From: Oscillatoria acuminata PCC 6304
Lineage (GTDB): Bacteria > Cyanobacteriota > Cyanobacteriia > Cyanobacteriales > Laspinemataceae
Reading direction: 5' to 3'
Assembly: GCF_000317105.1 (NCBI RefSeq)
Contig: NC_019693.1
Location: 3,967,227 to 4,031,226 of the forward strand
DNA: 64,000 nucleotides
Positions 1 to 64,000 of the stretch are shown here, piece after piece. A model generated the notes under the pieces. It saw only the letters and a program-made list of their open reading frames with translations. It made no database searches and was not told the origin of the DNA. A program made the translations under genes and the position numbers. How positions within the stretch are numbered: position 1 is the first letter of the stretch; each line of letters opens with the position of its first letter.

Positions 1-149
1 CTCCTCTTCTATTAATCGATGAAAGGAACAAATAATTAGGGGGAAAGGGCAAACAGTTGAGATAAACAATTATCTCTGTAACTAATGAAATATCCTACCT
101 CTCTCCTATGTGTTGGGAAGGGGACCGGATATTCAGTCAAGGGGATCAT

Positions 150-330
150 CTCAATTTTGAAAAGAGACCTAACCCCCCGGCCCCCTTCCCTAAGAGGGAA
201 GGGGGAGAAAGAGGTAAATTCCCGCTTTAAAAGCAATAAAAAAAGTTCCTTATTCTCCCTCTTTTCTTAGGAGAGTTCAGATCGGTTTTTGGGAACTCCA
301 AAAAATAAAATCTCCAAAACGTTCGTTCGT
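150..330. repeat. MITE-like palindromic element, degenerate right end. Left end 'tctcaattttgaaaagagacctaaccccccggccc', internal hairpin 'cccccttccctaagagggaaggggg'.
   Basis: Near-identical to the element at 63225-63430, which has both TIRs 'gacctaacccccc' and 'ggggggttaggtc'. The same hairpin core recurs at 585-640, 705-760, 28480-28540 and 51040-51130. Confidence 0.6.
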
Positions 331-334
331 AGGA

Positions 335-415
335 TCAACGGTGTAGCCCCGTCAATGTAGGGGCGCAATGCGCAGGCCCTTGGGGCGCAATGCTTGCGCC
401 CCTACAAATAGATAC
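335..415. repeat. GC-rich nested hairpin element. 'ggggcgcaatgc' occurs twice. Hairpin 'ggggcgcaa tgc ttgcgcccc' is flanked by 'gtagggg...cccctac'.
   Basis: Perfect 9-bp stem seen directly. It shares 'gtagcccc' and 'gcgcaggc' with the REP-like elements at 21598-21656, 21766-21818 and 43683-43740. Confidence 0.45.
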
Positions 416-544
416 CTTCCTTTCAGTTGAACGGTTGGATGATTTATATTTTGCAATCCCCTTTAGGCAAAATTGAGATGCTCCCGAGTCAAACTCTTTA
501 TCAAAAAATTAAACGGGTTAGGCGGGTTCGATAATATCAAATCT

Positions 545-770
545 GGTCGATTAACCTAAAAAACTATTTCTCCTCCATCCCTCTCTTCTCCCCCTTCCCT
601 CTTAGGGAAGGGGGCTGGGGGGTTAGGTCAATCCCCCTACTCAAACCAACCTAATATAACCAATCTTTGATTCGTTCCCATCCCTCTCTTCTCCCCCATC
701 CCTCTCTTCTCCCCCTTCCCTCAGAGGGAAGGGGGTTGGGGGGTTAGGTCAATCTTCGTTAACTGGACAA
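545..770. repeat. Two tandem right-half copies of the MITE-like family ('ccatccctctcttctcccccttccctcNNagggaagggggNtggggggttaggtcaat').
   Basis: Direct repeat of ~120 bp at 565-645 and 685-765, each with a hairpin and 'ggggggttaggtc' end. It abuts or overlaps the 3' end of the minus-strand CDS 759..2456. Confidence 0.6.
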
Positions 771-2456
771 ATTAAACACAGAATTCGCCATAGATTTGAC
801 TGAATTGGTCGCATCTTTTAAAGTTTGGCTCATGGGTTGCTGTTGGAATAAAAAGACCCGGGCACAGTTCCGTCCAGGCATTCCGGAAATTGAACCCCCT
901 GGATGAGTGCCAGCGCCGGTTAAAAATAACCCATCAATGGGGGTTTTGTAGTTAGCAATTTCTGGGAGAGGACGGAAGAAAATCATCTGGTCTAAGGTCA
1001 TGTCAATATGGTAGTGATTCCCCTTATAAGACCCAAGGCGAGCGCTCAGTTCCGGTGGACTTTCTACCCGGCGCGCAATAATGGAATTTTTGATATTCGG
1101 CGCATAATCGGACAGTTTATCAATCAGGCGATCGGCCACTTTGTTTTTGAGTTCGTCGGTCCATCCGGTACCATTTTGTCCGGTTCCTTCTGCGCCATGA
1201 ATTTGATAGGGGGCGAAGAATTCCACCCAGAGGGTATGCTTTCCTTCCGGGGCCATTGAGGGGTCAAGAACTGTCGGAACTACTACATACAGGGAGGGAT
1301 TTTCATCAGGAATCTTGCCGAGTTGGCAGAAACTATGACCTTCTTCCACATGATGAACAGAATCGGCGATTACCACCGACCCAATTAAATACTCATCTTG
1401 GTGATTGTAGGCTTCAAATCGGGGCATTTCTGAAAGGGCACAATCCAGTTTAAGGATGCTTTCATTGTTGTTAACAATGCGGCGGTCTACCCGTTCGCGT
1501 AAGTTGGGGTCGCTGGAATCAACATCTCCCGGATTGACTAAATCTAAGAAGACTCGTTTGGCATCAATATTGGAAATCACGCCTTCTTTGGCGCGGTATT
1601 CTTGGCCTCCGTCCACGCGGACACCAACGGCGCGACCATTATCGACTAAAATGCGTTCAACACCCCGATCGCACAAAATTTCACCCCCCAGACTGGTGAC
1701 TCGATTCACTAACGCTTGGGTGAGTGCGCCGGTTCCGCCTCGGGGTCTTGCCATCCCAGGATTGTGCCGCATTGCCATCATAATTGCACCGACAGACATC
1801 CCTTTTTGTGAGGGTGGAATGCTCATTTCTGCGGCAAGTCTAGCTAAGGGTCCTTTGACGACTTCGGTATCAAACCATTCCTCTAACATATCTTGAGGAC
1901 TACTGAGCATGGTTCGGACAAAATCTAGGATTTTATCGGGGGTTCCCAGTAAGGATAACAGGTCTTTAATTTTATCAAAATTATAATTGCCGGTGATATC
2001 GATAATCGATTTAGGCGGGGCGTTGAAGATGGGGGCGATCGCATTCAAAACTCGCTGCCAATAGTGAACAAATTCTCCATATTTCTGGGCGTCACGCTCA
2101 CTGTAGCGGGCAATTTCACCACAGGTTTTGTCTACGGATTTATGTCCGAGGAAATACTTCCCATCGGGTTGAGGACAAAACAGGACCGGATCGCAATACA
2201 GATAATCTAATCCGTATTTTTTCAGTTCTAATTCTTCCACCACGGGCCCGAGATGGATAAATTCATGGTCGATCGCACAGAGGTTAAATTTAAACCCCGG
2301 TGCTTCTTCCGGTAAAGATTCTTCCGTCGTTGCGGCACCCCCGGGAACGGAGCGTTTTTCTAATAGTAAAACACTTTTACCCGCTTTTAAAAGGTAAGCC
2401 GCACAAACTAGGCCGTTATGACCGGCCCCAATGATAATTACATCGTACTGGGACAT
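759..2456 (-). CDS. FAD-dependent oxidoreductase, phytoene desaturase/CrtI superfamily (COG1233-like)
   Basis: N-terminal dinucleotide-binding motif 'DVIIIGAGHNGLVCAAYLLKAGKSVLLLEKRSVPGG'. 565 aa, typical for CrtI/carotene-isomerase-like amine oxidoreductases. Confidence 0.6.
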   Translation of the reverse strand: MSQYDVIIIGAGHNGLVCAAYLLKAGKSVLLLEKRSVPGGAATTEESLPEEAPGFKFNLCAIDHEFIHLGPVVEELELKKYGLDYLYCDPVLFCPQPDGKYFLGHKSVDKTCGEIARYSERDAQKYGEFVHYWQRVLNAIAPIFNAPPKSIIDITGNYNFDKIKDLLSLLGTPDKILDFVRTMLSSPQDMLEEWFDTEVVKGPLARLAAEMSIPPSQKGMSVGAIMMAMRHNPGMARPRGGTGALTQALVNRVTSLGGEILCDRGVERILVDNGRAVGVRVDGGQEYRAKEGVISNIDAKRVFLDLVNPGDVDSSDPNLRERVDRRIVNNNESILKLDCALSEMPRFEAYNHQDEYLIGSVVIADSVHHVEEGHSFCQLGKIPDENPSLYVVVPTVLDPSMAPEGKHTLWVEFFAPYQIHGAEGTGQNGTGWTDELKNKVADRLIDKLSDYAPNIKNSIIARRVESPPELSARLGSYKGNHYHIDMTLDQMIFFRPLPEIANYKTPIDGLFLTGAGTHPGGSISGMPGRNCARVFLFQQQPMSQTLKDATNSVKSMANSVFNLSS

Positions 2457-2810
2457 AAAAAAAACTCCTGTAAAATTCCCGCGTAATTGTGCTAATTTTA
2501 CAAAACTTAATCCTCCAGTGGATTCTACCTCCAGAAAGAGATTGTGCCAGGGTGAGGCTGATTTTTACTCTTTCTGCCCGGGGAAAAAATTCGGACAATC
2601 TCTGGGATAAACCTAAAATTTATGCTATATTAAGTGCTGATTTAAGATTGAAGGCGATGGAGCTCGCCATAACCGCCGATTCAGCGATCCCGATGGGAGG
2701 CTGAAGGGCTGATGGCTCCTACCTGTCCGGGCTGAATGCTTAGGAGGTAGGGCGATCGCATCAATCCACTCCTGGACCAGCCACTGCACACCTGTTCAGG
2801 AGTATGAGCA

Positions 2811-4457
2811 ATGTTAATCAGTACAATTTGGATCCTCGGGATGGGCTTTTTTGCGGGTCAATTCGCCCGTCGCCTCGGTGCACCCCCGCTCATTGGCATG
2901 ATTTTGGTCGGAGTCATCCTCGGTCCGGAAGTGGGAAATCGCCTAGAACCGGGAATTCTTGCCGCTGCGGATGATTTACGAACCCTGGCGGTGATGATTA
3001 TCCTCATGAAAGCGGGACTCGGACTCGATCGCGAAAAGTTGGCGGAACAGGGAACCGTGGCCCTGCGATTAGGCATTTTACCCGCTATCCTGGAAGCTGG
3101 GGCGATCGCCATTGCCGCGATGTTTCTCTTCCAGTTTGACCTATTCACCGGATTGCTCCTCGGTTGCATTATTGCCGCCGAATCTCCCGCCGTGATTGTC
3201 CCGGGAATGTTGCGTCTCAAAAGGTTGGGTTGGGGGGTCAAAAAAGGCATTCCTGATGCCATTTTAACCGGGTCTGCCCTCTCCGATGTTGTCCTCTTAC
3301 TCGGGTTTAGTTTACTCTTAAATTTCCTCCAACAAGGGGAAAGGTCTCAGGAAATTATCCTGTTCGGTCTGGCATTACATCCGCTGATTTTACTTCCCCT
3401 GCAAGCCATTATGCAGGTCATTTTAGGAACCCTGGCCGGTTATTTAGCCGCCCAATTATTAGTCTCCCTCCTGGAACGGCAAAGCTGGAGTAAAAATCCC
3501 GTCCAAGATGTCTTAATTGCCGCAGTTGTGGCCGCATTTGCCGTAATTGCTGCCCGCGAATTCCCTTACTTTTCTGGGTATTTAGCGGTGATGTCGATGG
3601 GATTCTTTTTAATCGAACTGGATGCACCCTTGGCCCGCCGACTCCGCAATGGATTTAATACCCTATGGATTGTGGCGGAAATTGTCTTATTTGTGTTAAT
3701 GGGAGCGAGTATTCAGCTTCAAGTTTTGGGAGAGATGTTGTTACCGGGCTTGACTATTTTAGCGGTGGGTTTATTAATCGGACGCACCATTGGTTGGACA
3801 CTTTCTACAGCAGGGAGTAATTGGAATTGGCAAGAAAAACTGTTTCTATTACCGGGAAATTCGGCGAAAGCAACAGTGCAGGCGGCCTTGGGTGCGTTAC
3901 CGTTAGCTTATGGCATTGAAGGGGGTGAAATTATTTTAGCCATTGCTGCCTTGTCCATTTTAGTGACGGCTCCTTTGGGGGCTTGGGCAATTCCAACTTT
4001 TGCTCCAAAATTGCTACAAAAAGGAGAAGTAGACCCAACAAAAGTAACCGTTGATGCTCGGACTCTGTTTTTGGCAGTGGTGGATAGTTCCCCGGGAGCA
4101 ATGGCCGTATTAAAACAAACGGCAGAGTTAGCTCGGCGTAGTCATGGAGAGGCGATGGTTTTATATGTCGTGCAGGAGGACAATTTAGCCGAAATTAAAG
4201 CGATTCAGGAGATGACTCAGGCAGTTTTAGCGGATATTCGCCATCAGTTTATAACAGAAAAAGGTGCAGTGGTGGAGACCATTTTGGCCTGTTCGCAAGC
4301 TCATCCCGTCACGGTAATTATTGTGGGAAACCGCCATAATTCAGACGAAAAAGGGGCGGCAGTGGGAGCGGTTTCTCAAGGGGTTTTAGCAGGGAGTCTC
4401 GTTCCTGTTTTGGTGGTAAAAACCCAGGATATAGCCGTGGAAACTGCTCAGAACTAG
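2811..4457 (+). CDS. Cation:proton antiporter (CPA/Na+-H+ exchanger family) with C-terminal universal stress protein (UspA) domain
   Basis: About 400 aa of polytopic membrane domain ('GMILVGVILGPE...') followed by a Usp-like domain ('AVVDSSPGAMAVLKQTAELARRSHGEAMVLYVVQE ... VTVIIVGNRHNSDEKGAAVGAVSQGVLAGSLVPVLVV'). Confidence 0.65.
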   Translation: MLISTIWILGMGFFAGQFARRLGAPPLIGMILVGVILGPEVGNRLEPGILAAADDLRTLAVMIILMKAGLGLDREKLAEQGTVALRLGILPAILEAGAIAIAAMFLFQFDLFTGLLLGCIIAAESPAVIVPGMLRLKRLGWGVKKGIPDAILTGSALSDVVLLLGFSLLLNFLQQGERSQEIILFGLALHPLILLPLQAIMQVILGTLAGYLAAQLLVSLLERQSWSKNPVQDVLIAAVVAAFAVIAAREFPYFSGYLAVMSMGFFLIELDAPLARRLRNGFNTLWIVAEIVLFVLMGASIQLQVLGEMLLPGLTILAVGLLIGRTIGWTLSTAGSNWNWQEKLFLLPGNSAKATVQAALGALPLAYGIEGGEIILAIAALSILVTAPLGAWAIPTFAPKLLQKGEVDPTKVTVDARTLFLAVVDSSPGAMAVLKQTAELARRSHGEAMVLYVVQEDNLAEIKAIQEMTQAVLADIRHQFITEKGAVVETILACSQAHPVTVIIVGNRHNSDEKGAAVGAVSQGVLAGSLVPVLVVKTQDIAVETAQN

Positions 4458-5253
4458 AGCAATTTTTCTCTGAAATTTTCCTGTTGAAAACGGGAGGGAG
4501 GGATTCTCACCGGGGGAGTTTTTGACTTGAGCAAACGGTCAGAAGTCTGGGTAATCTCCACCCAACTTTTGACCCGATGGGAACATTGAAAAACCTTTTC
4601 CGTAAAAAAAATCAAAAAAGAGCTTGACCTGTTTTCTGAAGAGTGGTATAAGAAAAAAGGGCTTTCAGACTCCTCTGAACTGCCCAGTCTTAAACGCAAC
4701 TTAAACAAGTAAGGAATAATCAAGTGGAAAGCTCTGGTAGTAGTTGTATTGCAACGATTACTCAGGCAGACTCAATGGCTGACGAGCCTTTAGACGAACC
4801 TCGACCGTTTCCCCACAACCGGGCGGTTTAGTCAGTGAAATGACCTAGGGTGACTCCATCTGGGAGTTTTCATAGTTCATCTCGTGACCCCCGGGAAGAG
4901 GGCGGTCATGTTAGGAATGGAGATGAACTTATGAATCACCGAACGCTTGACGATTTAAACGAAGGGTGAAGGTTAGGCTAACCCAAAGTTAGACTAACCC
5001 AATCCCGAATCCAAATTTAAAGTCCCTGTTGCTGATTTCGGTTAGCGTTTTGGGTCGCGATCGCCAATGGAAACAAACCCTGGATCAATCGCGAACTGGA
5101 TGCGCTTGGGACTATTTATGAATGGAAATTTTGCAACAAAATCTCTACAAACCAGCGATTCTGTTGCCTGATTTCGGCTGCATTAGACTCTATAGATTGG
5201 GGAAAAATCCCCCAACCACACTCGGAAATATAGAACCGATTAGAGAGTGGATC

Positions 5254-6657
5254 ATGACCGATCATAATACTGAATTGCCGTCCGTCCAGCCGACGACCCG
5301 AGAAGCATTACGCCAACTCGTGCGATCGCAATTGCAAGCCTTACTCGAACAAAATAACCTCCAAGGCGCTAAAGCCTTGCTCGTTCCAGTCCAACCCGCA
5401 GATATCGCCGAGGCGATTGAAGGATTACCGCAAACCATGCAAGCCATCGCCTTTCGTTTGTTATCCAAAGAAGAGGCGATCGAGGTTTATGAATATCTGG
5501 ACTCTAGTGTTCAATATGCCTTAATTGAAGAATTTAAACGCCAGGATGTTCTGGATATTGTCGATAAAATGTCCCCAGATGACCGCGCCCGGTTATTTGA
5601 TGAATTGCCAGCCAAAGTGGTCAAGCGTATCCTCGAACAACTCAGTCCCGAAGAACGTCAAACCACCTCTTTGCTGTTAGGCTATCCCCTGGATAGCGCC
5701 GGGAGAATGATGACCCCGGAATATATTGCGGTCAAAGAAAATATGACCATCAAAAATGCCCTAGACCGAATTAGGAACTTAGCCAATGTCAGTGAAATCA
5801 TTTATTATCTTTATGTCACCGATGCCTTTCGTCATTTAATCGGCACGATTTCCCTGCGGGATTTAGTTGTCTCGGAACCGGAACAACTCTTATCAGAAAT
5901 TACCCGGCGAGAACCCGTGTTTGTTTCCACGGAAACCGATCGCGAGGAAGCAGCGCGATTAATTCAGCGTTATGATTTTCTAGCCTTACCCGTGGTCGAT
6001 AGCGAACAACGTCTCGTGGGCATTATCACCGTGGATGATGTCATGGATGTGGTGGAAGCGGAAACCACGGAAGATATTTACGCCCTCGGTGGGGTGGAAA
6101 GTGGGGGAGAAAACTATTTTCAAACTAACTTATTCACCGTGGCGCGCAAGCGGGTGGTTTGGTTGTTTATTTTATTAATTACCAATACCGCCACCTCAGC
6201 AGTGATTCGCGCTAGAGAAGATATTCTCGAACAAGTGGTGGCACTGGCGGCATTTATTCCCTTACTCATTGACACCGGGGGGAACGTGGGTGCACAGTCC
6301 TCAACGGTGGTGATTCGCGGGTTAAATCTTAATGCCATTCGGGAAGGAAAAGCCTGGAGAATTATTGGACGGGAGACGACTGCCGGGGCTTTATTAGGAG
6401 TAATGCTCTCCATTGTTGTCACCATTTGGGCTTATTTCCTGGCGGGAAATCTGCTGGTTGCTATTTCCGTGGGAGTGAGTTTGCTGGCGATTACCATCAT
6501 TGCCTCCTTCGCCGGGTCCGCCCTACCGTTTTTATTCTATCGGGTGGGATTTGACCCGGCATTAATGTCAGCGCCCTTTATTACCACCGCTGTGGATGTC
6601 CTGGGGGTGTTAATTTATTTAACGGTGGCACAGCAGCTTTTGGGAGGTGCTGAGTGA
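5254..6657 (+). CDS. mgtE: Magnesium transporter MgtE (MgtE-N, tandem CBS, MgtE membrane domain)
   Basis: The ORF is open from 5122 but the ATG at 5254 (MTDHNTEL...) is the likely start. Motifs 'DIAEAIEGLP', CBS pair, 'GGNVGAQSSTVVIRGL'. ~70% identical to the downstream paralog. Confidence 0.8.
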   Translation: MTDHNTELPSVQPTTREALRQLVRSQLQALLEQNNLQGAKALLVPVQPADIAEAIEGLPQTMQAIAFRLLSKEEAIEVYEYLDSSVQYALIEEFKRQDVLDIVDKMSPDDRARLFDELPAKVVKRILEQLSPEERQTTSLLLGYPLDSAGRMMTPEYIAVKENMTIKNALDRIRNLANVSEIIYYLYVTDAFRHLIGTISLRDLVVSEPEQLLSEITRREPVFVSTETDREEAARLIQRYDFLALPVVDSEQRLVGIITVDDVMDVVEAETTEDIYALGGVESGGENYFQTNLFTVARKRVVWLFILLITNTATSAVIRAREDILEQVVALAAFIPLLIDTGGNVGAQSSTVVIRGLNLNAIREGKAWRIIGRETTAGALLGVMLSIVVTIWAYFLAGNLLVAISVGVSLLAITIIASFAGSALPFLFYRVGFDPALMSAPFITTAVDVLGVLIYLTVAQQLLGGAE

Positions 6658-6772
6658 CTGGGAACCCACTGGAGAGGTCCCGTTCGACTCGCCCGGTTTC
6701 GCCTGGGGTGACGAGTTCGTGTCCCCTTAAATTGTATAGAATAGTTATCGGACTGGATCCAGGGAGTTAAAA

Positions 6773-8173
6773 GTGACTGAACCTCAACCGATACCCTCTC
6801 CCCTCGGGACCCTGTCGCGGAGAGAAATACCTGACTTAGTGCGATCGCAACTGGAGGCCCTTCTCAAACAGGGGGACCTCCAGGGGGCTAAAGCGATTTT
6901 AATCCCGGTTCAACCTGTGGATATCGCCGAAGCGATCGAAGGAATGCCTGAAGCGATGCAGGCGATCGCCTTTCGCTTGTTGTCCAAACAGGAAGCAACA
7001 GAAGTTTACGAACATCTCGATACCAGCGTCCAACAGGTGCTTTTAGAAGACTTCAAGCGCCAGGACGTTCTGGATATCATTGGCAATATGTCCCCGGACG
7101 ATCGCGCCCGACTGCTGGATGAGTTGCCCTCGAAAGTGGTGCGCCGATTGCGTGCTCAACTGTCTCCCACAGAATGGCAGTCCACCGCCCTACTGATGGG
7201 CTATGAATCGGGAACTGCCGGGAGAATCATGACCCCGGAATATATTTCCGTCCGGGAAAATATGAGCGTCTCCCAAACCCTAGAACGGATTCGCACCCTG
7301 TCGCCAGTCGCGGAAATTATTTATTACCTCTACGTCATGGATAGCGAACGCCGGTTAACCGGAATCGTTTCCCTGCGGGACTTGGTGATTAGTTCCCCCG
7401 AGGAACAAATTAGTGAAATCATGACTCGGGATGTGGTGTTCGTCCATACGGATACCGACGGCGAGGAAGTCTCGCGCCTGATTCAGCGCTATGATTTCCT
7501 GGCGATCCCCGTGGTCGATCGCGAGCAACGCTTAGTTGGGGTCATCACCATCGATGATGCGATCGACATCATGGAACAGGAAACCACTGAGGATATTTAT
7601 GCCTTGGGTGGACTTCAGTCCGATGGGGATAATTATTTTGAAATGAGTTTATGGACAGTGGCGCGACGGCGTGTCGTCTGGCTATTTGTCTTATTGCTCA
7701 CCAATACCGTTACCGGATCAATTATTAACTCCCAAAAAGACCTATTGCAGCAAGTCGTCGTCCTCACCGCCTTTATCCCCCTGCTTACGGGTACTGGAGG
7801 GAATGTCGGTGCACAGTCTTCCACTGTGGTGATTCGCGGGATGAATACCGATGAAATTCGCTTACTCGGACCGCTCAAAGTAATCTGGCGAGAAGGAATT
7901 GCCGGTGCATTACTGGGAACAATTTTGGGAACCCTCGCCACCATCTGGGCTTATTTCCTGTTGCAAGTCGAGCTTTGGGTGGCGGTTTGTGTCGGGATCT
8001 CTCTGATCGCCATTTCAATTTTGGCATCAGTATCCGGTTCGGCCCTGCCGTTTTTATTCCGCGCCATCAAGTTAGATCCCGCCCTGATGTCAGCGCCGTT
8101 TATTACGACTGCTGTCGATGTTTTGGGGGTTCTCATTTACTTTAATATTGCAAGGCTATTTCTAGGATTGTAA
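6773..8173 (+). CDS. mgtE: Magnesium transporter MgtE, tandem paralog (GTG start)
   Basis: Same domain order and motifs as 5254..6657 ('DIAEAIEGMP', 'GGNVGAQSSTVVIRGM'). Confidence 0.8.
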   Translation: MTEPQPIPSPLGTLSRREIPDLVRSQLEALLKQGDLQGAKAILIPVQPVDIAEAIEGMPEAMQAIAFRLLSKQEATEVYEHLDTSVQQVLLEDFKRQDVLDIIGNMSPDDRARLLDELPSKVVRRLRAQLSPTEWQSTALLMGYESGTAGRIMTPEYISVRENMSVSQTLERIRTLSPVAEIIYYLYVMDSERRLTGIVSLRDLVISSPEEQISEIMTRDVVFVHTDTDGEEVSRLIQRYDFLAIPVVDREQRLVGVITIDDAIDIMEQETTEDIYALGGLQSDGDNYFEMSLWTVARRRVVWLFVLLLTNTVTGSIINSQKDLLQQVVVLTAFIPLLTGTGGNVGAQSSTVVIRGMNTDEIRLLGPLKVIWREGIAGALLGTILGTLATIWAYFLLQVELWVAVCVGISLIAISILASVSGSALPFLFRAIKLDPALMSAPFITTAVDVLGVLIYFNIARLFLGL

Positions 8174-8176
8174 TCT

Positions 8177-8212
8177 TCCCCACTCCACTGCTTCTAGAGT
8201 GGGGATTTTTTC
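8177..8212 (+). terminator. Rho-independent terminator after the mgtE paralog
   Basis: Stem 'tccccactc'/'gagtgggga' with an 11-nt loop, followed by 'ttttttc', starting 4 nt after the TAA. Confidence 0.6.
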
Positions 8213-8491
8213 TTGTCACAGCAGATTGAATCAATGACAATGACGCCAAACCCTAAATATGGGATTAATTCAACGCTTTGGGCATCTTTTACCCAAATTT
8301 TAAGGCTCAAATGGTCCGGGTTGAAACTAGAGCAATCCTTGTTAGTCAGGATGAGAATTTTTGGGGTAATTCATGATCAATGGTGTCCGGTTTGACTGAA
8401 AACTTTTCCCCCCCCTTATATCAACATTTCTCCATAAAATAGAAAGATAAGGTGGATTTTTGATAAAATGGTAATTGTAATATAGGCTCCG

Positions 8492-10093
8492 GTGGGTGGG
8501 AAGGACTCCATGTCAAATCACCGTCATTGGCTAGAAACCGCAGAATATGCTTCCTTGTTCACGTCATTGGTGGCGTCGATAGTGGCGGTCTTTTTTAATG
8601 GGGCCATCTATGTAGCCGCCCCTCTGATTTGTATTGCCCTGATTCTGAATGCGATCGTCCGCTATCGCCTGGAACACCAAACTCGCCGAGTCAGTGGCAC
8701 CACAAATCGACTGCATCGCCAATTGGCGGAAGAACTGGAGATGCTCACCCAACGAGTGGAAGCGCAAAAGCAATTTCCCCTCCCTCAAGTCGAAGGGGAG
8801 GAAGGCACTCGCCCGCCCGTAGCTACGGGGTCCCCAGAGGAACTCGCCCGGTTGCAAACCCGGTTGGCGAAGTTAGAATCGGTAGAACTCTCCCAGATCC
8901 AGGGCGAAATCGCGGGGTTGAAAGAGCAATATGCGCTTTTGGACGAAAGTCTGGGCAATGCGATCGCCTATCTGAATCGGTCATCCTTTGCCTACCGCTT
9001 AGAACGAGTGGAGGAGGCGATTTCGCAATTGACCTCGCAAATCGTGGTCCCCTCGCCCCCACCTCGCCCGCAACCGGAACCGGCGACGCCGGAACCGGCA
9101 ACCCAGGAACCCTCCAAATCGGCAACCCCTTCTCCACCCGCCAAATCCAAACCGCCCTCGTCGAAAATCGTCCTGCCTTCATTCACGGGACCCTCGGAAC
9201 CCACGGCACAGAATTGGATCTGTCGCCACAGTTTGCCCGCCCATGCGGATTGGGTGCGATCGCTAGGGATTACCCCCGATGGCCAAATATTGGCAACCGG
9301 CAGTTTTGACACCAGTATTAAACTCTGGAAACTCGCTACCGGCGAACTGTTGCAAGTGCTTGCAGAACACAAACGCGGGGTATTTGCCATTGCGATCGCC
9401 CCTGATGGCAAAACCCTCGCCTCTGCCAGTTGGGATAAAACCATCAAACTTTGGGAACTCCCGACAGGAATTCCCAAAGAAACCCTCACGGGACATGGAG
9501 GTTCCGTCCGCGCCTTGGCGATCGCCCCCGATGGCAACACCCTGGTGAGTGGCAGTTTTGACGAGACAATTAAATTGTGGGATTTGTCCAAAGCGGAATT
9601 AATCGATACCCTCACGGACTATACCGGACCCATCTTTTCCCTCGCCATTTCCCCCGATGGTCAAATTCTCGCCCGAGGCGGTGGGGATGGCACGATTACC
9701 CTGTGGCAGTTCCAAACCAAACAGCCAATGTCGGTCCTTAATGGCAGTCTAGAGGCGGTAGAAGCGATCGTCATTTCTCCCCAACAACTGCTGATCGGAG
9801 GCAGTGGCGATGGCAGTATTCAACTCTGGAATTTAGAAACCGGAGAACTGGTGTGGAGTCTGAGCGCCCATTTAGGACCCGTCACCGCAGTTGCGATCGC
9901 CCCAGATGGCAACAGTGTTGCCACCGGCAGCGCTGATGGGACGGTCAAAATTTGGCATTTACCCACGGGTAAATTAGTCTGTGCTTTGACGGAAGAAAGT
10001 GGGGCGGTGATGTCTTTAGTTTATAGTCCCAATGGACAATTTCTGGTGAGTGGCAGTGCCAAAGGGATGGTGAGGATTTTGGAACGGGAGTAG
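8492..10093 (+). CDS. Membrane-anchored WD40-repeat protein (N-terminal TM helix, coiled coil, Pro-rich linker, ~7 WD40 repeats)
   Basis: Repeated 'GH..V.SLAISPDGQ.LASGS.D.TIKLW' units. Hydrophobic N-terminus, 'PPPRPQPEPATPEPATQEP' linker. ATG at 8510 is a possible true start. Confidence 0.7.
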   Translation: MGGKDSMSNHRHWLETAEYASLFTSLVASIVAVFFNGAIYVAAPLICIALILNAIVRYRLEHQTRRVSGTTNRLHRQLAEELEMLTQRVEAQKQFPLPQVEGEEGTRPPVATGSPEELARLQTRLAKLESVELSQIQGEIAGLKEQYALLDESLGNAIAYLNRSSFAYRLERVEEAISQLTSQIVVPSPPPRPQPEPATPEPATQEPSKSATPSPPAKSKPPSSKIVLPSFTGPSEPTAQNWICRHSLPAHADWVRSLGITPDGQILATGSFDTSIKLWKLATGELLQVLAEHKRGVFAIAIAPDGKTLASASWDKTIKLWELPTGIPKETLTGHGGSVRALAIAPDGNTLVSGSFDETIKLWDLSKAELIDTLTDYTGPIFSLAISPDGQILARGGGDGTITLWQFQTKQPMSVLNGSLEAVEAIVISPQQLLIGGSGDGSIQLWNLETGELVWSLSAHLGPVTAVAIAPDGNSVATGSADGTVKIWHLPTGKLVCALTEESGAVMSLVYSPNGQFLVSGSAKGMVRILERE

Positions 10094-10106
10094 ATTGGGG
10101 TGGTGA

Positions 10107-10557
10107 AGGGGAGACCTAACCCCCCAACCCCCTTCCCTGGGAGGGAAGGGGGAGCCGGAACGCCCCTTTCGTTGTAGGGGATTGGAGAGTATCAAAGCCC
10201 CTCCCCTCTTAGGGGAGGGGTTTGGGGAGAGGTCCTCCGGCAGAGGTCCCGACCTAAAGGGGAGACCTAACCCCCCAACCCCCTTCCCTAGGAGGGAAGG
10301 GGGAGCCGGAGCGCCCCTTTCTTCCTAGGGAAGGGGGAGAATCAAAGCCCCTCCCCTCTTAGGGGAGGGGTTTGGGGAGAGGTCCTCCGGCAGAGGTCCC
10401 GACCTAAAGGGGAGACCTAACCCCCCAACCCCCTTCCCTAGGAGGGAAGGGGGAGCCGGAGCGCCCCTCCCCTCAGAGGGAAGGGGGAGAATCAAAGCCC
10501 CTCCCCTCTGAGGGGAGGGGTTTGGGGAGAGGTCCTCCGGCAGAGCCCCCGACCTAA
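10107..10557. repeat. Tandem array of three 150-bp units between convergent genes, built from the MITE-family hairpins
   Basis: Unit starts at 10111, 10261 and 10411 are almost identical ('gagacctaaccccccaacccccttccctaggagggaagggggagccggagcgcccc...cccctcccctcttaggggagggg...gacctaaag'). Exact 150-bp period. Confidence 0.8.
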
Positions 10558-11471
10558 AGTCGATACTGGCGATACACTTGAGCGGCAGCACGATGTAAGA
10601 GCGAATGACGATACACCAACCCGCGCATATCCTCGCAATATCCACCCCCAATTACACAGGCAACGGGATATCTTGCGGCAAGACAGGTACTTAATACTTG
10701 CATATCCCGTCGAAAAATCCCGGTATCACTTAGGGCTAATTTGCCCAGACGATCGCCGGCATGAACATCAACTCCCGCGTCATACAAGACTAAATCGGGC
10801 TGGAATTGGCTGAGTAAATCCGGTAAATAATGGGCTACAGTTTGCAGATATTCATCATCCTCCATTCCTACGGGTAAAGGCACATCTAAATCACTGGCTT
10901 GTTTTCGCCCGGGGAAATTAGCCTCACAGTGTAGAGAGAACGTAAATACATCTGGGTCATTTTTAAAAATAAACGCTGTCCCATCCCCTTGATGAACGTC
11001 CAAATCCACAATTAAGACTTTGCGAATCCCAGCTAATTTTTGAATCATCCGCGTGGCGATCGCCAAATCATTGAAAATGCAAAACCCTGACCCAAAATCT
11101 GGAAAGGCATGATGGGTTCCTCCGGCGGTGTTGCAAGCTAATCCATGCTCTAATGCCAGTTTTGCGGTCAAAATTGCCCCACCAATGGAGATACAAGTGC
11201 GATGGGCGATCGCCTCAGTCCAGGGTAATCCAATCCGACGCTGTGCTTTGGGGTCGAGAGTGCCTTGGCAGTACGCCTGGACATAGGCGGGGTCATGAAC
11301 CGATTCAATCCAGTCCTGGGGTGGCAATTCGGGCGTGTGACACTGTTCGGGAGTGACTACGCGATCGCCTAACAGCATTTCATAGAGTAACCGAAACTTT
11401 TCCATCGGGAAACGATGGGACGGAGGCAGAGGGGCCACATAGTCAGGATGATAAACGATGGGTAAGTCCAT
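10554..11471 (-). CDS. Histone deacetylase-family amidohydrolase (AcuC/HDAC-like)
   Basis: 'GGTHHAFPDFGSGFCIFNDLAIA', 'LIVDLDVHQGDGT', 'FSLHCEANFPG' class I/II HDAC active-site motifs. Confidence 0.75.
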   Translation of the reverse strand: MDLPIVYHPDYVAPLPPSHRFPMEKFRLLYEMLLGDRVVTPEQCHTPELPPQDWIESVHDPAYVQAYCQGTLDPKAQRRIGLPWTEAIAHRTCISIGGAILTAKLALEHGLACNTAGGTHHAFPDFGSGFCIFNDLAIATRMIQKLAGIRKVLIVDLDVHQGDGTAFIFKNDPDVFTFSLHCEANFPGRKQASDLDVPLPVGMEDDEYLQTVAHYLPDLLSQFQPDLVLYDAGVDVHAGDRLGKLALSDTGIFRRDMQVLSTCLAARYPVACVIGGGYCEDMRGLVYRHSLLHRAAAQVYRQYRL

Positions 11472-11543
11472 GTCAGGGAAGATTTAGCGTTGCCGGTGTG
11501 CAGTCCACTTTAAAATCTAATTTAAACTCTAAAATGGGGATTA

Positions 11544-12074
11544 TTGATAGCAATTAGGAGGGCAGTCGTGCAATTCATCACGTGGCAGTCTGGGAATAGC
11601 AATTCCGAGATGCTGGAAAATTTTGAGACAATCCGGCAATGGTGGCGCAATCTCAATGGCAAAGAGATCCACTTGCGCCAGCGTATCCTCCCGGAAAACG
11701 GCGATGTTCGAGAATTGGATTGGGAACCCCAACGCTTTGACGAAACCTTTGCGATCGCCAATCCCGATGTGCGCGGCATTACCCTCTATTGGACAAAACC
11801 AGGAATGTCAGATGAACGGAGTACCACCGTCCGACAACTGGAACTCGACCCCAAACGGCAGCAACTCTACATTTATCCCCAATCCCAACCCACTCTCGTC
11901 ATGCAGATCGGAGTCGCTGCCTTGAAATATCAAACCTTAACCTTGAGAGAAGCCGAAATTTTTGTAGAAGACAATCAAACTTTAATTTTACGAGATACAA
12001 CCCGATTAATTGAAGTCAAACTCAAACTGGATTCTCAGATGATTTCTTCCCTGAAAGAACAATTGCCCGAATAA
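11544..12074 (+). CDS. Hypothetical protein (no recognisable domain)
   Basis: ORF from a TTG at 11544. A more plausible start is the GTG at 11568, 7 nt after AGGAG (11555-11559), or the ATG at 11610. Confidence 0.4.
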   Translation: MIAIRRAVVQFITWQSGNSNSEMLENFETIRQWWRNLNGKEIHLRQRILPENGDVRELDWEPQRFDETFAIANPDVRGITLYWTKPGMSDERSTTVRQLELDPKRQQLYIYPQSQPTLVMQIGVAALKYQTLTLREAEIFVEDNQTLILRDTTRLIEVKLKLDSQMISSLKEQLPE

Positions 12075-12159
12075 AATAACCAGGCACTCTGGTCTAACAG
12101 TCTCAATTTGTAATACTGCAAAGGTTTTTTGTAAATTTATCCCATTCATAACTGGCATT

Positions 12160-13212
12160 ATGTCTTTAGAAACTCCTCCTGTCAAAACTGATACTCTTCC
12201 GACAAAAGGGAAAAAACTGCCCTCAAAAGTTATTATTAAACTAGGCAAATTTGTCTGGACTACCCTCTGGCAATTGATGATGTCCAAACTTGCTCCCCCC
12301 AATCGGACGGGGGAATATATTCGTCCCCTCAGCGAGTTTAGAAATTCCGTAGGAACCCAACCGGATAACCCCTATTCCCCGGCAAAGGAACGCTATCGTC
12401 TGTATGTAGGACTAGGCTGTCCTTGGGCGCATCGGACCCTGGTGGTGCGATCGCTCAAAGGATTAGAATCGGCCATTTCCGTGGCGATCGTCTCCCCCTC
12501 TCCCGATGCCGGAATCTGGGTCCTGGACGAACCGGAATATGGCTGTCAAACCCTCCCGGAATTGTATGCGATCGCCCGTCCCGGATATCAAGGACGCTCC
12601 ACCGTTCCAGTCCTGTTTGACACCCAAACTCAGACAATCGTCAACAATGAAAGTGCTGAAATTATCATCATGCTCAATTCGGAATTTAACGAATTTAGCA
12701 CCCATCCTGACCTGGATTTATATCCCGAACCTTTGCGCGAAAAAATAGAATATTGGAACGATAAAATTTACTCTGCGATTAACAATGGCGTTTATCGCTG
12801 CGGATTTGCTCAAAGTCAAACGGCGTATGACGCTGCCTGTAATGAACTGTTTACCACCCTTGATAAAATCGATACCGTCCTAGAAACAAATCGATACTTA
12901 TGCGGAAACCAAATAACCCTAGCCGATGTTCGCCTCTTTACCACCATATTTCGCTTTGATATCGTCTATCACGGCCTCTTTAAATGCAATAAACGCCGCA
13001 TCCAAGACTATCAAAACCTCGGACCCTATCTCCGGGATATCTATCAACTTCCAGGAGTAACAGACACCTGCGACCTTGATAGTATTAAACGCGATTATTA
13101 CGGCAACCTCTTCCCCTTAAATCCCGGAGGAATCATTCCATTAGGACCCACTATCACCAACTTAAATCAACCCCATCATCGCGAGGGTTTAAGCTATTCT
13201 ATCAGTTCTTAG
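12160..13212 (+). CDS. Xi-class glutathione S-transferase / glutathionyl-hydroquinone reductase (YqjG/ECM4 family)
   Basis: 'YRLYVGLGCPWAHRTLVVRSLKGLE' contains the CPWA active-site motif of Xi GSTs. 350 aa. Confidence 0.75.
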   Translation: MSLETPPVKTDTLPTKGKKLPSKVIIKLGKFVWTTLWQLMMSKLAPPNRTGEYIRPLSEFRNSVGTQPDNPYSPAKERYRLYVGLGCPWAHRTLVVRSLKGLESAISVAIVSPSPDAGIWVLDEPEYGCQTLPELYAIARPGYQGRSTVPVLFDTQTQTIVNNESAEIIIMLNSEFNEFSTHPDLDLYPEPLREKIEYWNDKIYSAINNGVYRCGFAQSQTAYDAACNELFTTLDKIDTVLETNRYLCGNQITLADVRLFTTIFRFDIVYHGLFKCNKRRIQDYQNLGPYLRDIYQLPGVTDTCDLDSIKRDYYGNLFPLNPGGIIPLGPTITNLNQPHHREGLSYSISS

Positions 13213-13236
13213 TAACGCCTTCAGGCGTTATTTTCC
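13213..13236 (+). terminator. Rho-independent terminator directly after the GST stop codon
   Basis: 'taacgcc ttca ggcgtta ttttc': perfect 7-bp stem, 4-nt loop, T-run. Confidence 0.65.
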
Positions 13237-13238
13237 CC

Positions 13239-13358
13239 TGTAGCAACACCCGGCGGGGGATCAATCCCCCGCCTAACAACTTAAGTCGGTTAAAACCGAC
13301 TGAAAATCTTATGAATTAAGGTCTTGAGTCGATTTTAACCCCTGCCGGGTGTTGCTTT
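13239..13358. repeat. Nested inverted repeats between convergent genes (possible bidirectional terminator or small structured element)
   Basis: Outer IR 'gtagcaacacccggc' (13239-13253) / 'gccgggtgttgc' (13343-13354). Inner hairpins 'ggcggggga tcaa tcccccgcc' and 'gtcggtt aaa accgac'. Confidence 0.5.
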
Positions 13359-14111
13359 TATTCTTCCTGTGAGTTTTTGCTGGATTGATGACAAAATTGA
13401 AAAGGGTTGAGATTTGATAAAAAAGTGATCACCGGGAACCATCATTAAGGTAAATTCCTGAAGGGTTTCTTGACTCCAACCCTCTAGGCTTTCCTGAGTC
13501 GCTTCGGCATCATCTAATCCTCCAAACGCAGAAATTGGATAATCAAAAGGTGTTTCTGAGGAGTAATCATAAATTTCATTAATTGCCAAATCTGCCCTCA
13601 GAATGGGCAGAAATAATTCCATAAGTTCGGAACTTTGAAGAAGAGTATCTGGCATTCCATTGTACCGACATAATTCGGCGATAAATTCGGGTTCGGGCAG
13701 TTGATGAATGGGGGATGATGAAACACCCAGATGAGGAGCCTCACGACCGGAAACAAACAGATATATTGGTTGAGGATAATCATGGCGACGGAGGTAGCGG
13801 GCCAACTCAAATGCAACTAATGCACCGACACTATGGCCGAATAATGCAAAGGGGCGATCGCAATAGGGAAGTAAATTAGTGCTGAGGGCTTTAATTAACG
13901 ATGAAATATCGGTAAAAGGGGGTTCACTGAGGCGATTTTCTCGTCCAGGAAGTTGCACGGGACAAACTTCGATATCCGGTGCTAGTTGAGCCGTCCAGGG
14001 ACAAAAAATGGAAGCTCCTGCACCGGCGTAGGGAAAGCAAAACAAGCGGAAATTAGCGTGATTATTTGGTTTGGAATAGGGAATCCAAGGATTAGCAAGA
14101 GTTCGGTTCAT
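13335..14111 (-). CDS. Type II thioesterase (editing TE of NRPS/PKS clusters)
   Basis: 'FCFPYAGAGASIFCPW' and 'GHSVGALVAFELARYL' (GxSxG), 258 aa. Last gene of the biosynthetic operon. Confidence 0.8.
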   Translation of the reverse strand: MNRTLANPWIPYSKPNNHANFRLFCFPYAGAGASIFCPWTAQLAPDIEVCPVQLPGRENRLSEPPFTDISSLIKALSTNLLPYCDRPFALFGHSVGALVAFELARYLRRHDYPQPIYLFVSGREAPHLGVSSSPIHQLPEPEFIAELCRYNGMPDTLLQSSELMELFLPILRADLAINEIYDYSSETPFDYPISAFGGLDDAEATQESLEGWSQETLQEFTLMMVPGDHFFIKSQPFSILSSIQQKLTGRIKATPGRG

Positions 14112-14300
14112 TTTTACAAATTCAGCTTACAATCAATAGGTTATAGAGATAAGGCAATGCTTTTTTACATTGATTTGGACGGATAGCGGTTTCCCGTCGA
14201 ATGAGGTAAACAGATGATGATAATTATTAAGAGTGCGTTGGCACTCCCTAAAACTGTACCTCATAACCCTGGGAAACGCTATCAATAAATCTTGAATGGG

Positions 14301-15704
14301 TTAACTTTTAGTTGCGGTTAACTCATTAGGATGCACTGCGGAGGCGGGTAAAAAACCACCTTTTTGCAATTGAGCGACGCTGTTTTTAACTGCCGTAATG
14401 ATAAATTGGACATCATCATCACTATGAGCGGTAGATAATAATCCATTGCCACCGCGAATCATTACCCCTTGATAAAACAGGTGATAAGTGAGTAATTGCA
14501 TCGCCATTGAAGGTCCTGAATTGGTTGTATTTCCGCCGGAAACTGGGCCGAAAAGCGAGCCAAAATTGGCCATCCGAATGGGGACGGCATCCTTGATAAA
14601 GTAGGCATTTAATTCAGACACAAAGTCCGAAGTGCGTTGATTTAAACGGTCCTGAAGGGCTGACCCTTCTGCTTTGAGATGGGTTAAGACTGCTTTTGCT
14701 GCGGCGATCGCCAGGGGATGTTTGCAAAAGGTTCCAGCAAAAAAGGTGGTTTCCACAGACGGATAGGAATCATCGCCATAGTTCCAGGTTCCCCCATCAA
14801 TTCGGTCTAAATACTCGGCTTTTCCGGCAATAATTCCAATTGGCATTCCTCCCCCCACGATTTTACCATAAGTGGCGATATCCGCTTGAACTCCGAACCA
14901 GGCTTGTGCGCCGCCCGGATGAATCCGAAATCCGGTGACCATTTCATCAAAAATCAACGCAATTCCTGCTTCTTGGGTCACCTGCCGAAGTTCTTGTAAA
15001 AAGGCTTTGGGTTGCAATTCAGGACGGCGACTTTGAACGGGTTCGACGAGAACAGCGGCTAATTCGTGAGCGTAATTTTTGATAATTTCTAAGGAGTCAG
15101 GATGGTCATATTCTAAGACTAAAACATCGGCGATAAAGTTAGAAAGAATACCGGGAGAGAAGGGTGCAACATGAGGGGGAGAATCCGGGGAAGCAATGGC
15201 AAGCGTGCCATCAAAATGACCATGATAGGAACCGGAAAACAGGGCAATTTTAGGACGTCCCGTTTGCGATCGCGCTAACCGAATAGCAGTCATCACAGCT
15301 TCGGTGCCAGTATTACTAAAAGCAACTCGTTCAGTTTGGGTCATTTCGGCAATCATTTCCGCCACGATTCCTACCTCTTCAGATTGGGGACCGAGTTGTA
15401 TTCCTTTAGCGAGTTGTTCTTGAATAGCGGATTGGATAAAGGGAGGATTGTGACCGAATAAATTCACCCCAAATCCCATTGTCAAGTCTACATATTCATT
15501 ATCATCTACATCCCAAATCCGGCAACCTTGGGAGCGTTTAGCGACAATGGGATAAAAGATTTCTTTAAACGGCATAGGAAACTGACCCCCGGCCCGAATA
15601 TCGGCTAAAACAGGGCGATAGGTTTGGGCCATTTTTTTAGAAGTATGGGTGCGCTGAATGTAGTTTTGAGCGAAGGTTTTTAGATACTGTTGTTGTTCGT
15701 TCAT
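14301..15704 (-). CDS. Class III (PLP) aminotransferase, glutamate-1-semialdehyde aminomutase-like
   Basis: 467 aa, 'SGSYHGHFDG', 'IFDEMVTGFR' (class-III fold motif). Immediately downstream of the R-domain NRPS. Confidence 0.75.
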   Translation of the reverse strand: MNEQQQYLKTFAQNYIQRTHTSKKMAQTYRPVLADIRAGGQFPMPFKEIFYPIVAKRSQGCRIWDVDDNEYVDLTMGFGVNLFGHNPPFIQSAIQEQLAKGIQLGPQSEEVGIVAEMIAEMTQTERVAFSNTGTEAVMTAIRLARSQTGRPKIALFSGSYHGHFDGTLAIASPDSPPHVAPFSPGILSNFIADVLVLEYDHPDSLEIIKNYAHELAAVLVEPVQSRRPELQPKAFLQELRQVTQEAGIALIFDEMVTGFRIHPGGAQAWFGVQADIATYGKIVGGGMPIGIIAGKAEYLDRIDGGTWNYGDDSYPSVETTFFAGTFCKHPLAIAAAKAVLTHLKAEGSALQDRLNQRTSDFVSELNAYFIKDAVPIRMANFGSLFGPVSGGNTTNSGPSMAMQLLTYHLFYQGVMIRGGNGLLSTAHSDDDVQFIITAVKNSVAQLQKGGFLPASAVHPNELTATKS

Positions 15705-15785
15705 GATGGTTTGGATAGGATAATTTAAGGGGGATAACCAGCGAGAATTATATCCCGCTGGTTGGTTGAAGAATGAGGCGTTCGG

Positions 15786-18700
15786 TTAAACTCGCGCCAG
15801 TTTTTGAGTGGTTGGTAGATAACCGGAATGGACCAAATAGCTGAAGTAAGTGGTTAGCAATTTTTCACTCACGGGAGGACAGGTAATATCCGTTCCTTGC
15901 AGTGCAGTTTGAGTATAACGATCGCCGATTTCCAAGGGAGAGGAAGTGGCAGTGCGATCGCCGCTTCCGCTATCAGAGAACACCGACAGCAGGGGATAGA
16001 GTGCATTATCGGTGGAATTTGCTGCCTGTTGATGCAACTGTTCCCGCCATTGGGGATAAGTTACGGGTTCTAAGGGATAACCTTGCGATCGCACCCAGGA
16101 GACAAATTCCCCCCAAGGTAGGGTTTGGGAATTGACCAGATGGAAGTTTTTTCCCATAGATTGCGGTTGTTGGGAGAGGTGAACAATCGCCCGACTCACA
16201 TAGTCCACGGGCACCATTTCCACTTCTGTATTCCAGTTGGGTGCACTTCCGAGTTGGATACAACCTCCGATAATCCGATGGACAAAATCATTGACATTAC
16301 AAGCGCCGGTTTGACTATGACCCGTAATCCGTCCGGGTCGATAAATATTAATGGGGAACCCGCGATCGCGTGCCGCCATTAACAGTTTTTCTGCCACCCA
16401 CTTACTCTGAATGTAACCTCCCTCTAAATGGTCTATATTCGCCAGCTCATCTTCTTCTGTTGCCGTTGAATCAAACACTCCTACTGTGGAAATAAAATGC
16501 AGAGGTTTGAGATGAACTTGATTGGATAATTTCAACAAGTCTAGGGTGCTTGCTACGTTGGCTGCTTTTACCGCTGAGTAAGGATAGGTGAAATTGACCA
16601 ATGCCCCGTTATGATAAATCACATCAATTTGATGAGCAAGGGCCTGGAATTGTTCCGCAGATAATCCTAAACGCGGTTTAGCTAAATTACCGACTAGGGG
16701 AATAATTCTTTCCCCTAGGGAATTTCGCCATAATCCATAGGTTTCCAGATTGCTTTGAATCCGTTTTTTCGCTTCTGCTGCATTAGAAGCACGAACTAAG
16801 CAATAAATTTCGGTGCTGGTTTTTTGCAGCAGTTCTTCTAGCAAAAATGCCCCTAAAAATCCGGTGGCTCCCGTTAAGAGAATATGAGCCGGATTGGGAT
16901 TGAATTGGAACGTACCCAGGGGAGAAAAACTGCCATTAAGTACGATTTCTGCTTGAAAATCTACGGAACTGATATTGACTACTGGGGACTCTTGTTGAGT
17001 GGCCCGTTCAATTTGTTGAGCTAATCCGGCAACAGTTGGGACGGCAAATAAATCCCGCAAAGGAAGGTCTACGGTAAAGGTATCTCGCACCCGGGAGGAG
17101 AGTTGGGTAATCAGTAAAGAATGTCCCCCTAAATCGAAGAAATTATCCTCAATTCCGACTTTTTCCAAGCCTAAAATTTCACTCCAAATTTGGGCAATTT
17201 TCTCCTCTAAAATTGTGCGGGGGGCAACAAATGTGCCTTGCATATCCGGTCGAGAAGTATCAGGGGCCGGGAGTGCCTTGCGATCGACTTTGCCATTGGG
17301 AGTTAGAGGGAGGTGTTCTAAAATTACAAAGGCGGAAGGAACGGCATATTCGGGGAGTTTTTGTTGCAAGTATTGGCGCAATTCTCCCACCAAGTGACGC
17401 CGCTGTTGTCCCTGGAGGGGATTGTTGGTATAACGGTTCCAGGGTTGGATAGAAAGGGGGTAATTTTCATAGAGAAAATCTCCCCAACACCCCTTAATCA
17501 TGGGGACGTTATTGGGGTGGATAAATAGGGTATCGTAGCTGCCATCAAGACTGGAATTCAGCCAACTGAAGATTGTTACATACCCTAATTCTGTCCCTAA
17601 TTTTGCTAAGTTTTCCGGGTCGATACCGATGCCGGAGATGGCCTGTTTTACGGCTTTTTGTAACCCGTCAACGGTTTGAATGTCCGATGAGGTGGCAAGG
17701 AGTTGAACCGCTTTGACATCGGCTAAAACCCGCGCGTTGGGGATACTCCGGAGGGCGAGAATATTGGGCCGATCGCAGTGGAGGCGATCGCGTAGGGAAT
17801 CCAAGGTTAAATGCTCTTGCTGCCAATCCCACTCGGAATACTCAGGAACTGCCGAAATTTCCGGACCTAAATGCAGGGTGACATCATAACGAAACTTGTT
17901 CAGTTCGTTGTGATAAATCCCCTGTTTGGGTTGAATTTCTACCCGGCTAATTTGGGGAAACTGCTGCTTCAGTGCGCGGAAAAATTCCGGAGAAATTGCC
18001 AGTTCTTCCTCTTCAATTAGGCGCTTTTTGATACGCTGTTGCAGCTTATCAATGGAAAGGGAAGCGGGAGCTTGATAAAGCTCAATCGAGGTATGAAAGG
18101 CTTCTAACAGCGGGTAGCTTCGCAAGTCTCCCAGGAAAATCATCCCACCCGGGGCCACAGCATCCAGAGACCCTTCAATCACCTGCAACAGATAATCAAC
18201 GGTGGGGAAATATTGGATAACCGAGTTAATAATGACCGCATCAAAACTATGAGATTCAATGCCGTCAAAATTATCCGCCATCCGTTCTAATAACTTGACT
18301 TGCGGCAAGTTTTGACCGGGTTGGGCCAACTGCTGCCGGATATGATTGAGGGAAGCGGGGGAGAAGTCACTACCCCAATATTGGCTGCAATGGGGTGCAA
18401 TTTTGAACAGCATTAATCCCGTACCGCATCCGATTTCCAGGACGCGATTGGGCTTTAAATCCAGAATACGACTGACGGTATTGTTCACCCATTCTCGCAT
18501 TTCTAGTTCGGGAATGGGTAGGCCGGTATAACTGCTATTCCAGCCACTAATATTAAAGGTTGAATCCCACTGAGAATCGGTTTCGTTGAAGTTTTCATCA
18601 TCATGGACGACTTGCCATTGGGAAAGGCGTTCCTCAATGAGAGTAGAGACTTGGGACTCAAAATTGAACTGGGGGTTCAGAACGAAATAACTCACCAATT

Positions 18701-21566
18701 GTTGCAAATTCGGGCTATCTTCACGGACCATCGTCACAGTTTCCCAAACGGCGGGATGTTGGGCTAAAGTGGCTTCAATTTCTGAGAGTTCAATTCGATA
18801 TCCCCGCAGTTTAACTTGGCGATCGCTACGTCCAATTACCTCCAATTTGCCATCCGGTAACCATCGCCCTAAATCCCCAGTTTTATAAAGGCGATCGCCT
18901 GGAGAATTGCTAAACGGATGGGGTATAAATTTCTCGTGTGTGAGTTCGGGACGGTTGAGATAGCCTCGTGCCAAACCTTTCCCCCCGATATGCAGTTCCC
19001 CGGGAACACCGATGGGAACAGGTTGCAAGTGAGAATCCAGAACATAGATTTCCGTATGGGGGAGGGGATAGCCGATGGGGACTTCTCGACCATTGCCAGC
19101 TTCTACCTGGGACAAATCGCACTTCGTCGCCGCGATGGTGGTTTCGGTGGGTCCGTAGGCGTTGAGCAGTTGTACCCCCTTACCCACTTGGTGATGCCAA
19201 GTTTTTAGGCGATCGGGCAGTGCTTTTTCGCTACCAATGATCGCCAGTCGCACCGATGGGGGTAAGCTCAGTTTCTCCACCGCCATCCGTGCGGTTAGTT
19301 CATGCCAGTAAGCTGTCGGCAAGTTTAGGACGGTAATTCTCCACTCTTGGCACTGTTGCAAGAATCCGGTGATGGATTGGATCATAGTATCGGTTCGCAG
19401 CACTAGGGTCGCGCCACAAGTGAGACTAGTGTAAATTTCCTCAGCGCTGGTATCGAAACTGATGGAAGCAAATTGCAACGGGCGATCATGACGGGTAATT
19501 CCGTATTCTATTTGAGCTACTTGAGTATAAGTGACTAAACCCCGATGAGGAATAGCGACCCCTTTCGGTTTGCCCGTTGATCCCGAAGTATAAATTACAT
19601 ACGCCAAATGGTCTGGGGTGACTCCGCTGGTAGGATTTTCGGTGCTACATTGGGAAATTGCCTGCCAATCAGCATCTAAAGCAAGGGACTGGGTAACGAA
19701 GGGGGTAAATTTATCCCGGATCTGCTGCTGGGTGAGCAAAATCGGCACTGCGGCATCTTCTAACATCCCCTGCAAGCGATCGCGAGGATAGGCAGGGTCG
19801 AGGGGTAAATAAGCACCGCCTGCTTTGAGAATGCCTAAGAGTCCCACGAGCATTTCTAAGGAGCGATCGCAGCATAACCCGACCAAAATATCCGGTCCAA
19901 CCCCTAACCCTTGTAAGTAATGCGCCAGTTGATTGGCTTTGGCGTTCAGTTCGCGATAAGTGAGATGAGCATCTTGATACTGGACGGCTACCGCATCCGG
20001 GGACTGGTTCACCTGGGTTTCAAATAAGTGATGAACGCACCGATTTTCCAAGGGTTCAGGCTGCGATCGCCACCGTCCGGCATTACTCCAGTCCATCAGA
20101 AGTTGATGCCGTTCCCCCTCGGTTAATAAAGAAATCTCACCAATTCGGCGGATCGGGTCCGCCACCATTGCTTCTAAAACGGTTTTTAAATACCCGAGCA
20201 TTCTCACAATACTCTCCCGTTCAAACAAATCCGTACTATACTCAATGGAAGCCGCCAGTCCGTCGGTATATTCCGTGACGCTCAAACTCAGGTCAAATTG
20301 AGTCGTGCCTCGTTCAACGGCGAGGGATTGTAAGGTGAGTCCGGGTAGTTCCAGGGTGGCGGTCGGTGCATTTTGTAAGACAAACATCACCTGGAAGATC
20401 GGCGATCGGCTCAAATCTCGTTCCGGGTGTAATTCTTCCACTAATTTTTCAAAAGGCAGATCCTGATGGCTGTAAGCCCCCAGAGAGACATCGCGCACCC
20501 GATGCAGCAATTCTTGAACCGTGGGGTTGCCTCCGAGGTCCGTATGCAGGGCCAGGGAATTGACAAAAAAGCCGATTGCCTCTTCAATTTCCGCCCGGTT
20601 ACGGTTGGCGATCGGTGAACCTACCACAATGTTTTCCTGGCCGGAATAACGGTAGAGTAAAGTTTTGAACCCTGCCAACAGGGTCATAAACAAGGTCACC
20701 CCTTCGGCTTTGGAAAGGGCTTTCAGGGCTTCCGTAAGGGATTTGGACAGGCGGGTTGATTCCGTCGCCCCTTGATAGGTTTGCACCGCCACCCGGGGGC
20801 GATCGCTGGGTAAATCCAGGGCTGCCGGTGCATTCTTTAAGTGTTGTTTCCAGTATGACAACTGGGCATCTAACACCTCACCTTGTAAATAACCACGCTG
20901 CCAGACGGCAAAATCAGCGTATTGGATGGGTAATTCCGGCAGTGGAGAAGGTTTACCTTGGGAGAAGGCTTGATACAAGGCGGCTAACTCCCGGATAATT
21001 ATGCCGGTAGACCAGCCATCGGAGACGATATGATGGAGGGTAAATAAAACAATATATTCTGTATCTTCTAGCTGCAATAACGTCGATCGCAGCAATGGCC
21101 CGGTCGTGAGGTTAAAAGGAGTCTGGGCTTCCCGAGTGGCAAGGCGCAACGCTTCCCCTTCCCGTTCCGAAGGGGGAACCTGGCGCAGGTCAATCCGTGG
21201 CAAGGGGACAGGTTGCGCGGGGTTGAGCATTTGCATGGGCTCCCCTGCCACTTCTTTAAACGTAGTGCGAATCACTTCATGCCGTCTGACAATTTCGGTG
21301 AGACTCTGTTCTAAGGCGGGGATATGGAGAACTCCTGTCAGACGGATGGCGTAAGGCAGGTTATAAAACGAACTGTTGGGTTCCAGGCGATCGAGAAACC
21401 ACAACCGCGCTTGAGAGAAGGAAGAGATAAAGGTATCGGTCGATCGCGGTTGACAGGCGATCGTATTAGTTGATGCCGTTCTCGGCTTTTTCTGTTGCAA
21501 TCGTTGCAGCAATAACGCTCGTTTTTCAGGAGAAAGAGAGGCAATGCGTTGAGAAATATCGCTCAT
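15786..21566 (-). CDS. NRPS termination module C-A(N-methyltransferase)-T-R. ORF open to 21662, probable ATG start at 21566.
   Basis: C domain ('HHIVSDGWS'). A domain ('LAYVIYTSGSTGKPKGV', 'NAYGPTETT'). SAM MT insert between A8 and A10 ('VLEIGCGTGLMLF', ~17350-18650). T domain ('FFDLGGHSLL'). C-terminal SDR thioester reductase ('LLTGATGFLG...YIQSKWVAEKLL', ~15789-16890). The first 32 codons of the 21662 ORF are encoded by a repeat element. Confidence 0.85.
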   Translation of the reverse strand: MSDISQRIASLSPEKRALLLQRLQQKKPRTASTNTIACQPRSTDTFISSFSQARLWFLDRLEPNSSFYNLPYAIRLTGVLHIPALEQSLTEIVRRHEVIRTTFKEVAGEPMQMLNPAQPVPLPRIDLRQVPPSEREGEALRLATREAQTPFNLTTGPLLRSTLLQLEDTEYIVLFTLHHIVSDGWSTGIIIRELAALYQAFSQGKPSPLPELPIQYADFAVWQRGYLQGEVLDAQLSYWKQHLKNAPAALDLPSDRPRVAVQTYQGATESTRLSKSLTEALKALSKAEGVTLFMTLLAGFKTLLYRYSGQENIVVGSPIANRNRAEIEEAIGFFVNSLALHTDLGGNPTVQELLHRVRDVSLGAYSHQDLPFEKLVEELHPERDLSRSPIFQVMFVLQNAPTATLELPGLTLQSLAVERGTTQFDLSLSVTEYTDGLAASIEYSTDLFERESIVRMLGYLKTVLEAMVADPIRRIGEISLLTEGERHQLLMDWSNAGRWRSQPEPLENRCVHHLFETQVNQSPDAVAVQYQDAHLTYRELNAKANQLAHYLQGLGVGPDILVGLCCDRSLEMLVGLLGILKAGGAYLPLDPAYPRDRLQGMLEDAAVPILLTQQQIRDKFTPFVTQSLALDADWQAISQCSTENPTSGVTPDHLAYVIYTSGSTGKPKGVAIPHRGLVTYTQVAQIEYGITRHDRPLQFASISFDTSAEEIYTSLTCGATLVLRTDTMIQSITGFLQQCQEWRITVLNLPTAYWHELTARMAVEKLSLPPSVRLAIIGSEKALPDRLKTWHHQVGKGVQLLNAYGPTETTIAATKCDLSQVEAGNGREVPIGYPLPHTEIYVLDSHLQPVPIGVPGELHIGGKGLARGYLNRPELTHEKFIPHPFSNSPGDRLYKTGDLGRWLPDGKLEVIGRSDRQVKLRGYRIELSEIEATLAQHPAVWETVTMVREDSPNLQQLVSYFVLNPQFNFESQVSTLIEERLSQWQVVHDDENFNETDSQWDSTFNISGWNSSYTGLPIPELEMREWVNNTVSRILDLKPNRVLEIGCGTGLMLFKIAPHCSQYWGSDFSPASLNHIRQQLAQPGQNLPQVKLLERMADNFDGIESHSFDAVIINSVIQYFPTVDYLLQVIEGSLDAVAPGGMIFLGDLRSYPLLEAFHTSIELYQAPASLSIDKLQQRIKKRLIEEEELAISPEFFRALKQQFPQISRVEIQPKQGIYHNELNKFRYDVTLHLGPEISAVPEYSEWDWQQEHLTLDSLRDRLHCDRPNILALRSIPNARVLADVKAVQLLATSSDIQTVDGLQKAVKQAISGIGIDPENLAKLGTELGYVTIFSWLNSSLDGSYDTLFIHPNNVPMIKGCWGDFLYENYPLSIQPWNRYTNNPLQGQQRRHLVGELRQYLQQKLPEYAVPSAFVILEHLPLTPNGKVDRKALPAPDTSRPDMQGTFVAPRTILEEKIAQIWSEILGLEKVGIEDNFFDLGGHSLLITQLSSRVRDTFTVDLPLRDLFAVPTVAGLAQQIERATQQESPVVNISSVDFQAEIVLNGSFSPLGTFQFNPNPAHILLTGATGFLGAFLLEELLQKTSTEIYCLVRASNAAEAKKRIQSNLETYGLWRNSLGERIIPLVGNLAKPRLGLSAEQFQALAHQIDVIYHNGALVNFTYPYSAVKAANVASTLDLLKLSNQVHLKPLHFISTVGVFDSTATEEDELANIDHLEGGYIQSKWVAEKLLMAARDRGFPINIYRPGRITGHSQTGACNVNDFVHRIIGGCIQLGSAPNWNTEVEMVPVDYVSRAIVHLSQQPQSMGKNFHLVNSQTLPWGEFVSWVRSQGYPLEPVTYPQWREQLHQQAANSTDNALYPLLSVFSDSGSGDRTATSSPLEIGDRYTQTALQGTDITCPPVSEKLLTTYFSYLVHSGYLPTTQKLARV

Positions 21567-21597
21567 GAGTTTTAGGGGATAAATACTGGTATGTGGA

Positions 21598-21656
21598 ACA
21601 CCCGCAGGCTGAAGCCTGGGGCTATACGGACGAAGCCTGCCTGCGCAGGCTGAAGA
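21598..21656. repeat. REP-like double-hairpin element, reverse orientation ('cccgcaggctgaagcctggggctatacggacgaagcctgcctgcgcaggctg')
   Basis: Reverse-complement homolog of 21766-21818 and 43683-43740, with compensatory stem changes. Confidence 0.6.
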
Positions 21657-21765
21657 GTACAATAGGTTTTTAACAACCGAATTGGGATGATTTATTTTTT
21701 GAAATATCCTAACTAGACTGGGCCATAATACCCAATTCGGCTGTTAACAGTTAGCTTTCTCTATT

Positions 21766-21818
21766 AGCCCGCGCAGGCGGGCTTTGTCTGTGTAGCCCCA
21801 CCCTTTAGGGTGCGGTTT
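21766..21818. repeat. REP-like double-hairpin element ('agcccgc gcag gcgggct' + 'gccccaccc ttta gggtgcgg'), forward orientation
   Basis: About 90% identical to 43685-43737. It forms an inverted pair with 21598-21656 across the NRPS intergenic region. Confidence 0.65.
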
Positions 21819-21819
21819 T

Positions 21820-24800
21820 TTATGCTAACAGAGATTGCACCTCGTCATCGGAGAGTTGCTCTAATTCTGCTAGGGTTTGGGCCAATAAATCGCTATCGGC
21901 TTGTTCTGCTAATTTCTGAGTAATAATTAAGGAAAAATCCTCAATCGTGGGAGTTTCAAAAAAGTGCATTAACGGCACATCAACTTCAAAAGATTGACGG
22001 ACCCGTGACATGACTTGAGTGGCTAATAAAGAATGTCCCCCCAAATCGAAAAAGAAATTATCTCGAATTCCCACGCGATCGCAATTCAAAACCTCGCGCC
22101 AAATTTGAGCCAATTGTTCCTCAGTCGCCGTCCGAGGGGGCATAAAAGTATTCCCAGGTTCCAGATGTTCGGGGGTGGGTAATCCCCGGCGATCGACCTT
22201 GCCATTGGGGGTTAAGGGTAGCGCCTCTAGGACCATCACTGACACAGGCACCATATAAGGCGGCAGTTTCTCACTCAGATACTGGCGCAGTTCCTCCGCT
22301 AGTTCCGGAGTAGGCGCATCTTCGGGAACCACATAGGCGACTAATTGCTTGTGATCAGCTTGATCGCCAACCGCCACAACCACCGATGCGCGCACCGCAG
22401 GATGTTGCATCACCGTCGCTTCGATTTCCCCGGGTTCGATGCGATGTCCGCGAATCTTCACCTGGAAGTCTACACGGCTCAAAAATTCGATATTGCCATC
22501 GGGTAAATAGCGCCCCATATCTCCTGTGCGATACAGTTGTTCGCCGGTTCGAGGATGAGTAATGAAATTTTCCCGGGTCTTTGCTTCATTGCGCCAGTAC
22601 CCTTGGGCAAGTCCAACCCCGGCACAATACATTTGACCCGGAACCCAAACCGGGCGGTCTTCTAAAGCGTCATTTAAGATGTAATACCGATTATTGGCGA
22701 TGGGTTTGCCGTAGGGAATACTTTTTTGGTGGGGAGAAATCACCTTTACTGGATAATAGATGTTCCATAGGGTTGTCTCAGTAGGTCCACCAACACTGAC
22801 TAATTGCACATTCGGGGCAGTTGCTTTCAGACGACTGGGAAGGGAGACGGGTATCCAATCTCCCCCCAAAAAAGCTAAACGCAAATGAGGGAATGTAAGG
22901 TGAAGATCAGGCGTGAGATATTCGAGTAACATTTCCATCATTGCCGGGACGGAATTCCAGAGTGTCACCTGTTCCTGTTGCAGCAACTGTGTCCAATGGG
23001 CCGGATCTCGCCGCGCTGCTGCATCGGGAATCACCAGAGTACCTCCGGCAGCTAGAATGCCGAAGATATCGAAGACAGACATATCGTGATGTAGGGCGGT
23101 TAAGGCGATCGCCCGGTCGGAGGCGGTAATCTCAAAGCGCTGGTTTGTCGCAATGACCGTATTTACAACGGACCGATGGGCGATTGCCACCCCTTTCGGT
23201 AAGCCTGTAGACCCAGAGGTATAAATCACATAAGCTAAGTCATCCCCTGTATTCACCGAGGGTAAGGGTGCAGAATTGGCACTGGATAACTCTTGTCCAT
23301 CCACACAAATCGGCTGAATTCCCGCAGGTAACACCCGAGTCCCCAGGAGTTTAGACTGAGTGAGTACCTGCTGCACTCCCCCATCCTGTAACAGATAGTC
23401 GAGGCGTTCTTGGGGTAATTCCGGGTCGAGGGGTAAATAAGCCGCCCCTGCCGCTAGAATGCCCAATACAGCGACGATTTGCTCCCATCCCTTTTCCATG
23501 AATACCGCGACTAGGGTATTGGGACGCGCCCCTAACTCCCGCAAGCGATATCCCAAATGTTGCGATCGCTCATAGACTTCCCTGTAAGTGAGAGTACAAT
23601 CGGAGGTGGTGATAGCCACTTGTTCCGGCGCTTCCTGGAGGCGATCGCAAAACAACTGATACAGGGTTGTATCAGGCATGGGGGCATCGGTGGCGTTGAT
23701 GGCAGCGCGTTGCTGGAGTTGTTCTTCGGGAACCAGCGACTGGCCAATTTCCTGCCAGCCTCCCTCTCCCTCAGCGAGGCGACTGAGTAGCTGGCTATAG
23801 GCTTGAAACATCGCTTCTACCACCCCAGGGGCGAACCGATTCTCTACTGCGTCAAAGTTAAAAATTAATGCGCCGTTGCTCTCACGATACATAAAATCGA
23901 GCCAGACTTGCGGGGTTTGAGCCAGACTGTAGGCGATCGCCCCCAAGTCCACCGGGGCATCAACGGGGGTAGTTTCCTTCCCGTTCACATCTTGGGGAGA
24001 ACTGGTAAACACAATCGGCATGGTGACCCCGAGGGTATTCCCTTGATACCTTGCCAGTTCTCGTAGGACCCGCACCCCACTCACATATTGATGTTCCAAA
24101 TCTTGCCAGAGTTGCTGTTGTAGGCGCTTTGCTCTCACTTCAAAGGAGTTGGGTTCGGAAAAATCCACCTCCAACAGGGTAAAGGAGGCAAATTCACCGA
24201 TCAGGTGATTGACTTGGGGATGGAGAGGAAAGCGATCGAACCGGGGCACATTAATCGTAAATCGGGGATTTTTGCTCCAGGTGGCCAAAACTTCCGCATA
24301 GGCAGCTAGTAACAATCCGGCAGGGGTAACATTTGCTCGTGCCGCCCGGGTTTTGAGTTTTTGCCAAATCTCTGCATCTAATGTGGACCGACGGCGCACA
24401 AACTGGGAGCCCTGGGGCGCTGCGCCAGTGTTGGCAAGGGGGAGTTCTGGGGCCGGGGGTAAAGTGGGGATACGTTGTTGCCAATAAGTCAGAGATTTCT
24501 GATAAATCTCCGAAGTTTGCAGGTCTAGCAATCCTTGCACATAATCTCGGAATGACAGGTCTAGGGGAGGGAGTGTACAGTCCGGGTCTTGGTAGAGTTG
24601 GATCAGTTCTTTGGATAAGATTTGGTAACTGCGGGCATCGAAGAATATACCGTCGATACTGATATGAAGACGATAGTGGCGATCGCCTAGGTGGGAGGCG
24701 CAAATTTCGTATAAGGGCCAGCGGTCCGAGGGAATGACTTGATGAGAGAGGCGATCGCGCACCGCTTGCAATTCAGCCGCAATCACCTCCTCAGATTTGC

Positions 24801-25269
24801 CCCGTAAATCCCCGACTTTAATCTCGTAAGGGGGCAGATTTTCTAAGATTTGTTGTTGACCATCCGGCAGTACAATGGCCTTGAGCATATCATGACGCTC
24901 AATCAACCGTTGCCATGCCCGATTAAAGCGGTCTAAATCTAAATTTTGGCTCTCGGTTTCAAAATAAGTATGAATCGACACATTGCCCGATTCAAAAAAG
25001 CTATTTCTGCCAATCCAATAGGCTTGCTGCATATCCGTCAACGGAAAAGGCAGATGCCGCATTTCCGGATTTTGGGCAATTTGAGGCAGGGAATACACAG
25101 CCTCTCGTTCCTGATTTTTTGATTTATTAACCGCAGCCAATTGACCGCGCAACCGCTGGGATAATAAGGCTTGTTTCGCGGCAGAGAGTTGAGAGCGTTT
25201 TTCGGCGTTGATGGGTTCAGACATGAATTTGAGTTTACGAATAAAACAGGACAACTTTCGCAGGGACAA
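21820..25269 (-). CDS. NRPS heterocyclisation module Cy-A-T (thiazoline/oxazoline-forming)
   Basis: Cy signatures 'FPLTDMQQAYWIGR' and 'DGIFFDARS' (DxxxxDxxS in place of HHxxxDG). A domain 'LAYVIYTSGSTGLPKGV'. T domain 'FFFDLGGHSLLATQV'. The ORF begins at a TTG at 25269; the ATG at 25224 (MSEPINAEK) is more likely. Confidence 0.85.
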   Translation of the reverse strand: MSLRKLSCFIRKLKFMSEPINAEKRSQLSAAKQALLSQRLRGQLAAVNKSKNQEREAVYSLPQIAQNPEMRHLPFPLTDMQQAYWIGRNSFFESGNVSIHTYFETESQNLDLDRFNRAWQRLIERHDMLKAIVLPDGQQQILENLPPYEIKVGDLRGKSEEVIAAELQAVRDRLSHQVIPSDRWPLYEICASHLGDRHYRLHISIDGIFFDARSYQILSKELIQLYQDPDCTLPPLDLSFRDYVQGLLDLQTSEIYQKSLTYWQQRIPTLPPAPELPLANTGAAPQGSQFVRRRSTLDAEIWQKLKTRAARANVTPAGLLLAAYAEVLATWSKNPRFTINVPRFDRFPLHPQVNHLIGEFASFTLLEVDFSEPNSFEVRAKRLQQQLWQDLEHQYVSGVRVLRELARYQGNTLGVTMPIVFTSSPQDVNGKETTPVDAPVDLGAIAYSLAQTPQVWLDFMYRESNGALIFNFDAVENRFAPGVVEAMFQAYSQLLSRLAEGEGGWQEIGQSLVPEEQLQQRAAINATDAPMPDTTLYQLFCDRLQEAPEQVAITTSDCTLTYREVYERSQHLGYRLRELGARPNTLVAVFMEKGWEQIVAVLGILAAGAAYLPLDPELPQERLDYLLQDGGVQQVLTQSKLLGTRVLPAGIQPICVDGQELSSANSAPLPSVNTGDDLAYVIYTSGSTGLPKGVAIAHRSVVNTVIATNQRFEITASDRAIALTALHHDMSVFDIFGILAAGGTLVIPDAAARRDPAHWTQLLQQEQVTLWNSVPAMMEMLLEYLTPDLHLTFPHLRLAFLGGDWIPVSLPSRLKATAPNVQLVSVGGPTETTLWNIYYPVKVISPHQKSIPYGKPIANNRYYILNDALEDRPVWVPGQMYCAGVGLAQGYWRNEAKTRENFITHPRTGEQLYRTGDMGRYLPDGNIEFLSRVDFQVKIRGHRIEPGEIEATVMQHPAVRASVVVAVGDQADHKQLVAYVVPEDAPTPELAEELRQYLSEKLPPYMVPVSVMVLEALPLTPNGKVDRRGLPTPEHLEPGNTFMPPRTATEEQLAQIWREVLNCDRVGIRDNFFFDLGGHSLLATQVMSRVRQSFEVDVPLMHFFETPTIEDFSLIITQKLAEQADSDLLAQTLAELEQLSDDEVQSLLA

Positions 25270-25293
25270 GGCAATGCCTTGCCCTTCTGCGCT

Positions 25294-28200
25294 TTAGGCT
25301 TGAAGCAGCAATCGTTCCGCTTCCTCTTCGCTTAACCCTTCCATTTCGGCAATCAATTCTTCTTCAATGGCTACCGCTAACTCAGCAATGGTGGCGGTTT
25401 CCATTAACCGCCGCATGGGGACTTTTACATCTAAGGTGGTAGCAATTCGAGACAGAACTTGGGTTGCTAACAGAGAATGACCTCCGAGTTCAAAGAAGTT
25501 ATCATTAATCCCGACTTTCTCGATTCCCAGCAATTCTTGCCAAATTTCAGCTAAGGCTTGTTCGAGGTCATTTCGGGGAGCAATATAACTAGAACTCAGG
25601 ACCGTTTCGGAATCAGTTTCTCCATCCTGAATGGTCTCAGAATGGGCTGGAAATTTGGGGAGTTCTCTGGTAGTATTTTGCCGGGTAAATTGGGGCGGAT
25701 CAATCCAGTAGCGCTGCCGTTGAAAAGGATAGGTGGGTAATGGAATGCGGCGGGGGCTTTCCTGTGGAGAGAATGCCATCCAATCAATTTCAACCCCGGA
25801 CAACCAGAGGCGGCCTGCGGTTGCTAAAAGAAAGGCTAAGTCCGATTGTTCATCCCGGGGATGACGCAGAGAACTGAGAATTGTTCGGGACGATTTGGGA
25901 TGAACTTGTTGTTGGGTTAAGGTACTCAGAGTCCATCCCGGTCCGACTTCCAAAAAAATAGAATATCCTTGGTTCAATACTTCAGTAATTCCATCAGAAA
26001 ACTGCACAGGCTGACGCAAATGATTGGCCCAATAGTCGGGGTCAATGGCCTCCTCTGGGGTGATCCAAGTGCCGGTGAGGTTAGAGATAAACGGGAGTTG
26101 CGGCGCATTTCGTCTCACTTGGGCGACGCGATCGCGAAATTCATCTAAAATCGGTTCCATCATCGGGGAATGGAAGGCATGAGAAGTATGCAGACGGCGA
26201 CAGGTGATGCCGGTTGCGGTGAGTTGTCGTTCCAATTGGGCGATCGCCTCGGTCTTGCCAGAAACCGCGCACAGAGAGGGACTGTTGATGGTTGCTAGGG
26301 AAAGGCTGTCCTCCAGGTGCGATCGCACTTCCTCCGCCGATAAGCAGACGGCCAACATCGACCCCCCCGGCAATTGCTGCATCAGTCGTCCTCGGACTGC
26401 CACTAACCCTAAGGCATCCTCAAAGGAGAACACTCCCGCAAGACAGGCAGCAACATATTCCCCGATACTATGCCCGATCGCCGCAGTGGGTTGAATTCCC
26501 CACGATTGCCAGAGTTGCGCCGTAGCATATTCAATGACAAATAAAGCCGGTTGGGTGAATTGGGTTTGTGCCAGTTGTTCCGTTGTTGCTGCTTCGCGAT
26601 CGGGTTCGGGATAGAGTAACGTCCGTAAATCTAGTCCCAAGTGCGGTAACAGCAGTTCACAAGCGCGGTCCACCCATTCCCGAAAAATCGGCTGATTGTC
26701 ATACAGTCCCTGTCCCATGTTCACATATTGCGACCCTTGTCCCGGGAACATAAACGTAACAGGAGGGTTAACGGTAGTACATTCGCCGCTAAACACAGAT
26801 TGGGGTTCCCGACTAGAAAGGGCAATTGCTGCCGCTTCCGCTGTTTCAGCGACGACCACCCGGCGATAATTAAATCCCTGCCGTCCCACTTGCAAGGTGT
26901 AGGCAACATCGGCTAAATTGCAGTCGGAATGGATTTTTAAATACTGCCCTAAATTCTGGGTTGCTTGTTCTAAGGCAGATGCAGTTTTGGCGGAAATAGC
27001 TAACAGTTTAGGGTCGCGGCTATTGGTTCTGGGTTGACTTAAAATAGGCGCTTCTTCCAAGACAACATGAGCGTTTGTTCCGCCAATGCCAAAAGAACTG
27101 ACTCCCGCCCGACGGGGGGTTTCTCCCTCTGGCCATTCTGACAGTTTGGCATTGAGATAAAAGGGACTATTCTCAAAGTCAATTTGAGGATTGGGGGATT
27201 CAAAATGCAAAGTGGGGGGAATCGCTTGATGTTCGAGGGCTAAAACCGTTTGAATCAATCCAGCGATTCCCGCAGCAGCATCCAAATGGCCAATATTGCT
27301 CTTAACTGAACCAAGTGCACAGCAGGCTTTTTTATCCGTATAGCGGGAGAAAACTTGGGTGAGGGCGGCGATTTCAATCGGGTCTCCCAAGGCGGTCCCA
27401 GTCCCGTGGGTTTGGATATAACTGACGGTTTCTGGATTAACATTAGCCACCGCCATTGCTTCAGCGATCGCCTCTGCTTGACCTGCGACACTGGGGGCGG
27501 TATAACCCACTTTTAAATGACCATCATTATTAATGGCAGACCCTTTAATAATGGCCCGAATTGTATCTCCATCTGCGATAGCATTGTCCAATCGTTTTAA
27601 GACAACAATTCCCGCGCCATTTCCGAATACTGTTCCTTGGGCATTAGCATCAAAAGGCCGACAATGGCCATCGGGGGAGAGAATACTTTCCTCTTGATAT
27701 AAATAACCCGATTGTTGCGGAACTCGAATGCTGGCAGCCCCTGCTAATGCCATATCGCATTCCCCATTCAGCAAACTTTGGCAGGCGATATGCACCGCTA
27801 CCAAGGAGGTAGAGCAAGCAGTTTGGACGTTAACGCTAGGACCGCGTAAATTCAATTGATAAGAAATCCGCGTGGGCAGAAAATCTTTATCATTGCTAAT
27901 TAAGGTTTGAAATACTCCCACAGATTCAATTAAATCCCGGTTGGGATATAAATTAAATAAGGAATAACTGCTTAATCCCATCCCCGCATATACCCCTATG
28001 CGTCCGGGGTAGGTTTCGCTATTATATCCGGCATTTTCTAGGGATTCCCAAGCGCATTCCAGCAGGATGCGATGTTGGGGGTCTGTGATAGCCGCTTCTC
28101 GGGGCGTAAATCCAAAAAATTTCGCGTCAAATTGTTCGACATTTTCTAAGATAGAACGGGCTTTGACATAGCGGGGATTTTGGATTAATTCTGGGTTTAA

Positions 28201-28383
28201 TCCCGCTGCAATCATATCCGCGTCGGAGAAAAAGGAGATAGATTCTACTCCTTGTTGTAAATTTTGCCAAAATTGTTCAACAGAATCGGCCCCGGGAAAG
28301 CGAATTGCCATACCAACAATCGCTATGGCATCTAGGTTTTCTATGGGTTCGGAAAAGTTATTCATGGGTTCTACTTGTGGCAA
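25294..28383 (-). CDS. Type I PKS module KS-AT-ACP (malonyl-specific AT, no reductive domains)
   Basis: KS 'QTACSTSLVAVH', 'HGTGTALGDP', 'NIGHLDAAAG'. AT 'GHSIGEYVAA' plus 'HAFH' (malonyl). Carrier 'FFELGGHSLLATQV'. Confidence 0.85.
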   Translation of the reverse strand: MPQVEPMNNFSEPIENLDAIAIVGMAIRFPGADSVEQFWQNLQQGVESISFFSDADMIAAGLNPELIQNPRYVKARSILENVEQFDAKFFGFTPREAAITDPQHRILLECAWESLENAGYNSETYPGRIGVYAGMGLSSYSLFNLYPNRDLIESVGVFQTLISNDKDFLPTRISYQLNLRGPSVNVQTACSTSLVAVHIACQSLLNGECDMALAGAASIRVPQQSGYLYQEESILSPDGHCRPFDANAQGTVFGNGAGIVVLKRLDNAIADGDTIRAIIKGSAINNDGHLKVGYTAPSVAGQAEAIAEAMAVANVNPETVSYIQTHGTGTALGDPIEIAALTQVFSRYTDKKACCALGSVKSNIGHLDAAAGIAGLIQTVLALEHQAIPPTLHFESPNPQIDFENSPFYLNAKLSEWPEGETPRRAGVSSFGIGGTNAHVVLEEAPILSQPRTNSRDPKLLAISAKTASALEQATQNLGQYLKIHSDCNLADVAYTLQVGRQGFNYRRVVVAETAEAAAIALSSREPQSVFSGECTTVNPPVTFMFPGQGSQYVNMGQGLYDNQPIFREWVDRACELLLPHLGLDLRTLLYPEPDREAATTEQLAQTQFTQPALFVIEYATAQLWQSWGIQPTAAIGHSIGEYVAACLAGVFSFEDALGLVAVRGRLMQQLPGGSMLAVCLSAEEVRSHLEDSLSLATINSPSLCAVSGKTEAIAQLERQLTATGITCRRLHTSHAFHSPMMEPILDEFRDRVAQVRRNAPQLPFISNLTGTWITPEEAIDPDYWANHLRQPVQFSDGITEVLNQGYSIFLEVGPGWTLSTLTQQQVHPKSSRTILSSLRHPRDEQSDLAFLLATAGRLWLSGVEIDWMAFSPQESPRRIPLPTYPFQRQRYWIDPPQFTRQNTTRELPKFPAHSETIQDGETDSETVLSSSYIAPRNDLEQALAEIWQELLGIEKVGINDNFFELGGHSLLATQVLSRIATTLDVKVPMRRLMETATIAELAVAIEEELIAEMEGLSEEEAERLLLQA

Positions 28384-28427
28384 CGGTAAGGGATAAAATG
28401 ACTAATTTAGGCTAAATTTAAGGGAGC

Positions 28428-28566
28428 ATCTCAATTTTGCCTACCAACCGAATTGACCTCTCCCCCCTACCCCCCTCCCCTGCAAGGGGAGGGGGAAATT
28501 TATGTCTTTCTCCCCCTTCCCTCGTAGGGAAGGGGGCTGGGGGGTTAGGTCTCTTTTCAAAATTGA
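28428..28566. repeat. MITE-like element copy ('gacctctcccccctacccccctcccctgcaaggggaggggg...cccccttccctcgtagggaagggggctggggggttaggtctcttttcaaaattgagatc')
   Basis: Same family as 150-330, 51000-51150 and 63225-63430. Its right end supplies the last codons and stop of the decarboxylase gene. Confidence 0.65.
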
Positions 28567-30188
28567 GATCCTCCCAAATTCAATTGGGTAGCGAGGGCAA
28601 TTTGGTCGTCTAATACCGCATCGATATCGGCTTCAGTGGTGAGGGGATTGGCAAGGGCGGCCCGTAATGCCACGATCGCCATCGGTCCATATCGAGTGGT
28701 CTGAGTAATCGTGCGGGCGATAAACGTTTTTCCCGCGTGACGTTGGGCTTTTTGTAGCTGTTCGTTGACTAAATCAATGGCTTGATTTTGGGTTTCGGTT
28801 AACTCTCCTTTAGCGACAAATTCTCGCAATTGTTCGGGAATGTAACGATAAATCAGCAGATTAATTTCCGGTTCGGCTAACAGTTCAAATTCCGGACTTA
28901 AGCGAACCTGTTCAGCCATATACTGAGTTTTGCGAATCCCTTCATCAATTAAAAATTCATAGCCTTTCAGCCCGATCGCGTGCAAGCCAGCGTGCAGAAA
29001 CAGGGACATAGCAGGGCGCGACCCTTCTAGCGATCGCTGACCCAAATCTGCCGACCCTTCCCGGACTGTATAACAGGCGTGTTTTTCGATTGCTTTTGCC
29101 AGTTGGGGGTTCTGGAACATCACCATACCAATTCCCATCGGTGCATACAGTTGTTTGTGAGCATCGATTGTGACCGAATCCGCCTGTTCAATTCCTGCTA
29201 ACTTATGGCGATGTTGTTGGGAAAAGATTAACGGTCCTCCCCAAGCGGCATCAACGTGAAAATGTACCCCCGCTGCTTGGGCGATCGCTGCCATTTCTTC
29301 TATGGGGTCGATTCCCCCTGAGTCGGTGGTTCCGGCAATGCCAACAATGGCGATAATATGTTGCTTTTGGGCGCGACATTCGGCAACGGTTTCCCGCAGG
29401 CAGTCCAAATCAATTCGGTTGTGGCGACTGGCAGGAATTTTAATTAATCCTTGACTGCCTATTCCTAATAAATCCGCTGCCTTTTCAAAAGAATAGTGCA
29501 TCAAACTCGACCCGATAATCACTTGTCCTTGGTATCCATAGAACTCCAAAGCAGCAGCTAACCCTTCTTTTTCAATGCCTTTAAAATCACCCTTCGGCCC
29601 CAATGAGCTATTACGGGCGCACCAAATTGCGGTGAAATTAGCGCTAGTTCCCCCGGAAACCACCATCCCCAGAGTGCTATGGGAATTTTGCAGATGGTAG
29701 TCGTAAAATTCATCGGGAAATTGATACAGCGATCGATGTAAAATGCCTAACGCTTGGCGTTCATAAGGGGTAAAGGCTTTCGCGGTTTCTGTCTTCACCA
29801 AATTTTGATTCAATGCCGTCATTAGTTTAGCGAGGGGACGCATAAAATGAGGCAATGCTGAGGTCATGTGACCGATAAAACGAGGAGATGAAGTATGAAT
29901 AGAATGGGGAATGAGGGTTTTTGTTAAACTCTCCAAGTAAGTATCAAAACTTGAGGCATCATCTGGGAGGTGAAACTCCTGAAATTGAGCCATCAAATCA
30001 GGAAGCTCAATGTCGCTGCTGGCTTCAATTTGGCGCAAAAATTGATAGGCAATTTTTAAAATTTGTTGATCAACATTTTTTTCCCAGTTTTCCGCCTGGG
30101 GTGAGGGGTCAAAGAGGCTGAGGATAGTCCCTTCAATAGAAGGATTCCAAGTCTCAATAGAGGAATTAACGGGATGAATTTGAAGCAT
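28557..30188 (-). CDS. PLP-dependent group II amino-acid decarboxylase (glutamate/DABA decarboxylase-like)
   Basis: 543 aa, 'HVDAAWGGP', 'DAHKQLYAPMGIGMV' (PLP lysine region), 'SGGTSANFTAIWCARN'. Confidence 0.75.
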   Translation of the reverse strand: MLQIHPVNSSIETWNPSIEGTILSLFDPSPQAENWEKNVDQQILKIAYQFLRQIEASSDIELPDLMAQFQEFHLPDDASSFDTYLESLTKTLIPHSIHTSSPRFIGHMTSALPHFMRPLAKLMTALNQNLVKTETAKAFTPYERQALGILHRSLYQFPDEFYDYHLQNSHSTLGMVVSGGTSANFTAIWCARNSSLGPKGDFKGIEKEGLAAALEFYGYQGQVIIGSSLMHYSFEKAADLLGIGSQGLIKIPASRHNRIDLDCLRETVAECRAQKQHIIAIVGIAGTTDSGGIDPIEEMAAIAQAAGVHFHVDAAWGGPLIFSQQHRHKLAGIEQADSVTIDAHKQLYAPMGIGMVMFQNPQLAKAIEKHACYTVREGSADLGQRSLEGSRPAMSLFLHAGLHAIGLKGYEFLIDEGIRKTQYMAEQVRLSPEFELLAEPEINLLIYRYIPEQLREFVAKGELTETQNQAIDLVNEQLQKAQRHAGKTFIARTITQTTRYGPMAIVALRAALANPLTTEADIDAVLDDQIALATQLNLGGSQF

Positions 30189-30241
30189 GATAGTGACTCA
30201 ATCCAAATACTTTTACAAAGGGTTAGGGTTGTGATGAGGGA

Positions 30242-33200
30242 TTAACTGTTAGAATAGGGGTCACTATTTTTAATAGAATTTCGCCGTTGTTTGCGCCGAT
30301 TCATGGCTGCAATTCGATGAGTTGCCCGGTCTTCACTGGGATGATGAATCGTCGCCGAGTCTGCTGGGGGGACAAAATAGTTGGCTAAAGTGGCGATGGT
30401 GGGATATTGAAACAGGATGACCAGAGGAAATTCACGGTTTAAGGTTTTTTGTAATTGATGGTGAACTTGCATCAGCAGCAATGAATGACCGCCCATTTCA
30501 AAAAAGTTATCGTGAATTCCCACTCGTTCCGCCGACAGCAACTGTTTCCAAACCGAGGCAATAGTTTCCTCGATTTTGGTCCGGGGTTTTTGATAGTTTA
30601 CCCCAGAATTAATAGTTGGGTGACTCGGTTTGGGTAAGGCATGACGGTCAACTTTGCCGTTGGGATTTAACGGCAGGACTTCTAGGGGAACAAAGGCAGT
30701 GGGAACCATGTACTCCGGTAATTTATTCAGGAGGAATTCCCGCCAAGCATTGCTACTCAAATTCCTCCCGGTTTCCCGACAAACTAGATAGGCAACTAAT
30801 CGTTGATTCCCCGGTTCATCTTCCCGGACTATCACCACTGCATTCTGAATTTCGGGATGGGTTCTTAAGGCGGCTTCGACTTCTGCCAATTCAATACGGA
30901 ATCCGCGAATTTTGACTTGATTATCTTGCCGTCCTAAGTATTGAATATTGCCATCGGGGAGATATCGACCTAAGTCCCCAGTTTTATAAAGACGCACTCC
31001 AGGAGAATCATTCCCCGGCATTTTAATAAACCGTTCTGCGGTGAGTTCGGTACGGTTGAGATATCCTCTCGCCAGTCCTTCTCCCCCCACATAAATTTCG
31101 CCCCGGACTCCGATGGGTACAGGCTGAAATGCTTCATCTAAAATGTAAATTTGAGTGTTAGCAATCGGACGACCAATACTCACTTTGTCTGGAATAATTT
31201 CCCCGGGGTGACTCGCATAACAAGTCACATCCGCAGAAACTTCCGAAGACCCATATAAATTCAATAATAGTCTATTTGGCAGACTATTGTGAAAATGTTG
31301 TAATAAATCTACAGAAAGGGCTTCTCCACTGGTGACCCACAAGTTTAAGGCGCTCAATCGTTGGGATAAGTCGGGATAAGTTTCTAACAAGACGCTCAAG
31401 AAAGCTGGGACCAAAACTAAGCGAGTGACTTGTTCTTGGGCCAAAACTTCGATAAATTTCTGGGGATTTTTAACAATTTTATCGGGAATAATGACGGTTT
31501 TAATTCCTTGCAGGAGGGGTCCAAATAGTTCCCAAACAGAATCCACAAAATTTAAGGAAGTTTTCTGACAACAGACCTCTTTTAGAGCAAAAGGATAGGT
31601 CTTCCACATCCAAGCAAATCGATTAATCGCCCCGCGATGGAGACCTTGGACCGCTTTCGGGGTTCCGGTAGACCCGGAGGTATAAATAATGTAGGCGATC
31701 GCATCAGGAGTGAGTTGACGTTGGGGGTTTTCTGGACTCTGGTTCCCTAACCGTTCTCCTTCACTATCCAGACAAATTGTCGGAATGGAATGAGAGGGGA
31801 AAATAGTTAATAAATGCTGCTGAGTCACTAACAGAGAGACTCCCGCATCTTTTAACATAAAGCCCAAGCGTTCTTGGGGATAGGCGGGGTCAAGGGGGAG
31901 ATATGCGCCCCCGGCTTTGAGAATCCCCAGAATCCCGACGGCAGCTAACAGCGATCGCTCAATGGCAATCCCCACAATCGTCTCATTTGTAACTCCCGAC
32001 TGCTGTAAAACATGGGCGAGTTGATTCGCCTGACGGTTGAGTTCTCGATAGGTCAAGGTGCGATCGCCACAAACGAAGGCAACAGCATCGGGAGTCCGTT
32101 CTACTTGTGCCTCGAAGAGGTCAGGAATCGTGCAGTGACGCGGATAATCCGCCTTTGTGCGATTCCACTCCGTCAATAGAGCTTGTTCTGCGGGACTCGC
32201 TAATGGCAACGCGGAGACACGCTGCTGGGGATTCGCGGCGATCGCGGTTAGCAGGTTGTGGAAATGTTCCCCCATCCGGGCCACCGTTGCCGGGGTAAAC
32301 AAGTCCCGATTGTATTCTAAATTGGCCTTGAGTCCCCCCTCCGTCTCCGTGACATATAAGGTTAAATCAAACTTAGCGGTCCCACTATGGAGTTCCACGG
32401 GCGTCATACAGACTCCCGGTAACTGCACCACCGACATCGGCGCATTTTGTAAGACAAACATCACTTGAAATAAGGGAGTCCGACTCAAGTCGCGTTCAGG
32501 CTGCAACGCTTCCACCAGTTTCTCAAAGGGTAAATCCTGATGGGCAAAGGCATCCAGGGCAATATTTCGCACCCGCGCCAACAAATCTACAACGGAGGAA
32601 TTGTCCGATACATCCGTCCGTAAGACAAGGGTATTCACAAAAAAGCCGATCAGCGGTTCGAGTTCCTGGCTGGTGCGGTTGGCAATGGGGGAACCGATGA
32701 GGATATCCCCCTGCCCCGAATACCGCCCCAACAGGATATTAAATGCTGCCAGCAGGGTCATATATAAAGTAACCCCCTGTTGCTGACTCAATGCCTGGAG
32801 GGAGTCCGAGAGAGCTTTGGGTAACCGGAAACTGTGACTCGCCCCGGGGAACGTTTGAACTGGGGAACGGGGACGATCGCCGGGTAAGTCCAACATCGGC
32901 AGAGTGCCACCGAGTTGCTGTTTCCAATAGCTTAATTGTGCCTCTAACACCTCTCCCTGTAACCAGTCACGCTGCCACAGGGCAAAATCGGCATACTGAA
33001 TCGGGAGTTCGGGCAACGGAGAGGGTTTGCCTTGGGAAAAGGCAGCATACAAGGTGCTGAGTTCGCGAATCAAGACGCCAATCGACCAACCATCGGAAAT
33101 AATATGGTGCATCGTGAGAAGGAGTATCCAATCGCAACGGTCCAGTTGGATTAATGTCCCTCGCAACAAAGGTGGACGCGACAAATCAAACCCTTGACTG

Positions 33201-33559
33201 GCATCAGTTTCAGCCAGTTGTCGCCCTTGAGCTTCGCGGCTGGATTCCGGGAGATGCTGAAGGTTGATCCGGTTGAGGGTGAACTCCACGGTTGGGGCGA
33301 TCGCCTGAACCAATTCCCCCTCAGCGAGGGCAAATCCGGTCCTGAAGACTTCATGGCGATCCACGATCGCTTGCAGGCTGTTTTCCAGTGCCAGCACATC
33401 CAGTTCCCCGGTGAGTCGCACTGCTGCGGGGATATTATATACGGCTTTTGTCACCCCTAGGCGATCGATAAACCACAGTCGCTGTTGGGCGAAAGAGGGC
33501 GGAAAAATTGTCACCTCTTCGTCTAACTGTTGTATCTGTTGATTCAATTCCATGACCAT
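30242..33559 (-). CDS. NRPS single module C-A-T with basic C-terminal tail
   Basis: C 'HHIISDGWS'. A 'YIIYTSGSTGTPKAV', 'NLYGSSEVS', 'YKTGDLGRYLPDGNIQYLGRQDNQVKIRGFRIEL'. T 'FFEMGGHSLL'. Ends in a ~45-aa Arg/Lys-rich tail (possible docking). Confidence 0.85.
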   Translation of the reverse strand: MVMELNQQIQQLDEEVTIFPPSFAQQRLWFIDRLGVTKAVYNIPAAVRLTGELDVLALENSLQAIVDRHEVFRTGFALAEGELVQAIAPTVEFTLNRINLQHLPESSREAQGRQLAETDASQGFDLSRPPLLRGTLIQLDRCDWILLLTMHHIISDGWSIGVLIRELSTLYAAFSQGKPSPLPELPIQYADFALWQRDWLQGEVLEAQLSYWKQQLGGTLPMLDLPGDRPRSPVQTFPGASHSFRLPKALSDSLQALSQQQGVTLYMTLLAAFNILLGRYSGQGDILIGSPIANRTSQELEPLIGFFVNTLVLRTDVSDNSSVVDLLARVRNIALDAFAHQDLPFEKLVEALQPERDLSRTPLFQVMFVLQNAPMSVVQLPGVCMTPVELHSGTAKFDLTLYVTETEGGLKANLEYNRDLFTPATVARMGEHFHNLLTAIAANPQQRVSALPLASPAEQALLTEWNRTKADYPRHCTIPDLFEAQVERTPDAVAFVCGDRTLTYRELNRQANQLAHVLQQSGVTNETIVGIAIERSLLAAVGILGILKAGGAYLPLDPAYPQERLGFMLKDAGVSLLVTQQHLLTIFPSHSIPTICLDSEGERLGNQSPENPQRQLTPDAIAYIIYTSGSTGTPKAVQGLHRGAINRFAWMWKTYPFALKEVCCQKTSLNFVDSVWELFGPLLQGIKTVIIPDKIVKNPQKFIEVLAQEQVTRLVLVPAFLSVLLETYPDLSQRLSALNLWVTSGEALSVDLLQHFHNSLPNRLLLNLYGSSEVSADVTCYASHPGEIIPDKVSIGRPIANTQIYILDEAFQPVPIGVRGEIYVGGEGLARGYLNRTELTAERFIKMPGNDSPGVRLYKTGDLGRYLPDGNIQYLGRQDNQVKIRGFRIELAEVEAALRTHPEIQNAVVIVREDEPGNQRLVAYLVCRETGRNLSSNAWREFLLNKLPEYMVPTAFVPLEVLPLNPNGKVDRHALPKPSHPTINSGVNYQKPRTKIEETIASVWKQLLSAERVGIHDNFFEMGGHSLLLMQVHHQLQKTLNREFPLVILFQYPTIATLANYFVPPADSATIHHPSEDRATHRIAAMNRRKQRRNSIKNSDPYSNS

Positions 33560-33590
33560 TGCACCCTCTCCTAAATGTTACCTGATACCC

Positions 33591-36500
33591 TTAGTTCAAT
33601 TCGGAACGCTTCACCTGCCGTCCCTGACGCGATGCCCGGGCGATCGCTGGTACTTTCACCGGGGCTTGTCCCTGGGCGACTGCTTCCCCCAATTGGGCGA
33701 TCGTTGTGGCTTCAAATAGGGTTTTTAGGGGTAATTCCACCTGAAACACTTCCCGGATTCGCGAAATCAGTTGGGTTGCTAACAATGAATGTCCCCCCAA
33801 TTCAAAGAAGTTGTCATACAGCCCAATCCGCTCAATTCCTAGCACTTCTGACCATAATTCAGCGAGTTGCTGTTCTAGGGCTGTGCGCGGTGCCACCCAG
33901 GTTTCCTGGGGTCCGGTGAAGTCCGGTTCTGGCAGTGATTTGCGGTCAATTTTGCCATTGGGAGTCAGAGGCAGGGTCTCTAATTCCACGAAGGCAGTAG
34001 GCACCATGTAGGCTGGTAATTTGGTTTTTAGAAACCCTTTTAAATCGGGGAAAATTAGCTCGGTTGAGGCTTTCACCCAATAGGCGACAAGACGTTCCTC
34101 CCGCAAAGTTACCACCGATTGCTGGACTTGGGGATGTTGTGCGAGGACTGCTTCAATTTCCCCCAACTCAATGCGATAGCCTCGGAGTTTGACCTGGTTA
34201 TCGATGCGTCCTAGGTAATCGATATCGCCGTTGGGCAGATACCGCACTAAGTCGCCGGTTTTATACAAACGTTGGCCGGGTTCGTCAAACGGATTCTGGA
34301 TGAATTTTTCAGCCGTTAATTCGGGACGGTTGAGATATCCCCGGGCCAATTGAACACCACCGATGTAGAGTTCGCCTTTAACGCCGATGGGGACGGGTTG
34401 AAGACTGGGGTCTAAAATATAAATTTGGGTGTTAGCAACGGGACGCCCGATGGGAACGATGTTTAGCGGGCTGGCGCGATCGCACTCCCAGAAGGTGACA
34501 TCCACCGCTGCCTCGGTTGGACCATAGAGGTTATGTAATTTGGCTCCCAACCGAGCCAAAAAGCGATCGGCCAGTTCCTTTGGCAGTGCCTCTCCACTGC
34601 AAAATACTTGTCTGAGACTGTGGCAATTTTCAAGACCCCGCTCCTCCAAGAACACCTGGAGCATTGAGGGGACAAAATGAACCGTAGTAATCTGACTCTC
34701 GGCGATCAGCTTGACCAAATAAGTGCTATCTTTATGCCCATCGGGTTGGGCAACAATCAGCCTTGCTCCCGTTAACAACGGCCAGAAAAACTCCCATACG
34801 GATACGTCGAAGCTGAAAGGAGTCTTCTGGAGAACGCGATCGCTTGCCGTTAACTCATAGCTATCCTGCATCCAGAGCAAGCGATTACAAATTCCCCGGT
34901 GGGTGTTCATCGCTCCTTTTGGCTTTCCTGTAGACCCGGAGGTATAAATTACATAGGCTAAGTTGTCCGGTTCAATCCCACTGACGGGATTCTCATCGCT
35001 TTGGTGAGCAATGGCTGACCATTCCGTATCCAGGCACAATACAAGCGCCTGATTTTCTGGAAGCTCAGACAGCAGTTGCTCGGTGGTCAACAGTATCGGC
35101 ACCTGAGAATCGGACACCATGAACTCCAAGCGTTCCGGTGGATAGGAGGGGTCTAACGGCACATAAGCGCCACCGGCTTTGAGAATGCCCAACAGTGCGA
35201 TTACCATTTCAACGGAGCGATCGATACATAGACCGACTAACCGCTCTGGCTCCACACCCAATCCCTGTAAGTAATGCGCCAACTGATTGGCTTTGGCATT
35301 CAGTTGGCGATAAGTGAGATGCACTCCTGCAAATTCTACCGCGACTTCCTCGGGAGTCAGTTCGACTTGTGCCTCAAATAACTGATGCAGGCAGGCCGTT
35401 TGAGGATAATCTGCCTGGGTTTGATTCCACTGTCCGAGTAACTGCTGTTCCTCGGTAGGAGTCAACAAAGGCAGGTGAGAAATCGGGGTTTCTGGGGCGG
35501 TGGCAACGGCCTCCAGCAAGGTTTGCCAATGTCCCTGCATCCGTTGAATGGTGGCAGGTTCAAATAAATCGGTGTTGTATTCCCAGGTGGCTTGCAGTCC
35601 GCTCTCGGTTTCTCGCACATACAAACTTAAATCGTATTTTGCCGTACCATTGCGATGTTCTAAGGGTTCCAGGGTCAGACCCGGTAATTCCAGGGGAGTG
35701 ACGGGGGCATTCTGGAAGATAAACATCACCTGGAACAAGGGCGAACGACTCAAATCCCGTTCAGGCTGTAACGCTTCTACCAGCTTTTCAAAGGGTAAGT
35801 CTTGGTGTGCATAAGCGCCAAGGGTGACATCTCGCACTCGGGTCAGCAGTTGGGAGAAGCTGGGACTGTCTGACAGATTCGTTCGTAAGACAAGGGTATT
35901 CACAAAGAAGCCGATGGACTGTTCTATTTCCCCGTGGTTGCGGTTGGCAATGGGAGAACCGACCAGAATATCTTCTTGTCCACTATAGCGATACAGCAGG
36001 GTTTTGAATGCTGCCAACAGGGTCATATACAGAGTAACCCCTTGCCGCCCCGATAGCTGCTTGAGTGACTCACTCAATGGATAAGGAAGGGTGAGAGATT
36101 CGCTGTTCCCTCGGAAGGTTTGGACTGGGGGACGGGGTTTATCCGTAGGCAACTCCAACACCGGCAGACTGCCTCCGAGTTGCTGTTTCCAATACCCCAA
36201 CTGGGTTTCCAGAACCGCACCTTGTAACCAGTTTTTCTGCCACAGGGCAAAATCCGCATACTGGATCGGAAGTGCAGGCAGGGGAGAGGGCTTACCTTCA
36301 GAAAATGCCGGATATAGGGCGGCAAGTTCGCGAATTAGGACCGCTGTAGACCAGCCATCGGAGACAATGTGATGCAGGGTAAACAGCAATACCCATTCGG
36401 TTGCACTCAATTGTAACAGTTGACCGCGAAGGAGGCGACTGCTCTCTAAGTTAAAGCCTTGACCCGCTTCTGCTTCTGTAAGACGTCGCACTTCTGCCTC

Positions 36501-39500
36501 GCAATCCTCTGGGGATAAGCCTTGTAGGTCAATCACCGGGAGGGTAAAGGGAGTTGCGGGGATGATCTGCTGCACCGGATGTCTGTTAACCGTGACAAAT
36601 TGAGTTCTCAGGATTTCGTGACGGCGCACAATTTCCGTGAAACACTGTTCTAAGGCGGTAGGGTTCAGTTTTCCGGTAATTCTAACGGCGCGAGGCAGGT
36701 TGTATGACGGGCTGCCCGGGTCGAGGCGGTCCAAAAACCAGAGTCGTTGTTGGGCAAAGGATAGAGGCGCAGTTTCACCCCGAGAGGTGGGAACAATGGC
36801 GGGAATTTCTAAGCCCAGTTCCGCCTGAATTGCCTGTTCGATCCGTTCGGCGAGAGTGCCGAGGGTGGTGGCTTCAAAGAGGGTTTTCAGGGGTAATTCC
36901 ACCTGGAATGTCGCCCGTAATCGGGAAATTGCCTGGGTTGCCAGCAGGGAATGACCTCCGAGGGCAAAAAAGTCATCGTGGATGCTGATCGCCGGGCAAT
37001 GTAACAGTTCCGCCCAAATCCCGGCGATCGCAGCTTCCACAGGGGTGCTTGGGGCGATATACTCCGTCGCTGTTGCTAACTGAGTATCCGGGGTAGGGAG
37101 GGCGCGGCGATCGCGTTTACCGTTGGCAGTCAAGGGTAAGCTATCCATCGCCACAAATGCTGTCGGTATCATATACTCCTGCAACCGTTGTGCTAGAAAC
37201 TCCCGAATTGCCTCAGTGTCCAGCTTCCCAGATGGGACTATATAGGCGACGAGGCGGGGGTTTCCCGGTTCATCTTCTCGCAATGTGACCACCGTTTCGC
37301 GGACTGTGGGATGCTGGGCGAGGACTGTTTCAATTTCCCCTAATTCAATCCGGAACCCGCGAATTTTCACCTGTTCGTCTACCCGTCCCAGAAATTCAAT
37401 GGTCCCGTCGGGGAGATAGCGGGCGCGATCGCCGGTTTTGTAGAGGCGATTTTCTGGGGAAGTCTGGAAGGGATTCGGGATAAATTTATCTTGAGTGAGT
37501 TCGGGACGGTTAAGGTAACCCCGGGCTACTCCGGCCCCTCCGATATACAATTCTCCGGTGACACCAATGGGGACAGGTTGCTGATGCTGATCCAGGATAT
37601 AAATTTGGGTATTCGCAATGGCACTCCCCAGAGGGACTGTTTTCGCGTAGGGAGGATGAGTTTGGGGTACTTCGTAAGTCAGGACCCCGACGGTGGTTTC
37701 TGTGGGTCCGTAATGGTTGAAAATCCGGCAATTGGGAGCCGATTCGCGGATGGTGGCGACTGCCTCCCAAGTTGCGGTTTCCCCACCCAGGACCAAACAA
37801 TGCCGAGGTAGGATATCACTGGGGCGATCGCCGCCTAACAGGGCCATTAAATGACTGGGGACAATTTTCAGGCAGTCGATGGGATGCTGCCGGAAGTATT
37901 CTGCAAGTGCCTCGGGGTCTGAGGACCGCATTTTAGAAATAATATGCAAAGTTCCGCCACATAATGCTGGAAAAATTACTGTATTTCCCAAGTCTGCTGA
38001 CAAGGTGGAGACTAAGGCAAAACTCCCGGGAGTGGGTAAGTTCAGCCGGTCCTGAATGGCGTAACAATAATTCAAAATTTGCCGATGGGCGATCGCCACT
38101 GCTTTCGGTTGTCCAGTCGAACCGGAGGTAAACAGAATATAGGCTAAGTTGTTTTCCGTCGCACTTGGGGCTAAATTTTCGGCACTTTCTCCCTGGAGGG
38201 TATCTCCATCCAGACAGACAAAGGGACAGTTTGGTAAGCGATGGGAGAGGCTTTGTTCTGTTACCACAGCCACAGGCTGAATGTCCTGCAAGCGCAGGGA
38301 TAGAGCTTCCAAAGGCAATTCGGCATCTAAGGGGAGATACGCGCCCCCGGCTTTGAGAATCCCCAGCATGGCGACGAGGGAGAGGTGAGAACGATGGGTC
38401 AAAATGCCAACCACGGCATCGGGACCGACTCCCAATTTCTTTAGGTAATGTGCCAGTTGATTGCTTTGTTCATTTAACTGGCGATAGGTGAGGTGGGTTT
38501 CTTCAAAGACTAAGGCGATCGCATCCGGACTATTGTTAACTGCTTCCTCAAATAGTTGATGCATCCCCTCTTTGATGGGGTAAGACTTCTCGGTTTGATT
38601 CAGTTGAAAGAGAAACTGCCGCTGGGGTTCCGGGAGAATCGGTAACTGAGAAATACCTTGAGTGGGATGGGCGATCGCCTGAATTAGCAGAGTCTCGAAT
38701 TGTTCGGCTAACTGTTGGATATAGTCGTTTGAATAGTGATTTTTATCATAACTTAATTCAGCCTTTAATCCATGAGTCAAAGCTGTAACAGTTAATTTAA
38801 CTTGAAATGGCTCACTGTGGGTAAACGGCTGAGTAATAGAAAAGGAAATTCCATCCACCGACTGAGGTCCCGGGAGGCTGATAAACTCAAATCCGATGGG
38901 AAACCCTACCCGATGGAATTCTAAGGACTCGCTATGAATATAGTCTTGCCATTCCACCGATTCAGTTAAAGATTTCGTCGTTAAATTCACGGCTTTTTTT
39001 AGAGACAATTCTCCCGCCAGATGCAAACGAACCGGCAGGCAATGGCTCAATAATCCAAAGACTGATTCTAATTCTTCATAATCATCGCGGATATTATAAA
39101 TCGTCCCCACAATAAGTTCTGATTCCCCTGAGATTCGATGGAGGAGAATCTGCCAACAAGTCAGCAACAAGACGGCAGGAGAAATTTCCCACTGTTGCGC
39201 TAAGGTTTGAAGTTGGGTTCCCCCTTGAGAGTCAATCGTCCAGGAATAACTCTCGGGAGTAAAAGGTTCCTGAATAGGGGTGAGGATTTGTAACGGCAGT
39301 TTCATCCGTTCTAAGGCAGAGAAATCTTGTTGTTGCCAATAGGCTAAACCAGATTCCACTTCCCCTGCTTCCCCTAATAATTCATGTTGCCATTCGGAGA
39401 ATTGAACATATTGCACCCCCTCTTCCTCGGAGGCATCATCCAATTGACCGGAATAGGCGAGACTAACTTCGGCTACCCAATTTTTGAGAGTGCCATTATC

Positions 39501-39932
39501 CCCACATAAAGCCGGTATGCTAACTATTAACAGCAGTTGATTCGCTGCCAGAGTGATAGCCAAAACTCGCAGGTTAGAATCCTTTTCTCCATCAAAAGAG
39601 ATAGATTTTTCTGTGGTAAAAATAGCTTGAATTTTGCCTTGGACATCTTCAGGAGAAACCGCATTAAAATCAAGGGTTTGCCAATAAAACCCACTTTGAT
39701 TGTCAATTACCATCACCGGGGTTTTCATCCCCGGGATGCGACGAAATTGGGTCCTCAAAATATCGTGGCGATTCACCACCGTTTGGATGGCAGATTGTAA
39801 CCGTTCGAGGTCAACTTTTCCGGAAATGAGAACGCTACATTGAGCGCGATAAGCTGGATTTTCTGCCTGATAGGACCACAAGCGTTTTTGTTGGGGGGAA
39901 AGCCGAAAACCGGCTTGATGATTACTGTGCAT
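33591..39932 (-). CDS. NRPS, two modules: N-terminal C-like domain lacking HHxxxDG, then A-T-C-A-T
   Basis: N-terminal domain has 'GFRLSPQQKRLW...' with 'VSIPALCGDNGTL' at the HHxxxDG position. A1 'LAYILFTSGSTGQPKAV' with 'LSADLGNT' (Asp-like D235/L236/T239 by eye). Canonical C 'HHIVSDGWS'. A2 'LAYVIYTSGSTGKPKGA'. Two T domains. Confidence 0.85.
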   Translation of the reverse strand: MHSNHQAGFRLSPQQKRLWSYQAENPAYRAQCSVLISGKVDLERLQSAIQTVVNRHDILRTQFRRIPGMKTPVMVIDNQSGFYWQTLDFNAVSPEDVQGKIQAIFTTEKSISFDGEKDSNLRVLAITLAANQLLLIVSIPALCGDNGTLKNWVAEVSLAYSGQLDDASEEEGVQYVQFSEWQHELLGEAGEVESGLAYWQQQDFSALERMKLPLQILTPIQEPFTPESYSWTIDSQGGTQLQTLAQQWEISPAVLLLTCWQILLHRISGESELIVGTIYNIRDDYEELESVFGLLSHCLPVRLHLAGELSLKKAVNLTTKSLTESVEWQDYIHSESLEFHRVGFPIGFEFISLPGPQSVDGISFSITQPFTHSEPFQVKLTVTALTHGLKAELSYDKNHYSNDYIQQLAEQFETLLIQAIAHPTQGISQLPILPEPQRQFLFQLNQTEKSYPIKEGMHQLFEEAVNNSPDAIALVFEETHLTYRQLNEQSNQLAHYLKKLGVGPDAVVGILTHRSHLSLVAMLGILKAGGAYLPLDAELPLEALSLRLQDIQPVAVVTEQSLSHRLPNCPFVCLDGDTLQGESAENLAPSATENNLAYILFTSGSTGQPKAVAIAHRQILNYCYAIQDRLNLPTPGSFALVSTLSADLGNTVIFPALCGGTLHIISKMRSSDPEALAEYFRQHPIDCLKIVPSHLMALLGGDRPSDILPRHCLVLGGETATWEAVATIRESAPNCRIFNHYGPTETTVGVLTYEVPQTHPPYAKTVPLGSAIANTQIYILDQHQQPVPIGVTGELYIGGAGVARGYLNRPELTQDKFIPNPFQTSPENRLYKTGDRARYLPDGTIEFLGRVDEQVKIRGFRIELGEIETVLAQHPTVRETVVTLREDEPGNPRLVAYIVPSGKLDTEAIREFLAQRLQEYMIPTAFVAMDSLPLTANGKRDRRALPTPDTQLATATEYIAPSTPVEAAIAGIWAELLHCPAISIHDDFFALGGHSLLATQAISRLRATFQVELPLKTLFEATTLGTLAERIEQAIQAELGLEIPAIVPTSRGETAPLSFAQQRLWFLDRLDPGSPSYNLPRAVRITGKLNPTALEQCFTEIVRRHEILRTQFVTVNRHPVQQIIPATPFTLPVIDLQGLSPEDCEAEVRRLTEAEAGQGFNLESSRLLRGQLLQLSATEWVLLFTLHHIVSDGWSTAVLIRELAALYPAFSEGKPSPLPALPIQYADFALWQKNWLQGAVLETQLGYWKQQLGGSLPVLELPTDKPRPPVQTFRGNSESLTLPYPLSESLKQLSGRQGVTLYMTLLAAFKTLLYRYSGQEDILVGSPIANRNHGEIEQSIGFFVNTLVLRTNLSDSPSFSQLLTRVRDVTLGAYAHQDLPFEKLVEALQPERDLSRSPLFQVMFIFQNAPVTPLELPGLTLEPLEHRNGTAKYDLSLYVRETESGLQATWEYNTDLFEPATIQRMQGHWQTLLEAVATAPETPISHLPLLTPTEEQQLLGQWNQTQADYPQTACLHQLFEAQVELTPEEVAVEFAGVHLTYRQLNAKANQLAHYLQGLGVEPERLVGLCIDRSVEMVIALLGILKAGGAYVPLDPSYPPERLEFMVSDSQVPILLTTEQLLSELPENQALVLCLDTEWSAIAHQSDENPVSGIEPDNLAYVIYTSGSTGKPKGAMNTHRGICNRLLWMQDSYELTASDRVLQKTPFSFDVSVWEFFWPLLTGARLIVAQPDGHKDSTYLVKLIAESQITTVHFVPSMLQVFLEERGLENCHSLRQVFCSGEALPKELADRFLARLGAKLHNLYGPTEAAVDVTFWECDRASPLNIVPIGRPVANTQIYILDPSLQPVPIGVKGELYIGGVQLARGYLNRPELTAEKFIQNPFDEPGQRLYKTGDLVRYLPNGDIDYLGRIDNQVKLRGYRIELGEIEAVLAQHPQVQQSVVTLREERLVAYWVKASTELIFPDLKGFLKTKLPAYMVPTAFVELETLPLTPNGKIDRKSLPEPDFTGPQETWVAPRTALEQQLAELWSEVLGIERIGLYDNFFELGGHSLLATQLISRIREVFQVELPLKTLFEATTIAQLGEAVAQGQAPVKVPAIARASRQGRQVKRSELN

Positions 39933-42900
39933 GAGCTTCCTCCATAACTGGGAATTGAATATCTGCTCGCTGCACCATTTCCCCCATTGCTACGACAATT
40001 TTCCGGGGTCCGACGAAGGGGTTACGACTATGAGCAGCCAGCATATTATCTAACATGACCACATCTCCTTGTTGCCAGGAAAATGTGACGGCGAGGTTTT
40101 CATAGAGAGTGGCAATTTCAGCGATGGTTTCCTCTTCTATTGCCGAACCATCTCCATAATAAACGTTGCGGGGTAATTTATTTTCTCCAAACAAAGAAAG
40201 TAATGATTCCCGCACAGAAACATCCAAACAGCCAATGTGATGTAACAGGATTTGATTGAAAAATACCCATTCTCCGGTTTGCGGATGCTTGGCGATCGCC
40301 GGTTGAATTTTTTCCGTTCTTAATCCATTATCGGGCAACCATTGGCAGCGAATTCCCGCTTGATTGCAATAGTTTTCAACCACGGCGCGCTCATCGGTAT
40401 GGAAAAATTCTTGCCAACTGACATCTAATCCTTCCGTAAAAGTCCGGACATACATTAGCTGCTTTTGAGCTAATTTTTCTCGGATTTGAGGGTTGAGATA
40501 TTGATAGACTTTCCGACAATCCACAATCGGGGTTTCGCCCCCTTCCTGCGCCGGTTGAGCACAGAAAAACCAGATTTTTAAGGGCCAACAATGGAGATGA
40601 GAACTTTCATTATGAAAGAGAATGGCTTTATCCGCTGGATAGGGAGTCGAACCATAAACTTTACCGCTGATTCCCTCCCGAGGCAAATCTCCATATTCGC
40701 CAAATAGTTGGGGACAAATTCCTTGGGCGAATTGCTCAAAATTCCCCGGAGTTTGCAATCCAAAATTGCGGAATAAAATACCACCATGCTGCTGCAACTG
40801 GGTTTGGATAAACTCGCGGTTATGAGTCGCCCATTCCACGGCATCTAGTTCGGAAACACGGGGGGTAATGACCAGGGGAAAGGTTTCACCGGGGGTTAAA
40901 TACTCGGTGTTGATTAATCGTTCTGGGGATAAATCAACGGTTTGCGCTTGCACCGCTTTAAAGGTTTTTAATTTCAGGGACTTACGCGCTTGTTTTTGCA
41001 TAGCTTGTTGTTCTCGTTCGGATTCCGGGATGAAGTCGAGGGCGTCCAGGCGACTATCGGATTGGGTGGAAATATTGCTGAGTAAGGTGACAAAATGATG
41101 GGAAAACTTGACAATTGCACCCTCCTCAAATTTGTCAGCATTGTACTGCCATTTTCCCGCAATTCCCGATTCAGTTTCCGTTAGAAATAGGGCGATATCA
41201 AAGCGGGCGATGCCGGTATCCACTGCCACGGGTTCCAGGGTTAACCCGGACAGTTCTAAGGGCGGCATGGGTGCATTTTGTAAGACAAACAGCACTTGGA
41301 ATAAGGGATTGGCAGTAGACTGGCGATCGGGACGCAAGGTTTCTACCAATTTCTCAAACGGAACATCCTGATGGGCGTAAGCATCTAAGGTGACTTGTTT
41401 CACCCGGGTTAACAGTTCCCGAAATGAAGGATTTCCTGACAAATTCGTGCGTAAGACGAGGAGATTTATGAAAAATCCGATTAATCCCTCGGTTTCCAGG
41501 GAACTGCGGTTGGCGAGGTCCGTTCCCACCACTACATCATCACATTGAGTATAGCGGTAGAGGAGGGTCTGGAATCCTGCCAACAGGGTCATAAACAGGG
41601 TGACATTTTCTTGGTGACTGAGGACCTGCACCCCACGGGCCACCTCTGCCGGAATTTGGAAGGTATAGGTTGCCCCTTTTCGGCTGCTGATGGGCAGTTG
41701 GGAACGAGAACCGGGCAAGTTGAGGACCGGGAGAGTTCCCCCTAACTGCTGCTTCCAGTATGCCAATTTATGCTCTAATATTTCCCCTTGTAAGACATGA
41801 CGCTGCCATACCGCAAAATCAGCATACTGGATGGGCAGTTCCGGAAGGGCTACGGATTTTCCGGTGGAAAAGGCGTCATACAGGGTTGCTATTTCTCGAA
41901 TCAATACCCCCATTGACCAGCCATCGGCAATAATGTGGTGTAAGACGAGAACCAACAGGCGATCGCCCTCATGTTGGATCAGGGTAACTCGCAATAGCGG
42001 AAGCTGTTCTAAATCAAAGGGTTTGAGGGATTCTGCTACAGCAGTTTTCACCCCCTCTGCCTCCCAGTCTTCCGAGGCAACTTCGGACAAATCCAGAGTC
42101 ACGATGTTTACCCGCAATTGCGGCGCAATGGCTTGGATCGGTTGTCCGTCAATAGCGGGAAAGCTCGTCCGTAGGGCTTCGTGACGGTCAATTACCGCAT
42201 TGAGACTTGCCTCCAATGCTGCTTCATCCAAGTTCCCCGTCAGCCGCAGGACCGCCGGTATATTATAGGTTGCCGTTCCGGGTTCCAATTGTTCCAGGAA
42301 CCACAAGCGTTGCTGGGCAAAGGATAGCGGTAAATTCTGATTCCGAGAGACGGGCATCAGGGGGAAGCTGGCGGTTACGGTTGCACCTGAAATCCGGGAT
42401 GCAAACTCTCTCACTGTGGGCGATTCAAACAAACTCCGCAGGGGGAGTTCCACCTGGAATGTATGAGGAATCCGGGATATCAGTTGAGTTGCCAGTAAGG
42501 AATGACCCCCTAACTCGAAGAAATTCTCCTCAACCCCGACTTGTTCTAACCCCAGAACCTGCGCCCAAATCTCGGTTAACTGTTGTTCTAGGGGAGTTGC
42601 CGGGGCAATGTGAGCCTCTTTTCCTTGGCGACTGGGGGCAGGAAGGGCTTTCCGGTCAATTTTACCATTGGGGGTTAATGGCAAAGTGTCTAAGACGACA
42701 AAAGCCGCTGGAATCATGTAATCGGGCAATTGTTGCTTGAGAAGCTGTCGCCATTGAGAACTATTCGGTTCTGCTTGGGGATGTAATACCACATAAGCGA
42801 CTAACCACGTATCTCCCGGGGTATCTTCTCGGGCAATCACGACCCCTTGGCGCACCTCGGGATTCTTTGCCAATACCGACTCTATCTCACCGAGTTCAAT

Positions 42901-45900
42901 CCGGAATCCCCGAATTTTGACTTGATTATCGACCCGTCCGATATATTCTAACGTGCCATCCGGACGATACCGCGCTACATCCCCTGTTTTATAGAGTTTC
43001 ACCTCGGGATTTTCGGCAAAAGGACTGGGGATAAATTTCTCAGAGGTTAATTCCGGCTGATGCAGATATCCGGCTGCCAATCCTGCGCCTCCAATATATA
43101 AATCTCCGGGGATGCCGACAGGAACTGGCTGCAATGCCTGATCCAAGAGGTAAATTTGGGTATTCGCGACTGCCCGTCCGATGGAAACAGTCTCCTCCCC
43201 CGGAGTCACCGGATACAGAGTAGACCAAATGGTAGTTTCCGTCGGTCCATATAAATTCCAGACGGAACCTGCCCGATTACACAACTCATCCGCCAGCAGT
43301 CGCGGCAGGGCTTCCCCGCCACAGAGGATTTTAAGCTGCGGGCGACCCTGCCATCCGCTTTCGATTAACATCCGCCAAGTTGATGGCGTTGCTTGCATGA
43401 CAGTTATCTGTTGCGAGTCCAAAAGTGAGGCTAATTGCTGCCCGTCTGTCGCCACTTCGCGACTGGCAATAATCACGCAAGCGCCTACGGTGAGGGGGAG
43501 AAACAGTTCTAATGCGGCAATATCAAAAATCAGCGTTGTCACCGCTAACAGGCGATCGCCACAAGTTATGCCCGGTTCCCGCTTCATCGAAGTGAGAAAA
43601 TTAACCACACTCCGATGCCGCAATTGCACCCCTTTCGGTCGCCCCGTAGACCCCGACGTATAAATAATATACGCCAAATCCTCAGCCCGCGCAGGCGGGC
43701 TTTGTTCGTATAGCCCCACCCTTCCAGGGTGCGGGTTCATAGCATCCAAACACACCACCCGCGCCTGATGACTGGGTAACGTCGAAATCAGATGCTGCTG
43801 AGTGAGAATCACCCCCGCTTGGGAATGTTCCAGCATATATTGAAGCCGATCGCCCGGAAGTGCAGGGTCCAGAGGAAGATAGGCAGCCCCAGATTTGAGA
43901 ATTCCCAACAGTCCCACCAGCATTTCTAACGAGCGATCGACGTAAAGCGCCACTGCCTGATTCCGTTGTACGCCTATGGATTGCAAATATTGGGCTAACT
44001 GACTGGCGCGATCGCTCAACTCCTGATAAGTGAGAGATTGCCCCTCAAAAACTGCCGCCACTGCATCCGGGGTTTTGGCAACTTGCGCCTCAATTAATTC
44101 ATGAATACAGGCAGTTTCTGGATACTCTGCTGCCGTATCATTCCACTGGTGCAAGAGTTGTGCCTGTTCATTTGCAGTCAACATCGGCATTTCCGATATC
44201 CGGGCGTCGGGACCGGCAACCGCACTTTCTAGCAGGGTTTGGAAATGTCCTAGCATTCGTGAGATTGTCCCTGCCTCGAACAAATCTGTACTATATTCCA
44301 GAGTCGCCAACAATCCTTGACGGGTTTGGGCGATCGCCAGGGTGAGGTCAAACCGGGATTTTTTGCTGTCCAACTCCAGCAGATTTAACCGCAATCCGGG
44401 CAGTTCCAACTCCGCCATTGGGGCATTCTGGAGGACAAACATCACCTGAAAAATTGGACTATGACTCAAAGTGCGACTGGGCTGTAATGCTTCCACAAGT
44501 TGCTCAAAGGGCAAGTCTTGATGAGCATAAGCCCCCAAAGCTACCTCACGCACCCGTCCCATCAACTCCCGAAAACTGGGGGTTCCGGATAAGTCCGTTC
44601 GTAAGACAAGGGTATTGACAAAACAGCCGATTAGCCCTTCAATTTCCCCACGATTCCGGTTAGCGATGGGAGTTCCCACCCGAATATCACTTTGTCCACT
44701 ATAGCGATACAACAAGGTTTGGAACGCCGCCAGGAGGGTCATATACAGAGTCACGCCGGATTGCTGAGAGAGGGTGTTTAGGGCCTCACTCAGTTCAATC
44801 GGCAGGGTGAGAGATTGGGTCGCCCCCCGGAAGGATTGCACCCCTGGACGAGGGTAATCCGTGGGCAAGTCTAATCCGGGCAAATCTCCCCCCAGTTGGC
44901 GCTTCCAATAGTCCATCTGCGCCCCTAACCTGGCCTGATTCAGCCATTGGCGCTGCCACAGGACAAAATCGGCATATTGTACTGCCAGGGCGGGCAAGGG
45001 GGAAATCCTGCCGGTAGAATAGGCACCGTATATCGTCCCTAATTCCTGAATCAGCACCCCCATTGACCAGCCATCGGAAACAATGTGATGAATGACAAAC
45101 AGGAGAATAAATTCATCCGGTTGTAATTGGAACAGGGTCAAGCGGACTAGGGGAGGCTGGGTTAAATCAAAGGGTTGTTGCACCCAGGCAACTGCTAGGG
45201 ATGGTACTTGGGACTCCTCACAGGAAATGACCGGCAGGGTAATTCTCACCTCGGGCATAATTTCCTGGATGACGCAGCCCTCGCCCTCGACAAACCGAGT
45301 CCGTAAGGTGTCGTGACGGCGAGCAATTTCGTTAAAACTCTCTTCTAGGGCGGGAATATTTACCTGACCCTGTAATCGCACAGCAGCCGCACTGTTATAG
45401 GTTCCGGGTTCCAATCCTTCCAAAAACCATAACCGTTCCTGAGAGAAGGAAAGGGGAACTGCGCCGGTTTTGGATACTGGAACGATCTCCGGTATATCCA
45501 GCTTTTCTCCTGCGGCAAGGGAGGTTTCGATGCAGTCGGCTAATTGTGCGAGAGTGGGGGTTTCAAATAGACTCCGCAGGGGCAACTCTACCCCAAATGT
45601 ATCTCGAATTTGAGAGACGAGTTGGGTTACCAGGAGAGAATGTCCCCCGACTTCAAAGAAATTATCTTCTCTGCTAATCGGATGGCGCTGCAACAGTTGC
45701 GCCCAAATCCCTGCCAGCAGTTCTTCTACGGGAGTTCGGGGTGCGATCGCCTCAGACTGACCCTGTAATTCCTCCGGTGTGGGAAGTGCCTGCCGGTTCA
45801 CCTTGCCATTGGGGGTGAGAGGGAAACTGTCCAAGACAGCGAAGGTGCTAGGAATCATGTAATCTGGTAAGCGTTGACTGGCAAACTGCCGCAACTCCCG

Positions 45901-48663
45901 CCCTAGTTCTCCTGGGCGATCGCTCGTCACATAAGCAACTAAACGCTTTTCCCCGCCTTCTTCCCGCGCCACAACCACGGCATCGCGGACCGCAGGATGT
46001 TCACTCAGAACGGATTCAATCTCACCTAATTCAATCCGAAATCCGCGAATTTTGACTTGATAATCCCGGCGTCCGACAAATTCGATTGTGCCATCGGGGA
46101 GATAGCGAGTTAAGTCCCCAGTTTTATACAGTTTGCCATCTGGGTGATAGGGGTCGGGAATAAATTTTTCAGCCGTGAGTTCCGGGCGATTAAGGTACCC
46201 TTGCCCGACGCCCCAACCCCCGACATACAGTTCCCCCGTCACCCCAATGGGGACAGGCTGCTGAAACTCATCCAGGATATAGAGTTGAGTATTGGCGATT
46301 GCGCGTCCCAGTGGCACAATTTGTATCCCCTCACTCAGGGTATCCGGGATTGGATAGGTGGCAACAATCCCGCAGGTTTCCGTTTGTCCGAACATATTGA
46401 TAAACTGTGCCGGATGCTGGAACTCCTGCCGCCAAATTTGAGGCAAATCGGACCGTAAGGGTTCGCTGGCAGAGACAATCAGGCGCAAATTATTCACCAA
46501 CAGGTGCGATCGCCCTTGTGCCTCTAAGTGACTCAAGGCATAAGTGCTATTCCGCCAAAATGACGGGACAATATCAATGACAGTCACATTTCGGTCCTTG
46601 ACTTCCTGGAACAGGGCGAGGGGGTCTTGCCGCTGTTGTGAGGTGGCAATATTCACCGTTGCCCCTGCTGCCAAGGGGACCATCAACTGTCTAACGGAGG
46701 AGGAAAAGGCGATGGAAGCGGTATGCAGGTAAATGTCATCCCTTTGGATACCCAAAGCATGACCCATCGCCTGTACATAGTGGCAAAGGTTGCGATGGCT
46801 GATTTTCACCCCTTTGGGTTTGCCCGTAGAACCAGAAGTATAAATAATGTAGGCAATCTCTCCCCCCGGGGTAGTCGCATTTTCTGCGGATTGGGCAGCA
46901 ATGGCATCCCTGTCGCTATCGAGACAGACAATTTTTGCCGGAATTTCTGACAGTTCTGCGGTCAAACTAGCCTGAGTGAGTAAAACTGAAGGTTGGGCAT
47001 TTTCTAACATGAACCCTAGTCGTTCTTTCGGATAGGCTGGGTCCAGGGGAACATAAGCCGCCCCTGCTTTGAGGATGCCTAAAATTGCGACAACCATTTC
47101 CAGCGATCGCTCTAAATACAGTCCGACTAAATCCTGAGAATTTACCCCTAATTGTTGTAAGTAACCCGCCAATTGATTGGCGCGGGCATTGAGTTCGCCG
47201 TAGGTTAGGGTTTCCTGACTAAAAATTAGAGCAATTTTATCTGGGGTAGCCGTTGCTCGTTCTTCAATAAATTGATGAATCGTCTCGTAACCGTTATAAT
47301 CCCGATGGGTTGCATTAAATTGAACTAACAACTGATGCCGTTCAGTTTCGGTTAAAAGATTGAGCTGAGACAGGGGCTTTTCAGGTGTCGCAATAATGCT
47401 TTCTAATAAGCAAATCAGTTGGTTACCGAATCGCTGAATCGTCTCTATTTGAAACGCATTGGTATCATAGTCAAAGACTAGAATTAAACCCTCTTTGTCC
47501 GGTTGAACTGAGAGTTTTAGCTTAAAGCGACTGCCAACCCACCAAGGGCGATCGCAAGTCAAGGAAAGCTGCGAATCCCCGTAGGTTTGCGCCTTGCTTC
47601 GCCCTTCAAAAGCCAGAGGGAAAAACGGTGCCGTTTCTGGGGGTAATCCCGATAGAGTTTCCCAAGTAAAATACTCCTGCCACTTTTCCCCTTCTGCGAC
47701 TGCCTGATGCACCACCGGCAGAATTCCTGCAAAAGTTGCCGATTCTCCTGCGGAATAATTTAGGGGTAAAACTTTAGCAAAAGCACCTATTGCCGTTGAT
47801 AATTCTGCGTATTTTCGACCCTCTGCTAAAACGCCAATGGTAAAAGTTTCCTGTCCCGTGAATCTTTGGATTAAACCTAGCCAAGCGGTTAACAAAACCG
47901 TTTGAGTTTTAACTTCATAGTTGTCAGCAAATTGAGCAATTTTTTCGGTTAATTCTCCCGAGAGTTTTACTGCATAATCTTGAGGCTGAAATCTCGAAGA
48001 ATTTCCCTCCAGTTCCCCGGGCAATTTCAGGGTTCCTAGACCCGCAACCTCTAGTTGACGCCAATAATTAGCCCCAATTTCGGTTTCTGGCGATTCTAAT
48101 AATTGATTTTGCCATTCGGCTAAATCCGCATATTGCAAGGGTTCATCAGATAAGGTTTCCCCTTGACAAATTGCCCGATAAGTAGTGGCAATTTCTGACC
48201 CTAAATTCTCCAGAGATTGAGCATCGGCACAAACTGCCGGTAAGCGAATTATTAATACAGACTGTTCCACACCTAGGGAAACCCAGGCGGCGTGAAATAA
48301 TGGCCCTTGTTCCCAATTAAAGGGCTGTTGTCCGATTTCCTGGATGTAAGCGGCAAGTTTACTGTCCCTGTCTTCCGGTAAACAGGAACTTAAATCTAAG
48401 GGGTCATGCCATTGGAACTCCCCTGTCGTAATTGCTTGAACCGGCAGGGTCATTCCCGGTAGACAGGGAAAGGTGGTCCGCAGGATTTCATGGCGTTGTA
48501 TGACAGTGCCGATCGCGGTTTTTAAAATCCCAGAATCGCACTTTCCGGCAATCTGCACCATTCCCTGACAACAATAGGCAAAGTTATCAAGCTGTTGCAG
48601 TTGCCACACCTGTTTTTGCTGGGGAGAAAGTCGAAACCCCTCAATCTCGTTGATCATGCTCAA
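39922..48663 (-). CDS. NRPS, 2913 aa: HH-less C-like domain, then A-T-C-A-T-C, then a fused TauD/TfdA-family Fe(II)/2OG dioxygenase domain
   Basis: N-terminal C-like domain with 'IIRLPAVCADAQS' in place of HHxxxDG. A1 ('IAYIIYTSGSTGKPKGV', A4 region 'IAFSSSV'). T. C 'HHIVSDGWS'. A2 'LAYIIYTSGSTGRPKGV'. T. Third C domain with intact 'HHIIADGWS' (~41915-41940). C-terminal ~336 aa TauD-like domain (39925-40935; 'GGILFRNFG', 'HNE...H', 'AHSRNPF'). The stop overlaps the next gene's ATG by 11 nt. Confidence 0.85.
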   Translation of the reverse strand: MSMINEIEGFRLSPQQKQVWQLQQLDNFAYCCQGMVQIAGKCDSGILKTAIGTVIQRHEILRTTFPCLPGMTLPVQAITTGEFQWHDPLDLSSCLPEDRDSKLAAYIQEIGQQPFNWEQGPLFHAAWVSLGVEQSVLIIRLPAVCADAQSLENLGSEIATTYRAICQGETLSDEPLQYADLAEWQNQLLESPETEIGANYWRQLEVAGLGTLKLPGELEGNSSRFQPQDYAVKLSGELTEKIAQFADNYEVKTQTVLLTAWLGLIQRFTGQETFTIGVLAEGRKYAELSTAIGAFAKVLPLNYSAGESATFAGILPVVHQAVAEGEKWQEYFTWETLSGLPPETAPFFPLAFEGRSKAQTYGDSQLSLTCDRPWWVGSRFKLKLSVQPDKEGLILVFDYDTNAFQIETIQRFGNQLICLLESIIATPEKPLSQLNLLTETERHQLLVQFNATHRDYNGYETIHQFIEERATATPDKIALIFSQETLTYGELNARANQLAGYLQQLGVNSQDLVGLYLERSLEMVVAILGILKAGAAYVPLDPAYPKERLGFMLENAQPSVLLTQASLTAELSEIPAKIVCLDSDRDAIAAQSAENATTPGGEIAYIIYTSGSTGKPKGVKISHRNLCHYVQAMGHALGIQRDDIYLHTASIAFSSSVRQLMVPLAAGATVNIATSQQRQDPLALFQEVKDRNVTVIDIVPSFWRNSTYALSHLEAQGRSHLLVNNLRLIVSASEPLRSDLPQIWRQEFQHPAQFINMFGQTETCGIVATYPIPDTLSEGIQIVPLGRAIANTQLYILDEFQQPVPIGVTGELYVGGWGVGQGYLNRPELTAEKFIPDPYHPDGKLYKTGDLTRYLPDGTIEFVGRRDYQVKIRGFRIELGEIESVLSEHPAVRDAVVVAREEGGEKRLVAYVTSDRPGELGRELRQFASQRLPDYMIPSTFAVLDSFPLTPNGKVNRQALPTPEELQGQSEAIAPRTPVEELLAGIWAQLLQRHPISREDNFFEVGGHSLLVTQLVSQIRDTFGVELPLRSLFETPTLAQLADCIETSLAAGEKLDIPEIVPVSKTGAVPLSFSQERLWFLEGLEPGTYNSAAAVRLQGQVNIPALEESFNEIARRHDTLRTRFVEGEGCVIQEIMPEVRITLPVISCEESQVPSLAVAWVQQPFDLTQPPLVRLTLFQLQPDEFILLFVIHHIVSDGWSMGVLIQELGTIYGAYSTGRISPLPALAVQYADFVLWQRQWLNQARLGAQMDYWKRQLGGDLPGLDLPTDYPRPGVQSFRGATQSLTLPIELSEALNTLSQQSGVTLYMTLLAAFQTLLYRYSGQSDIRVGTPIANRNRGEIEGLIGCFVNTLVLRTDLSGTPSFRELMGRVREVALGAYAHQDLPFEQLVEALQPSRTLSHSPIFQVMFVLQNAPMAELELPGLRLNLLELDSKKSRFDLTLAIAQTRQGLLATLEYSTDLFEAGTISRMLGHFQTLLESAVAGPDARISEMPMLTANEQAQLLHQWNDTAAEYPETACIHELIEAQVAKTPDAVAAVFEGQSLTYQELSDRASQLAQYLQSIGVQRNQAVALYVDRSLEMLVGLLGILKSGAAYLPLDPALPGDRLQYMLEHSQAGVILTQQHLISTLPSHQARVVCLDAMNPHPGRVGLYEQSPPARAEDLAYIIYTSGSTGRPKGVQLRHRSVVNFLTSMKREPGITCGDRLLAVTTLIFDIAALELFLPLTVGACVIIASREVATDGQQLASLLDSQQITVMQATPSTWRMLIESGWQGRPQLKILCGGEALPRLLADELCNRAGSVWNLYGPTETTIWSTLYPVTPGEETVSIGRAVANTQIYLLDQALQPVPVGIPGDLYIGGAGLAAGYLHQPELTSEKFIPSPFAENPEVKLYKTGDVARYRPDGTLEYIGRVDNQVKIRGFRIELGEIESVLAKNPEVRQGVVIAREDTPGDTWLVAYVVLHPQAEPNSSQWRQLLKQQLPDYMIPAAFVVLDTLPLTPNGKIDRKALPAPSRQGKEAHIAPATPLEQQLTEIWAQVLGLEQVGVEENFFELGGHSLLATQLISRIPHTFQVELPLRSLFESPTVREFASRISGATVTASFPLMPVSRNQNLPLSFAQQRLWFLEQLEPGTATYNIPAVLRLTGNLDEAALEASLNAVIDRHEALRTSFPAIDGQPIQAIAPQLRVNIVTLDLSEVASEDWEAEGVKTAVAESLKPFDLEQLPLLRVTLIQHEGDRLLVLVLHHIIADGWSMGVLIREIATLYDAFSTGKSVALPELPIQYADFAVWQRHVLQGEILEHKLAYWKQQLGGTLPVLNLPGSRSQLPISSRKGATYTFQIPAEVARGVQVLSHQENVTLFMTLLAGFQTLLYRYTQCDDVVVGTDLANRSSLETEGLIGFFINLLVLRTNLSGNPSFRELLTRVKQVTLDAYAHQDVPFEKLVETLRPDRQSTANPLFQVLFVLQNAPMPPLELSGLTLEPVAVDTGIARFDIALFLTETESGIAGKWQYNADKFEEGAIVKFSHHFVTLLSNISTQSDSRLDALDFIPESEREQQAMQKQARKSLKLKTFKAVQAQTVDLSPERLINTEYLTPGETFPLVITPRVSELDAVEWATHNREFIQTQLQQHGGILFRNFGLQTPGNFEQFAQGICPQLFGEYGDLPREGISGKVYGSTPYPADKAILFHNESSHLHCWPLKIWFFCAQPAQEGGETPIVDCRKVYQYLNPQIREKLAQKQLMYVRTFTEGLDVSWQEFFHTDERAVVENYCNQAGIRCQWLPDNGLRTEKIQPAIAKHPQTGEWVFFNQILLHHIGCLDVSVRESLLSLFGENKLPRNVYYGDGSAIEEETIAEIATLYENLAVTFSWQQGDVVMLDNMLAAHSRNPFVGPRKIVVAMGEMVQRADIQFPVMEEAHAQ
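43683..43740. repeat. REP-like double-hairpin element lying in-frame inside the A2 domain coding sequence
   Basis: 'agcccgcgcaggcgggctttgttcgtatagccccacccttccagggtgcgggtt' is ~90% identical to the intergenic 21766-21818. On the minus strand it encodes 'PHPGRVGLYEQSPPARAE' just upstream of core motif A3. Confidence 0.6.
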
Positions 48664-48722
48664 TCTCCGATTCTAGTAAATGCACCCCTAAGCGGGGTAA
48701 ACGTAGCGTATAAAGTTCTGTA

Positions 48723-49775
48723 TTACAAGTTTTGGGAAAACAATTCTGACATCCCGACAACGATTTTCCTGGGTCCTGAAAAGGGTTGTCGTCCGTGGGC
48801 TGTCAGCATATTATCTAACATTAGAATATCTCCGGTTTCCCAGGGAAATAATACCGTTTCTGCCCGATAAGCGGCGCGGATTTCTTCTAAAACCTCGGGT
48901 TCAATGGGTGACCCGTCTCCATAATAAGTATTATGGGGTAAATCCTCTTCAGAAAATGCCTTTAATAACGCCTCTCGAATCGGGGGTTCCAAGGTGGATA
49001 CATGGAAGAATACCCCATGATTAAACCAGACAGCTTCCCCGGTAATAGGATGGTGGGCGATCGCCTGCCGGACTTGACGGGTACGCAGGCGATTTTGCCC
49101 TTTCCATTCCCACTCTATCCCATTTTTGCGACAAAAATCTACCACTTGGGAGGTATTTTCTGTTTGGAATACAGTTTGCCAGGGCAACCCAAACCCATCG
49201 CCAAAATTGCGGACATACATCACCTGTTTTTCAGCAAAACGGCGGCGAATTTCAGGGGGAATCCGTTGCAATAACTTGCGGGTGTCGGCGATAGGAGTTT
49301 CGCCTCCTTCTGTGGGGGGAATCAAACAGCAAAAGAAGATTTTTAAGGGCCAACTGGCTGCATAAGAGTTCTCGCTATGGAGAAAAATGGTTTGATTCGC
49401 GGGATGATCCGTCGAGGTATAAATATTACCATTGACGGGACTCCGAGGGGATGAGCGATCGCGATAATCCAGCAACTCCCCCGATACGGTTTGAATCAAC
49501 TCCTCAAACTCTTCCACATCCCGAATCCCAAAGTTTCGGAATAGAATGCCCCCATGTTTTTGCAACGCCGTTTGAATAAAATCTCGGTTTGTATTCGCCC
49601 AAACGGTTAAATTCACCCCCTCGATTTGGGGCTGAATTAACAAAGGTAAAGACTGGTCCAAAAACATCGGCTTGGCTTCGACCAATTTGGTCGTTTCCAC
49701 GCTAACGGAACGCCGTTTGACGGCACCGAATGTCGTTAGATTAGGAGTGGAGGAGTCTGAAAATTTCATGACCAC
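48723..49775 (-). CDS. Standalone TauD/TfdA-family Fe(II)/2-oxoglutarate dioxygenase (SyrP-like amino-acid beta-hydroxylase)
   Basis: 350 aa, paralogous to the fused C-terminal domain of the 2913-aa NRPS ('GGILFRNFG', 'HSENSYAASWPLKIFF', 'GGETPIADTRK', 'LDNMLTAHGRQPF'). Confidence 0.8.
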   Translation of the reverse strand: MVMKFSDSSTPNLTTFGAVKRRSVSVETTKLVEAKPMFLDQSLPLLIQPQIEGVNLTVWANTNRDFIQTALQKHGGILFRNFGIRDVEEFEELIQTVSGELLDYRDRSSPRSPVNGNIYTSTDHPANQTIFLHSENSYAASWPLKIFFCCLIPPTEGGETPIADTRKLLQRIPPEIRRRFAEKQVMYVRNFGDGFGLPWQTVFQTENTSQVVDFCRKNGIEWEWKGQNRLRTRQVRQAIAHHPITGEAVWFNHGVFFHVSTLEPPIREALLKAFSEEDLPHNTYYGDGSPIEPEVLEEIRAAYRAETVLFPWETGDILMLDNMLTAHGRQPFSGPRKIVVGMSELFSQNL

Positions 49776-49782
49776 AGGAGGG

Positions 49783-52700
49783 CTAAACTGTACGGGTTGC
49801 TTGCCGTTTGGTGAGCTTTAGTTTTTGTAAGCTAACGGCTTGTAAAGATTCGGCTTGGCGTTGTCGTTGTTGATGGCAACTGCCATAAACGTTTAATTCA
49901 GTTAATCGCAGGTGAGGTTGAGTCACAACTTGGTGCAATACCCCTTCATAATCCTCAACCATCTGGGCTATTGTCTCTGGGTTAAATAAATCCGTTTGAT
50001 ACTCAAAGGACCCTTTAAATCCCGCTGGATCGTCCCAAATACTGACCTTTAAATCAAACTTGGAAGTCCCTAAATCAACTTCCTGGGACTCAAAACTGAG
50101 TCCAGGAATTTCCACCGTGGGAATCGGCGCGTTTTGCAGAATAAACATCACCTGGAATAACGGATTATAACTTAAATTTCGTTCCGGCTGCAACTCTTCC
50201 ACTAATTTATCAAACGGTAACGCCTGATGAGCATAAGCCCCCGATGCTACAGCCCGGACTCGCTGCAAAACTTCTCTAAAATTGGGATTTCCTGACAAAT
50301 CAGTTCGTAAAACGAGAGTATTAATAAAAAAGCCAATTAATCCTCTAGTTTCAGGCTTTTCCCGCCCTGCTACCGGCGAACCGACTGCAATATCCTCTTG
50401 CTGACTGTAACAGCATAACAGGATTTTAAACCCTGCCAACAGGGTCATAAATAAGGTGACTTCTTCTTGGCGATTCAACTCCCGAACTGCCTCAGACAAG
50501 GTGGGAGAAAATTGGAAAAAGCACTTTTGACCGGCAAAGGTGGGAATTTCAGGACGAGGGCGATCGCAAGGTAAGTTCAACCGAGATAAATTCCCCTGAA
50601 GTTGCTGCTTCCAGTAATCTAATTCCCGTTGTAATCCCTCAGTTTGTAGCTGTTGCCGTTGCCATGCCGCAAAATCAGCATATTGGATGGGTAAGTTTCC
50701 TAAATTCGGGGCTTGACCCGCTGTCAATGCTTCATAAATGGCGGCAATTTCGCGCACCATGACCCCAACGGACCAGCCATCAGAAATAATATGATGGAGG
50801 ACAATCGATAAACAATGGCGCTGGTCCTGAACTCGGAATAAATGGACTCGCAATAAAGGCGCTTGCGAGAGATTAAACGGGGTTTTAGCTTCCTGTTGCA
50901 ACCGGGTGGATACTTCCGTTTCCAATACCTCAGAGATTGGCAATTTTACCGTTACCGGGAGCATCTCTATTTGTCCTAAAAACAAGTGGGACCTCTCCCC
51001 CCTGCCCCCCTCCCCTACAAGGGGAGGGGGGAATAAATCTCTTTCTCCCCCTTCCCTCTTAGGGAAGGGGGCTGGGGGGTTAGGTCTTTCTCCCCCTTCC
51101 CTCGCAGGGAAGGGGGCTGGGGGGTTAGGTCTCTTTTCAAAGTTGAAATCCCCCCCCATCACCGAGGCTTGAATCTGCTGAATGGGCCGCCCTTTAACTT
51201 CTGGAAATCCAGTCCTCAACCCTTCGTGACGGTTCACCAATTCTTGGAGGCTGGACTCTAAAATCTTGGTGTCCAGTTTCCCGACAATATTCAGGCAAAA
51301 TGCCACATTATAAAACGGATTTCCCGGTTCCAAGCGGTCCAAAAACCATAACCGTTCCTGGGCGAGTCCCACGGGCAATTCTGCCGTGCGAGAAACAGGC
51401 TCAATTGGGTCAATCGGCTGCTGAGTTTCCAGCAGATTGTCCGCTTTTTGGGCCAACTCTACTAAACTGATACCCTCGAAAAAGTCTACTACATCAATGT
51501 TGACACCCCATGCTAATTCAAGCTGATTTTTGAGGTCAAATGCCATCAACGAATCGAGTCCAAACCGACTGAGGGGCTGTTTCGGGTCAATGTCTACAAC
51601 CGAAACATTCAATAAGCTAGAGACTCGGCTGGTTAAATCAGCAATTAGCTCAGTTTGTCGCTGTTCCGGTGCAAGGTTGAGTAGACTTTCTCGGTCCCAA
51701 TTTTTCTCTAATTTCCCGGACATTGATGACGCTACCAGACTTTGATCCACCACTTGCAGTTCACCATTAAGGAAGCGATCGCGACAGGCACGGCGTTGAA
51801 TTTTTCCACTCGAAGTTTTGGGAATCGTACCCGGTTTAATCAGCACAACTCCATACACTTGCACCTCAAATTCCTCTGCGACTGCCTGCCGAATAGCGGC
51901 GATCGCCTCGGATAAATTCGGTTTAGCGCGAAACTCCAATTCTTGCACCACCACCAGCCTTTCTTCCCCTGCCACCTCCACGGTAAAAGCAGCAGTTCCC
52001 GTCAACCGAAATGCCCGATGACTCGACTCCGTAGCGCGTTCGATATCCTGGGGATATAAATTACGTCCCCGAATCAGAATTAAATCCTTAACCCGACCCG
52101 TAATATACAGTTCCCCATCCTCTAGGAAACCCAAATCCCCGGTGCGTAAAAATGGCCCTTCTCCACTGTCAGCCAGGAATGCTTGAAATGTATGACGACT
52201 CTCTTCCGGACGATTCCAATAGCCTTGGCAGACACTGGGTCCAGACACCCACACTTCTCCCACTTCGTTCCCTGCACAACGAGCACCCGTTTCCGGATGG
52301 GCGATCGCAATCTGCATATCCGGAACCGCAGAACCACATCCCACCAAGGTTACAGCATTTTCCCCTGAGTCCGAATCGGTAATCTGATTCCGTTCAAATG
52401 CACCTTTATCGATCGCCTTCCAAGGATAGGGAACCGATGTCATACTCCCCGACACCATCAACGTTGTTTCTGCCATCCCATAACAGGGATAAAAGGCTTC
52501 CGGTTGAAATCCACAGTCCGCAAAGGCTTCCTGAAATCGCACTAACGTCTCATGGCGAATCGGTTCAGCGCCATTAAATGCCACCTGCCACCGACTCAAA
52601 TCCAGGGTTGCCTTTTGTTCCGGCGTAATCTTACTCACACATAAGTCATAGGCAAAATTAGGTGCACCACTTGTCGTCCCCCCATAATCGGAAATCGCTT

Positions 52701-53475
52701 TCAGCCAACGATAGGGACGTTGTAGAAACGAAGCCGGAGACATTAACGTGCAGGGAAAACCCCCATAAAGGGGCTGTAAAATCCCCCCAATCAGTCCCAT
52801 ATCGTGATACGTTGGTAGCCACGAAATAAATTGACTCTCAGGATGATGATCCATCACTTTGTAGGTAATTGCCGCATTATGCAGCAAGTTCCCCTGGGAT
52901 ACCATCACCCCTTTTGGCGTTCCCGTAGAACCCGAGGTGTATTGCAAAAAAGCTAAACTGTCTGACGTAACCCCCGGATCCTGCCATTGGCTGTCCAACG
53001 CTGGATCTAACCGATCCGTACACACCCATTGCAACCCACTCCCTGCTGTTTTTTCGCTCAACAAGGATTGAACTTGGGCTGCAATTTGGCTGGTAGTGAG
53101 GGCGACTGCTGCTTTTGCATCTGCCAAGACTGCCAAAATTCTCGGTGTATTACGCTGATTTCGGGGCGGATAGGCAGGAACGGCAACAACTCCGGCATAC
53201 AGGCAGCCGAAAAAGGCAATCAAATAGTCGAGTCCCGGAGGATACAGCAGTAATGCCCGTTCCCCACCCAACCCCATTGCTTGCAATTGAGCGGCGATCG
53301 CCCGACTGCCTCGGTCTAATTCCCGATAGGTAAGGGTTTCCCCAAGGATTTCCCCATCGATTAAAAACCGAAAAGCGAGATTATCCGGCTGTTGGATTGC
53401 TCTCCCGCGCAGGATTTCTACAAAAGTAGAACAACGGCGATCGAGTTGTGGAACGGTGTACTCTGCGTAATTCAT
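49783..53475 (-). CDS. Lipoinitiation protein: fatty acyl-AMP ligase (FAAL) - ACP - condensation domain
   Basis: FAAL N-terminus 'LTYRELDRGSRAIAAQLQAMGLGGERALLLYPPGLDYLIAFFGCLYAGVVAVPAYPP', 'YTSGSTGTPKGV'. ACP 'LSRFGLDSLMAFDL'. C domain 'LWFLDRLEPGNPFYN', 'RHEGLRTGF', 'HHIISDGWS'. The C domain carries a ~55-aa Pro/Gly-rich insertion encoded by a repeat element. Confidence 0.85.
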   Translation of the reverse strand: MNYAEYTVPQLDRRCSTFVEILRGRAIQQPDNLAFRFLIDGEILGETLTYRELDRGSRAIAAQLQAMGLGGERALLLYPPGLDYLIAFFGCLYAGVVAVPAYPPRNQRNTPRILAVLADAKAAVALTTSQIAAQVQSLLSEKTAGSGLQWVCTDRLDPALDSQWQDPGVTSDSLAFLQYTSGSTGTPKGVMVSQGNLLHNAAITYKVMDHHPESQFISWLPTYHDMGLIGGILQPLYGGFPCTLMSPASFLQRPYRWLKAISDYGGTTSGAPNFAYDLCVSKITPEQKATLDLSRWQVAFNGAEPIRHETLVRFQEAFADCGFQPEAFYPCYGMAETTLMVSGSMTSVPYPWKAIDKGAFERNQITDSDSGENAVTLVGCGSAVPDMQIAIAHPETGARCAGNEVGEVWVSGPSVCQGYWNRPEESRHTFQAFLADSGEGPFLRTGDLGFLEDGELYITGRVKDLILIRGRNLYPQDIERATESSHRAFRLTGTAAFTVEVAGEERLVVVQELEFRAKPNLSEAIAAIRQAVAEEFEVQVYGVVLIKPGTIPKTSSGKIQRRACRDRFLNGELQVVDQSLVASSMSGKLEKNWDRESLLNLAPEQRQTELIADLTSRVSSLLNVSVVDIDPKQPLSRFGLDSLMAFDLKNQLELAWGVNIDVVDFFEGISLVELAQKADNLLETQQPIDPIEPVSRTAELPVGLAQERLWFLDRLEPGNPFYNVAFCLNIVGKLDTKILESSLQELVNRHEGLRTGFPEVKGRPIQQIQASVMGGDFNFEKRPNPPAPFPAREGGERPNPPAPFPKREGGERDLFPPPLVGEGGRGERSHLFLGQIEMLPVTVKLPISEVLETEVSTRLQQEAKTPFNLSQAPLLRVHLFRVQDQRHCLSIVLHHIISDGWSVGVMVREIAAIYEALTAGQAPNLGNLPIQYADFAAWQRQQLQTEGLQRELDYWKQQLQGNLSRLNLPCDRPRPEIPTFAGQKCFFQFSPTLSEAVRELNRQEEVTLFMTLLAGFKILLCCYSQQEDIAVGSPVAGREKPETRGLIGFFINTLVLRTDLSGNPNFREVLQRVRAVASGAYAHQALPFDKLVEELQPERNLSYNPLFQVMFILQNAPIPTVEIPGLSFESQEVDLGTSKFDLKVSIWDDPAGFKGSFEYQTDLFNPETIAQMVEDYEGVLHQVVTQPHLRLTELNVYGSCHQQRQRQAESLQAVSLQKLKLTKRQATRTV
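50989..51152. repeat. MITE-like element (partially duplicated) lying in-frame within the condensation-domain coding sequence
   Basis: 'gacctctcccccctgcccccctcccctacaaggggagggggg...cccccttccctcttagggaagggggctggggggttaggtc' x2 '...tcttttcaaagttgaaatc'. It closely matches the intergenic copy at 28428-28566. It translates to 'EKRPNPPAPFPAREGGERPNPPAPFPKREGGERDLFPPPLVGEGGRGERS' between the C2 and C3 (HHxxxDG) motifs. Confidence 0.7.
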
Positions 53476-53937
53476 CCTTAACTCCTACTGAGTTTTTGAC
53501 CCCTAAACGGCGTAATTGCCCTCTCCTTTTTCTGGAGGTCAGTCCTTCTGCTTATTGAGAATCTTTTATAATAAGCAATGATTTGCATCCTATAGCTTCT
53601 GAATAGCCTTGTCAATAGGGCAAGGGAAATTTTTTAGGGTTTTCTGTGTTGATTGCTACAGGGTAGGCCGCAAATCTCCGAAAATTGGGCCTAAAAGCGA
53701 GGGTTGATGGGGAGTTTAGAGAAATTTCAGGACCGTGGACTCCTAATTTTTCAGTCAAAAGATTGGCATTTAGTCTACCTTTAATGAGAATATCTTTAAA
53801 TAAGTAGAAAGAATCTATCCCAACTTATTGATAAGATTCTCAATTACTTGAGACTAAGGGGGACCTATGATGACAAGCTGAGGGAGAAATCCACCGCCTC
53901 GATTCATCCCTCCTCGATTCTGTTACTCTAGATCACC
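53476..53937. promoter_or_regulatory. Divergent intergenic promoter region between the biosynthetic operon (-) and the MFS/uptake genes (+), with inverted-repeat candidate operator sites
   Basis: 462 bp AT-rich non-coding region. It contains 'cttattgagaatcttttataataagcaatgatttgc' (53550-53585) and 'cttattgataagattctcaattac' (53829-53852), which hold inverted copies of 'ttgagaatctt'/'aagattctcaa' and GATAAT-like hexamers. Confidence 0.4.
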
Positions 53938-55212
53938 ATGCGTACTTTTCTGATTGTTTGGCTGGGTCAGTTGGTCTCTACCTTCGGGAGTCGAATGACC
54001 AACTTTGCCCTAATTGTTTGGACTTGGGAAGTGACCGGATCAGCCACTGCCCTGGGTTTGGTGACCGTCTTTACTCAACTGCCCGGTTTAGCAGTCGCCT
54101 TATTTGCCGGGGCGCTCATCGATCGCAGCGATCGCAAAGTCGCGATCATTGTGGGAGATTCCATTGCCGCACTTTCAACCTTGACCATTTTATTGTTAGC
54201 GGCAGTCGGGCAACTGCAACTCTGGCATCTGTTCGTGATTAATGGCATCAATGGCATTTTCGGGGAAATCCAACAATTGGCGTATTCGGCGTCAGTGAGT
54301 TTGATGGTTCCGAAACAGCACTATGTCCGGGTCAGCAGCCTCAAATCCATGCTGCATTACGCCCCAAATATTTTATCCCCCGCCTTTGCCGGTGCCCTGT
54401 ACCCCATTACCGGACTGGTGGGAATTGCCGCTATCGACTTACTCACCTTTGCGGTGGGGGTGAGTACGGTGCTTTTGGTTAAGATCCCCCAGCCTCCCCG
54501 AAGTGAGTTAACGTCTAATCAGCCGAAACTCTGGCAGGAACTCACCTTGGGCTGTCGTTATATTATGGCCCGTTCCTCCTTAATGGGATTTTTCGCTTTA
54601 GAGTTACTCTTTTGGTTTGGGCATGATTTGGGCGCAGTGATGCATCGGTCTACTATTTTAGCCCGGACCGATGGGAATGCCGAAGTGCTCGGGATGGTGA
54701 GTGCAGCAGCGGGAATTGCCGGAATTATTGGGGCAGTTGCTTTGACCGGGTGGGGTGGCCCCAAGCGCCGGATTCAGGGATTTTTAGGGTCAGCGATCGC
54801 CGTGGGGGTGAGTAAAACCCTATTTGCCCTCGGTCAATCCCTATCAATTTGGATCCCCATGCAGTTATGCTCCTCCCTAAATTTTCCCCTGTTAACCAGT
54901 TCCAGTACCGCCATTTGGCTGGAAAAAACCCCCCCGGAAGTCCAGGGACGGGTGTTTGCCGCCCAATCCTTCGGCATGGGAGTGGTCTCAACTGTGGCAA
55001 CGGCAGTCGCCGGTCCCTTAGCCGACGGCTTCTTTGAACCCGCCATGCGACCCGGTGGCGTCTTAAGCCCCTGGTTTGGCAGCCTCTTCGGCACAGGTCC
55101 CGGTTCCGGGATGGCCCTGTTATATGCCGTCACCTCCCTGGGTTTGATTCTCGTCGGAATTCGGGGATACTGTTGGCCCCTGGTGCGCCAGATAGAAAAG
55201 AGTAGCGTCTAG
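53938..55212 (+). CDS. MFS transporter, EntS-like (candidate siderophore exporter)
   Basis: 424 aa, ~12 TM segments. N-terminus 'LIVWLGQLVSTFGSRMTNFALIVW...LFAGALIDRSDRK' resembles the enterobactin-exporter MFS subfamily. Confidence 0.6.
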   Translation: MRTFLIVWLGQLVSTFGSRMTNFALIVWTWEVTGSATALGLVTVFTQLPGLAVALFAGALIDRSDRKVAIIVGDSIAALSTLTILLLAAVGQLQLWHLFVINGINGIFGEIQQLAYSASVSLMVPKQHYVRVSSLKSMLHYAPNILSPAFAGALYPITGLVGIAAIDLLTFAVGVSTVLLVKIPQPPRSELTSNQPKLWQELTLGCRYIMARSSLMGFFALELLFWFGHDLGAVMHRSTILARTDGNAEVLGMVSAAAGIAGIIGAVALTGWGGPKRRIQGFLGSAIAVGVSKTLFALGQSLSIWIPMQLCSSLNFPLLTSSSTAIWLEKTPPEVQGRVFAAQSFGMGVVSTVATAVAGPLADGFFEPAMRPGGVLSPWFGSLFGTGPGSGMALLYAVTSLGLILVGIRGYCWPLVRQIEKSSV

Positions 55213-55431
55213 TTGAAAGTTTTCCGCATTATTTGCTAAGAATTGTCAAGAAAAGTTGCTATTTTGATAAACAGCACCAGCCCCAGTCAACCCTGAATTC
55301 TCCAAAGTCCAGGGTTGAGAACCTTGATAAATCAAGCAGAACTTCCGCTCAATCCGGACTTGAGGAGGGGTTTGGCAGAAATTTTCCGCCCCCATTTCCT
55401 CCGGTTACCAAAAAATTTTAGCAATTACCTA

Positions 55432-55460
55432 TTGACAGTCATAGACCACTTAGGGTAAAT
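55432..55460 (+). promoter_or_regulatory. Candidate sigma70-type promoter for the TonB-receptor/ABC operon
   Basis: 'ttgaca' (55432-55437), 17-nt spacer, 'gtaaat' (55455-55460), ~85 nt upstream of the TTG start. Confidence 0.3.
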
Positions 55461-55545
55461 TGACTTGGCTAATGCAAATTACTATCAATAACTGAGATGA
55501 ATTGCAAAAACTTCTATTGTATAGATTGGGACTGAGGAAAGGAAA

Positions 55546-58185
55546 TTGAGAGTTGAATCGTTCTTGCCCGGAGTATTGTTATCGGGTGCAACTGTATTGG
55601 TATTGGCTTCTCCAGCGACTGCCCAAGTCGTAGAAGTAACCGGAGTGCGAGTGGAATCTACCTCCACTGGGTTACAAATTATCTTGGAAACAACCGGCGA
55701 TCGCGTTCCCCAAGTCTTTACCTCTAGTTTTGGTGAGACCACAATTGTTGACATTACCAACACTCAACTGCGATTGACCCAGGGGAGTTCCTTTCGCCAG
55801 GACAACCCTGCCGAGGGAATCGAGTCAATCGCCGTCACGAGTTTAGATTCCAACAGCATTCGCCTCACCGTTACCGGAACTAGCGCAATGCCAATGGTAC
55901 AGGCAACTGACCCGGCGAATCCACTCACCTTTGAAGTGATGACCTCGACGGATGTTGCCGAGGACCCCTTCCCAGATAGTGAACCCGAAGCCGTTCCTGA
56001 ACCTGAAACGCCTACCACATCAGAGACTCAAGAAGACTCCCTTCCAGAGATTGAACCCGAAGTGGTTCCCGACCCTGAAACGCCTACCACACTAGAGACT
56101 CAAGCGGATCAGGAACTGGATATCCTAGAAATTATTGTCACCGCCACGCGAACGGCTGAACGGTTGATTAAAGTGCCGCGATCGATCACCGTCCTTGATC
56201 GCCAAGATATTGATGAGCAGACCACAGTTTCCACAGACTTGGGGGATGTTTTAGCCAAAACAGTCCCTGGATTGGGACCCCCGACCAGTGGCAGTTCCGC
56301 GAGATCCATTGTCCAAAACTTACGGGGTCGAGAGGTTGCCATTTTAATCGATGGCGTTCCCCAAACCTCCAATTACGGGCTGACTCGGGACCTTCGGATG
56401 ATCGACCCCAACATCGTAGAACGAGTGGAAGTAGTCCGAGGACCCAGCGCAATTTATGGAAGTCAGGCAACCGGGGGAGCCATTAATATCATTACCCGAA
56501 GCCCGACACAAGATGCCTTTAGCATTGATACCGGAGTCAGCTTTACAGGTTCTCTCACCCATTTATCCGATAGTATCAGCAACCGGCAATATTTCGGACT
56601 TTCGCAAAAAGAGGGAATCATTGACTATAGCGTATCTGTCGTCCGGGAAGATAATGGGGCAATTTTTGATGCGTCTGGCGATCGCATTCCCGACGTCGGT
56701 GGGGGTGGGACACTTGAGGCCCGAGAATACAGCGCTTTGGGTAAATTGGGATTAGATATCACCGATACCCAACGCCTGCAACTCACCGCCAACTATTTTG
56801 TGGGAAGGCAAGACACCAGCTATATTTCTGATCCCATTGTTCTAGAGCTAGAGGGTCGGCCAAAAGCCCGTGCTTTGAGGGCAGTTAACGGCAATTATGA
56901 AGGCACCGTTGATGCCGGAGACGAAAATTTGGTCATCAGCTTGCGCTATACCAATGATGACATTCTCGGGAGTCAATTACAAGCCCAAACCTACTACCAG
57001 GAATATACCTCAGCCATCGGTGGTACGGATTTTCGCGGTGGATTTTTTGATATCATCGCCCGTCAGCGTGCTCAAGGAGACAAATGGGGTGGGCAACTTC
57101 AAGTAGAAACACCCCTCACCTCATCAGGAAGCGCTCGTCTGCTGTGGGGAGTAGATTATGTCGATGAGAACAATGTAGCCCCTTTTGATGAATTCGACCC
57201 TGTGGCGTTTGATGAGCGCGGTGTGTTTAGAAAAATCGCCACCCGGACTTTTGTTCCGGCTTATAGTCTCAGCCAACTCGGCTTATTTGCTCAAGGTAAC
57301 TGGGATCCCACGGACTGGTTGAGACTCACTGGAGGGGTACGTCATGAACGAATTGCCCTGAGTGTTGACGATTACACCTCGTTTTTTGGAAGAGACATTG
57401 AAGGGGGCGATGTAGACTTGAACGGCACCGTATTTAATGCGGGTTCAGTGGTCAATTTAACCCCTGAGTTTGGGATATTTGCCAACTTTGCTCAAGGGTT
57501 TTCAATTCCTTCCCCTGGGGGAGTTCTTCGCAATCCTCCCGAGGATTTCAACAATGTTGGAAGGGATCTAACCATTACGGAACCCATCAAGGTGAACAAC
57601 TATGAAATCGGGGTGCGTGGACTCTGGCCACAAATCCAGGTTTCTTTGGCTGGATTTTATAACTACTCGGATTTAGGGGCAGGGTTTATCTTTGTGGATG
57701 GGATTTCTCGGCTGGTCCGTGCGCCGGAACGGAGGTATGGGGTTGAGGCAACGGCAGATTGGCAACCGGGATGGAATTTGAGCTTAGGGGGAACTCTAAG
57801 CTGGACCGAAGGAGAAAGTGACCTGGAAGATTCGGGAGATTATCTGGCGGCTTCCAGCTTTGATATTACTCCGTTAAAAGCCACAGCTTACCTCGAACAT
57901 CAAACGACGCCAAGCTGGTCAAATCGCTTGCAATTTCTCTACTCCGGTAACCGCAACCGTGCCTTTGATGATGAGGTAGACAACACTGCAATTGATGCCT
58001 ACTTTCTGGTAGACTATGTTGGCAGCATCCAACTTGGGGCAGGCACTTTAAACTTTGGGGTCGAAAATCTATTAAACGCCCAATATTTTACGGCTCAATC
58101 TCAAGTGTTGGCGGGCTTTGTTGGTACCTCTAATACCGCAGGAGAGGGGCGGACGTTAAGAATTGGGTATTCGTTGAGGTTTTAA
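55546..58185 (+). CDS. TonB-dependent outer-membrane siderophore receptor with N-terminal extension domain
   Basis: Signal peptide 'LLSGATVLVLASPATAQ'. N-terminal ~90-aa extra domain. Two tandem Pro/Glu-rich ~22-aa repeats. Plug 'IIVTATRTAERLIKVPRSITVL'. Beta-barrel ending in the aromatic C-terminus '...RIGYSLRF'. TTG start. Confidence 0.85.
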   Translation: MRVESFLPGVLLSGATVLVLASPATAQVVEVTGVRVESTSTGLQIILETTGDRVPQVFTSSFGETTIVDITNTQLRLTQGSSFRQDNPAEGIESIAVTSLDSNSIRLTVTGTSAMPMVQATDPANPLTFEVMTSTDVAEDPFPDSEPEAVPEPETPTTSETQEDSLPEIEPEVVPDPETPTTLETQADQELDILEIIVTATRTAERLIKVPRSITVLDRQDIDEQTTVSTDLGDVLAKTVPGLGPPTSGSSARSIVQNLRGREVAILIDGVPQTSNYGLTRDLRMIDPNIVERVEVVRGPSAIYGSQATGGAINIITRSPTQDAFSIDTGVSFTGSLTHLSDSISNRQYFGLSQKEGIIDYSVSVVREDNGAIFDASGDRIPDVGGGGTLEAREYSALGKLGLDITDTQRLQLTANYFVGRQDTSYISDPIVLELEGRPKARALRAVNGNYEGTVDAGDENLVISLRYTNDDILGSQLQAQTYYQEYTSAIGGTDFRGGFFDIIARQRAQGDKWGGQLQVETPLTSSGSARLLWGVDYVDENNVAPFDEFDPVAFDERGVFRKIATRTFVPAYSLSQLGLFAQGNWDPTDWLRLTGGVRHERIALSVDDYTSFFGRDIEGGDVDLNGTVFNAGSVVNLTPEFGIFANFAQGFSIPSPGGVLRNPPEDFNNVGRDLTITEPIKVNNYEIGVRGLWPQIQVSLAGFYNYSDLGAGFIFVDGISRLVRAPERRYGVEATADWQPGWNLSLGGTLSWTEGESDLEDSGDYLAASSFDITPLKATAYLEHQTTPSWSNRLQFLYSGNRNRAFDDEVDNTAIDAYFLVDYVGSIQLGAGTLNFGVENLLNAQYFTAQSQVLAGFVGTSNTAGEGRTLRIGYSLRF

Positions 58186-58186
58186 G

Positions 58187-59191
58187 TTGCAGATGAGGGA
58201 AGCAGTCGCCAGGGTACTCTATTCCGGGTTATTAATCACCGTTTTAATGGCCTGTCGGGGGACTTTTGTCCCTCACTATTCCGTGGGAAATCGATCCGGG
58301 GTTAACCCAGCCTTACCCACACAGCGGGTTCAAACGTTTACCGATGTCACCGAAACTGTGGTACAGGTGAGGGAATCTCCTGAGCGCATAGTTTGCTTAC
58401 ATTTAATGTGTATTGACATCTTGGCGGAACTCGATCTCGAACCCGTGGGGATGAATGGGGGTTTAGTAGAGATGGCCATGAATTCAGTGTACTTTGGCGA
58501 TCGCGCTCGTAGTTTCGGCCAAATTGGTGGTCACGGGGAACCGAATTTAGAACAGTTACTCATCCTAGAACCGGATGTAACCATCGGACATCAGATCCAG
58601 CTTTCCCATCAACGTCAAACCCTCGAAACGATTACCCCCCTGTATCTGATGAAGGTGGAAACCTACACCGAGGCAGTCTCCAATCTCCAGGCAGTGGGTA
58701 AAATGTTGGGGTCCGAAGAAAAGGCCGAAGCAGCAGCTTGGCACTTTTTAGATAAATTCAGGGCTTATCGGGCCAAATCCCCGCGAACTCACAGCGTGAT
58801 GGTAATGCAAGGGAGCCCGAGTAGATATTTTGTTGCTACAAACCAATCCCTCGTGGGTTCCACCCTGGCCGAACTCACACCCTATCCCTGGCGTCTGGGG
58901 TATAACTCGGCGAGCGCTATTAATTGGACAACTTATTCCTTTGAGGAAATCCTCTCCGTCGATCCGGATTTCATTTTCATCATCAACAGTTCCCGCGCCC
59001 CGGATTTGATTTCGGGGTTAAAAACCCATCGTCTGTGGCAAACGCTCACCGCAGTAAAACGGAGTCAGGTCTTTGCCCTGGAGGAAGACCAAATTGGCGG
59101 GTTGTCGAGTGGCACTCGGTCCCTGGGCCAGTTACTGGATGACATTATGACCACCATGTATCCTGACGTTTTTCCGGAACCCTTACCATGA
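58187..59191 (+). CDS. Periplasmic Fe3+-siderophore binding lipoprotein (FecB/FhuD family)
   Basis: Lipobox 'VLMAC'. 334 aa. ATGA overlap with the downstream permease gene. Confidence 0.75.
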   Translation: MQMREAVARVLYSGLLITVLMACRGTFVPHYSVGNRSGVNPALPTQRVQTFTDVTETVVQVRESPERIVCLHLMCIDILAELDLEPVGMNGGLVEMAMNSVYFGDRARSFGQIGGHGEPNLEQLLILEPDVTIGHQIQLSHQRQTLETITPLYLMKVETYTEAVSNLQAVGKMLGSEEKAEAAAWHFLDKFRAYRAKSPRTHSVMVMQGSPSRYFVATNQSLVGSTLAELTPYPWRLGYNSASAINWTTYSFEEILSVDPDFIFIINSSRAPDLISGLKTHRLWQTLTAVKRSQVFALEEDQIGGLSSGTRSLGQLLDDIMTTMYPDVFPEPLP

Positions 59192-60216
59192 GTGCGACTC
59201 ACCCGGACCCCCTGATCCTGAGAGCTTCCCGATTTTGGGTGGCACTGATCTCACTGACGGCAATGCTTCTGGCCCTTGGCCTCCTGTCTCTGCAATTGGG
59301 AAAACCGACCCTCAACTTATCCCAGTTGTGGGAGATTGCCATTTCTGGACAAGGGGAACCGATTCAGCGCTTGGTGTTTTGGGAAATCCGCTTGCCCCGC
59401 CTGATTCTCGGCACCCTCACTGGCGCAATCTTAGCCCTGGCCGGAGTCCTCCTCCAGAATGCCTTGCGGAATGTTCTGGCAGGGCCGGAATTGTTGGGAG
59501 TTCAGTCGGGGGCAGCAGCAGTGATGGCGGCGATCATTGTCTTACAACTACCTGTGCCTATTTCGGTCTATCCCTTACTGGCGTTGGTCGGGGGTATGGT
59601 GGGAGGGGCGATCGTCTTAATCTCCTCCAAACGCACATCAGACCCGGTCCGGCTAGTCTTGATTGGTGCTGCCATGACCGCCCTATTGAACTCCATAACG
59701 ATCGCCTTAATTAGTCTAGGGACTGCCAACAATGTCAGTCTGCTTTTTTTATACTTATTGGGTTCTCTCGCCGGTCGCACTTGGGACGAAGTGCAGATCG
59801 TGGTATCTTGGGCCATTGTGGGCATTCCCCTCGCCCTGCTGTGCGCCCGTCCCCTGAATATCTTGCAACTGGGGGATGAACTGGCTGAAGGACTGGGGTT
59901 AAAAGTGTTACCCACCCGCTTTGCCATTGGGGTATTGAGTGTCGTCCTGGTCGCCCCGGCGATGGCTACCTGTGGCCCGATCGCCTATATCGCCTTACTC
60001 GCCCCCCACCTCGCCCGCAATCTCTTAGGCACCACCGATGCAAAGCAAGTTCTGGTCCTGGCGATTCCCATCGGTGCGCTCTTGCTCGTGGGTGCAGATT
60101 TGGTGGCAAGGGAAGCGTTTGCACCGATGGAAATACCTGTGGGAGTCTGGACCACCCTCCTCGGTGGACCGGCTTTATTAGTGCTGCTGCAAAAACAAAT
60201 TCGGAGTCGAGGATAA
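59188..60216 (+). CDS. Fe3+-siderophore ABC permease (FecCD family)
   Basis: 342 aa polytopic protein. 'GAALAGVLLQ...LLGVQSGAA' FecCD signature region. Confidence 0.8.
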   Translation: MSATHPDPLILRASRFWVALISLTAMLLALGLLSLQLGKPTLNLSQLWEIAISGQGEPIQRLVFWEIRLPRLILGTLTGAILALAGVLLQNALRNVLAGPELLGVQSGAAAVMAAIIVLQLPVPISVYPLLALVGGMVGGAIVLISSKRTSDPVRLVLIGAAMTALLNSITIALISLGTANNVSLLFLYLLGSLAGRTWDEVQIVVSWAIVGIPLALLCARPLNILQLGDELAEGLGLKVLPTRFAIGVLSVVLVAPAMATCGPIAYIALLAPHLARNLLGTTDAKQVLVLAIPIGALLLVGADLVAREAFAPMEIPVGVWTTLLGGPALLVLLQKQIRSRG

Positions 60217-61283
60217 TGACGGTCTTACCCGGAAGGAGAATTCAGACCCCGCAAGCGGGTCAACTCACATTTGCTCAGAGCATGACTGCGGTCATCCTCG
60301 TTCTGGGGGTCGTCTTTGTCTTGCACGTTTGTGTTGGCAGTGGTACCCTTTCCCCCGAGGAAGCCGTCGCCGCTTTGGTGAATCACCCGCTCCAAGCGGT
60401 ACATGGCCGGATTGTCTGGGAATTGCGCGTCCCCAGGGCAGCAGTTGCTACCCTGGCCGGGTCTTTATTTGGACTCTCCGGGGCCATGCTCCAGGCAATT
60501 ATCCGCAACCCTTTAGCAGAACCCAGTCTCACGGGGGTGACCTCTGGGGCGGTATTGTTTTTAATCCTCTCCCTGACGTTCTTACCTTTTGGGGAAATTC
60601 CTCCCATCTGGTTCCCGGCGATCGCATTGGTGGGAGGATGTCTGACCAGCAGTATGGTGTACTTCCTGAGTCGGCAACCCAATCGCCCGAGTGACCCTTT
60701 ACAACTGGTCTTAAATGGGGCCGTTGTAGCGGCGATCGTTCAATCCATTAACTCTTTACTATTATTAAGAGATCAAGAATCCCTCGGCATCATTTTATTC
60801 TGGCTGGTTGGCTCCTTGCACGGGCGCACCTGGGTGCATTGGCAGGGGATTTGGGCAGTCGCCCTGATTGCCTTACCCTGTGGACTCGCCTGCGCCCGAG
60901 TTGCCAATCTGCTCCATCTCGGCGATGATGTTGCCGCCGGATTGGGAGTCCCCGTGGGTCAAGCGAGAGCCACTTTATTTTTTATTGCGGTTTGGTTAAG
61001 TGCCACGGCGGTTTCTGTCGTTGGTGCCGTCGGATTCATTGGCTTAATCGGCCCCCATTTAGCCCGTCAATGGGTCGGAAACGATGCCCGTCGCTTGTTT
61101 CCCCTGAGTACCGCCATTACTGCCCTGTTACTGTTAGGATCTGATTTATTCGCCCAAGTGCTCACCCTCACCTTTGGCAATAATAGAGCCACCCTCCCGG
61201 TTGGGGCTGTTACCGCCCTGTTAGGTGCACCCTTCTTTTTATATCTAGTTTTAAGAAAAAACCCGATGGGTTCCAGATCATAA
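60216..61283 (+). CDS. Fe3+-siderophore ABC permease (FecCD family), second subunit
   Basis: 355 aa, paralog of 59188..60216 ('LAGSLFGLSGAMLQAIIRNPLAEPSLTGV'). Confidence 0.8.
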   Translation: MTVLPGRRIQTPQAGQLTFAQSMTAVILVLGVVFVLHVCVGSGTLSPEEAVAALVNHPLQAVHGRIVWELRVPRAAVATLAGSLFGLSGAMLQAIIRNPLAEPSLTGVTSGAVLFLILSLTFLPFGEIPPIWFPAIALVGGCLTSSMVYFLSRQPNRPSDPLQLVLNGAVVAAIVQSINSLLLLRDQESLGIILFWLVGSLHGRTWVHWQGIWAVALIALPCGLACARVANLLHLGDDVAAGLGVPVGQARATLFFIAVWLSATAVSVVGAVGFIGLIGPHLARQWVGNDARRLFPLSTAITALLLLGSDLFAQVLTLTFGNNRATLPVGAVTALLGAPFFLYLVLRKNPMGSRS

Positions 61284-61285
61284 TT

Positions 61286-62116
61286 ATGTCAGTAAACTCC
61301 CCGATTCTCGCCGCTGAAGATTTACAAGTTGGTTACAGTCACCAGACTATCCTCAAGAACCTGTCCATCGAGATTGAACGGGGGAGAGTTACGGCATTAG
61401 TCGGACCCAATGGGTCGGGCAAATCTACCCTTTTAAAAACTTTAGCTCGATTGTTGTCCCCGAGTAGCGGACAAGTTTATTTGAATGGGGTGGCACTCAC
61501 GCGCCTTGCCACCCGAGATATCGCCCGTCAAATGGCTATTCTGCCTCAAAATCCAGTCGCCCCTCCGGGATTAACGGTCGCTGAATTAGTGGAACAGGGC
61601 CGGTTTCCTCATGTGGGACCTTTAGGGATGTTACGTCGCCAGGACCGGGAGGCGATCGCCGAGGCCCTGACTCTTACCGCCATGACCGAATTTGCCCATC
61701 GCCGTCTGGATAATCTCTCCGGAGGAGAACGACAACGGGCCTGGATTTCTCTAGCTTTAGCTCAAGAAACGCCTTTATTATTATTAGATGAACCGACGAG
61801 CTTTTTAGATATTGGACATCAGCTAGAAGTGTTAGAAATTGTCCGTCACCTGAATCGCGATCGGGGGATGACAATTATTTTAGTCCTCCATGACTTAAAT
61901 CAAGCCGCCCGTTACAGCGATCGCATGGTGGTTCTCAAACGGGGACGAATTATAGCCGATGGAACTCCCCGTCGCGTCTTAACCCCGGACCTTTTAGCCG
62001 AAGCCTTCGGAGTCCGCGCCCGAGTCACCCTGGAACCGGAAACCGGAATTCCCTTATGTTTTCCCTATGCCTATATTGGCAATGCTCCCCTGCCTGTAGA
62101 TGCTCCTCAATCTTAG
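61286..62116 (+). CDS. Fe3+-siderophore ABC transporter ATPase (FecE/FhuC family)
   Basis: Walker A 'GPNGSGKST', ABC signature 'LSGGERQR', Walker B 'LLLLDEPTSFLD', H-loop 'LHDL'. Confidence 0.9.
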   Translation: MSVNSPILAAEDLQVGYSHQTILKNLSIEIERGRVTALVGPNGSGKSTLLKTLARLLSPSSGQVYLNGVALTRLATRDIARQMAILPQNPVAPPGLTVAELVEQGRFPHVGPLGMLRRQDREAIAEALTLTAMTEFAHRRLDNLSGGERQRAWISLALAQETPLLLLDEPTSFLDIGHQLEVLEIVRHLNRDRGMTIILVLHDLNQAARYSDRMVVLKRGRIIADGTPRRVLTPDLLAEAFGVRARVTLEPETGIPLCFPYAYIGNAPLPVDAPQS

Positions 62117-62122
62117 CTGACT

Positions 62123-63100
62123 ATGAGCCATATTTCTTGTTCAGAATTAACTCGCCAATCTGGTAATTCCCTCAGTGGCACTGCATTAACCTACGAAAAT
62201 TATCTCTTAGTTGAATGTCCTCCTCCTTGGAACTCTTATGATTTAGAAACGCCAAGAATTCCCGATAATCTTCGGGCAGTCGGGAATGAAATTTATGGGA
62301 ATAAGCCCGTTAAAAATAGAATTCTGCTCATTTATAATCCCCTGTATCACCAGGAAAATACTCTCCGTGTCTTAACCTTTCGGAAACCCGGAGGGTCTGT
62401 TCTAGGATATGTGGGTCAAGAATTCTTTGTTTCTGATATCAATGAAGTTGCCTCCCTTGCTCACCACTGCTTTACCAGTCCCCGGGAAAAATTAGAAAAA
62501 AATCATCTCAAAACCCGAGATATTTTAATCTGTACCCACGGCCAAAATGACCGATGTTGTGCCAGATATGGCAATCCATTATATCGCCAAGCCTTAAAGA
62601 TAATTGAGGATTTATCATTAACCAATCTAAGAATTTGGCAAACCAGCCATATCGGGGGCCATCGCTTTGCACCGATTGCAGTCGCCTTTCCCGATGGCCG
62701 ATATTATGGTCAAATTGACTCCAGTGCTTTACAACCTTTACTGATGCAGTCCGGTTCGCTTCATGACTTATCCCGTGCCTATCGCGGTTGGGGAATTTTA
62801 CCCAAACCCGTGCAACTGTTAGAAAAAACACTGTTACAAGAATGGGGATGGCAGGGATTAAACTATAAAATGACAGGGCGAATTGTCACTGAAAATCCGG
62901 AGGCTTTTTATTACCGAGTTGAATTGGAAGTGAAAAGGGAAGGAAAGGTGATAATTTATCAAGCTGATGTAATTGGGGATAAACAAACCCGGATAGAGTT
63001 ACCGGAATCTTGTGTGGGAAATTGGCAAGAAACCGTCATGAATTATCAGGTCCAAGGAATAGAAGTGATAGCCCAGCAGGAATCACTTTCTCTCCCCTAA
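62123..63100 (+). CDS. Sucrase/ferredoxin-like (thioredoxin-fold, CxxH...DxCCxR motif) protein
   Basis: 'ILICTHGQNDRCCARYG' matches the Suc_Fer-like family cysteine motif. 325 aa. Co-directional and 7 nt downstream of the ABC ATPase. Confidence 0.55.
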   Translation: MSHISCSELTRQSGNSLSGTALTYENYLLVECPPPWNSYDLETPRIPDNLRAVGNEIYGNKPVKNRILLIYNPLYHQENTLRVLTFRKPGGSVLGYVGQEFFVSDINEVASLAHHCFTSPREKLEKNHLKTRDILICTHGQNDRCCARYGNPLYRQALKIIEDLSLTNLRIWQTSHIGGHRFAPIAVAFPDGRYYGQIDSSALQPLLMQSGSLHDLSRAYRGWGILPKPVQLLEKTLLQEWGWQGLNYKMTGRIVTENPEAFYYRVELEVKREGKVIIYQADVIGDKQTRIELPESCVGNWQETVMNYQVQGIEVIAQQESLSLP

Positions 63101-63224
63101 AAAAATGATTCAGAGAAAGCAGCATTAGCCGGTTACCGAAGTTAAATTTTCGCTTCAGTTTTAAAATATTGTTATTTCTAATGGATGGTCTAACTTTCAA
63201 TTACATCAAACAGAAATTCAGAGA

Positions 63225-63430
63225 GCATCTCAATTTGAAAAAGAGACCTAACCCCCCAGCCCCCTTCCCTACAAGGGAAGGGGGAGAAAGACATAAATTC
63301 CCCCCTCCAGCAATAAAAAAATTTCCTTATTCTCCCTCTCCTCTTAGGAGAGGGCCGGGGAGAGGTGGGAAGGGGGGAGGGGGGTTAGGTCAGACTGGTT
63401 TTTAAGAAAAATTGAAATGCTCCCAAAAAT
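63225..63430. repeat. Complete MITE-like element with terminal inverted repeats
   Basis: Left 'catctcaatttgaaaaagagacctaaccccccagcccccttccctacaagggaaggggg', right 'ggggggaggggggttaggtcagactggtttttaagaaaaattgaaatgctccc'. Internal 'agcaataaaaaaatttccttattctccctct' shared with the copy at 150-330. Confidence 0.7.
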
Positions 63431-64000
63431 CCGCCTGTTTTTATTATTTTTATTCAGCCTAATTTTTGCAATGATTATCAGACCTGCTACTCCAGAAACT
63501 CATATAAAATCCCCAGAAATTCTTTGGGATACTTATGGAATTCCTCATATTTACGCGGCGAATCACCCCGAATTATTTTATGCCTTTGGTTGGGCGCAAA
63601 TGCAGAGTCATGGCAACTTACTGTTAAGATTATATGGTCAAGCCCGAGGACGGGGGGCAGAATATTGGGGAGAAACCTATTTAGAGGGCGATCGCTGGAT
63701 ACATACAATGGGAGTTCCCCGGCGCGCCCAAGACTGGTATAGGGCCCAAACCCCAGAATTTCGCACCTATCTCGATGCTTTTGCGGCTGGAATTAATGCC
63801 TACGCCGAACAACAGGGCGATCGCCTCGATGAAGCAGTCAAAGTCGTACTACCTGTCTCCGGAGTGGATATTTTAGCCCATCTTCAGCAAGTCCTCAATT
63901 TTACCTTTGTCGTCAATCCCGAAAAAATTAAGGAACTGCTACCAACCCCAGAAGAGACCCCGGGTTCCAATGCCTGGGCGATCGCACCAGCGCGATCGCA
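63417..64000 (+). CDS. Penicillin-amidase family Ntn-hydrolase (PvdQ / AHL-acylase-like), 3'-truncated by the window end
   Basis: Signal peptide 'MLPKIRLFLLFLFSLIFAMII'. Alpha-subunit motifs 'GIPHIYAANHPELFYAFGWAQMQSHGNLLL'. 'GSNAWAIAP' at ~aa 185 matches the autoproteolytic Ser-Asn N-terminus of the beta subunit. This frame is open to the end of the window and is not in the supplied ORF list. Confidence 0.7.
   Translation, partial: MLPKIRLFLLFLFSLIFAMIIRPATPETHIKSPEILWDTYGIPHIYAANHPELFYAFGWAQMQSHGNLLLRLYGQARGRGAEYWGETYLEGDRWIHTMGVPRRAQDWYRAQTPEFRTYLDAFAAGINAYAEQQGDRLDEAVKVVLPVSGVDILAHLQQVLNFTFVVNPEKIKELLPTPEETPGSNAWAIAPARS

Follow-up and report, generated by a model that had tools for sequence, protein, structure and literature searches.

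A putative cyanochelin-like siderophore island with its own export and re-import genes in Oscillatoria acuminata PCC 6304

An intact island of approximately 50 kb in O. acuminata PCC 6304 is predicted to encode the synthesis of an iron-binding peptide as well as its export and re-import. It is very probably a cyanochelin-like NRPS/PKS siderophore cluster, i.e., FAAL-primed and of the beta-hydroxy-Asp type, accompanied by dedicated genes for export, uptake, and maturation. The biosynthetic half is a collinear operon of 11 FAAL/NRPS/PKS genes on the minus strand (g1 to g11, 13335-53475), and the facing plus-strand half encodes an MFS exporter, a TonB-dependent receptor with an AMIN domain, an ABC importer, a Suc_Fer-like protein, and an acylase of the Ntn-hydrolase type (Table 1).

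Table 1. Features of the island in the analysed window, i.e., the whole stretch of 64,000 nucleotides.
Feature	Position	Strand	Evidence
g11 type II thioesterase (editing)	13335..14111	-	Pfam Thioesterase 6e-46
g10 HemL-like class-III aminotransferase	14301..15704	-	Pfam Aminotran_3
g9 C-A(N-MT inserted)-T-R terminal module	15786..21662	-	Pfam Condensation, AMP-binding, Methyltransf_12, PP-binding, NAD_binding_4
g8 Cy-A(Thr)-T heterocyclisation module	21820..25269	-	DGIFFDARS where HHxxxDG expected
g7 KS-AT(malonyl)-ACP, no KR	25294..28383	-	Pfam; TACSTS active-site Cys, GHSIG, HAFH motifs
g6 PLP-dependent aspartate 1-decarboxylase PanP	28557..30188	-	NCBIfam TIGR03799 equivalog, 632 bits vs cutoff 606
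g5 C-A(beta-Ala)-T	30242..33559	-	Pfam
g4 interface-A(Asp)-T-C-A(Ser)-T	33591..39932	-	Pfam
g3 interface-A*(non-canonical)-T-C-A(Gly)-T-C-TauD	39922..48663	-	Pfam
g2 stand-alone TauD-family beta-hydroxylase	48723..49775	-	Pfam TauD 7e-52
g1 FAAL-ACP-C loading protein, 1230 aa	49783..53475	-	Pfam AMP-binding, AMP-dom_DIP2-like, PP-binding, Condensation
207-nt (69-aa) in-frame insertion, dispersed hairpin repeat, within g1 starter C domain	50953..51159	-	
Divergent promoter region, conserved AT-rich Fur-box-like blocks	53476..53937		
MFS exporter, CctC/EntS-like	53938..55212	+	Pfam MFS_1, MFS_3; 43% identity to CctC
TonB-dependent receptor, N-terminal AMIN domain, CctA-like	55546..58185	+	Pfam AMIN, Plug, barrel
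ABC importer: periplasmic binding protein, two FecCD permeases, ATPase	58187..62116	+	Pfam Peripla_BP_2, FecCD twice, ABC_tran
Suc_Fer-like (thioredoxin-like ferredoxin) protein, CctD-like	62123..63100	+	Pfam Suc_Fer-like; 30% identity to CctD, E 3e-41
Ntn-hydrolase acylase (PvdQ/CcsQ-like), N-terminal 194 aa, cut by window end	63417..64000	+	Pfam Penicil_amidase 7e-30

The ORF coordinates were identical to those listed in the initial annotation, and every domain named there was found again by Pfam, in the same order on both strands. Its reading as a siderophore-type island whose two halves, biosynthesis on one side and its own export and uptake on the other, share a divergent promoter region was borne out by the domains and by the 462-bp intergenic region. 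The minus-strand genes are contiguous as described, but the gaps are 7-189 nt (the largest 173, 157, and 189 nt) instead of 8-80 nt. The assembly line has one condensing domain per carrier domain, and all domains have intact catalytic motifs. No MbtH-like gene was found in the 64-kb window, which counts against a cyanochelin-like siderophore cluster.

The island had been proposed as a possibly undescribed cyanobacterial siderophore type, and the cyanochelins had been set aside as phenolate-starting. Neither proposal was supported: that family is defined by a FAAL, beta-OH-Asp-forming hydroxylases, and an NRPS(/PKS) line. PCC 6304 follows the same logic: chain start by a FAAL, one stand-alone and one fused TauD, interface domains without the HH motif, a Cy module, release by reduction, and a CcsQ-like acylase. 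Each gene of its CctA/B/C/D-like transport cassette has its counterpart in the cyanochelin cassette described before. A direct fusion of FAAL to NRPS, together with an acylase, is found in cyanochelin C and "numerous cyanochelin-like BGCs", and PCC 6304 has exactly this arrangement. In Calteau et al. 2014, a chromosomal hybrid cluster of 40,140 nt is listed for PCC 6304 and marked "Siderophore +". The operon is already tabulated there as a putative siderophore cluster, and its product appears uncharacterised. The whole island is syntenic in one MAG (locus L010), and the readable g4-g9 part in two more genomes.

In the initiating protein g1, the FAAL part showed 49% identity to cyanochelin B BAU16016, and the C domain has the motif HHIISDG. 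Two proteins of the window, g1 among them, were 100% identical to O. acuminata proteins. The FAAL would load a fatty acid, which the starter C domain would join to residue 1 via an amide bond. Between the C2 and C3 motifs of this C domain lies the 69-aa insertion. It was found neither in the other C domains compared nor in the orthologues with 90-95% identity (1159-1161 aa), and its repeat family is otherwise confined to intergenic DNA. The insertion could impair the first condensation in PCC 6304 and is a point against the main reading. Its position inside the domain, its absence from all those orthologues, and the intergenic habit of the repeat would fit a crippled cluster, i.e., blocked acylation or chain initiation and little or no product. 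This would concern the output of PCC 6304 only, not what kind of cluster it is. Against it, the insertion is exactly in frame without a stop codon and lies where C domains already differ in length. AlphaFold2 (AF2) modelled it as an unstructured loop (pLDDT <50), with the flanking core strands and helices at high confidence, and the remaining genes are all open with intact catalytic motifs. Such a loss of function is unlikely, though it deserves weight.

Specificity codes were obtained for all A domains. The extraction was calibrated on cyanochelin B, for which the predicted residues (Phe, Gly, Cys, Asp, Asp, and Gly) agreed with the solved structure. Exact matches to published codes were those for Thr (LeuA) and Ser. 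The g2 hydroxylase showed 51% identity to cyanochelin B CcsK (BAU16062), and g3 (2913 aa) showed 47% identity end to end to CcsFGH (BAU16013) over 2.9k residues. The first g4 module was 48% identical to CcsI (BAU16012). The HH-less C-like domains of the initial annotation were confirmed by motif reading: HHxxxDG is missing from two N-terminal C-like domains, which read LPAVCAD (g3) and IPALCGD and resemble the interface domains of cyanochelin B. Residue 1 would be loaded by the non-canonical A domain of g3 (SSRDVAMGIK) and hydroxylated by the stand-alone TauD docking on the first interface domain. This code lacks Asp235 and is not Asp-specific, so the second beta-OH-Asp, a hallmark of the family, can only be called a candidate; the non-Asp code counts against the main reading. 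Of the claimed beta-hydroxy amino acids, the two TauD/interface pairs stood, but an Asp code was present in just one of the two interface-domain modules.

The next residue is predicted as Gly (DILQLGLIWK). It would be followed by Asp (DLTKVGHVGK), for whose hydroxylation the TauD fused at the end of g3 would dock on the second interface domain, and then by Ser (DVWHFSLVDK, identical to a common Ser code). The position 4 A domain shows a Ser/Gly swap relative to close relatives. The g5 code VDWVVSLADK has its Asp moved to position 236, as in beta-amino-acid codes, and would add beta-Ala made by PanP. The PLP decarboxylase g6 is assigned to PanP as the predicted beta-alanine source. The g5 and PanP genes are adjacent.

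The PKS gene g7 has the KS active-site Cys and the malonyl-type HAFH motif in its AT, and would add one malonyl extension (a C2 unit) with the keto group left. The g8 code DMFNFGVLWK matched that of leupyrrin LeuA (Thr) at 10/10 positions and groups with the VibF, BasA, and PmsG codes; the Cy-A region showed 53% identity to cyanochelin B. The heterocycle is thus most likely a methyloxazoline formed by cyclisation of Thr, and of the thiazoline/oxazoline proposed initially, the azoline was retained and the thiazoline was not. In g9, the motifs VLEIGCGTG, NELNKFRYD, GATGFLG, and YIQSK were found, and the T-R region was 49% identical to the cyanochelin B TD module. Its code DTENIGAIAK shares 7/10 positions with the Arg-cluster consensus, which suggests an N-methylated Arg-like residue at the chain end.

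The R domain of g9 would release an aldehyde, and g10 probably converts it to an amine, a role assigned by gene adjacency only. The g10 protein is under the HemL cutoff and also matches the GntE and PigE aldehyde transaminases. In L011, L012, and L013, its homologues (66-68% identity) follow terminal A-T-R modules, either immediately or one gene further on. Other clusters of this kind likewise pair an R domain with a HemL-like aminotransferase, and this gene order predicts an aldehyde-to-primary-amine path. The general product logic first proposed, i.e., acyl start, beta-hydroxy residues, azoline, N-methyl residue, and R domain with aminotransferase, was right. From the codes and domains, the predicted precursor is acyl-X*(OH)-Gly-βOH-Asp-Ser-β-Ala-malonyl(keto)-methyloxazoline(Thr)-NMe-(Arg-like)-amine.

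The cyanochelin C cluster (ccs, Myxacorys chilensis/californica, CcsQ) was compared by its published description (bioRxiv 10.64898/2026.07.24.740629). Both clusters have an Ntn-hydrolase acylase and a full transporter cassette adjoining the BGC, a beta-Ala module, a protein ending in C-TauD with an Asp module encoded by the gene after it, a Thr-using Cy module leading to methyloxazoline, and reductive release. However, the order is inverted in PCC 6304, with hydroxylated residues first and the oxazoline late. The beta-Ala source is PanP instead of the transaminase proposed in cyanochelin C, the epimerase module is missing, and a KR-less PKS module, an N-methyltransferase, a post-R aminotransferase, and a type II thioesterase are additional.

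The cyanochelin B cluster (Leptolyngbya sp. NIES-3755 plasmid 2, AP017310.1) shares stand-alone and fused TauD, HH-less interface domains ahead of Asp modules, Gly modules, a Cy module, and a terminal thioester reductase. Its cct genes likewise form a divergent cassette of AMIN-TonB receptor, binding protein, MFS, thioredoxin-like ferredoxin, and two FecCD permeases. Identities between the window and cyanochelin B proteins were mostly 30-53%. Unlike in PCC 6304, the cyanochelin B FAAL feeds PKS modules with the acyl chain C-C linked, the thiazoline is N-terminal, and epimerase domains are present. Cyanochelin B lacks the acylase, PanP, N-MT, and aminotransferase that PCC 6304 has, includes an extra DevBCA-like exporter but no ATPase gene, and is plasmid-borne. 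In all three characterised cyanochelins the heterocycle is near the N-terminus, and its predicted place near the C-terminus in PCC 6304 counts against the main reading. The chelating residues of the PCC 6304 product would lie at the N-terminal end, unlike in cyanochelins A-C.

Pyoverdine (PvdL acyl start, PvdQ periplasmic deacylation) and related delipidated siderophores are likewise fatty-acid-primed peptides with an Ntn-hydrolase, but the pyoverdine chromophore chemistry is missing in PCC 6304. In a published phylogeny, the cyanobacterial acylases were nearer to GL-7-ACA acylases than to PvdQ. The myxochelin B cluster also has a terminal R domain followed by a HemL-like class-III aminotransferase. 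In that route, the MxcG reductase and MxcL aminotransferase act on a catecholate-lysine scaffold, which is entirely different from PCC 6304. The proteobacterial acyl beta-OH-Asp peptides (marinobactins, aquachelins, cupriachelin, and potashchelins) have a fatty acid beside an N-terminal hydroxylated acidic residue, as predicted in PCC 6304, and TauD-type hydroxylases with interface domains as well. Their photoreactive alpha-hydroxy-carboxylate ligands are of the type predicted here. Their starter C domains are fed from acyl-CoA or ACP, not a FAAL, and they usually add hydroxamates. To our knowledge, they have neither the PKS/oxazoline/N-Me/amine tail nor an AMIN-domain receptor.

Iron ligands would likely be two alpha-hydroxy-carboxylate units and a keto/enol-oxazoline pair. 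A metallophore mainly for another metal, e.g., Cu or Zn, imported as that complex by the adjacent TonB/ABC system, is improbable. Heterocycle-plus-amine ligands can bind Cu or Zn, and lusichelins, leptochelins, and fatuamide show that not every cyanobacterial PKS/NRPS metallophore is iron-specific. However, the TauD/interface pairs together with the Asp module indicate alpha-hydroxy-carboxylates, typical of Fe(III); the FecCD/Peripla_BP_2 importer is of ferric-siderophore type, the receptor is closest to RhtA/CctA-type siderophore receptors, and Fur-like boxes are present. FAAL-primed lipopeptides, e.g., puwainaphycins, are common in cyanobacteria, but a bioactive lipopeptide without a metal role, beside an iron-uptake operon by chance, is hardly credible: both halves share the 462-bp promoter region, kept in a related genome, siderophore-specific hydroxylase/interface pairs are present, and acylase, receptor, and FAAL markers occur together exactly as in a published siderophore BGC survey.

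In the divergent region, a promoter-like site (TTGACA-17-TAGGAT) lies at 53615-53587, and the blocks conserved in the orthologous L010 locus include GCAAATCATTGCTTATTATAAAAGATTCTCAATAAG and TAATTGAGAATCTTATCAA. Fur-box-like sites numbered 11 versus 3.35 expected, a count reached in 0/100 shuffles, although they fit an E. coli-type consensus only weakly (2-3 mismatches), which counts against the siderophore reading. Five of the 11 belong to the island, being placed between its genes or a short way upstream of one (14215/14218, overlapping; 55234; 55473; 63466). The one at 55473, ahead of the receptor gene, directly follows a promoter-like site (55432-55461) in a block conserved in L010.

The cluster is chromosomal and native, as was proposed from HIP1. 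HIP1 (GCGATCGC) has 88 copies versus an estimated 1 or so expected from length alone, and the values in Calteau et al. 2014 are 15.55 for the dinucleotide difference and 0% for GC-deviant genes, with no trace of mobility. The claim of HIP1 in every large gene applies to island genes above 1 kb, except for one FecCD permease gene (59188-60216).

The receptor showed 40-43% identity to CctA; its best NCBIfam match, RhtA, was far under the curated cutoff (240 bits vs 1100). The ABC importer proteins were 27-41% identical to CctB, CctE, and CctF (binding protein 27%), and the Suc_Fer-like family has been recorded in cyanobacterial siderophore cassettes. The acylase N-terminus is hydrophobic and signal-peptide-like (MLPKIRLFLLFLFSLIFAMI), and its L010 orthologue has 750 aa. 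The adjoining acylase suggests removal of the acyl chain, as happens in cyanochelin C and pyoverdine. Thus, of the initially proposed amphiphilic siderophore, the siderophore type stands and the amphiphilic character is doubtful.

When iron is plentiful, Fur would probably repress expression. The MFS pump would export the acylated precursor, and the signal-peptide-bearing Ntn-hydrolase would then probably strip the acyl chain in the periplasm. The AMIN-TonB receptor would take the ferric complex back up and pass it via the binding protein to the FecCD/ATPase importer, and the Suc_Fer-like protein may assist iron release.

The island of about 50 kb, comprising the minus-strand FAAL/NRPS/PKS operon (genes g1 to g11 in order of transcription) and the plus-strand transport genes, is an uncharacterised new member of the cyanochelin-like family. 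The literature defines this family as cyanobacterial FAAL-primed NRPS(/PKS) clusters for β-hydroxy-Asp peptides, and the defining paper covers 31 clusters (Galica et al., 2021). The initial annotation had called the locus a siderophore island, and this call is well supported by the domain content, the cct-type transport cassette, and the homology to cyanochelin B proteins. It had also set the cyanochelins aside and suggested an undescribed siderophore type. This suggestion is not supported, given the definition of the family, and the cluster had already been catalogued. For PCC 6304, a chromosomal cluster of 40,140 nt appears in Table S1 of Calteau et al. (2014), where it has the type 'HYBRID', no cluster family, and the mark 'Siderophore +'. 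The minus-strand operon spans 40,141 nt, so this locus had by then been recorded as a putative siderophore cluster. None of the papers covered by a literature search links PCC 6304 with cyanochelin or TauD. In the table of Calteau et al. (2014), the hybrid cluster shows no trace of mobility, none of its genes deviate in GC content (0%), and its dinucleotide difference is 15.55. The low dinucleotide difference and the 88 HIP1 sites in the window, which also fit the cyanobacterial host of the family, agree with the earlier view of a native locus.

All gene coordinates of the initial annotation were reproduced by a mechanical ORF list, and each named domain was confirmed by Pfam. The intergenic gaps between the minus-strand genes reach up to 189 nt, beyond the proposed 8 to 80 nt. 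The spacing between g1 and the start of the plus-strand operon is 462 bp. As the left flank holds unrelated housekeeping genes, position 13335 is a true cluster border. At the other end, a penicillin-amidase-family protein follows the Suc_Fer-like gene after a 316-nt gap and is cut by the window end after its first 194 residues. Intact motifs were found for the carrier-domain serines, the KS Cys/His, the AT domain (HAFH, malonyl-type), the Cy domain (DxxxxD), the N-MT domain, and the R domain (GxxGxxG and YxxxK). No MbtH gene was found in the window. The tandem MgtE-type pair just upstream of the island encodes Mg2+ transporters of 511 and 466 aa and adjoins a Na+/H+ exchanger-Usp fusion.

Features of the siderophore island and its surroundings, with domains assigned by Pfam and A-domain specificity codes (window positions)
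Feature	Strand	Position	Content	A-domain code and reading
Left flank		1-13212	housekeeping genes
MgtE-type transporters		5122-8173	two tandem paralogues
g11	minus	ends 13335	thioesterase
Fur-box-like palindromes		14215-14232 (starts 14215/14218)	between g10 and g11; best matches
g10	minus		class-III aminotransferase
g9	minus		C-A(MT)-T-R	DTENIGAIAK; Arg-like, low confidence, 7/10 positions equal to the published Arg-cluster consensus
g8	minus	21820-25269	Cy-A-T	DMFNFGVLWK; Thr, identical to the code of leupyrrin LeuA
g7	minus		KS-AT-ACP
g6	minus		PLP decarboxylase
g5	minus		C-A-T	VDWVVSLADK; β-Ala type
g4	minus		C-like-A-T-C-A-T	A1, DLTKVGHVGK; Asp
g4, second module	minus	33591-36900		A2, DVWHFSLVDK; Ser, identical to a code with 45 occurrences
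g3	minus		C-like-A-T-C-A-T-C-TauD	A2, DILQLGLIWK; Gly
g3-A1	minus	45784-47256	first A domain of g3	SSRDVAMGIK; no substrate reading
g2	minus		TauD
g1	minus	from 53475	FAAL-ACP-C
g1 insertion	minus	50953-51159	207 nt, in frame
Transport genes	plus		MFS pump, TonB-dependent receptor, Peripla_BP_2 binding protein, two FecCD permeases, ABC ATPase, Suc_Fer-like protein
Fur-box-like palindrome		55234-55248	upstream of receptor
Fur-box-like palindrome		55473-55487	upstream of receptor, right after a TTGACA-18-TAAATT promoter-like site
Fur-box-like palindrome		63466-63480	upstream of acylase
MITE-like repeat		144-223, 578-653, 699-774, 10091-10570, 28422-28575, 63223-63308	three tandem 150-nt units at 10121-10570

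The FAAL starter of the family and its carrier protein were found in g1 (AMP-binding, AMP-dom_DIP2-like, and PP-binding in Pfam), and according to the cyanochelin authors, the FAAL is directly fused to NRPS in 'numerous cyanochelin-like BGCs'. Predicted TauD-family Asp β-hydroxylases, of which two cyanobacterial clades (CyanoBH_Asp1/2) are now included in the antiSMASH metallophore rule, are encoded as the stand-alone g2 and as the C-terminal domain of g3. The interface domain, i.e., the HH-less C-like domain before the module of the hydroxylated residue, precedes an Asp-specific A domain in g4, where it carries the motif IPALCGD. Two hydroxylases and two interface domains are present, but the A domain partnered with the first interface domain has a non-Asp code and lacks Asp235. 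Reductive release is indicated by the NAD_binding_4 domain of g9 (1.5e-72; GATGFLG and YIQSK motifs). An acylase of the Ntn-hydrolase type is found in 22 of the 31 cyanochelin-like clusters, and here a Penicil_amidase N-terminus is encoded beside the cassette; its orthologue in L010, the orthologous MAG locus, is full length (750 aa). The siderophore-associated acylase of the family is of the CcsQ-like 'cyanobacteriota 1' lineage, of which the island protein is a candidate member. An N-terminal heterocycle is not predicted for the island product. Cyanochelins A, B, and C have a five-membered heterocycle near the N-terminus, whereas the Cy module of the island, although it has a Thr code, comes late, i.e., at step 8/9 of chain building, after the PKS module.

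A comparison with cyanochelin cluster proteins, as the initial annotation had proposed, was performed against the cyanochelin B plasmid. The g3 protein and CcsFGH could be aligned over their full length, with 47% identity across approximately 2,900 residues, and the fused TauD domains of the two proteins shared 44%. The identities to the cyanochelin B counterparts were 51% for g2 (stand-alone hydroxylase CcsK), 48% for the first module of g4 (CcsI), 53% for the Cy-A region, 49% for the T-R region (T-TD region), and 49% for the FAAL of g1. The interface motifs LPAVCAD and IPALCGD are the motif of the cyanochelin B interface domains. The cyanochelin B cassette is composed of an AMIN-domain TonB receptor (CctA), a binding protein (CctB), an MFS protein (CctC), a thioredoxin-like ferredoxin of the Suc_Fer family (CctD), and two FecCD permeases (CctE and CctF). 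Pairwise matches to all six were found in the adjacent cassette of the island, in addition to the Pfam assignments, e.g., 43% identity of the MFS protein to CctC, 40-43% of the receptor to CctA, and 30% of the Suc_Fer-like protein to CctD (E 3e-41).

The specificity codes of the seven A domains, proposed earlier as a check, were read against GrsA, with self-consistent residue numbering. On cyanochelin B, the method correctly returned Phe, Gly, Cys, Asp, Asp, and Gly. Substrates could be read for six domains, with low confidence for g9, and g3-A1 was left unassigned. Pairwise code extraction had given the Cy-module pocket of g8 as odd and unassignable. This was dropped, and the domain was read as Thr because the code based on multiple alignment matches a published Thr code at 10/10 positions. 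The g8 code groups with the Thr/Ser codes of VibF, BasA, PmsG, and FbsF, the A domains of which belong to oxazoline-forming Cy modules. The decarboxylase g6 scored 632 bits against the equivalog cutoff of 606 for PanP, i.e., PLP-dependent aspartate 1-decarboxylase; therefore, it is assigned to β-Ala supply and not to the formation of a terminal amine. A DABA aminotransferase/decarboxylase pair (RhbA/RhbB type) was considered for g10 and g6 and rejected, as g10 is HemL-like and g6, although above the PanP cutoff, has an RhbB score of only 162 bits where 900 are required.

The aminotransferase g10 is below every curated cutoff, and GntE and PigE, which are aldehyde transaminases, are among its matches. 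The island has the arrangement of the myxochelin B type, in which the gene of a class-III HemL-like aminotransferase adjoins that of a terminal R domain. Homologues of g10 (66-68% identity) are located directly or one gene after terminal TauD and A-T-R modules, beside an acylase, in three other cyanobacterial clusters (L011, L012, and L013). Reductive release followed by transamination by g10 is supported by these gene contexts, though not proven. The three clusters (5398-11467 in L011 and L012, 4551-11431 in L013) end with TauD, C-like-A-T-R, the HemL-like aminotransferase, and the acylase. Their terminal C-like-A-T-R proteins have the A codes DSASIAEVWK or DSACIAEVWK, which we take to be His-like, and this suggests a reduced, aminated β-OH-His as the product terminus of those clusters.

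The numbers of condensing and carrier domains are consistent with a strictly collinear line. For its precursor, the prediction is acyl-X*(OH)-Gly-(β-OH-Asp)-Ser-β-Ala-CH2C(=O)-[5-methyloxazoline]-NMe-(Arg-like)-CH2NH2, in which X* is the residue loaded by g3-A1. The keto/enol group beside the oxazoline nitrogen could serve as a third bidentate iron ligand. Since the acyl chain is predicted to be amide-linked and the acylase of the island has a hydrophobic N-terminus, the mature compound is probably deacylated, as in cyanochelin C. A bolder and rather doubtful reading is that the product represents a new 'inverted' sub-class of cyanochelins. The chelating hydroxy-acid residues would stand directly behind the removable acyl chain, and residue 1 would be loaded by an uncharacterised A-domain clade and then hydroxylated by the stand-alone TauD. 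The KR-less PKS and the Cy module would form a keto/enol-methyloxazoline as the third bidentate ligand.

The g3-A1 domain lies behind an Asp-type interface domain and beside the stand-alone hydroxylase, yet it lacks Asp235. Its A4 and A5 motifs are atypical, and its catalytic motifs are intact. The clade has the pocket residues Ser235, Ser236, Arg239, and Asp278 (S-S-R-D-V/L-A-M), with AFSSSVRQ as A4 and NMFGQTE as A5. The pocket code is kept in L010 and in a 58%-identical cluster, L006. So far as fragmented gene calls show, L006 has the same order as the island, i.e., FAAL, C, TauD, interface domain, the g3-A1-type A domain, Gly-type A domain, fused TauD, and interface-A(Asp). The clade is widespread in cyanobacteria and Acidobacteria (Pyrinomonadaceae), as seen in homologues P0001-P0120 and in L006 and L007, and many members are separate proteins with the domains A-T or MbtH-A-T. 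One member, in L007, is the starting domain of a PKS line that lies in a polysaccharide-type locus. Neither the published code tables nor the homologue gene contexts gave a substrate assignment for g3-A1. A PDB search pointed to the Gly domain of LgrA (640 bits), but this lead was dropped because the score adds up two ordinary A-domain matches, of approximately 307 and 335 bits, and because the FDxS motif of LgrA-A2 is normal. Arg239 resembles the codes of A domains for Aad, iso-linked Glu, and MeAsp, in which the side-chain carboxyl is activated. Side-chain carboxyl activation by g3-A1 is a lead and not a result.

The whole island, from the acylase through a 2106-aa synthetase, is syntenic in MAG JBBQFN010000002.1. 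Oscillatoria sp. HE19RPO and a second MAG share the gene order of g4-g9, the part readable there, with 87-94% DNA identity. The second A domain of g4 was readable in two relatives, i.e., HE19RPO (L001) and MAG JBBQFN (L002). In both, its code is of the Gly type (DILQLGMIWK or DILQFGMIWK), against the Ser code of the window, and the identity of this segment is 44% compared with approximately 90% elsewhere. The Ser/Gly difference is a module swap. In the Cy-module A domain of g8, four of nine pocket residues differ between the window (DMFNFGVLW) and the 95%-identical orthologues of L001 and L002 (DLFNIGIIW), which may be a specificity shift.

Compared with orthologues of 90-95% identity, the g1 protein has 69 additional residues, which are also missing in Oscillatoria sp. 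HE19RPO. They are encoded by a 207-nt insertion in the starter C domain, between the C2 and C3 motifs, in which a dispersed hairpin repeat, elsewhere intergenic only, is present two to three times. The inserted residues begin MGGDFNFEKRPNPPAPFPAREGGER, and the flanks CGGTGA and CGGTAA are possibly a target-site duplication. In the AF2 model, the insertion is an unstructured excursion (pLDDT <50) between confidently predicted core elements. Copies of the MITE-like repeat family, the core of which is GACCTAACCCCCCnnCCCCCTTCCCTnnnAGGGAAGGGGGAG, are found between g6 and g7 and between the Suc_Fer-like and acylase genes, and the latter gap is just 80 nt in the orthologous MAG locus.

Candidate Fur sites were searched as a 15-bp Fur-type palindrome with at most three mismatches. 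Eleven were observed against 3.35 expected, and none of 100 shuffles reached 11. With the 19-bp E. coli Fur consensus, no match better than four mismatches was found in the window. Both promoter regions were aligned to the orthologous MAG locus (86% identity overall), where the AT-rich promoter blocks are fully or nearly conserved. The site at 55473 is within a fully conserved block, and on the g1 side a conserved AT-rich block is placed right after a TTGACA-17-TAGGAT site. These patterns are suggestive, not proof, of iron control of the island.

Three cyanochelins have been characterised so far, against about 200 NRP-metallophore regions detected in cyanobacterial genomes. With so few known, PCC 6304, which has a finished genome and a complete, bounded island, is a practical choice for solving a fourth structure. 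The island offers a predicted sequence for LC-MS search with a likely acylated-to-deacylated maturation step, and an unassigned A-domain clade coupled to a β-hydroxylase. It also offers natural Ser/Gly module swapping between near-identical clusters and a condensation domain into which a repeat has naturally inserted in frame. These points are specific and not conceptual, and the picture of cyanobacterial iron acquisition is unaltered. If the g3-A1 clade activates a substrate other than α-linked Asp, e.g., an acidic amino acid via its side-chain carboxyl, this would be a new siderophore building block, common to cyanobacterial and acidobacterial NRPSs.

Follow-up and report, generated by a model that had tools for sequence, protein, structure and literature searches.

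A terminal reductase and aminotransferase pair predicted to give an amine terminus to a cyanochelin-like siderophore of Oscillatoria acuminata PCC 6304

The siderophore locus of O. acuminata

We analyzed a stretch of 64,000 nucleotides from the Oscillatoria acuminata PCC 6304 genome (GCF_000317105.1, NC_019693.1:3967227-4031226), hereafter called the window. Its NRPS and PKS genes lie on the minus strand, and a transport cassette is transcribed divergently from them (Table 1).

Table 1. Genes and domains of the window, with positions counted from its first nucleotide
Feature	Position	Strand	Evidence or remark
FAAL-ACP-C	49783-53475	minus	
Stand-alone TauD hydroxylase	48723-49775	minus	
NRPS C-A-T-C-A(Gly)-T-C-TauD	39922-48663	minus	
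NRPS with Asp and Ser modules	33591-39932	minus	
Upstream assembly-line part	33591..53475	minus	
C-A-T module, beta-Ala-type code VDWVVSLADK	30242..33559	minus	
PLP-dependent aspartate 1-decarboxylase PanP, beta-alanine supply	28557..30188	minus	TIGR03799, 632 bits (cutoff 606.1)
PKS module KS-AT-ACP without KR	25294..28383	minus	Candidate alternative ketone source for the aminotransferase
Cy-A-T heterocyclization module, code DMFNFGVLWK, preceding the terminal module	21820..25269	minus	DGIFFDARS motif
Last NRPS, C-A(N-MT inserted)-T-R, 1958 aa	15786-21662	minus	ORF translation and Pfam
MT domain core inside the terminal A domain	18072..18497; VLEIGCGTG 18417-18443	minus	Methyltransf_12, _25, _11
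Thiolation (PCP) domain of the last NRPS	17013..17204; LGGHSL 17115-17132	minus	Pfam PP-binding, 5.2e-17
Terminal thioester reductase (R/TD) domain	15816..16886, aa 1593-1949	minus	TIGR01746, NAD_binding_4
Stand-alone class-III PLP aminotransferase, AMT/GSA-like subfamily, 467 aa	14301..15704	minus	Aminotran_3, 6.2e-56
Type II (editing) thioesterase, last gene of the operon	13335..14111	minus	Pfam Thioesterase, 6.2e-46
Divergent transport cassette	53938..63100	plus	MFS, AMIN-domain TonB-dependent receptor, periplasmic binding protein, 2 FecCD permeases, ABC ATPase, sucrase/ferredoxin-like protein

Judged by its sequence, the locus belongs to the cyanochelin-like clusters for beta-hydroxy-Asp lipopeptide siderophores. 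Several traits of the cyanochelin type were found, namely a FAAL start, an Asp code (DLTKVGHVGK), both a stand-alone and an NRPS-fused TauD, and a Cy motif, and the divergent transport cassette identifies the cluster as one for a siderophore. The TonB-dependent receptor of the cassette consists of AMIN, Plug and barrel domains and is followed by the binding protein, the two permeases, the ATPase and the sucrase/ferredoxin-like protein; a cassette of this make-up has been described in a preprint (10.64898/2026.07.30.741596). There are two TauD hydroxylases but only one clear Asp code; in the 2913-aa NRPS, the code of the first A domain is SSRDVAMGIK. Additionally, a type II thioesterase gene, which was absent from the initial annotation of this DNA, lies 3′ of the aminotransferase gene and recurs downstream of the aminotransferase in several relatives (loci L004, L009, L014, L093 and L094).

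Terminal reductase domain and stand-alone aminotransferase

The Pfam domains of the last NRPS are Condensation (aa 77-522), AMP-binding (aa 547-902), Methyltransf_12 (aa 1075-1175), PP-binding (aa 1487-1550) and NAD_binding_4 (aa 1596-1826), and the ATG at 21566 is its likely true start. The R domain follows the last T domain at the C-terminus. It passes the NCBIfam model TIGR01746, "thioester reductase domain", with 378.5 bits (cutoff 213.35), and matches NAD_binding_4 at 1.5e-72. Both catalytic motifs are intact: the NAD(P)H motif TGxxGxxG occurs as TGATGFLG (aa 1597-1604, nt 16851-16874), and the YxxxK motif as YIQSKWVAEK (aa 1750-1759, nt 16386-16415; YIQSK, aa 1750-1754). The nearest solved structure was the R domain of MxaA (4U7W, E 3e-104), with which both motifs align. 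A domain search of the 1958-aa protein did not find a TE domain. The model match, the motifs and Pfam thus confirm the initial description of this NRPS as ending in an SDR-type R domain instead of a TE.

An N-methylated residue and a neighboring thiazoline or oxazoline had also been predicted at the terminus. Both predictions agree with the domains found, an MT domain being embedded in the terminal A domain and the preceding module carrying the heterocyclization motif D-x4-D-x2-S (DGIFFDARS). The code of the terminal A domain is DTENIGAIAK, and its nearest counterparts among the A domains of relatives have the Lys-type codes DAEDIGSIVK and DAEDIGSVVK; the terminal residue is probably an N-methylated, basic amino acid.

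On the same strand, 81 bp after the NRPS stop, begins the ORF of a class-III (PLP) aminotransferase containing FDEMVTGFR, as first annotated; a scan of the 81-bp interval found no terminator-like site. The protein matches Pfam PF00202 (Aminotran_3) with 190.3 bits against a cutoff of 30.5. FDEMVTGFR spans aa 252-260 and the PLP-lysine motif YGKIVGGG aa 279-286, and both the PLP lysine K281 and the pyridine-N aspartate D253 are invariant in 32 homologues. Its best NCBIfam matches are HemL-like and all fall under cutoff (TIGR00713, 278.7 versus 527.3; NF000818, 282 versus 398). These scores speak against a glutamate-1-semialdehyde 2,1-aminomutase (HemL), and since the HemL equivalog cutoffs are not reached, the database name "GSA aminomutase" is an over-annotation. 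A diaminobutyrate transaminase of the Dat/EctB/RhbA type was likewise rejected as unrelated. The nearest characterized homologue is the AMT domain of MycA (6KFM; E 1.2e-154, 518.6 bits), compared with about 190 bits for the best GSAM structure.

Reductase-aminotransferase synteny and the proposed chain release

In a neighbor-joining tree, the aminotransferase of the window fell within a clade of 25 sampled stand-alone cyanobacterial aminotransferases, separate from the embedded KS-AT-ACP-AMT-C domains; the support of this clade in the simple NJ analysis was 76% (bootstrap 153/200). No myxobacterial locus occurred among the best 80 relatives. Directly upstream of 21 of the 25 sampled members lies a T-R terminus, irrespective of the final residue. 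Among the reductase-aminotransferase loci, the terminal code is of the Asp type at L002, L003, L006, L009, L010, L013, L014, L081, L090, L093 and L094, Val at L007 and L017, Lys-like at L083 and L091, DSALIAEVWK at L004 and L005, and DTENIGAIAK in the window. Aminotransferases from the same clade also occur in an MT-aminotransferase-tyrosinase locus (L022) and in a salicylate-type Acaryochloris cluster (L084).

Eight R-terminated NRPSs were also sampled through the NRPS, independently of the aminotransferase. The gene after R was an aminotransferase accompanied by an MT in five of the eight (L081, L090, L091, L093 and L094) and an aldo-keto reductase (AKR) in the other three (L088, L089 and L092), so that none had neither. 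The R domains of L014, with an aminotransferase, and L088, with an AKR, are 85% identical. The occupation of the slot after R by either enzyme suggests, at the level of gene order, that these R domains release aldehydes. Moreover, a small MT adjoins the aminotransferase in 15 loci, and an MT-aminotransferase fusion exists (P0038), which implies a free amine product to be methylated.

Overall, we consider it likely that the R domain and the aminotransferase together release the cyanochelin-like siderophore of O. acuminata as an aldehyde and transaminate it to an amine terminus. In this putative mechanism, the full-length thioester would be held on the last T domain, with a predicted chain that runs from a fatty acyl group through X, Gly, beta-hydroxy-Asp, Ser and beta-Ala to a C2 ketide, then a thiazoline or oxazoline, and finally a residue that is N-methylated and probably basic. 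The C-terminal SDR-type R domain would use NAD(P)H for a two-electron release of the peptide aldehyde, which the co-transcribed stand-alone aminotransferase would convert to a primary amine (-CH2-NH2), while the downstream type II thioesterase would only edit mis-primed carriers. In relatives, the slot after R would decide between amine and alcohol, an aminotransferase, in many cases joined by a small SAM N-methyltransferase acting on the new amine, giving the former and an AKR the latter.

A counterpoint is that MycA AMT, the nearest characterized relative of the aminotransferase, aminates carrier-protein-bound beta-keto thioesters, not free aldehydes. The enzyme might act in trans on the carrier-bound beta-keto thioester of the KR-less PKS module and introduce a beta-amino group within the chain, while R releases an aldehyde or alcohol by itself. 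Its closeness to MycA AMT (6KFM/6KFU, E about 1e-154) is in line with such a role, as is the finding that all relatives at 60% identity or less are embedded KS-AT-ACP-AMT-C domains; a comparison of the clades found no specificity residues separating stand-alone from embedded forms, and the PKS module, which has neither KR nor AMT, would leave a ketone. However, the aminotransferase gene lies directly after R and 9.6 kb from this module, the only PKS module in the window, and it is R termini that the stand-alone clade tracks. The complete plasmid cluster of Gloeothece PCC 7424, with a FAAL, only NRPS modules and a Lys-like A-T-R followed by the aminotransferase, was found to contain no KS or AT domain, and only NRPS domains occur in the 10 kb upstream at at least nine reductase-aminotransferase loci. 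The replacement of the aminotransferase by an AKR in the same slot also fits an aldehyde substrate and not a beta-keto-ACP. We therefore regard action in trans on the PKS intermediate as very unlikely.

Supply of a precursor, with the released chain left untouched, is to us just as improbable. The enzyme might make a non-proteinogenic building block, such as beta-Ala or a diamino acid, or else the residue loaded by the A domains with codes DTENIGAIAK and SSRDVAMGIK, neither of which matches an assigned substrate; in the cyanochelin C preprint, supply of beta-Ala is attributed to a "transaminase", ccsR, and two members of the clade (L008 and L059) had no R domain within 10 kb. Supply of a beta-amino precursor, named at the outset as an outcome that would overturn the release reading, is nevertheless unnecessary here: PanP scores above its equivalog cutoff, adjoins the beta-Ala module and covers beta-Ala. 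In addition, the aminotransferase keeps its place after R in clusters with entirely ordinary sets of A domains (Gly, Asp, Val, Ser and Orn), where a special precursor is not needed, and its lack of relationship to the Dat/EctB/RhbA family speaks against a diamino acid.

The R domain could instead carry the reduction through four electrons to an alcohol, or the aldehyde could be trapped intramolecularly, for example by a basic side chain that closes a cyclic imine, leaving the aminotransferase to make a minor congener only, as with myxochelin B beside myxochelin A. The terminal A code resembles Lys codes, in line with this reading, and the R domain of MxaA, closest among solved structures, is a four-electron, alcohol-forming reductase. 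The R domain of cyanochelin B, which is 52% identical to that of the window, evidently reaches the alcohol alone: cyanochelin B ends in ethanolamine (PMC12628792), and no homologue of the aminotransferase or the AKR was found anywhere on the plasmid that carries this R domain (AP017310.1). MxcG, too, performs both two- and four-electron reduction, as a citing paper reports of Li, Weissman and Muller (2008). Even so, the aminotransferase is conserved, its catalytic residues are intact, and in some relatives its gene overlaps that of the NRPS (L081; aminotransferase start 14391, NRPS end 14407), which argues for a main-line role, and the dedicated AKRs in the same slot suggest that the R domains release aldehydes. 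Full reduction or trapping is thus unlikely in our judgment, though less so than the two preceding explanations. Aldehyde release followed by transamination, as first annotated, stands as the best-supported reading on comparative genomic grounds, through the conserved adjacency, the alternation of aminotransferase and AKR, the PKS-free cluster and the provision of beta-Ala by PanP.

We lean slightly towards the view that the stand-alone clade is an offshoot of PKS-embedded AMT domains that serves as a portable release cassette. In clusters of the cyanochelin type, the content of the slot after R (an aminotransferase with or without an N-methyltransferase, an AKR, or neither) would then set the C-terminal charge of the siderophore (cationic amine versus neutral alcohol). 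If this reading of the slot is true, there would be a large family of amine-terminated cyanobacterial siderophores, so far uncharacterized, and the O. acuminata variant would end in a basic residue that is N-methylated, reduced and aminated. The expected structures would change for the window and dozens of related clusters, from the alcohol of cyanochelins A to C to a primary or, in relatives, methylated amine. With its positive charge, an amine terminus would change how the siderophore associates with membranes and is recognized by receptors, as well as how its beta-hydroxy-Asp iron complex behaves photochemically. The alternation of aminotransferase and AKR after near-identical R domains would allow the terminus to be predicted from the genome by a simple rule, for which Aliterella atlantica CENA595 (aminotransferase) and Tolypothrix sp. 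FACHB-123 (AKR) form a natural pair of clusters. Stand-alone relatives of MycA AMT may also accept free aldehydes and could serve in reductive-amination cascades.

Comparison with known release systems

Cyanochelins A, B and C (Rivularia PCC 7116, Leptolyngbya NIES-3755 and Myxacorys) share with the window the FAAL start, the TauD-type Asp beta-hydroxylases in stand-alone and NRPS-fused form, the Cy module, the terminal R domain and the AMIN-domain receptor cassette. Beyond these, the window has PanP with beta-Ala, the KR-less PKS module, the N-methylating terminal module and the aminotransferase. The characterized cyanochelins end in alcohols (ethanolamine, DHABA), whereas an amine is predicted for the window. 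In cyanochelin C, the C-terminal residue has been reported as DHABA, the reduced form of beta-hydroxy-Asp (cyanochelin C preprint), and ccsL is followed by unrelated genes. That the characterized clusters with R alone yield alcohols counts in favor of the role proposed here for the aminotransferase.

For the Dmaq unit of anachelin from Anabaena cylindrica PCC 7122, the joint action of Red, AmT, MT and a tyrosinase-like enzyme has been proposed (Calteau et al. 2014, PMC4247773). Anachelin is thus a cyanobacterial siderophore with a proposed path from NRPS-Red to an aminotransferase and an N-methyltransferase, itself a prediction only; in contrast, the window has neither a stand-alone MT nor a tyrosinase, and chelation would rely on beta-hydroxy-Asp instead of catechol. 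The initial annotation had called an aminated end an unusual terminus for a siderophore, which overstated the case, as the reductase-aminotransferase pair, often with an N-methyltransferase, is widespread in cyanochelin-like clusters and has been proposed for anachelin.

The AMT domain of MycA, from the mycosubtilin and iturin synthetases (6KFM, 6KFR and 6KFU), has a fold-type I, GSA-like PLP core in common with the aminotransferase of the window, which is about 52% identical to those of Bacillus loci L033, L035 and L038. However, MycA AMT forms a covalent part of a KS-(AT)-ACP-AMT-C module, where it sits between the ACP and C domains, whereas the window enzyme is free-standing, follows R and belongs to a separate clade. 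Conversion of thioester to aldehyde to amine has been proposed for leucinostatin, by LcsA-R and LcsP with subsequent N-methylation by an MT, and as the release logic of zeamine. In the ham cluster of fragin, a further system with a reductase step, the aminotransferase encoded by the last gene, hamG, is probably responsible for adding an amino group. The transaminase families of these three systems are unrelated or distant to the window enzyme (LcsP belongs to Aminotran_4), and their hosts and scaffolds differ.

In Stigmatella and Myxococcus, the R domain of MxcG (C-A(Lys)-T-R) and the class-III aminotransferase MxcL give rise to myxochelin B, according to work cited by PMC3870968 and PMC4946873. 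As in the window, a siderophore NRPS ends in R and is accompanied by a separate PLP aminotransferase, and the myxochelin aldehyde goes to either alcohol or amine, the same branching that we propose here. The terminal A domain of the window has its closest counterparts among Lys-type domains, the type found in MxcG, and the MxcG model was the second-best NCBIfam match of the NRPS, far under cutoff (905 versus 2300 bits). The window aminotransferase resembles MxcL in gene arrangement, as a stand-alone class-III enzyme in an operon with a T-R NRPS. The two systems differ in that O. acuminata belongs to another phylum, its predicted product is a beta-hydroxy-Asp lipopeptide instead of a bis-catecholate, and an MT is embedded in its terminal module. 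Since myxochelin B already provides a precedent for this chemistry, the release predicted for O. acuminata would be a new example of MxcG/MxcL-type reductive amination, not a new mechanism.

The siderophore cluster and its terminal genes

The locus in the window is a cyanochelin-like β-hydroxy-aspartate lipopeptide siderophore cluster, and our literature search found no published description of it. In order of transcription, it encodes an FAAL-ACP-C protein, a stand-alone TauD hydroxylase, an NRPS with the domains C-A-T-C-A-T-C-TauD, a two-module NRPS, a C-A-T protein, a PLP decarboxylase, a KS-AT-ACP PKS without a ketoreductase (KR), a Cy-A-T protein, the terminal C-A(MT)-T-R protein, an aminotransferase and a type II thioesterase (TE). 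Every gene of interest is on the minus strand. A divergent cassette encodes an MFS exporter, an AMIN-domain TonB-dependent receptor, a binding protein, two FecCD permeases, an ATPase and a sucrase/ferredoxin-like protein, and the same cassette type has been described for cyanochelin uptake (preprint 10.64898/2026.07.30.741596). Each of two stretches in the window matches the cyanochelin import cassette that the 2026 preprint describes as specific to cyanobacteria (see the table). Outside the cluster, tandem MgtE-type magnesium transporter paralogues lie downstream of a Na+/H+ exchanger fused to a Usp domain.

The A-domain specificity codes, extracted against GrsA, were SSRDVAMGIK and DILQLGLIWK (Gly) in the 2913-aa NRPS, DLTKVGHVGK (Asp) and DVWHFSLVDK (Ser) in the 2113-aa NRPS, VDWVVSLADK (β-Ala type) in the 1105-aa C-A-T protein, DMFNFGVLWK in the Cy-A-T protein and DTENIGAIAK in the terminal protein. 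The first of these A domains (near residues 467-824) lacks the conserved Asp235 (IAFSSSVRQL), which suggests a substrate without a normal α-amino group. The FAAL-ACP-C protein ends in a C domain and the next NRPS opens with another, with the stand-alone TauD gene between them. Moreover, the PKS module feeds straight into the Cy module, which would place a β-keto or enol methylene beside a thiazoline or oxazoline, an uncommon junction.

Features of the window and of related loci (L0xx, loci of relatives from the genome scans)
Feature	Position	Strand	Detail
Terminal NRPS, 1958 aa	15786-21662	minus	C-A(inserted MT)-PP-binding-NAD_binding_4; Pfam domains
TGATGFLG motif of R domain	16851-16874	minus	sequence
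YIQSKWVAEK motif of R domain	16386-16415	minus	sequence
Aminotransferase, 467 aa	14301-15704	minus	Aminotran_3; start 81 bp past NRPS stop
Type II thioesterase	13335-14111	minus	Pfam; downstream of aminotransferase
Cy module	21820-25269	minus	
PKS module	25294-28383	minus	KS-AT-ACP
PLP decarboxylase	28557-30188	minus	PanP
2913-aa NRPS	39922-48663	minus	
FAAL-ACP-C protein	49783-53475		
Import cassette matches	55546-58185; 62123-63100	plus	
MgtE paralogues	5122-6657; 6773-8173	plus	MgtE_N, CBS, MgtE
Na+/H+ exchanger-Usp fusion	2811-4457		
AKR (PF00248) right after R, cyanochelin-like clusters	L088 10420-11625; L089 10417-11631; L092 10413-11564		
Aminotransferase of L014, for comparison	9920-11371		
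Small MT beside aminotransferase, examples	L002 11462-12226; L009 11434-12180; L081 15902-16648; L084 9590-10477		
L022	4900-12322		Plectonema cf. radiosum LEGE 06105; MT, aminotransferase, MFS transporter, tyrosinase
L059	4374-12204		Nostoc sp. FACHB-110; KS-AT-ACP-AMT-TE protein, then stand-alone aminotransferase and MT
L008	1267-12374		KS-AT-KR-ACP-TE, TauD-like, cupin, MT, aminotransferase, GNAT, TE2, acylase

The initial annotation had placed an SDR-type thioester reductase (R) domain at the end of the last NRPS and a class-III aminotransferase in the next gene, together with an N-methyltransferase domain and an upstream heterocyclization module, and our analysis bore out these assignments. 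The R domain passed the curated thioester reductase model TIGR01746 (378.5 bits against a cutoff of 213.35), both of its motifs were located, and among solved structures it is closest to the MxaA terminal reductase (E 3e-104). The methyltransferase (MT) is inserted in the terminal A domain, the heterocyclization module carries the motif DGIFFDARS, and the aminotransferase carries FDEMVTGFR and the PLP-lysine motif YGKIVGGG. No terminator-like site was found between the NRPS and the aminotransferase, and the sites from a promoter and terminator scan of the intergenic stretches did not exceed chance expectation. The A domains in relatives nearest to the terminal one carry the codes DAEDIGSIVK and DAEDIGSVVK, and the closest is that of Gloeothece PCC 7424 (57% identity). 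By these codes the terminal residue is probably basic and Lys-like, and it is probably N-methylated by the embedded MT.

Family of the aminotransferase

The closest solved relative of the aminotransferase, by a wide margin, is the aminotransferase (AMT) domain embedded in mycosubtilin synthase MycA (E 1.2e-154, compared with about 190 bits for GSAM structures), and by sequence the enzyme falls in the AMT/GSA-like branch of the class-III family. Its identification as HemL was rejected, all HemL equivalog scores being far under the cutoff. Embedded AMT domains are defined by their fusion within a module, whereas the window enzyme is free-standing.

To place it among its relatives, the best 80 loci from a scan with one genome per species were taken and their domains were mapped by tblastn with the window's own domains. 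Two architectures split cleanly among these 80 loci. At identities of about 60% and below, the relatives are AMT domains embedded in KS-AT-ACP-AMT-C modules, Bacillus iturin-family loci among them. The nearest relatives (about 61-67% identity; also L017, 59%, and L046, 53%) are free-standing, all cyanobacterial and encoded directly after an NRPS ending in T-R (L001-L007, L009, L010, L013, L014, L017 and L046). The same arrangement was found on annotated plasmids of Gloeothece citriformis PCC 7424 and Acaryochloris marina (pREB1). In neighbor-joining trees, the stand-alone cyanobacterial proteins, including the window protein, formed one clade of 25 members, 21 of them R-adjacent, with a support of 153/200 bootstraps that fell to 7/100 when the bipartition included the non-cyanobacterial stand-alone protein of L060. 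This clade apparently descended from PKS AMT domains. Two clade members, those of L059 and L008, have no R domain within 10 kb.

The slot after the R domain and the route of release

Among the R-adjacent loci, the terminal A domains carry codes for Asp (11), Val (2) or a Lys-like residue (2), the code DSALIAEVWK (2) or, in the window, DTENIGAIAK. The pairing is thus independent of the terminal substrate, which fits a release cassette and not an enzyme of precursor supply. We then considered eight R-terminated NRPSs sampled without reference to the aminotransferase. The slot right after the R domain held an aminotransferase and a small MT in five of the eight and an aldo-keto reductase (AKR) in the other three; none lacked both. 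Between L014 (aminotransferase) and L088 (AKR), the R domains share 85% identity, and the two partner types are intermingled in the R-domain tree. Near-identical R domains followed in one slot by alternating aldehyde-consuming enzymes suggest that these domains pass on an aldehyde, and this alternation is the strongest evidence here for such a hand-over.

Fifteen loci have a SAM methyltransferase of about 250 aa beside the aminotransferase, and one protein (P0038, 747 aa) is an MT-aminotransferase fusion; this proximity fits N-methylation of the newly formed amine. The window differs from these relatives in having its MT embedded in the terminal A domain: no homologue of the small MT was found in the window by tblastn at 1e-5, and the embedded MT is unrelated to it. 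The genes of L022 resemble those proposed for the anachelin Dmaq unit, and its 12.5 kb contig contains no NRPS.

Overall, we consider it probable that the window's product is released as an aldehyde by the R domain and then aminated by the aminotransferase, the reading of the initial annotation, which synteny, the aminotransferase/AKR alternation and a PKS-free Gloeothece cluster support on comparative grounds. The R domain would use NAD(P)H in a two-electron reduction of the T-bound thioester to a peptide aldehyde, the aminotransferase would convert this aldehyde to -CH2-NH2, and the type II TE would act as an editing enzyme.

Homology to MycA, and the finding that a single conservative and uninformative I/V position is all that separates stand-alone aminotransferases from embedded AMTs, would also suit an AMT acting in trans on the KR-less PKS module. 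We regard this as very unlikely given the gene position, the AKR alternation in the same slot and the cluster of Gloeothece PCC 7424. That cluster, complete between its receptor and ABC genes, consists of FAAL and NRPS domains only, with no KS or AT domain, and closes with a Lys-like A-T-R, after which comes the aminotransferase; therefore, its aminotransferase cannot serve a PKS module as a trans-acting AMT.

A role in precursor supply seems just as improbable, since many of the R-aminotransferase clusters have ordinary A-domain sets and the window encodes PanP. This pyridoxal-dependent aspartate 1-decarboxylase, directly past the β-Ala module, passes its equivalog model (632 bits against a cutoff of 606), so β-alanine supply is explained without the aminotransferase. 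Joint supply of β-Ala or diaminopropane with the decarboxylase was rejected, because the latter is not RhbB-like (162 versus 900 bits). It is somewhat less doubtful, yet still unlikely, that an alcohol or cyclic imine is the main product and the amine merely a side product. MxaA-like R domains reach the alcohol unaided, as does that of cyanochelin B. MxcG, the myxochelin NRPS, is credited with both two- and four-electron reductions in a paper citing Li, Weissman and Muller 2008.

Release by reductive amination is a known mechanism and would be no surprise to specialists. The useful and testable points are the spread of the cassette, its apparent origin in PKS AMT domains and the aminotransferase/AKR switch, which should predict amine versus alcohol termini. 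The terminal NRPSs of Aliterella atlantica CENA595 (R domain, then aminotransferase) and Tolypothrix sp. FACHB-123 (R domain, then AKR) are 81% identical, and the predicted termini of their products are 3,4-diamino-2-hydroxybutanoate and DHABA, respectively.

Comparison with known systems

Characterized clusters with an R domain alone give alcohol products. The cyanochelin B plasmid, taken whole, encodes an R domain and no homologue of the aminotransferase or AKR, and cyanochelin B ends in ethanolamine (PMC12628792). For cyanochelin C, the genes that come after the terminal one are unrelated, and the reported C-terminal residue is 2,4-dihydroxy-3-aminobutyrate (DHABA), a reduced β-OH-Asp; ccsR, placed equivalently to the window's PanP gene, is termed a 'transaminase' for β-Ala supply (cyanochelin C preprint). 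The ccsR product may itself be a PanP. Rivularia PCC 7116, the source of cyanochelin A, was absent from the best 120 aminotransferase matches for either query, which is weak evidence of absence. The window cluster differs from those of cyanochelins A to C by its aminotransferase, PanP and β-Ala pair, KR-less ketide module and N-methylating terminal module.

Our literature search found nothing on cyanochelin with an aminotransferase, or on reductive release with a transaminase in NRPS siderophores, and reductases and transaminases go unmentioned in the papers on lusichelin and fatuamide. For fragin, the cluster aminotransferase HamG is all that the paper records. The same release logic has been proposed for leucinostatin and zeamine with other transaminases, and for leucinostatin also with N-methylation. 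Myxochelin B follows the same functional logic, with the MxcG R domain and the aminotransferase MxcL, as cited in PMC3870968 and PMC4946873; the likeness drawn here is one of function. Among cyanobacterial products, the predicted Red-AmT-MT scheme of anachelin matches the one described here, and N-methylation has been proposed for its Dmaq unit (PMC4247773).

Follow-up and report, generated by a model that had tools for sequence, protein, structure and literature searches.

The window, i.e., the whole 64-kb stretch of Oscillatoria acuminata PCC 6304 DNA that was analysed, contains three sequences which probably (probability of about 0.7) represent a small palindromic repeat of the non-autonomous, REP/REPIN-like type. 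They belong to a family found by a genome scan in at least 120 loci of Cyanobacteria, Chloroflexota, Armatimonadota and Gemmatimonadota, with a covarying second hairpin, a location mainly near gene 3' ends and an arrangement in head-to-head dimers. The sequence-only reading had left room for the absence of further copies; the loci collected elsewhere, none of which overlaps the window, clearly represent a genuine dispersed repeat family. The element is a new example of a familiar REP-like kind of repeat.

Copies in the window and structure of the family

A covariance-model search of the whole window detected exactly three full copies (Table 1), while the best non-copy match scored 14 bits. When up to three mismatches in hairpin 1 were allowed, three matches were found in the window versus 0.12 expected. 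The copies at 43684 and 21766 differ at 6 of 54 positions, and the near-identity proposed earlier for 43685-43737 and 21766-21818 thus holds at ~89%, with slightly shifted boundaries. A reverse-oriented relative with compensatory stem changes had also been noted: such changes do affect the two stems of the copy at 21598, where hairpin 1 has T-A in place of C-G and hairpin 2 has GG/CC in place of CC/GG, but they do not represent evolution on the spot, since the hairpin-2 forms ACCC/GGGT and AGGC/GCCT are two common subfamilies, present together in many genomes. Direct and inverted copies located 22 kb apart in one biosynthetic cluster may serve as substrates for deletion or inversion.

Table 1. 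Positions of the repeat copies and of the related features in the window
Feature	Position	Strand	Remarks
Inverted copy	21598..21651	-	AGGC/GCCT hairpin-2 subfamily, T-A hairpin-1 variant; 75.7 bits (covariance model)
Intergenic copy	21766..21819	+	78.7 bits (covariance model)
Intragenic double-hairpin copy	43684..43737	+	54 nt, 5-nt hairpin-2 loop; 73.7 bits (covariance model)
Head-to-head (REPIN-like) dimer	21598..21819	.	222 nt, between two co-directional NRPS genes
Dimer spacer	21652..21765	.	114 nt; inner inverted repeat ~21672-21686 / 21730-21747
Upstream NRPS gene	21820..25269	-	C-terminal docking-type tail ...LSDDEVQSLLA*
Very probably spurious 32-codon N-terminal extension (TTG 21662)	21567..21662	-	repeat and flanks
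Probable true ATG of the C-A(MT)-T-R NRPS gene 15786..21566	21564..21566	-	Condensation domain from residue 45
Host NRPS gene, 2913 aa	39922..48663	-	in-frame copy in the second A domain

The repeat unit of 52-54 nt is represented by two different hairpins in direct order. Hairpin 1, AGCCCGC-GCAG-GCGGGCT (18 nt), is near-invariant across the family, which is partly a selection effect, as all collected copies carry it by construction; the bases 5' of it are usually TT, not GT. It is followed by the linker TTYGTnnnT and then, directly 5' of hairpin 2, usually by the tag GTAG or ATAG: of 80 copies, 38 have GTAG, 26 have ATAG and 16 have another tetranucleotide. Hairpin 2 (~25 nt) is variable, CCC-NNNNN-TTNA-NNNNN-(bulge)-GGG, with a stem foot of three G-C pairs and a conserved 3' bulge. 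Both-sided changes were found in seven of nine hairpin-2 pairs, and the overall proportion of paired cells was 92.3%, versus 80.9% in shuffles and at most 52.7% with the partners slid. A 5-nt hairpin-2 loop, resulting in a 54-nt unit, is rare in the general sample (7 of 80 copies). Two copies, at loci L008 and L088, contain a 24-nt insertion inside the hairpin-2 loop.

The covariance model gave 172 matches in 100 of the loci. Approximately 97% of the copies are extragenic, and the copies are located near gene 3' ends. Of 97 cyanobacterial copies, 34 lie in the gaps of tandem gene pairs, 27 in those of convergent and 4 in those of divergent pairs; another 4 are within ORF calls, of which a single one is credible as a gene. 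All 11 pairs of inverted neighbouring copies are arranged head-to-head, none of them tail-to-tail, and many further head-to-head pairs are present among the covariance-model matches. All-against-all clustering of ORFs from 120 loci revealed unrelated housekeeping genes and no recurrent neighbour gene, and only unrelated housekeeping families were detected by a Pfam scan of 150 neighbouring ORFs. Uma2 was seen four times among the neighbouring ORFs, which is taken to reflect its abundance in these phyla.

The gene junction and the in-frame copies

The inverted structure of ~220 bp described previously at the junction of two NRPS genes measures 222 nt. This inverted pair is not special to the junction, head-to-head dimers being the standard arrangement of the family. 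The left part of the dimer spacer is homologous to the 5' leader of copies in Oscillatoria sp. HE19RPO. The stop codon of the upstream NRPS gene (21820-21822) directly abuts the 21766 copy; the supply of the C-terminal codons of this gene by the copy was considered and rejected, as its tail resembles the native docking tail ...LSEEEAERLLLQA* of the neighbouring PKS.

The 21598 copy is located 31 nt upstream of ATG 21566, and the repeat together with its flanks accounts for all of codons 1-32 of the mechanical ORF 15786..21662. The N-terminus starting from ATG 21566, MSDISQRIASLSPEKRALLLQRL, is similar to MSEPINAEKRSQLSAAKQALLSQRL, the N-terminus of the neighbouring NRPS gene, for which a purely mechanical TTG extension was also found. 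Accordingly, the repeat-encoded codons, the position of the Condensation domain and the resemblance of the N-termini indicate that the TTG-21662 extension is very probably false, as had been supposed, and that ATG 21566 is likely the start of the C-A(MT)-T-R gene, to which the annotation should be corrected. One dimer would have inserted into the short region that separates two co-transcribed NRPS genes, and its left arm would have been read by the mechanical ORF call as an N-terminal extension.

The minus-strand reading of the 43684 copy gives NPHPGRVGLYEQSPPARA, which corresponds to residues 1643-1660 of the host NRPS and is located between the A-domain motifs A2 and A3. The A2-A3 spacing in the copy-bearing A domain is 67 residues, equal to that in two paralogous A domains and found in 69 of 95 A2-A3 intervals of the closest database homologues, which agrees with the sequence-only reading of an in-frame copy that does not lengthen the protein. 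The choice between insertion and replacement was made from these length statistics, because the best database match to the copy-bearing A domain is only 59% identical. The NRPS copy replaces 18 codons and adds none, so simple insertion is insufficient, and a second event or a different mechanism is required.

Five of the six reading frames of the 54-nt unit are stop-free. The copy in the A domain can survive because the 54-nt variant is a multiple of three and stop-free in frame, and because the encoded peptide is flexible and rich in Pro, Gly, Ser and Ala. In the AF2 model (mean pLDDT of 85), only the repeat-coded residues 244-261 form a low-confidence coil; the model places the copy in a loop at the surface of the A domain, in which it would be tolerated. 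A single unit would now fill 18 codons of this variable surface loop, a clean example of REP-like repeats tolerated in surface loops of enzymes, large NRPS included. The repeat-derived origin of these 18 odd residues of A domain 2 should be allowed for in substrate prediction and module alignment.

Units of the same kind were found in the family of PaaK-like ligases, in which the baseline length is 501 aa; in relatives, one loop contains a single unit or two. Filled sites (L121) exceed the empty site (L123) in length by exactly 54 nt and show no duplication of the flanks, and the orientation and codon phase of the units are identical to those of the NRPS copy. The insertion site in the PaaK-like gene shows an apparent microhomology, TGGAAG, perhaps produced by the alignment itself. 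The rarer 5-nt loop and, with it, the 54-nt unit are found in all cyanobacterial copies located inside genes, and three independent protein families share one reading frame of this unit (...EQSPPARA).

Alternative explanations

The sense (minus-strand) RNA 21560-21830 folds as one long hairpin (-103.9 kcal/mol, z = -8.2). Two terminator-like sites, comprising a hairpin and a T-tract, were found in the region 21300-22100, both on the plus strand and antisense to the NRPS genes; in the 21766 copy, a T-tract follows hairpin 2 on the plus strand only, and the sense strand at the junction contains GUGUUCC after the hairpins. Because the T-tract is on the antisense strand, no canonical terminator in the sense direction is present in the window, and the internal terminator suggested previously is not supported, the NRPS genes being located on the minus strand. 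An attenuator or RNA-processing role of the long sense-strand hairpin is possible, and we infer that the RNA hairpin of the dimer may affect mRNA processing or stability. A broader explanation, according to which host selection keeps the element at gene 3' ends as a cis-regulatory RNA (terminator, attenuator, mRNA stabiliser or RNase site), with the junction copy setting the stoichiometry of the two NRPS subunits, is unlikely. The enrichment 3' of genes with avoidance of divergent promoter regions (27 convergent versus 4 divergent locations), the biased orientation to the nearest gene 3' end (40 opposite versus 13 same), the conserved, covarying structure, the high stability of the sense hairpin and the T-tract ending many Oscillatoria copies are consistent with it, but the T-tract in the window is antisense, in the majority orientation, the hairpins of the mRNA are preceded by an A-run, copies are also present in coding regions, in tandem arrays and, without T-tracts, in high-GC phyla, and the location at 3' ends is equally expected of a mobile element under purifying selection.

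Explanations by other mobile elements or by CRISPR were also considered. That the 54-nt variant is a 'coding-compatible' mobile cassette, moved by some hairpin-1-recognising mobiliser other than the common cyanobacterial RayT, seems quite unlikely; if so, the target of the mobiliser would be the near-invariant hairpin 1, common to Cyanobacteria, Chloroflexota, Armatimonadota and Gemmatimonadota, and the exchange of exactly 18 codons at constant length, together with the shared reading frame, would speak for copying-in, for instance by template switching or by gene-conversion-like patching of hairpins, rather than for simple insertion. A classical MITE, i.e., an IS-derived deletion product mobilised at its terminal inverted repeats by a DDE transposase, is decidedly improbable: the unit in coding sequences is a bare 54-nt double hairpin without terminal inverted repeats, filled and empty sites differ by exactly 54 nt without target duplication, and no IS or transposase gene recurs beside the copies (120 loci; 150 ORFs), although many copies of Oscillatoria sp. 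HE19RPO lie inside a ~100-nt unit with the inverted-repeat flanks TTGGTAAAAGTCGGTTTT ... ACAGACCTTTGACAACCGG, which the coding unit lacks, and MITEs are abundant in cyanobacteria and found within NRPS/PKS toxin genes (PMC3184786). Hairpin 1 and five linker bases of the 21766 copy correspond to Rfam family RF01356 (CRISPR-DR28), with a score of 37.3 bits versus the gathering score of 35 and 23 of the 24 consensus positions matched; it is the only window copy above the gathering score, another one reaching 28.1 bits. A CRISPR repeat or degenerate array is nevertheless extremely improbable, as the copies in the window are dispersed, with two of the three in inverted arrangement, and do not form an array, the conserved unit reaches far past 24 nt into the second covarying hairpin, no cas-like gene was detected among the 150 neighbouring ORFs scanned, and in tandem clusters elsewhere (e.g., L022, L049 and L062) the inter-repeat 'spacers' are identical, as in plain tandem repeats. 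Matches to CRISPR-DR28 in cyanobacteria and Chloroflexota are thus no evidence of CRISPR arrays. The RF01356 family itself was perhaps, as we assume, seeded from tandem clusters of the double-hairpin element. As to chance similarity or a gene-conversion tract local to the cluster, nothing is in favour of it except the location of all three copies within 22 kb, and it can be regarded as refuted by the 0 to 0.12 matches expected by chance and the hundreds of copies in unrelated loci and phyla.

Comparison with known repeats

As a REP/REPIN-like repeat, the element would be mobilised as single-stranded DNA by a Y1 (HUH) REP-associated transposase; its copies would have spread within genomes and between phyla, settling mainly just 3' of genes, often as head-to-head inverted dimers. 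A regex scan revealed no Y1-transposase motif in the window and in 119 of the 120 loci. The sole RayT gene near a copy (L027) is flanked by arrays of a different palindrome, GAAACCCGGTTTC, and no copy of the double-hairpin element was detected in 80 metagenomic RayT loci. A cognate transposase was not found in the window, the 120 loci and the 80 metagenomic RayT loci, which speaks against the REP/REPIN-like reading.

Similar to the MITEs Nezha, MaeMITE and those of Anabaena, the element is a small non-coding, stably folding repeat abundant in cyanobacteria. Cyanobacterial MITEs can fuse with ORFs or enter NRPS/PKS genes, and MITEs of Anabaena are found in mcy genes (PMC3184786). They differ from the element in their larger size, 130-435 bp, while the 54-nt core has neither terminal inverted repeats nor target-site duplication. 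The small dispersed repeats (SDR) of Nostoc, of which Elhai et al. wrote in 2008, are reported to be 21-27-nt units with a common hairpin fold, nested in other repeats. They share with the element the very small cyanobacterial hairpins, compensatory stem changes and nesting, to which the 24-nt insertion in L008 and L088 may be compared, but reportedly differ in length from the 52-54-nt element with its two hairpins. The conserved unit of the element is more than twice as long as the 24 nt of CRISPR-DR28 and has no array, spacers or cas context.

The closest likeness in kind is to REPs and REPINs. REPs and the element alike are short, GC-rich, imperfectly paired palindromes whose stem foot comprises three G-C pairs, and the 5' tag agrees in part. 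Further common traits are high copy number, extragenic location between tandem and convergent genes, head-to-head dimers forming longer hairpins, and occasional tandem clusters. Two points count against the likeness: the canonical REP tag is GT[AG]G, while the tag of the element is [GA]TAG, and classical single-hairpin REPs lack anything comparable to the untagged hairpin 1, the most conserved part of the element. Cyanobacterial REPs of RAYT subclass 2.4 were described as having a 5' tag and three G-C pairs at the stem foot (Quentin et al. 2018, PMC6006769), and in-frame insertions of REPs into gene loops were also reported (PMC6006769); the element differs in that no flanking RAYT was found and the nearby RayT uses another palindrome. 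GTAG-tagged REP families (GTAG-12/15/16/23) are known in Cyanobacteria and Chloroflexi (Di Nocera et al. 2013, PMC3733652) and, with the subclass 2.4 REPs, are the nearest published cases. A literature search revealed no publication on the hairpin sequence of the element. The catalogue of REP-like repeats thereby gains a double-hairpin family with a covariance model, a cross-phylum range, strict head-to-head dimers and length-filtered in-frame copies.

Copies in the window and structure of the unit

Three copies of the 52-54-nt double-hairpin repeat, hereafter the unit, were found in the window and are named by their start positions (see the table of repeats and other elements). The degenerate hairpin-1 pattern is present at exactly three sites, which are these copies, at a chance expectation of 0.12; a covariance model built from 80 copies gave them scores of 78.7, 75.7 and 73.7 bits, the next match in the 64 kb being a member of another repeat family with 14 bits. 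Pattern and model thus confirm the three related copies proposed by the sequence-only reading, the first coordinates of which were wrong by a few bases at most. The 43684 and 21766 copies are mismatched at 6 of 54 positions, and the 21598 copy differs from both mainly by paired substitutions that preserve both stems. These had been taken for compensatory stem changes; the paired substitutions are present, but, since many different hairpin-2 stems occur across the family, they represent two coexisting subfamilies and not local evolution.

Repeats and other elements in the window
Feature	Position	Strand	Remark
Unit copy 43684	43684-43737	+	in A domain of NRPS
Unit copy 21766	21766-21819	+	right arm of the 21598/21766 pair
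Unit copy 21598	21598-21651	-	left arm of the 21598/21766 pair
Second small repeat family, 10 copies	181, 590, 711, 10128, 10279, 10429, 28512, 51047, 51092, 63260		CCCCCTTCCCT-N3-AGGGAAGGGGG plus CTGGGGGGTTAGGTC
Three tandem 150-nt units	10121-10570		73-80% identical; hold the second repeat family; just past WD40-repeat ORF 8492..10093
Probable further dispersed repeat	291-462		~170 nt, 86% identical to three Oscillatoria/Laspinema loci (L008, L118, L020)
Fluoride riboswitch RF01734	2644-2728	+	51.9 bits, gathering threshold 34; upstream of ORF 2811..4457

Hairpin 1 (AGCCYGC-GCAG-GCRGGCT) has 7 bp and a GCAG loop, and is joined by the linker TTYGTnnnT to a tetranucleotide tag, GTAG in 38 and ATAG in 26 of 80 copies. 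Hairpin 2, which the tag precedes, has a foot of three G-C pairs; above this foot come 4-5 inner pairs of variable sequence and a loop reading TTNA, and a single base is usually bulged out of the 3' strand of the stem. Among 80 distinct copies, standard pairing was found in 92.3% of cells, a percentage inflated by collection with an exact hairpin-1 pattern and filtering on a foldable hairpin 2, which also partly builds in the invariance of hairpin 1; column shuffles gave 80.9% and slid partners at most 52.7%. Both-sided changes occur in seven of nine hairpin-2 pairs of these copies. The diversity of hairpin-2 stems (ACCC/GGGT, AGGC/GCCT, GGACCC/GGGTTC, GCAGA/TCTGC, GCGAT/ATCGC and others) cannot stem from the sampling filter. 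At two of the collected genome loci (L008, 3415-3496; L088, 3844-3925), the hairpin-2 loop contains an insertion of ~24 nt (TCCTTACGGAACGCTACGCGAAC), that is, one small repeat nested in another.

Position relative to genes and the NRPS gene junction

Placement was counted for 97 copies in cyanobacterial loci with approximate gene calls: 34 are located between tandem genes, 27 between convergent and 4 between divergent ones, 28 at locus edges, and 4 inside ORF calls, a credible gene being involved in only one of the last. The nearest gene 3' end lies at a median of 87 nt from the unit, and unit and gene have opposite orientations in 40 of 53 cases; the genes neighbouring the copies are unrelated housekeeping genes.

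Where two neighbouring copies are separated by less than 400 nt, they are arranged directly (18 cases) or head-to-head with hairpin 1s facing (11 cases), never tail-to-tail. Many further head-to-head pairs, their spacers ranging from 0 to ~270 nt, were detected with the covariance model, which is more sensitive. Because this arrangement is recurrent, the 21598/21766 pair represents a standard dimer of the family. Its 114-nt spacer holds another, inner inverted repeat, and the left part of the spacer shows homology with the 5' leader found at copies in Oscillatoria sp. HE19RPO; the window copies have repeat flanks in common with this strain and with Laspinema. If the 222-nt dimer were removed, ~31 nt would separate the two NRPS genes. 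Tandem clusters, in which the unit recurs every 72-76 nt or 181 nt and the sequence between units is identical, were found at L022 1384-1856, L049 3290-3790, L062 3406-3542 and L037 5240-5661, and could be mistaken for arrays by a CRISPR finder.

The mechanical ORF of the C-A(MT)-T-R gene (15786..21662) begins at TTG 21662, and its codons 1-32 (21567-21662) are the unit with its flanks. From ATG 21566, the protein has the N-terminus MSDISQRIASLSPEKRALLLQRL and a Condensation domain from residue 45; the upstream gene 21820..25269 likewise has a mechanical TTG extension, of 15 codons (25224-25269, minus strand), past which a similar N-terminus is encoded, the likely start being the ATG that gives MSEPINAEK.... 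The earlier proposal of a false N-terminal extension and a start at ATG 21566 is well supported.

Folding of the sense RNA of 21560-21830 showed that, as a result of the inverted dimer, it can form a single long hairpin with imperfect pairing (-103.9 kcal/mol; shuffles -69.2 ± 4.2, z = -8.2), which could be a processing or stabilising site. The internal terminator suggested for this pair is not supported in canonical form: a consensus scan of 21300-22100 detected two hairpin-plus-T-tract sites, both antisense to the NRPS genes (plus strand). In the sense direction, an A-run precedes the 21766 copy, which is reversed, and GUGUUCCACAU follows the 21598 copy.

Copies within coding sequences

On the minus strand, the copy in the second A domain of the 2913-aa NRPS is exactly 18 codons, encoding NPHPGRVGLYEQSPPARA between ...VVCLDAM and EDLAYIIYTSGSTG. 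The A2-A3 distance in this domain is 67 residues, equal to that of two paralogous A domains of the cluster (65 in a third one) and to that of 69 of the 95 intervals determined among the 120 nearest homologues in the database (range 64-76). Accordingly, the copy is in frame without lengthening the protein, as the sequence-only reading held, and the unit replaces the native ...(D/E)WxAIAxxSxENPxSG(V/I)xx and is not an addition to it. No orthologue of this domain above 59% identity was found in the database searched. The AlphaFold2 model of the domain (mean pLDDT 85, pTM 0.83) is confident except for the termini and residues 241-260, a coil between strands VVCLD and LAYIIYT; residues 244-261 are those encoded by the repeat, and the core motifs are intact.

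Two tandem units are present in frame in a phenylacetate-CoA-ligase-family gene of Potamolinea (L001). The baseline of this family is 501 aa, whereas three close relatives (519, 521 and 542 aa) and a less closely related protein (538 aa) are longer, with all extra residues in one loop reading ...GLxEQSPPARA...; at the DNA level, these copies score 50.9-66.4 bits and are bona fide units. The filled ligase site L121 is equal to the empty site L123 plus exactly 54 nt, with no duplicated flank between the two. The Potamolinea ligase is closer to the empty homologue P0124 (80% identical to P0121) than to the filled P0133 (77%), which implies either a loss or more than one insertion. The loop ...PVAALQ-QGG-RGIH... 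of the 501-aa cyanobacterial PaaK-like ligase (database proteins P0121-P0240, alignment A4 columns 410-490) is an in-frame insertion hot spot taking several unrelated small repeats across lineages, e.g., the 'GGQDAHPT' type in P0199, P0191 and P0180.

An Anaerolineales bin (L106) encodes an E2 acyltransferase with a further in-frame copy, reading ...EAQSPPARA, in its inter-domain linker. The ligase, acyltransferase and NRPS copies have a common orientation and codon phase; since five of the six reading frames of the unit are free of stops, one frame in three independent hosts is only suggestive (about 0.04). The 5-nt hairpin-2 loop, giving a 54-nt unit, is present in every intragenic cyanobacterial copy versus 7 of 80 in the general sample, as expected if coding sequence keeps only multiple-of-three variants. 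The second repeat family is likewise tolerated within a synthetase: the ACP-to-C linker of the FAAL-ACP-C protein 49783..53475 contains two tandem in-frame copies of it (aa 774-818, RPNPPAPFPAREGGE twice).

Distribution and identity of the family

Further copies were found in several phyla: at least 120 loci matched AGCCYGCGCAGGCRGGCTTYGT in one scan of species-representative genomes, hairpin 2 lying at the expected spacing in nearly all listed loci, and the covariance model detected 172 units in 100 of these at least 120 loci. Carriers among the listed loci are cyanobacteria (Oscillatoria, Hormoscilla, Laspinema, Potamolinea, Microcoleus, Crinalium, Aerosakkonema, Nostocaceae, Cyanomargarita), Chloroflexota (Chloroflexia, Roseiflexaceae, Oscillochloris, Thermomicrobiales, Ktedonobacterales, Anaerolineales), Armatimonadota, Longimicrobia and one Myxococcales bin; the unit is also present on plasmids of Gloeothece PCC 7424 and PCC 7822.

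The family is best read as one of small palindromic repeats of the REP/REPIN-like kind. A CRISPR identity was considered, as RF01356 (CRISPR-DR28) matches hairpin 1 and five linker bases at 23 of 24 consensus positions with 37.3 bits (gathering threshold 35; 28.1 bits for a second window copy), and was rejected: there is no array and there are no unique spacers, and the conserved unit has over twice the length of the Rfam consensus. No cas genes were found among the genes neighbouring the copies.

The only RayT gene found near a unit copy at the listed loci (PF01797; RayT by source annotation) is that of L027, where it is flanked by arrays of another palindrome. This locus (4044-5670, Oscillatoria sp. 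HE19RPO) encodes a Y1_Tnp protein of 186 aa (NHYH...YIHLNP) with arrays of GAAACCCGGTTTC on both sides at a period of 83 nt, and looks like a textbook REP-RAYT locus of a different repeat; this palindrome is absent from the window, and no unit copies were found in 80 metagenomic loci of the L027-type RayT family. Single-strand transposition of the REP-like unit by a RAYT would be a tentative reading, with roughly one chance in three. A REP/REPIN-like identity does not account for two points: the A-domain copy is a replacement neutral in length, and no mobilising enzyme of the unit was found at the loci searched.

The finding is useful chiefly for annotation, and it provides a clear example, across phyla, of repeats compatible with coding; REP insertions in frame within gene loops are on record (PMC6006769). 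GTAG-tagged REPs and head-to-head dimers occur in Cyanobacteria and Chloroflexi (PMC3733652), and the REPs of cyanobacterial RAYT subclasses carry a 5' tag, GT[AG]G, and have three G-C pairs at the foot of the stem (PMC6006769); hairpin 2 of the unit fits this description in its foot and, with GTAG in 38 of 80 copies, partly in its tag.
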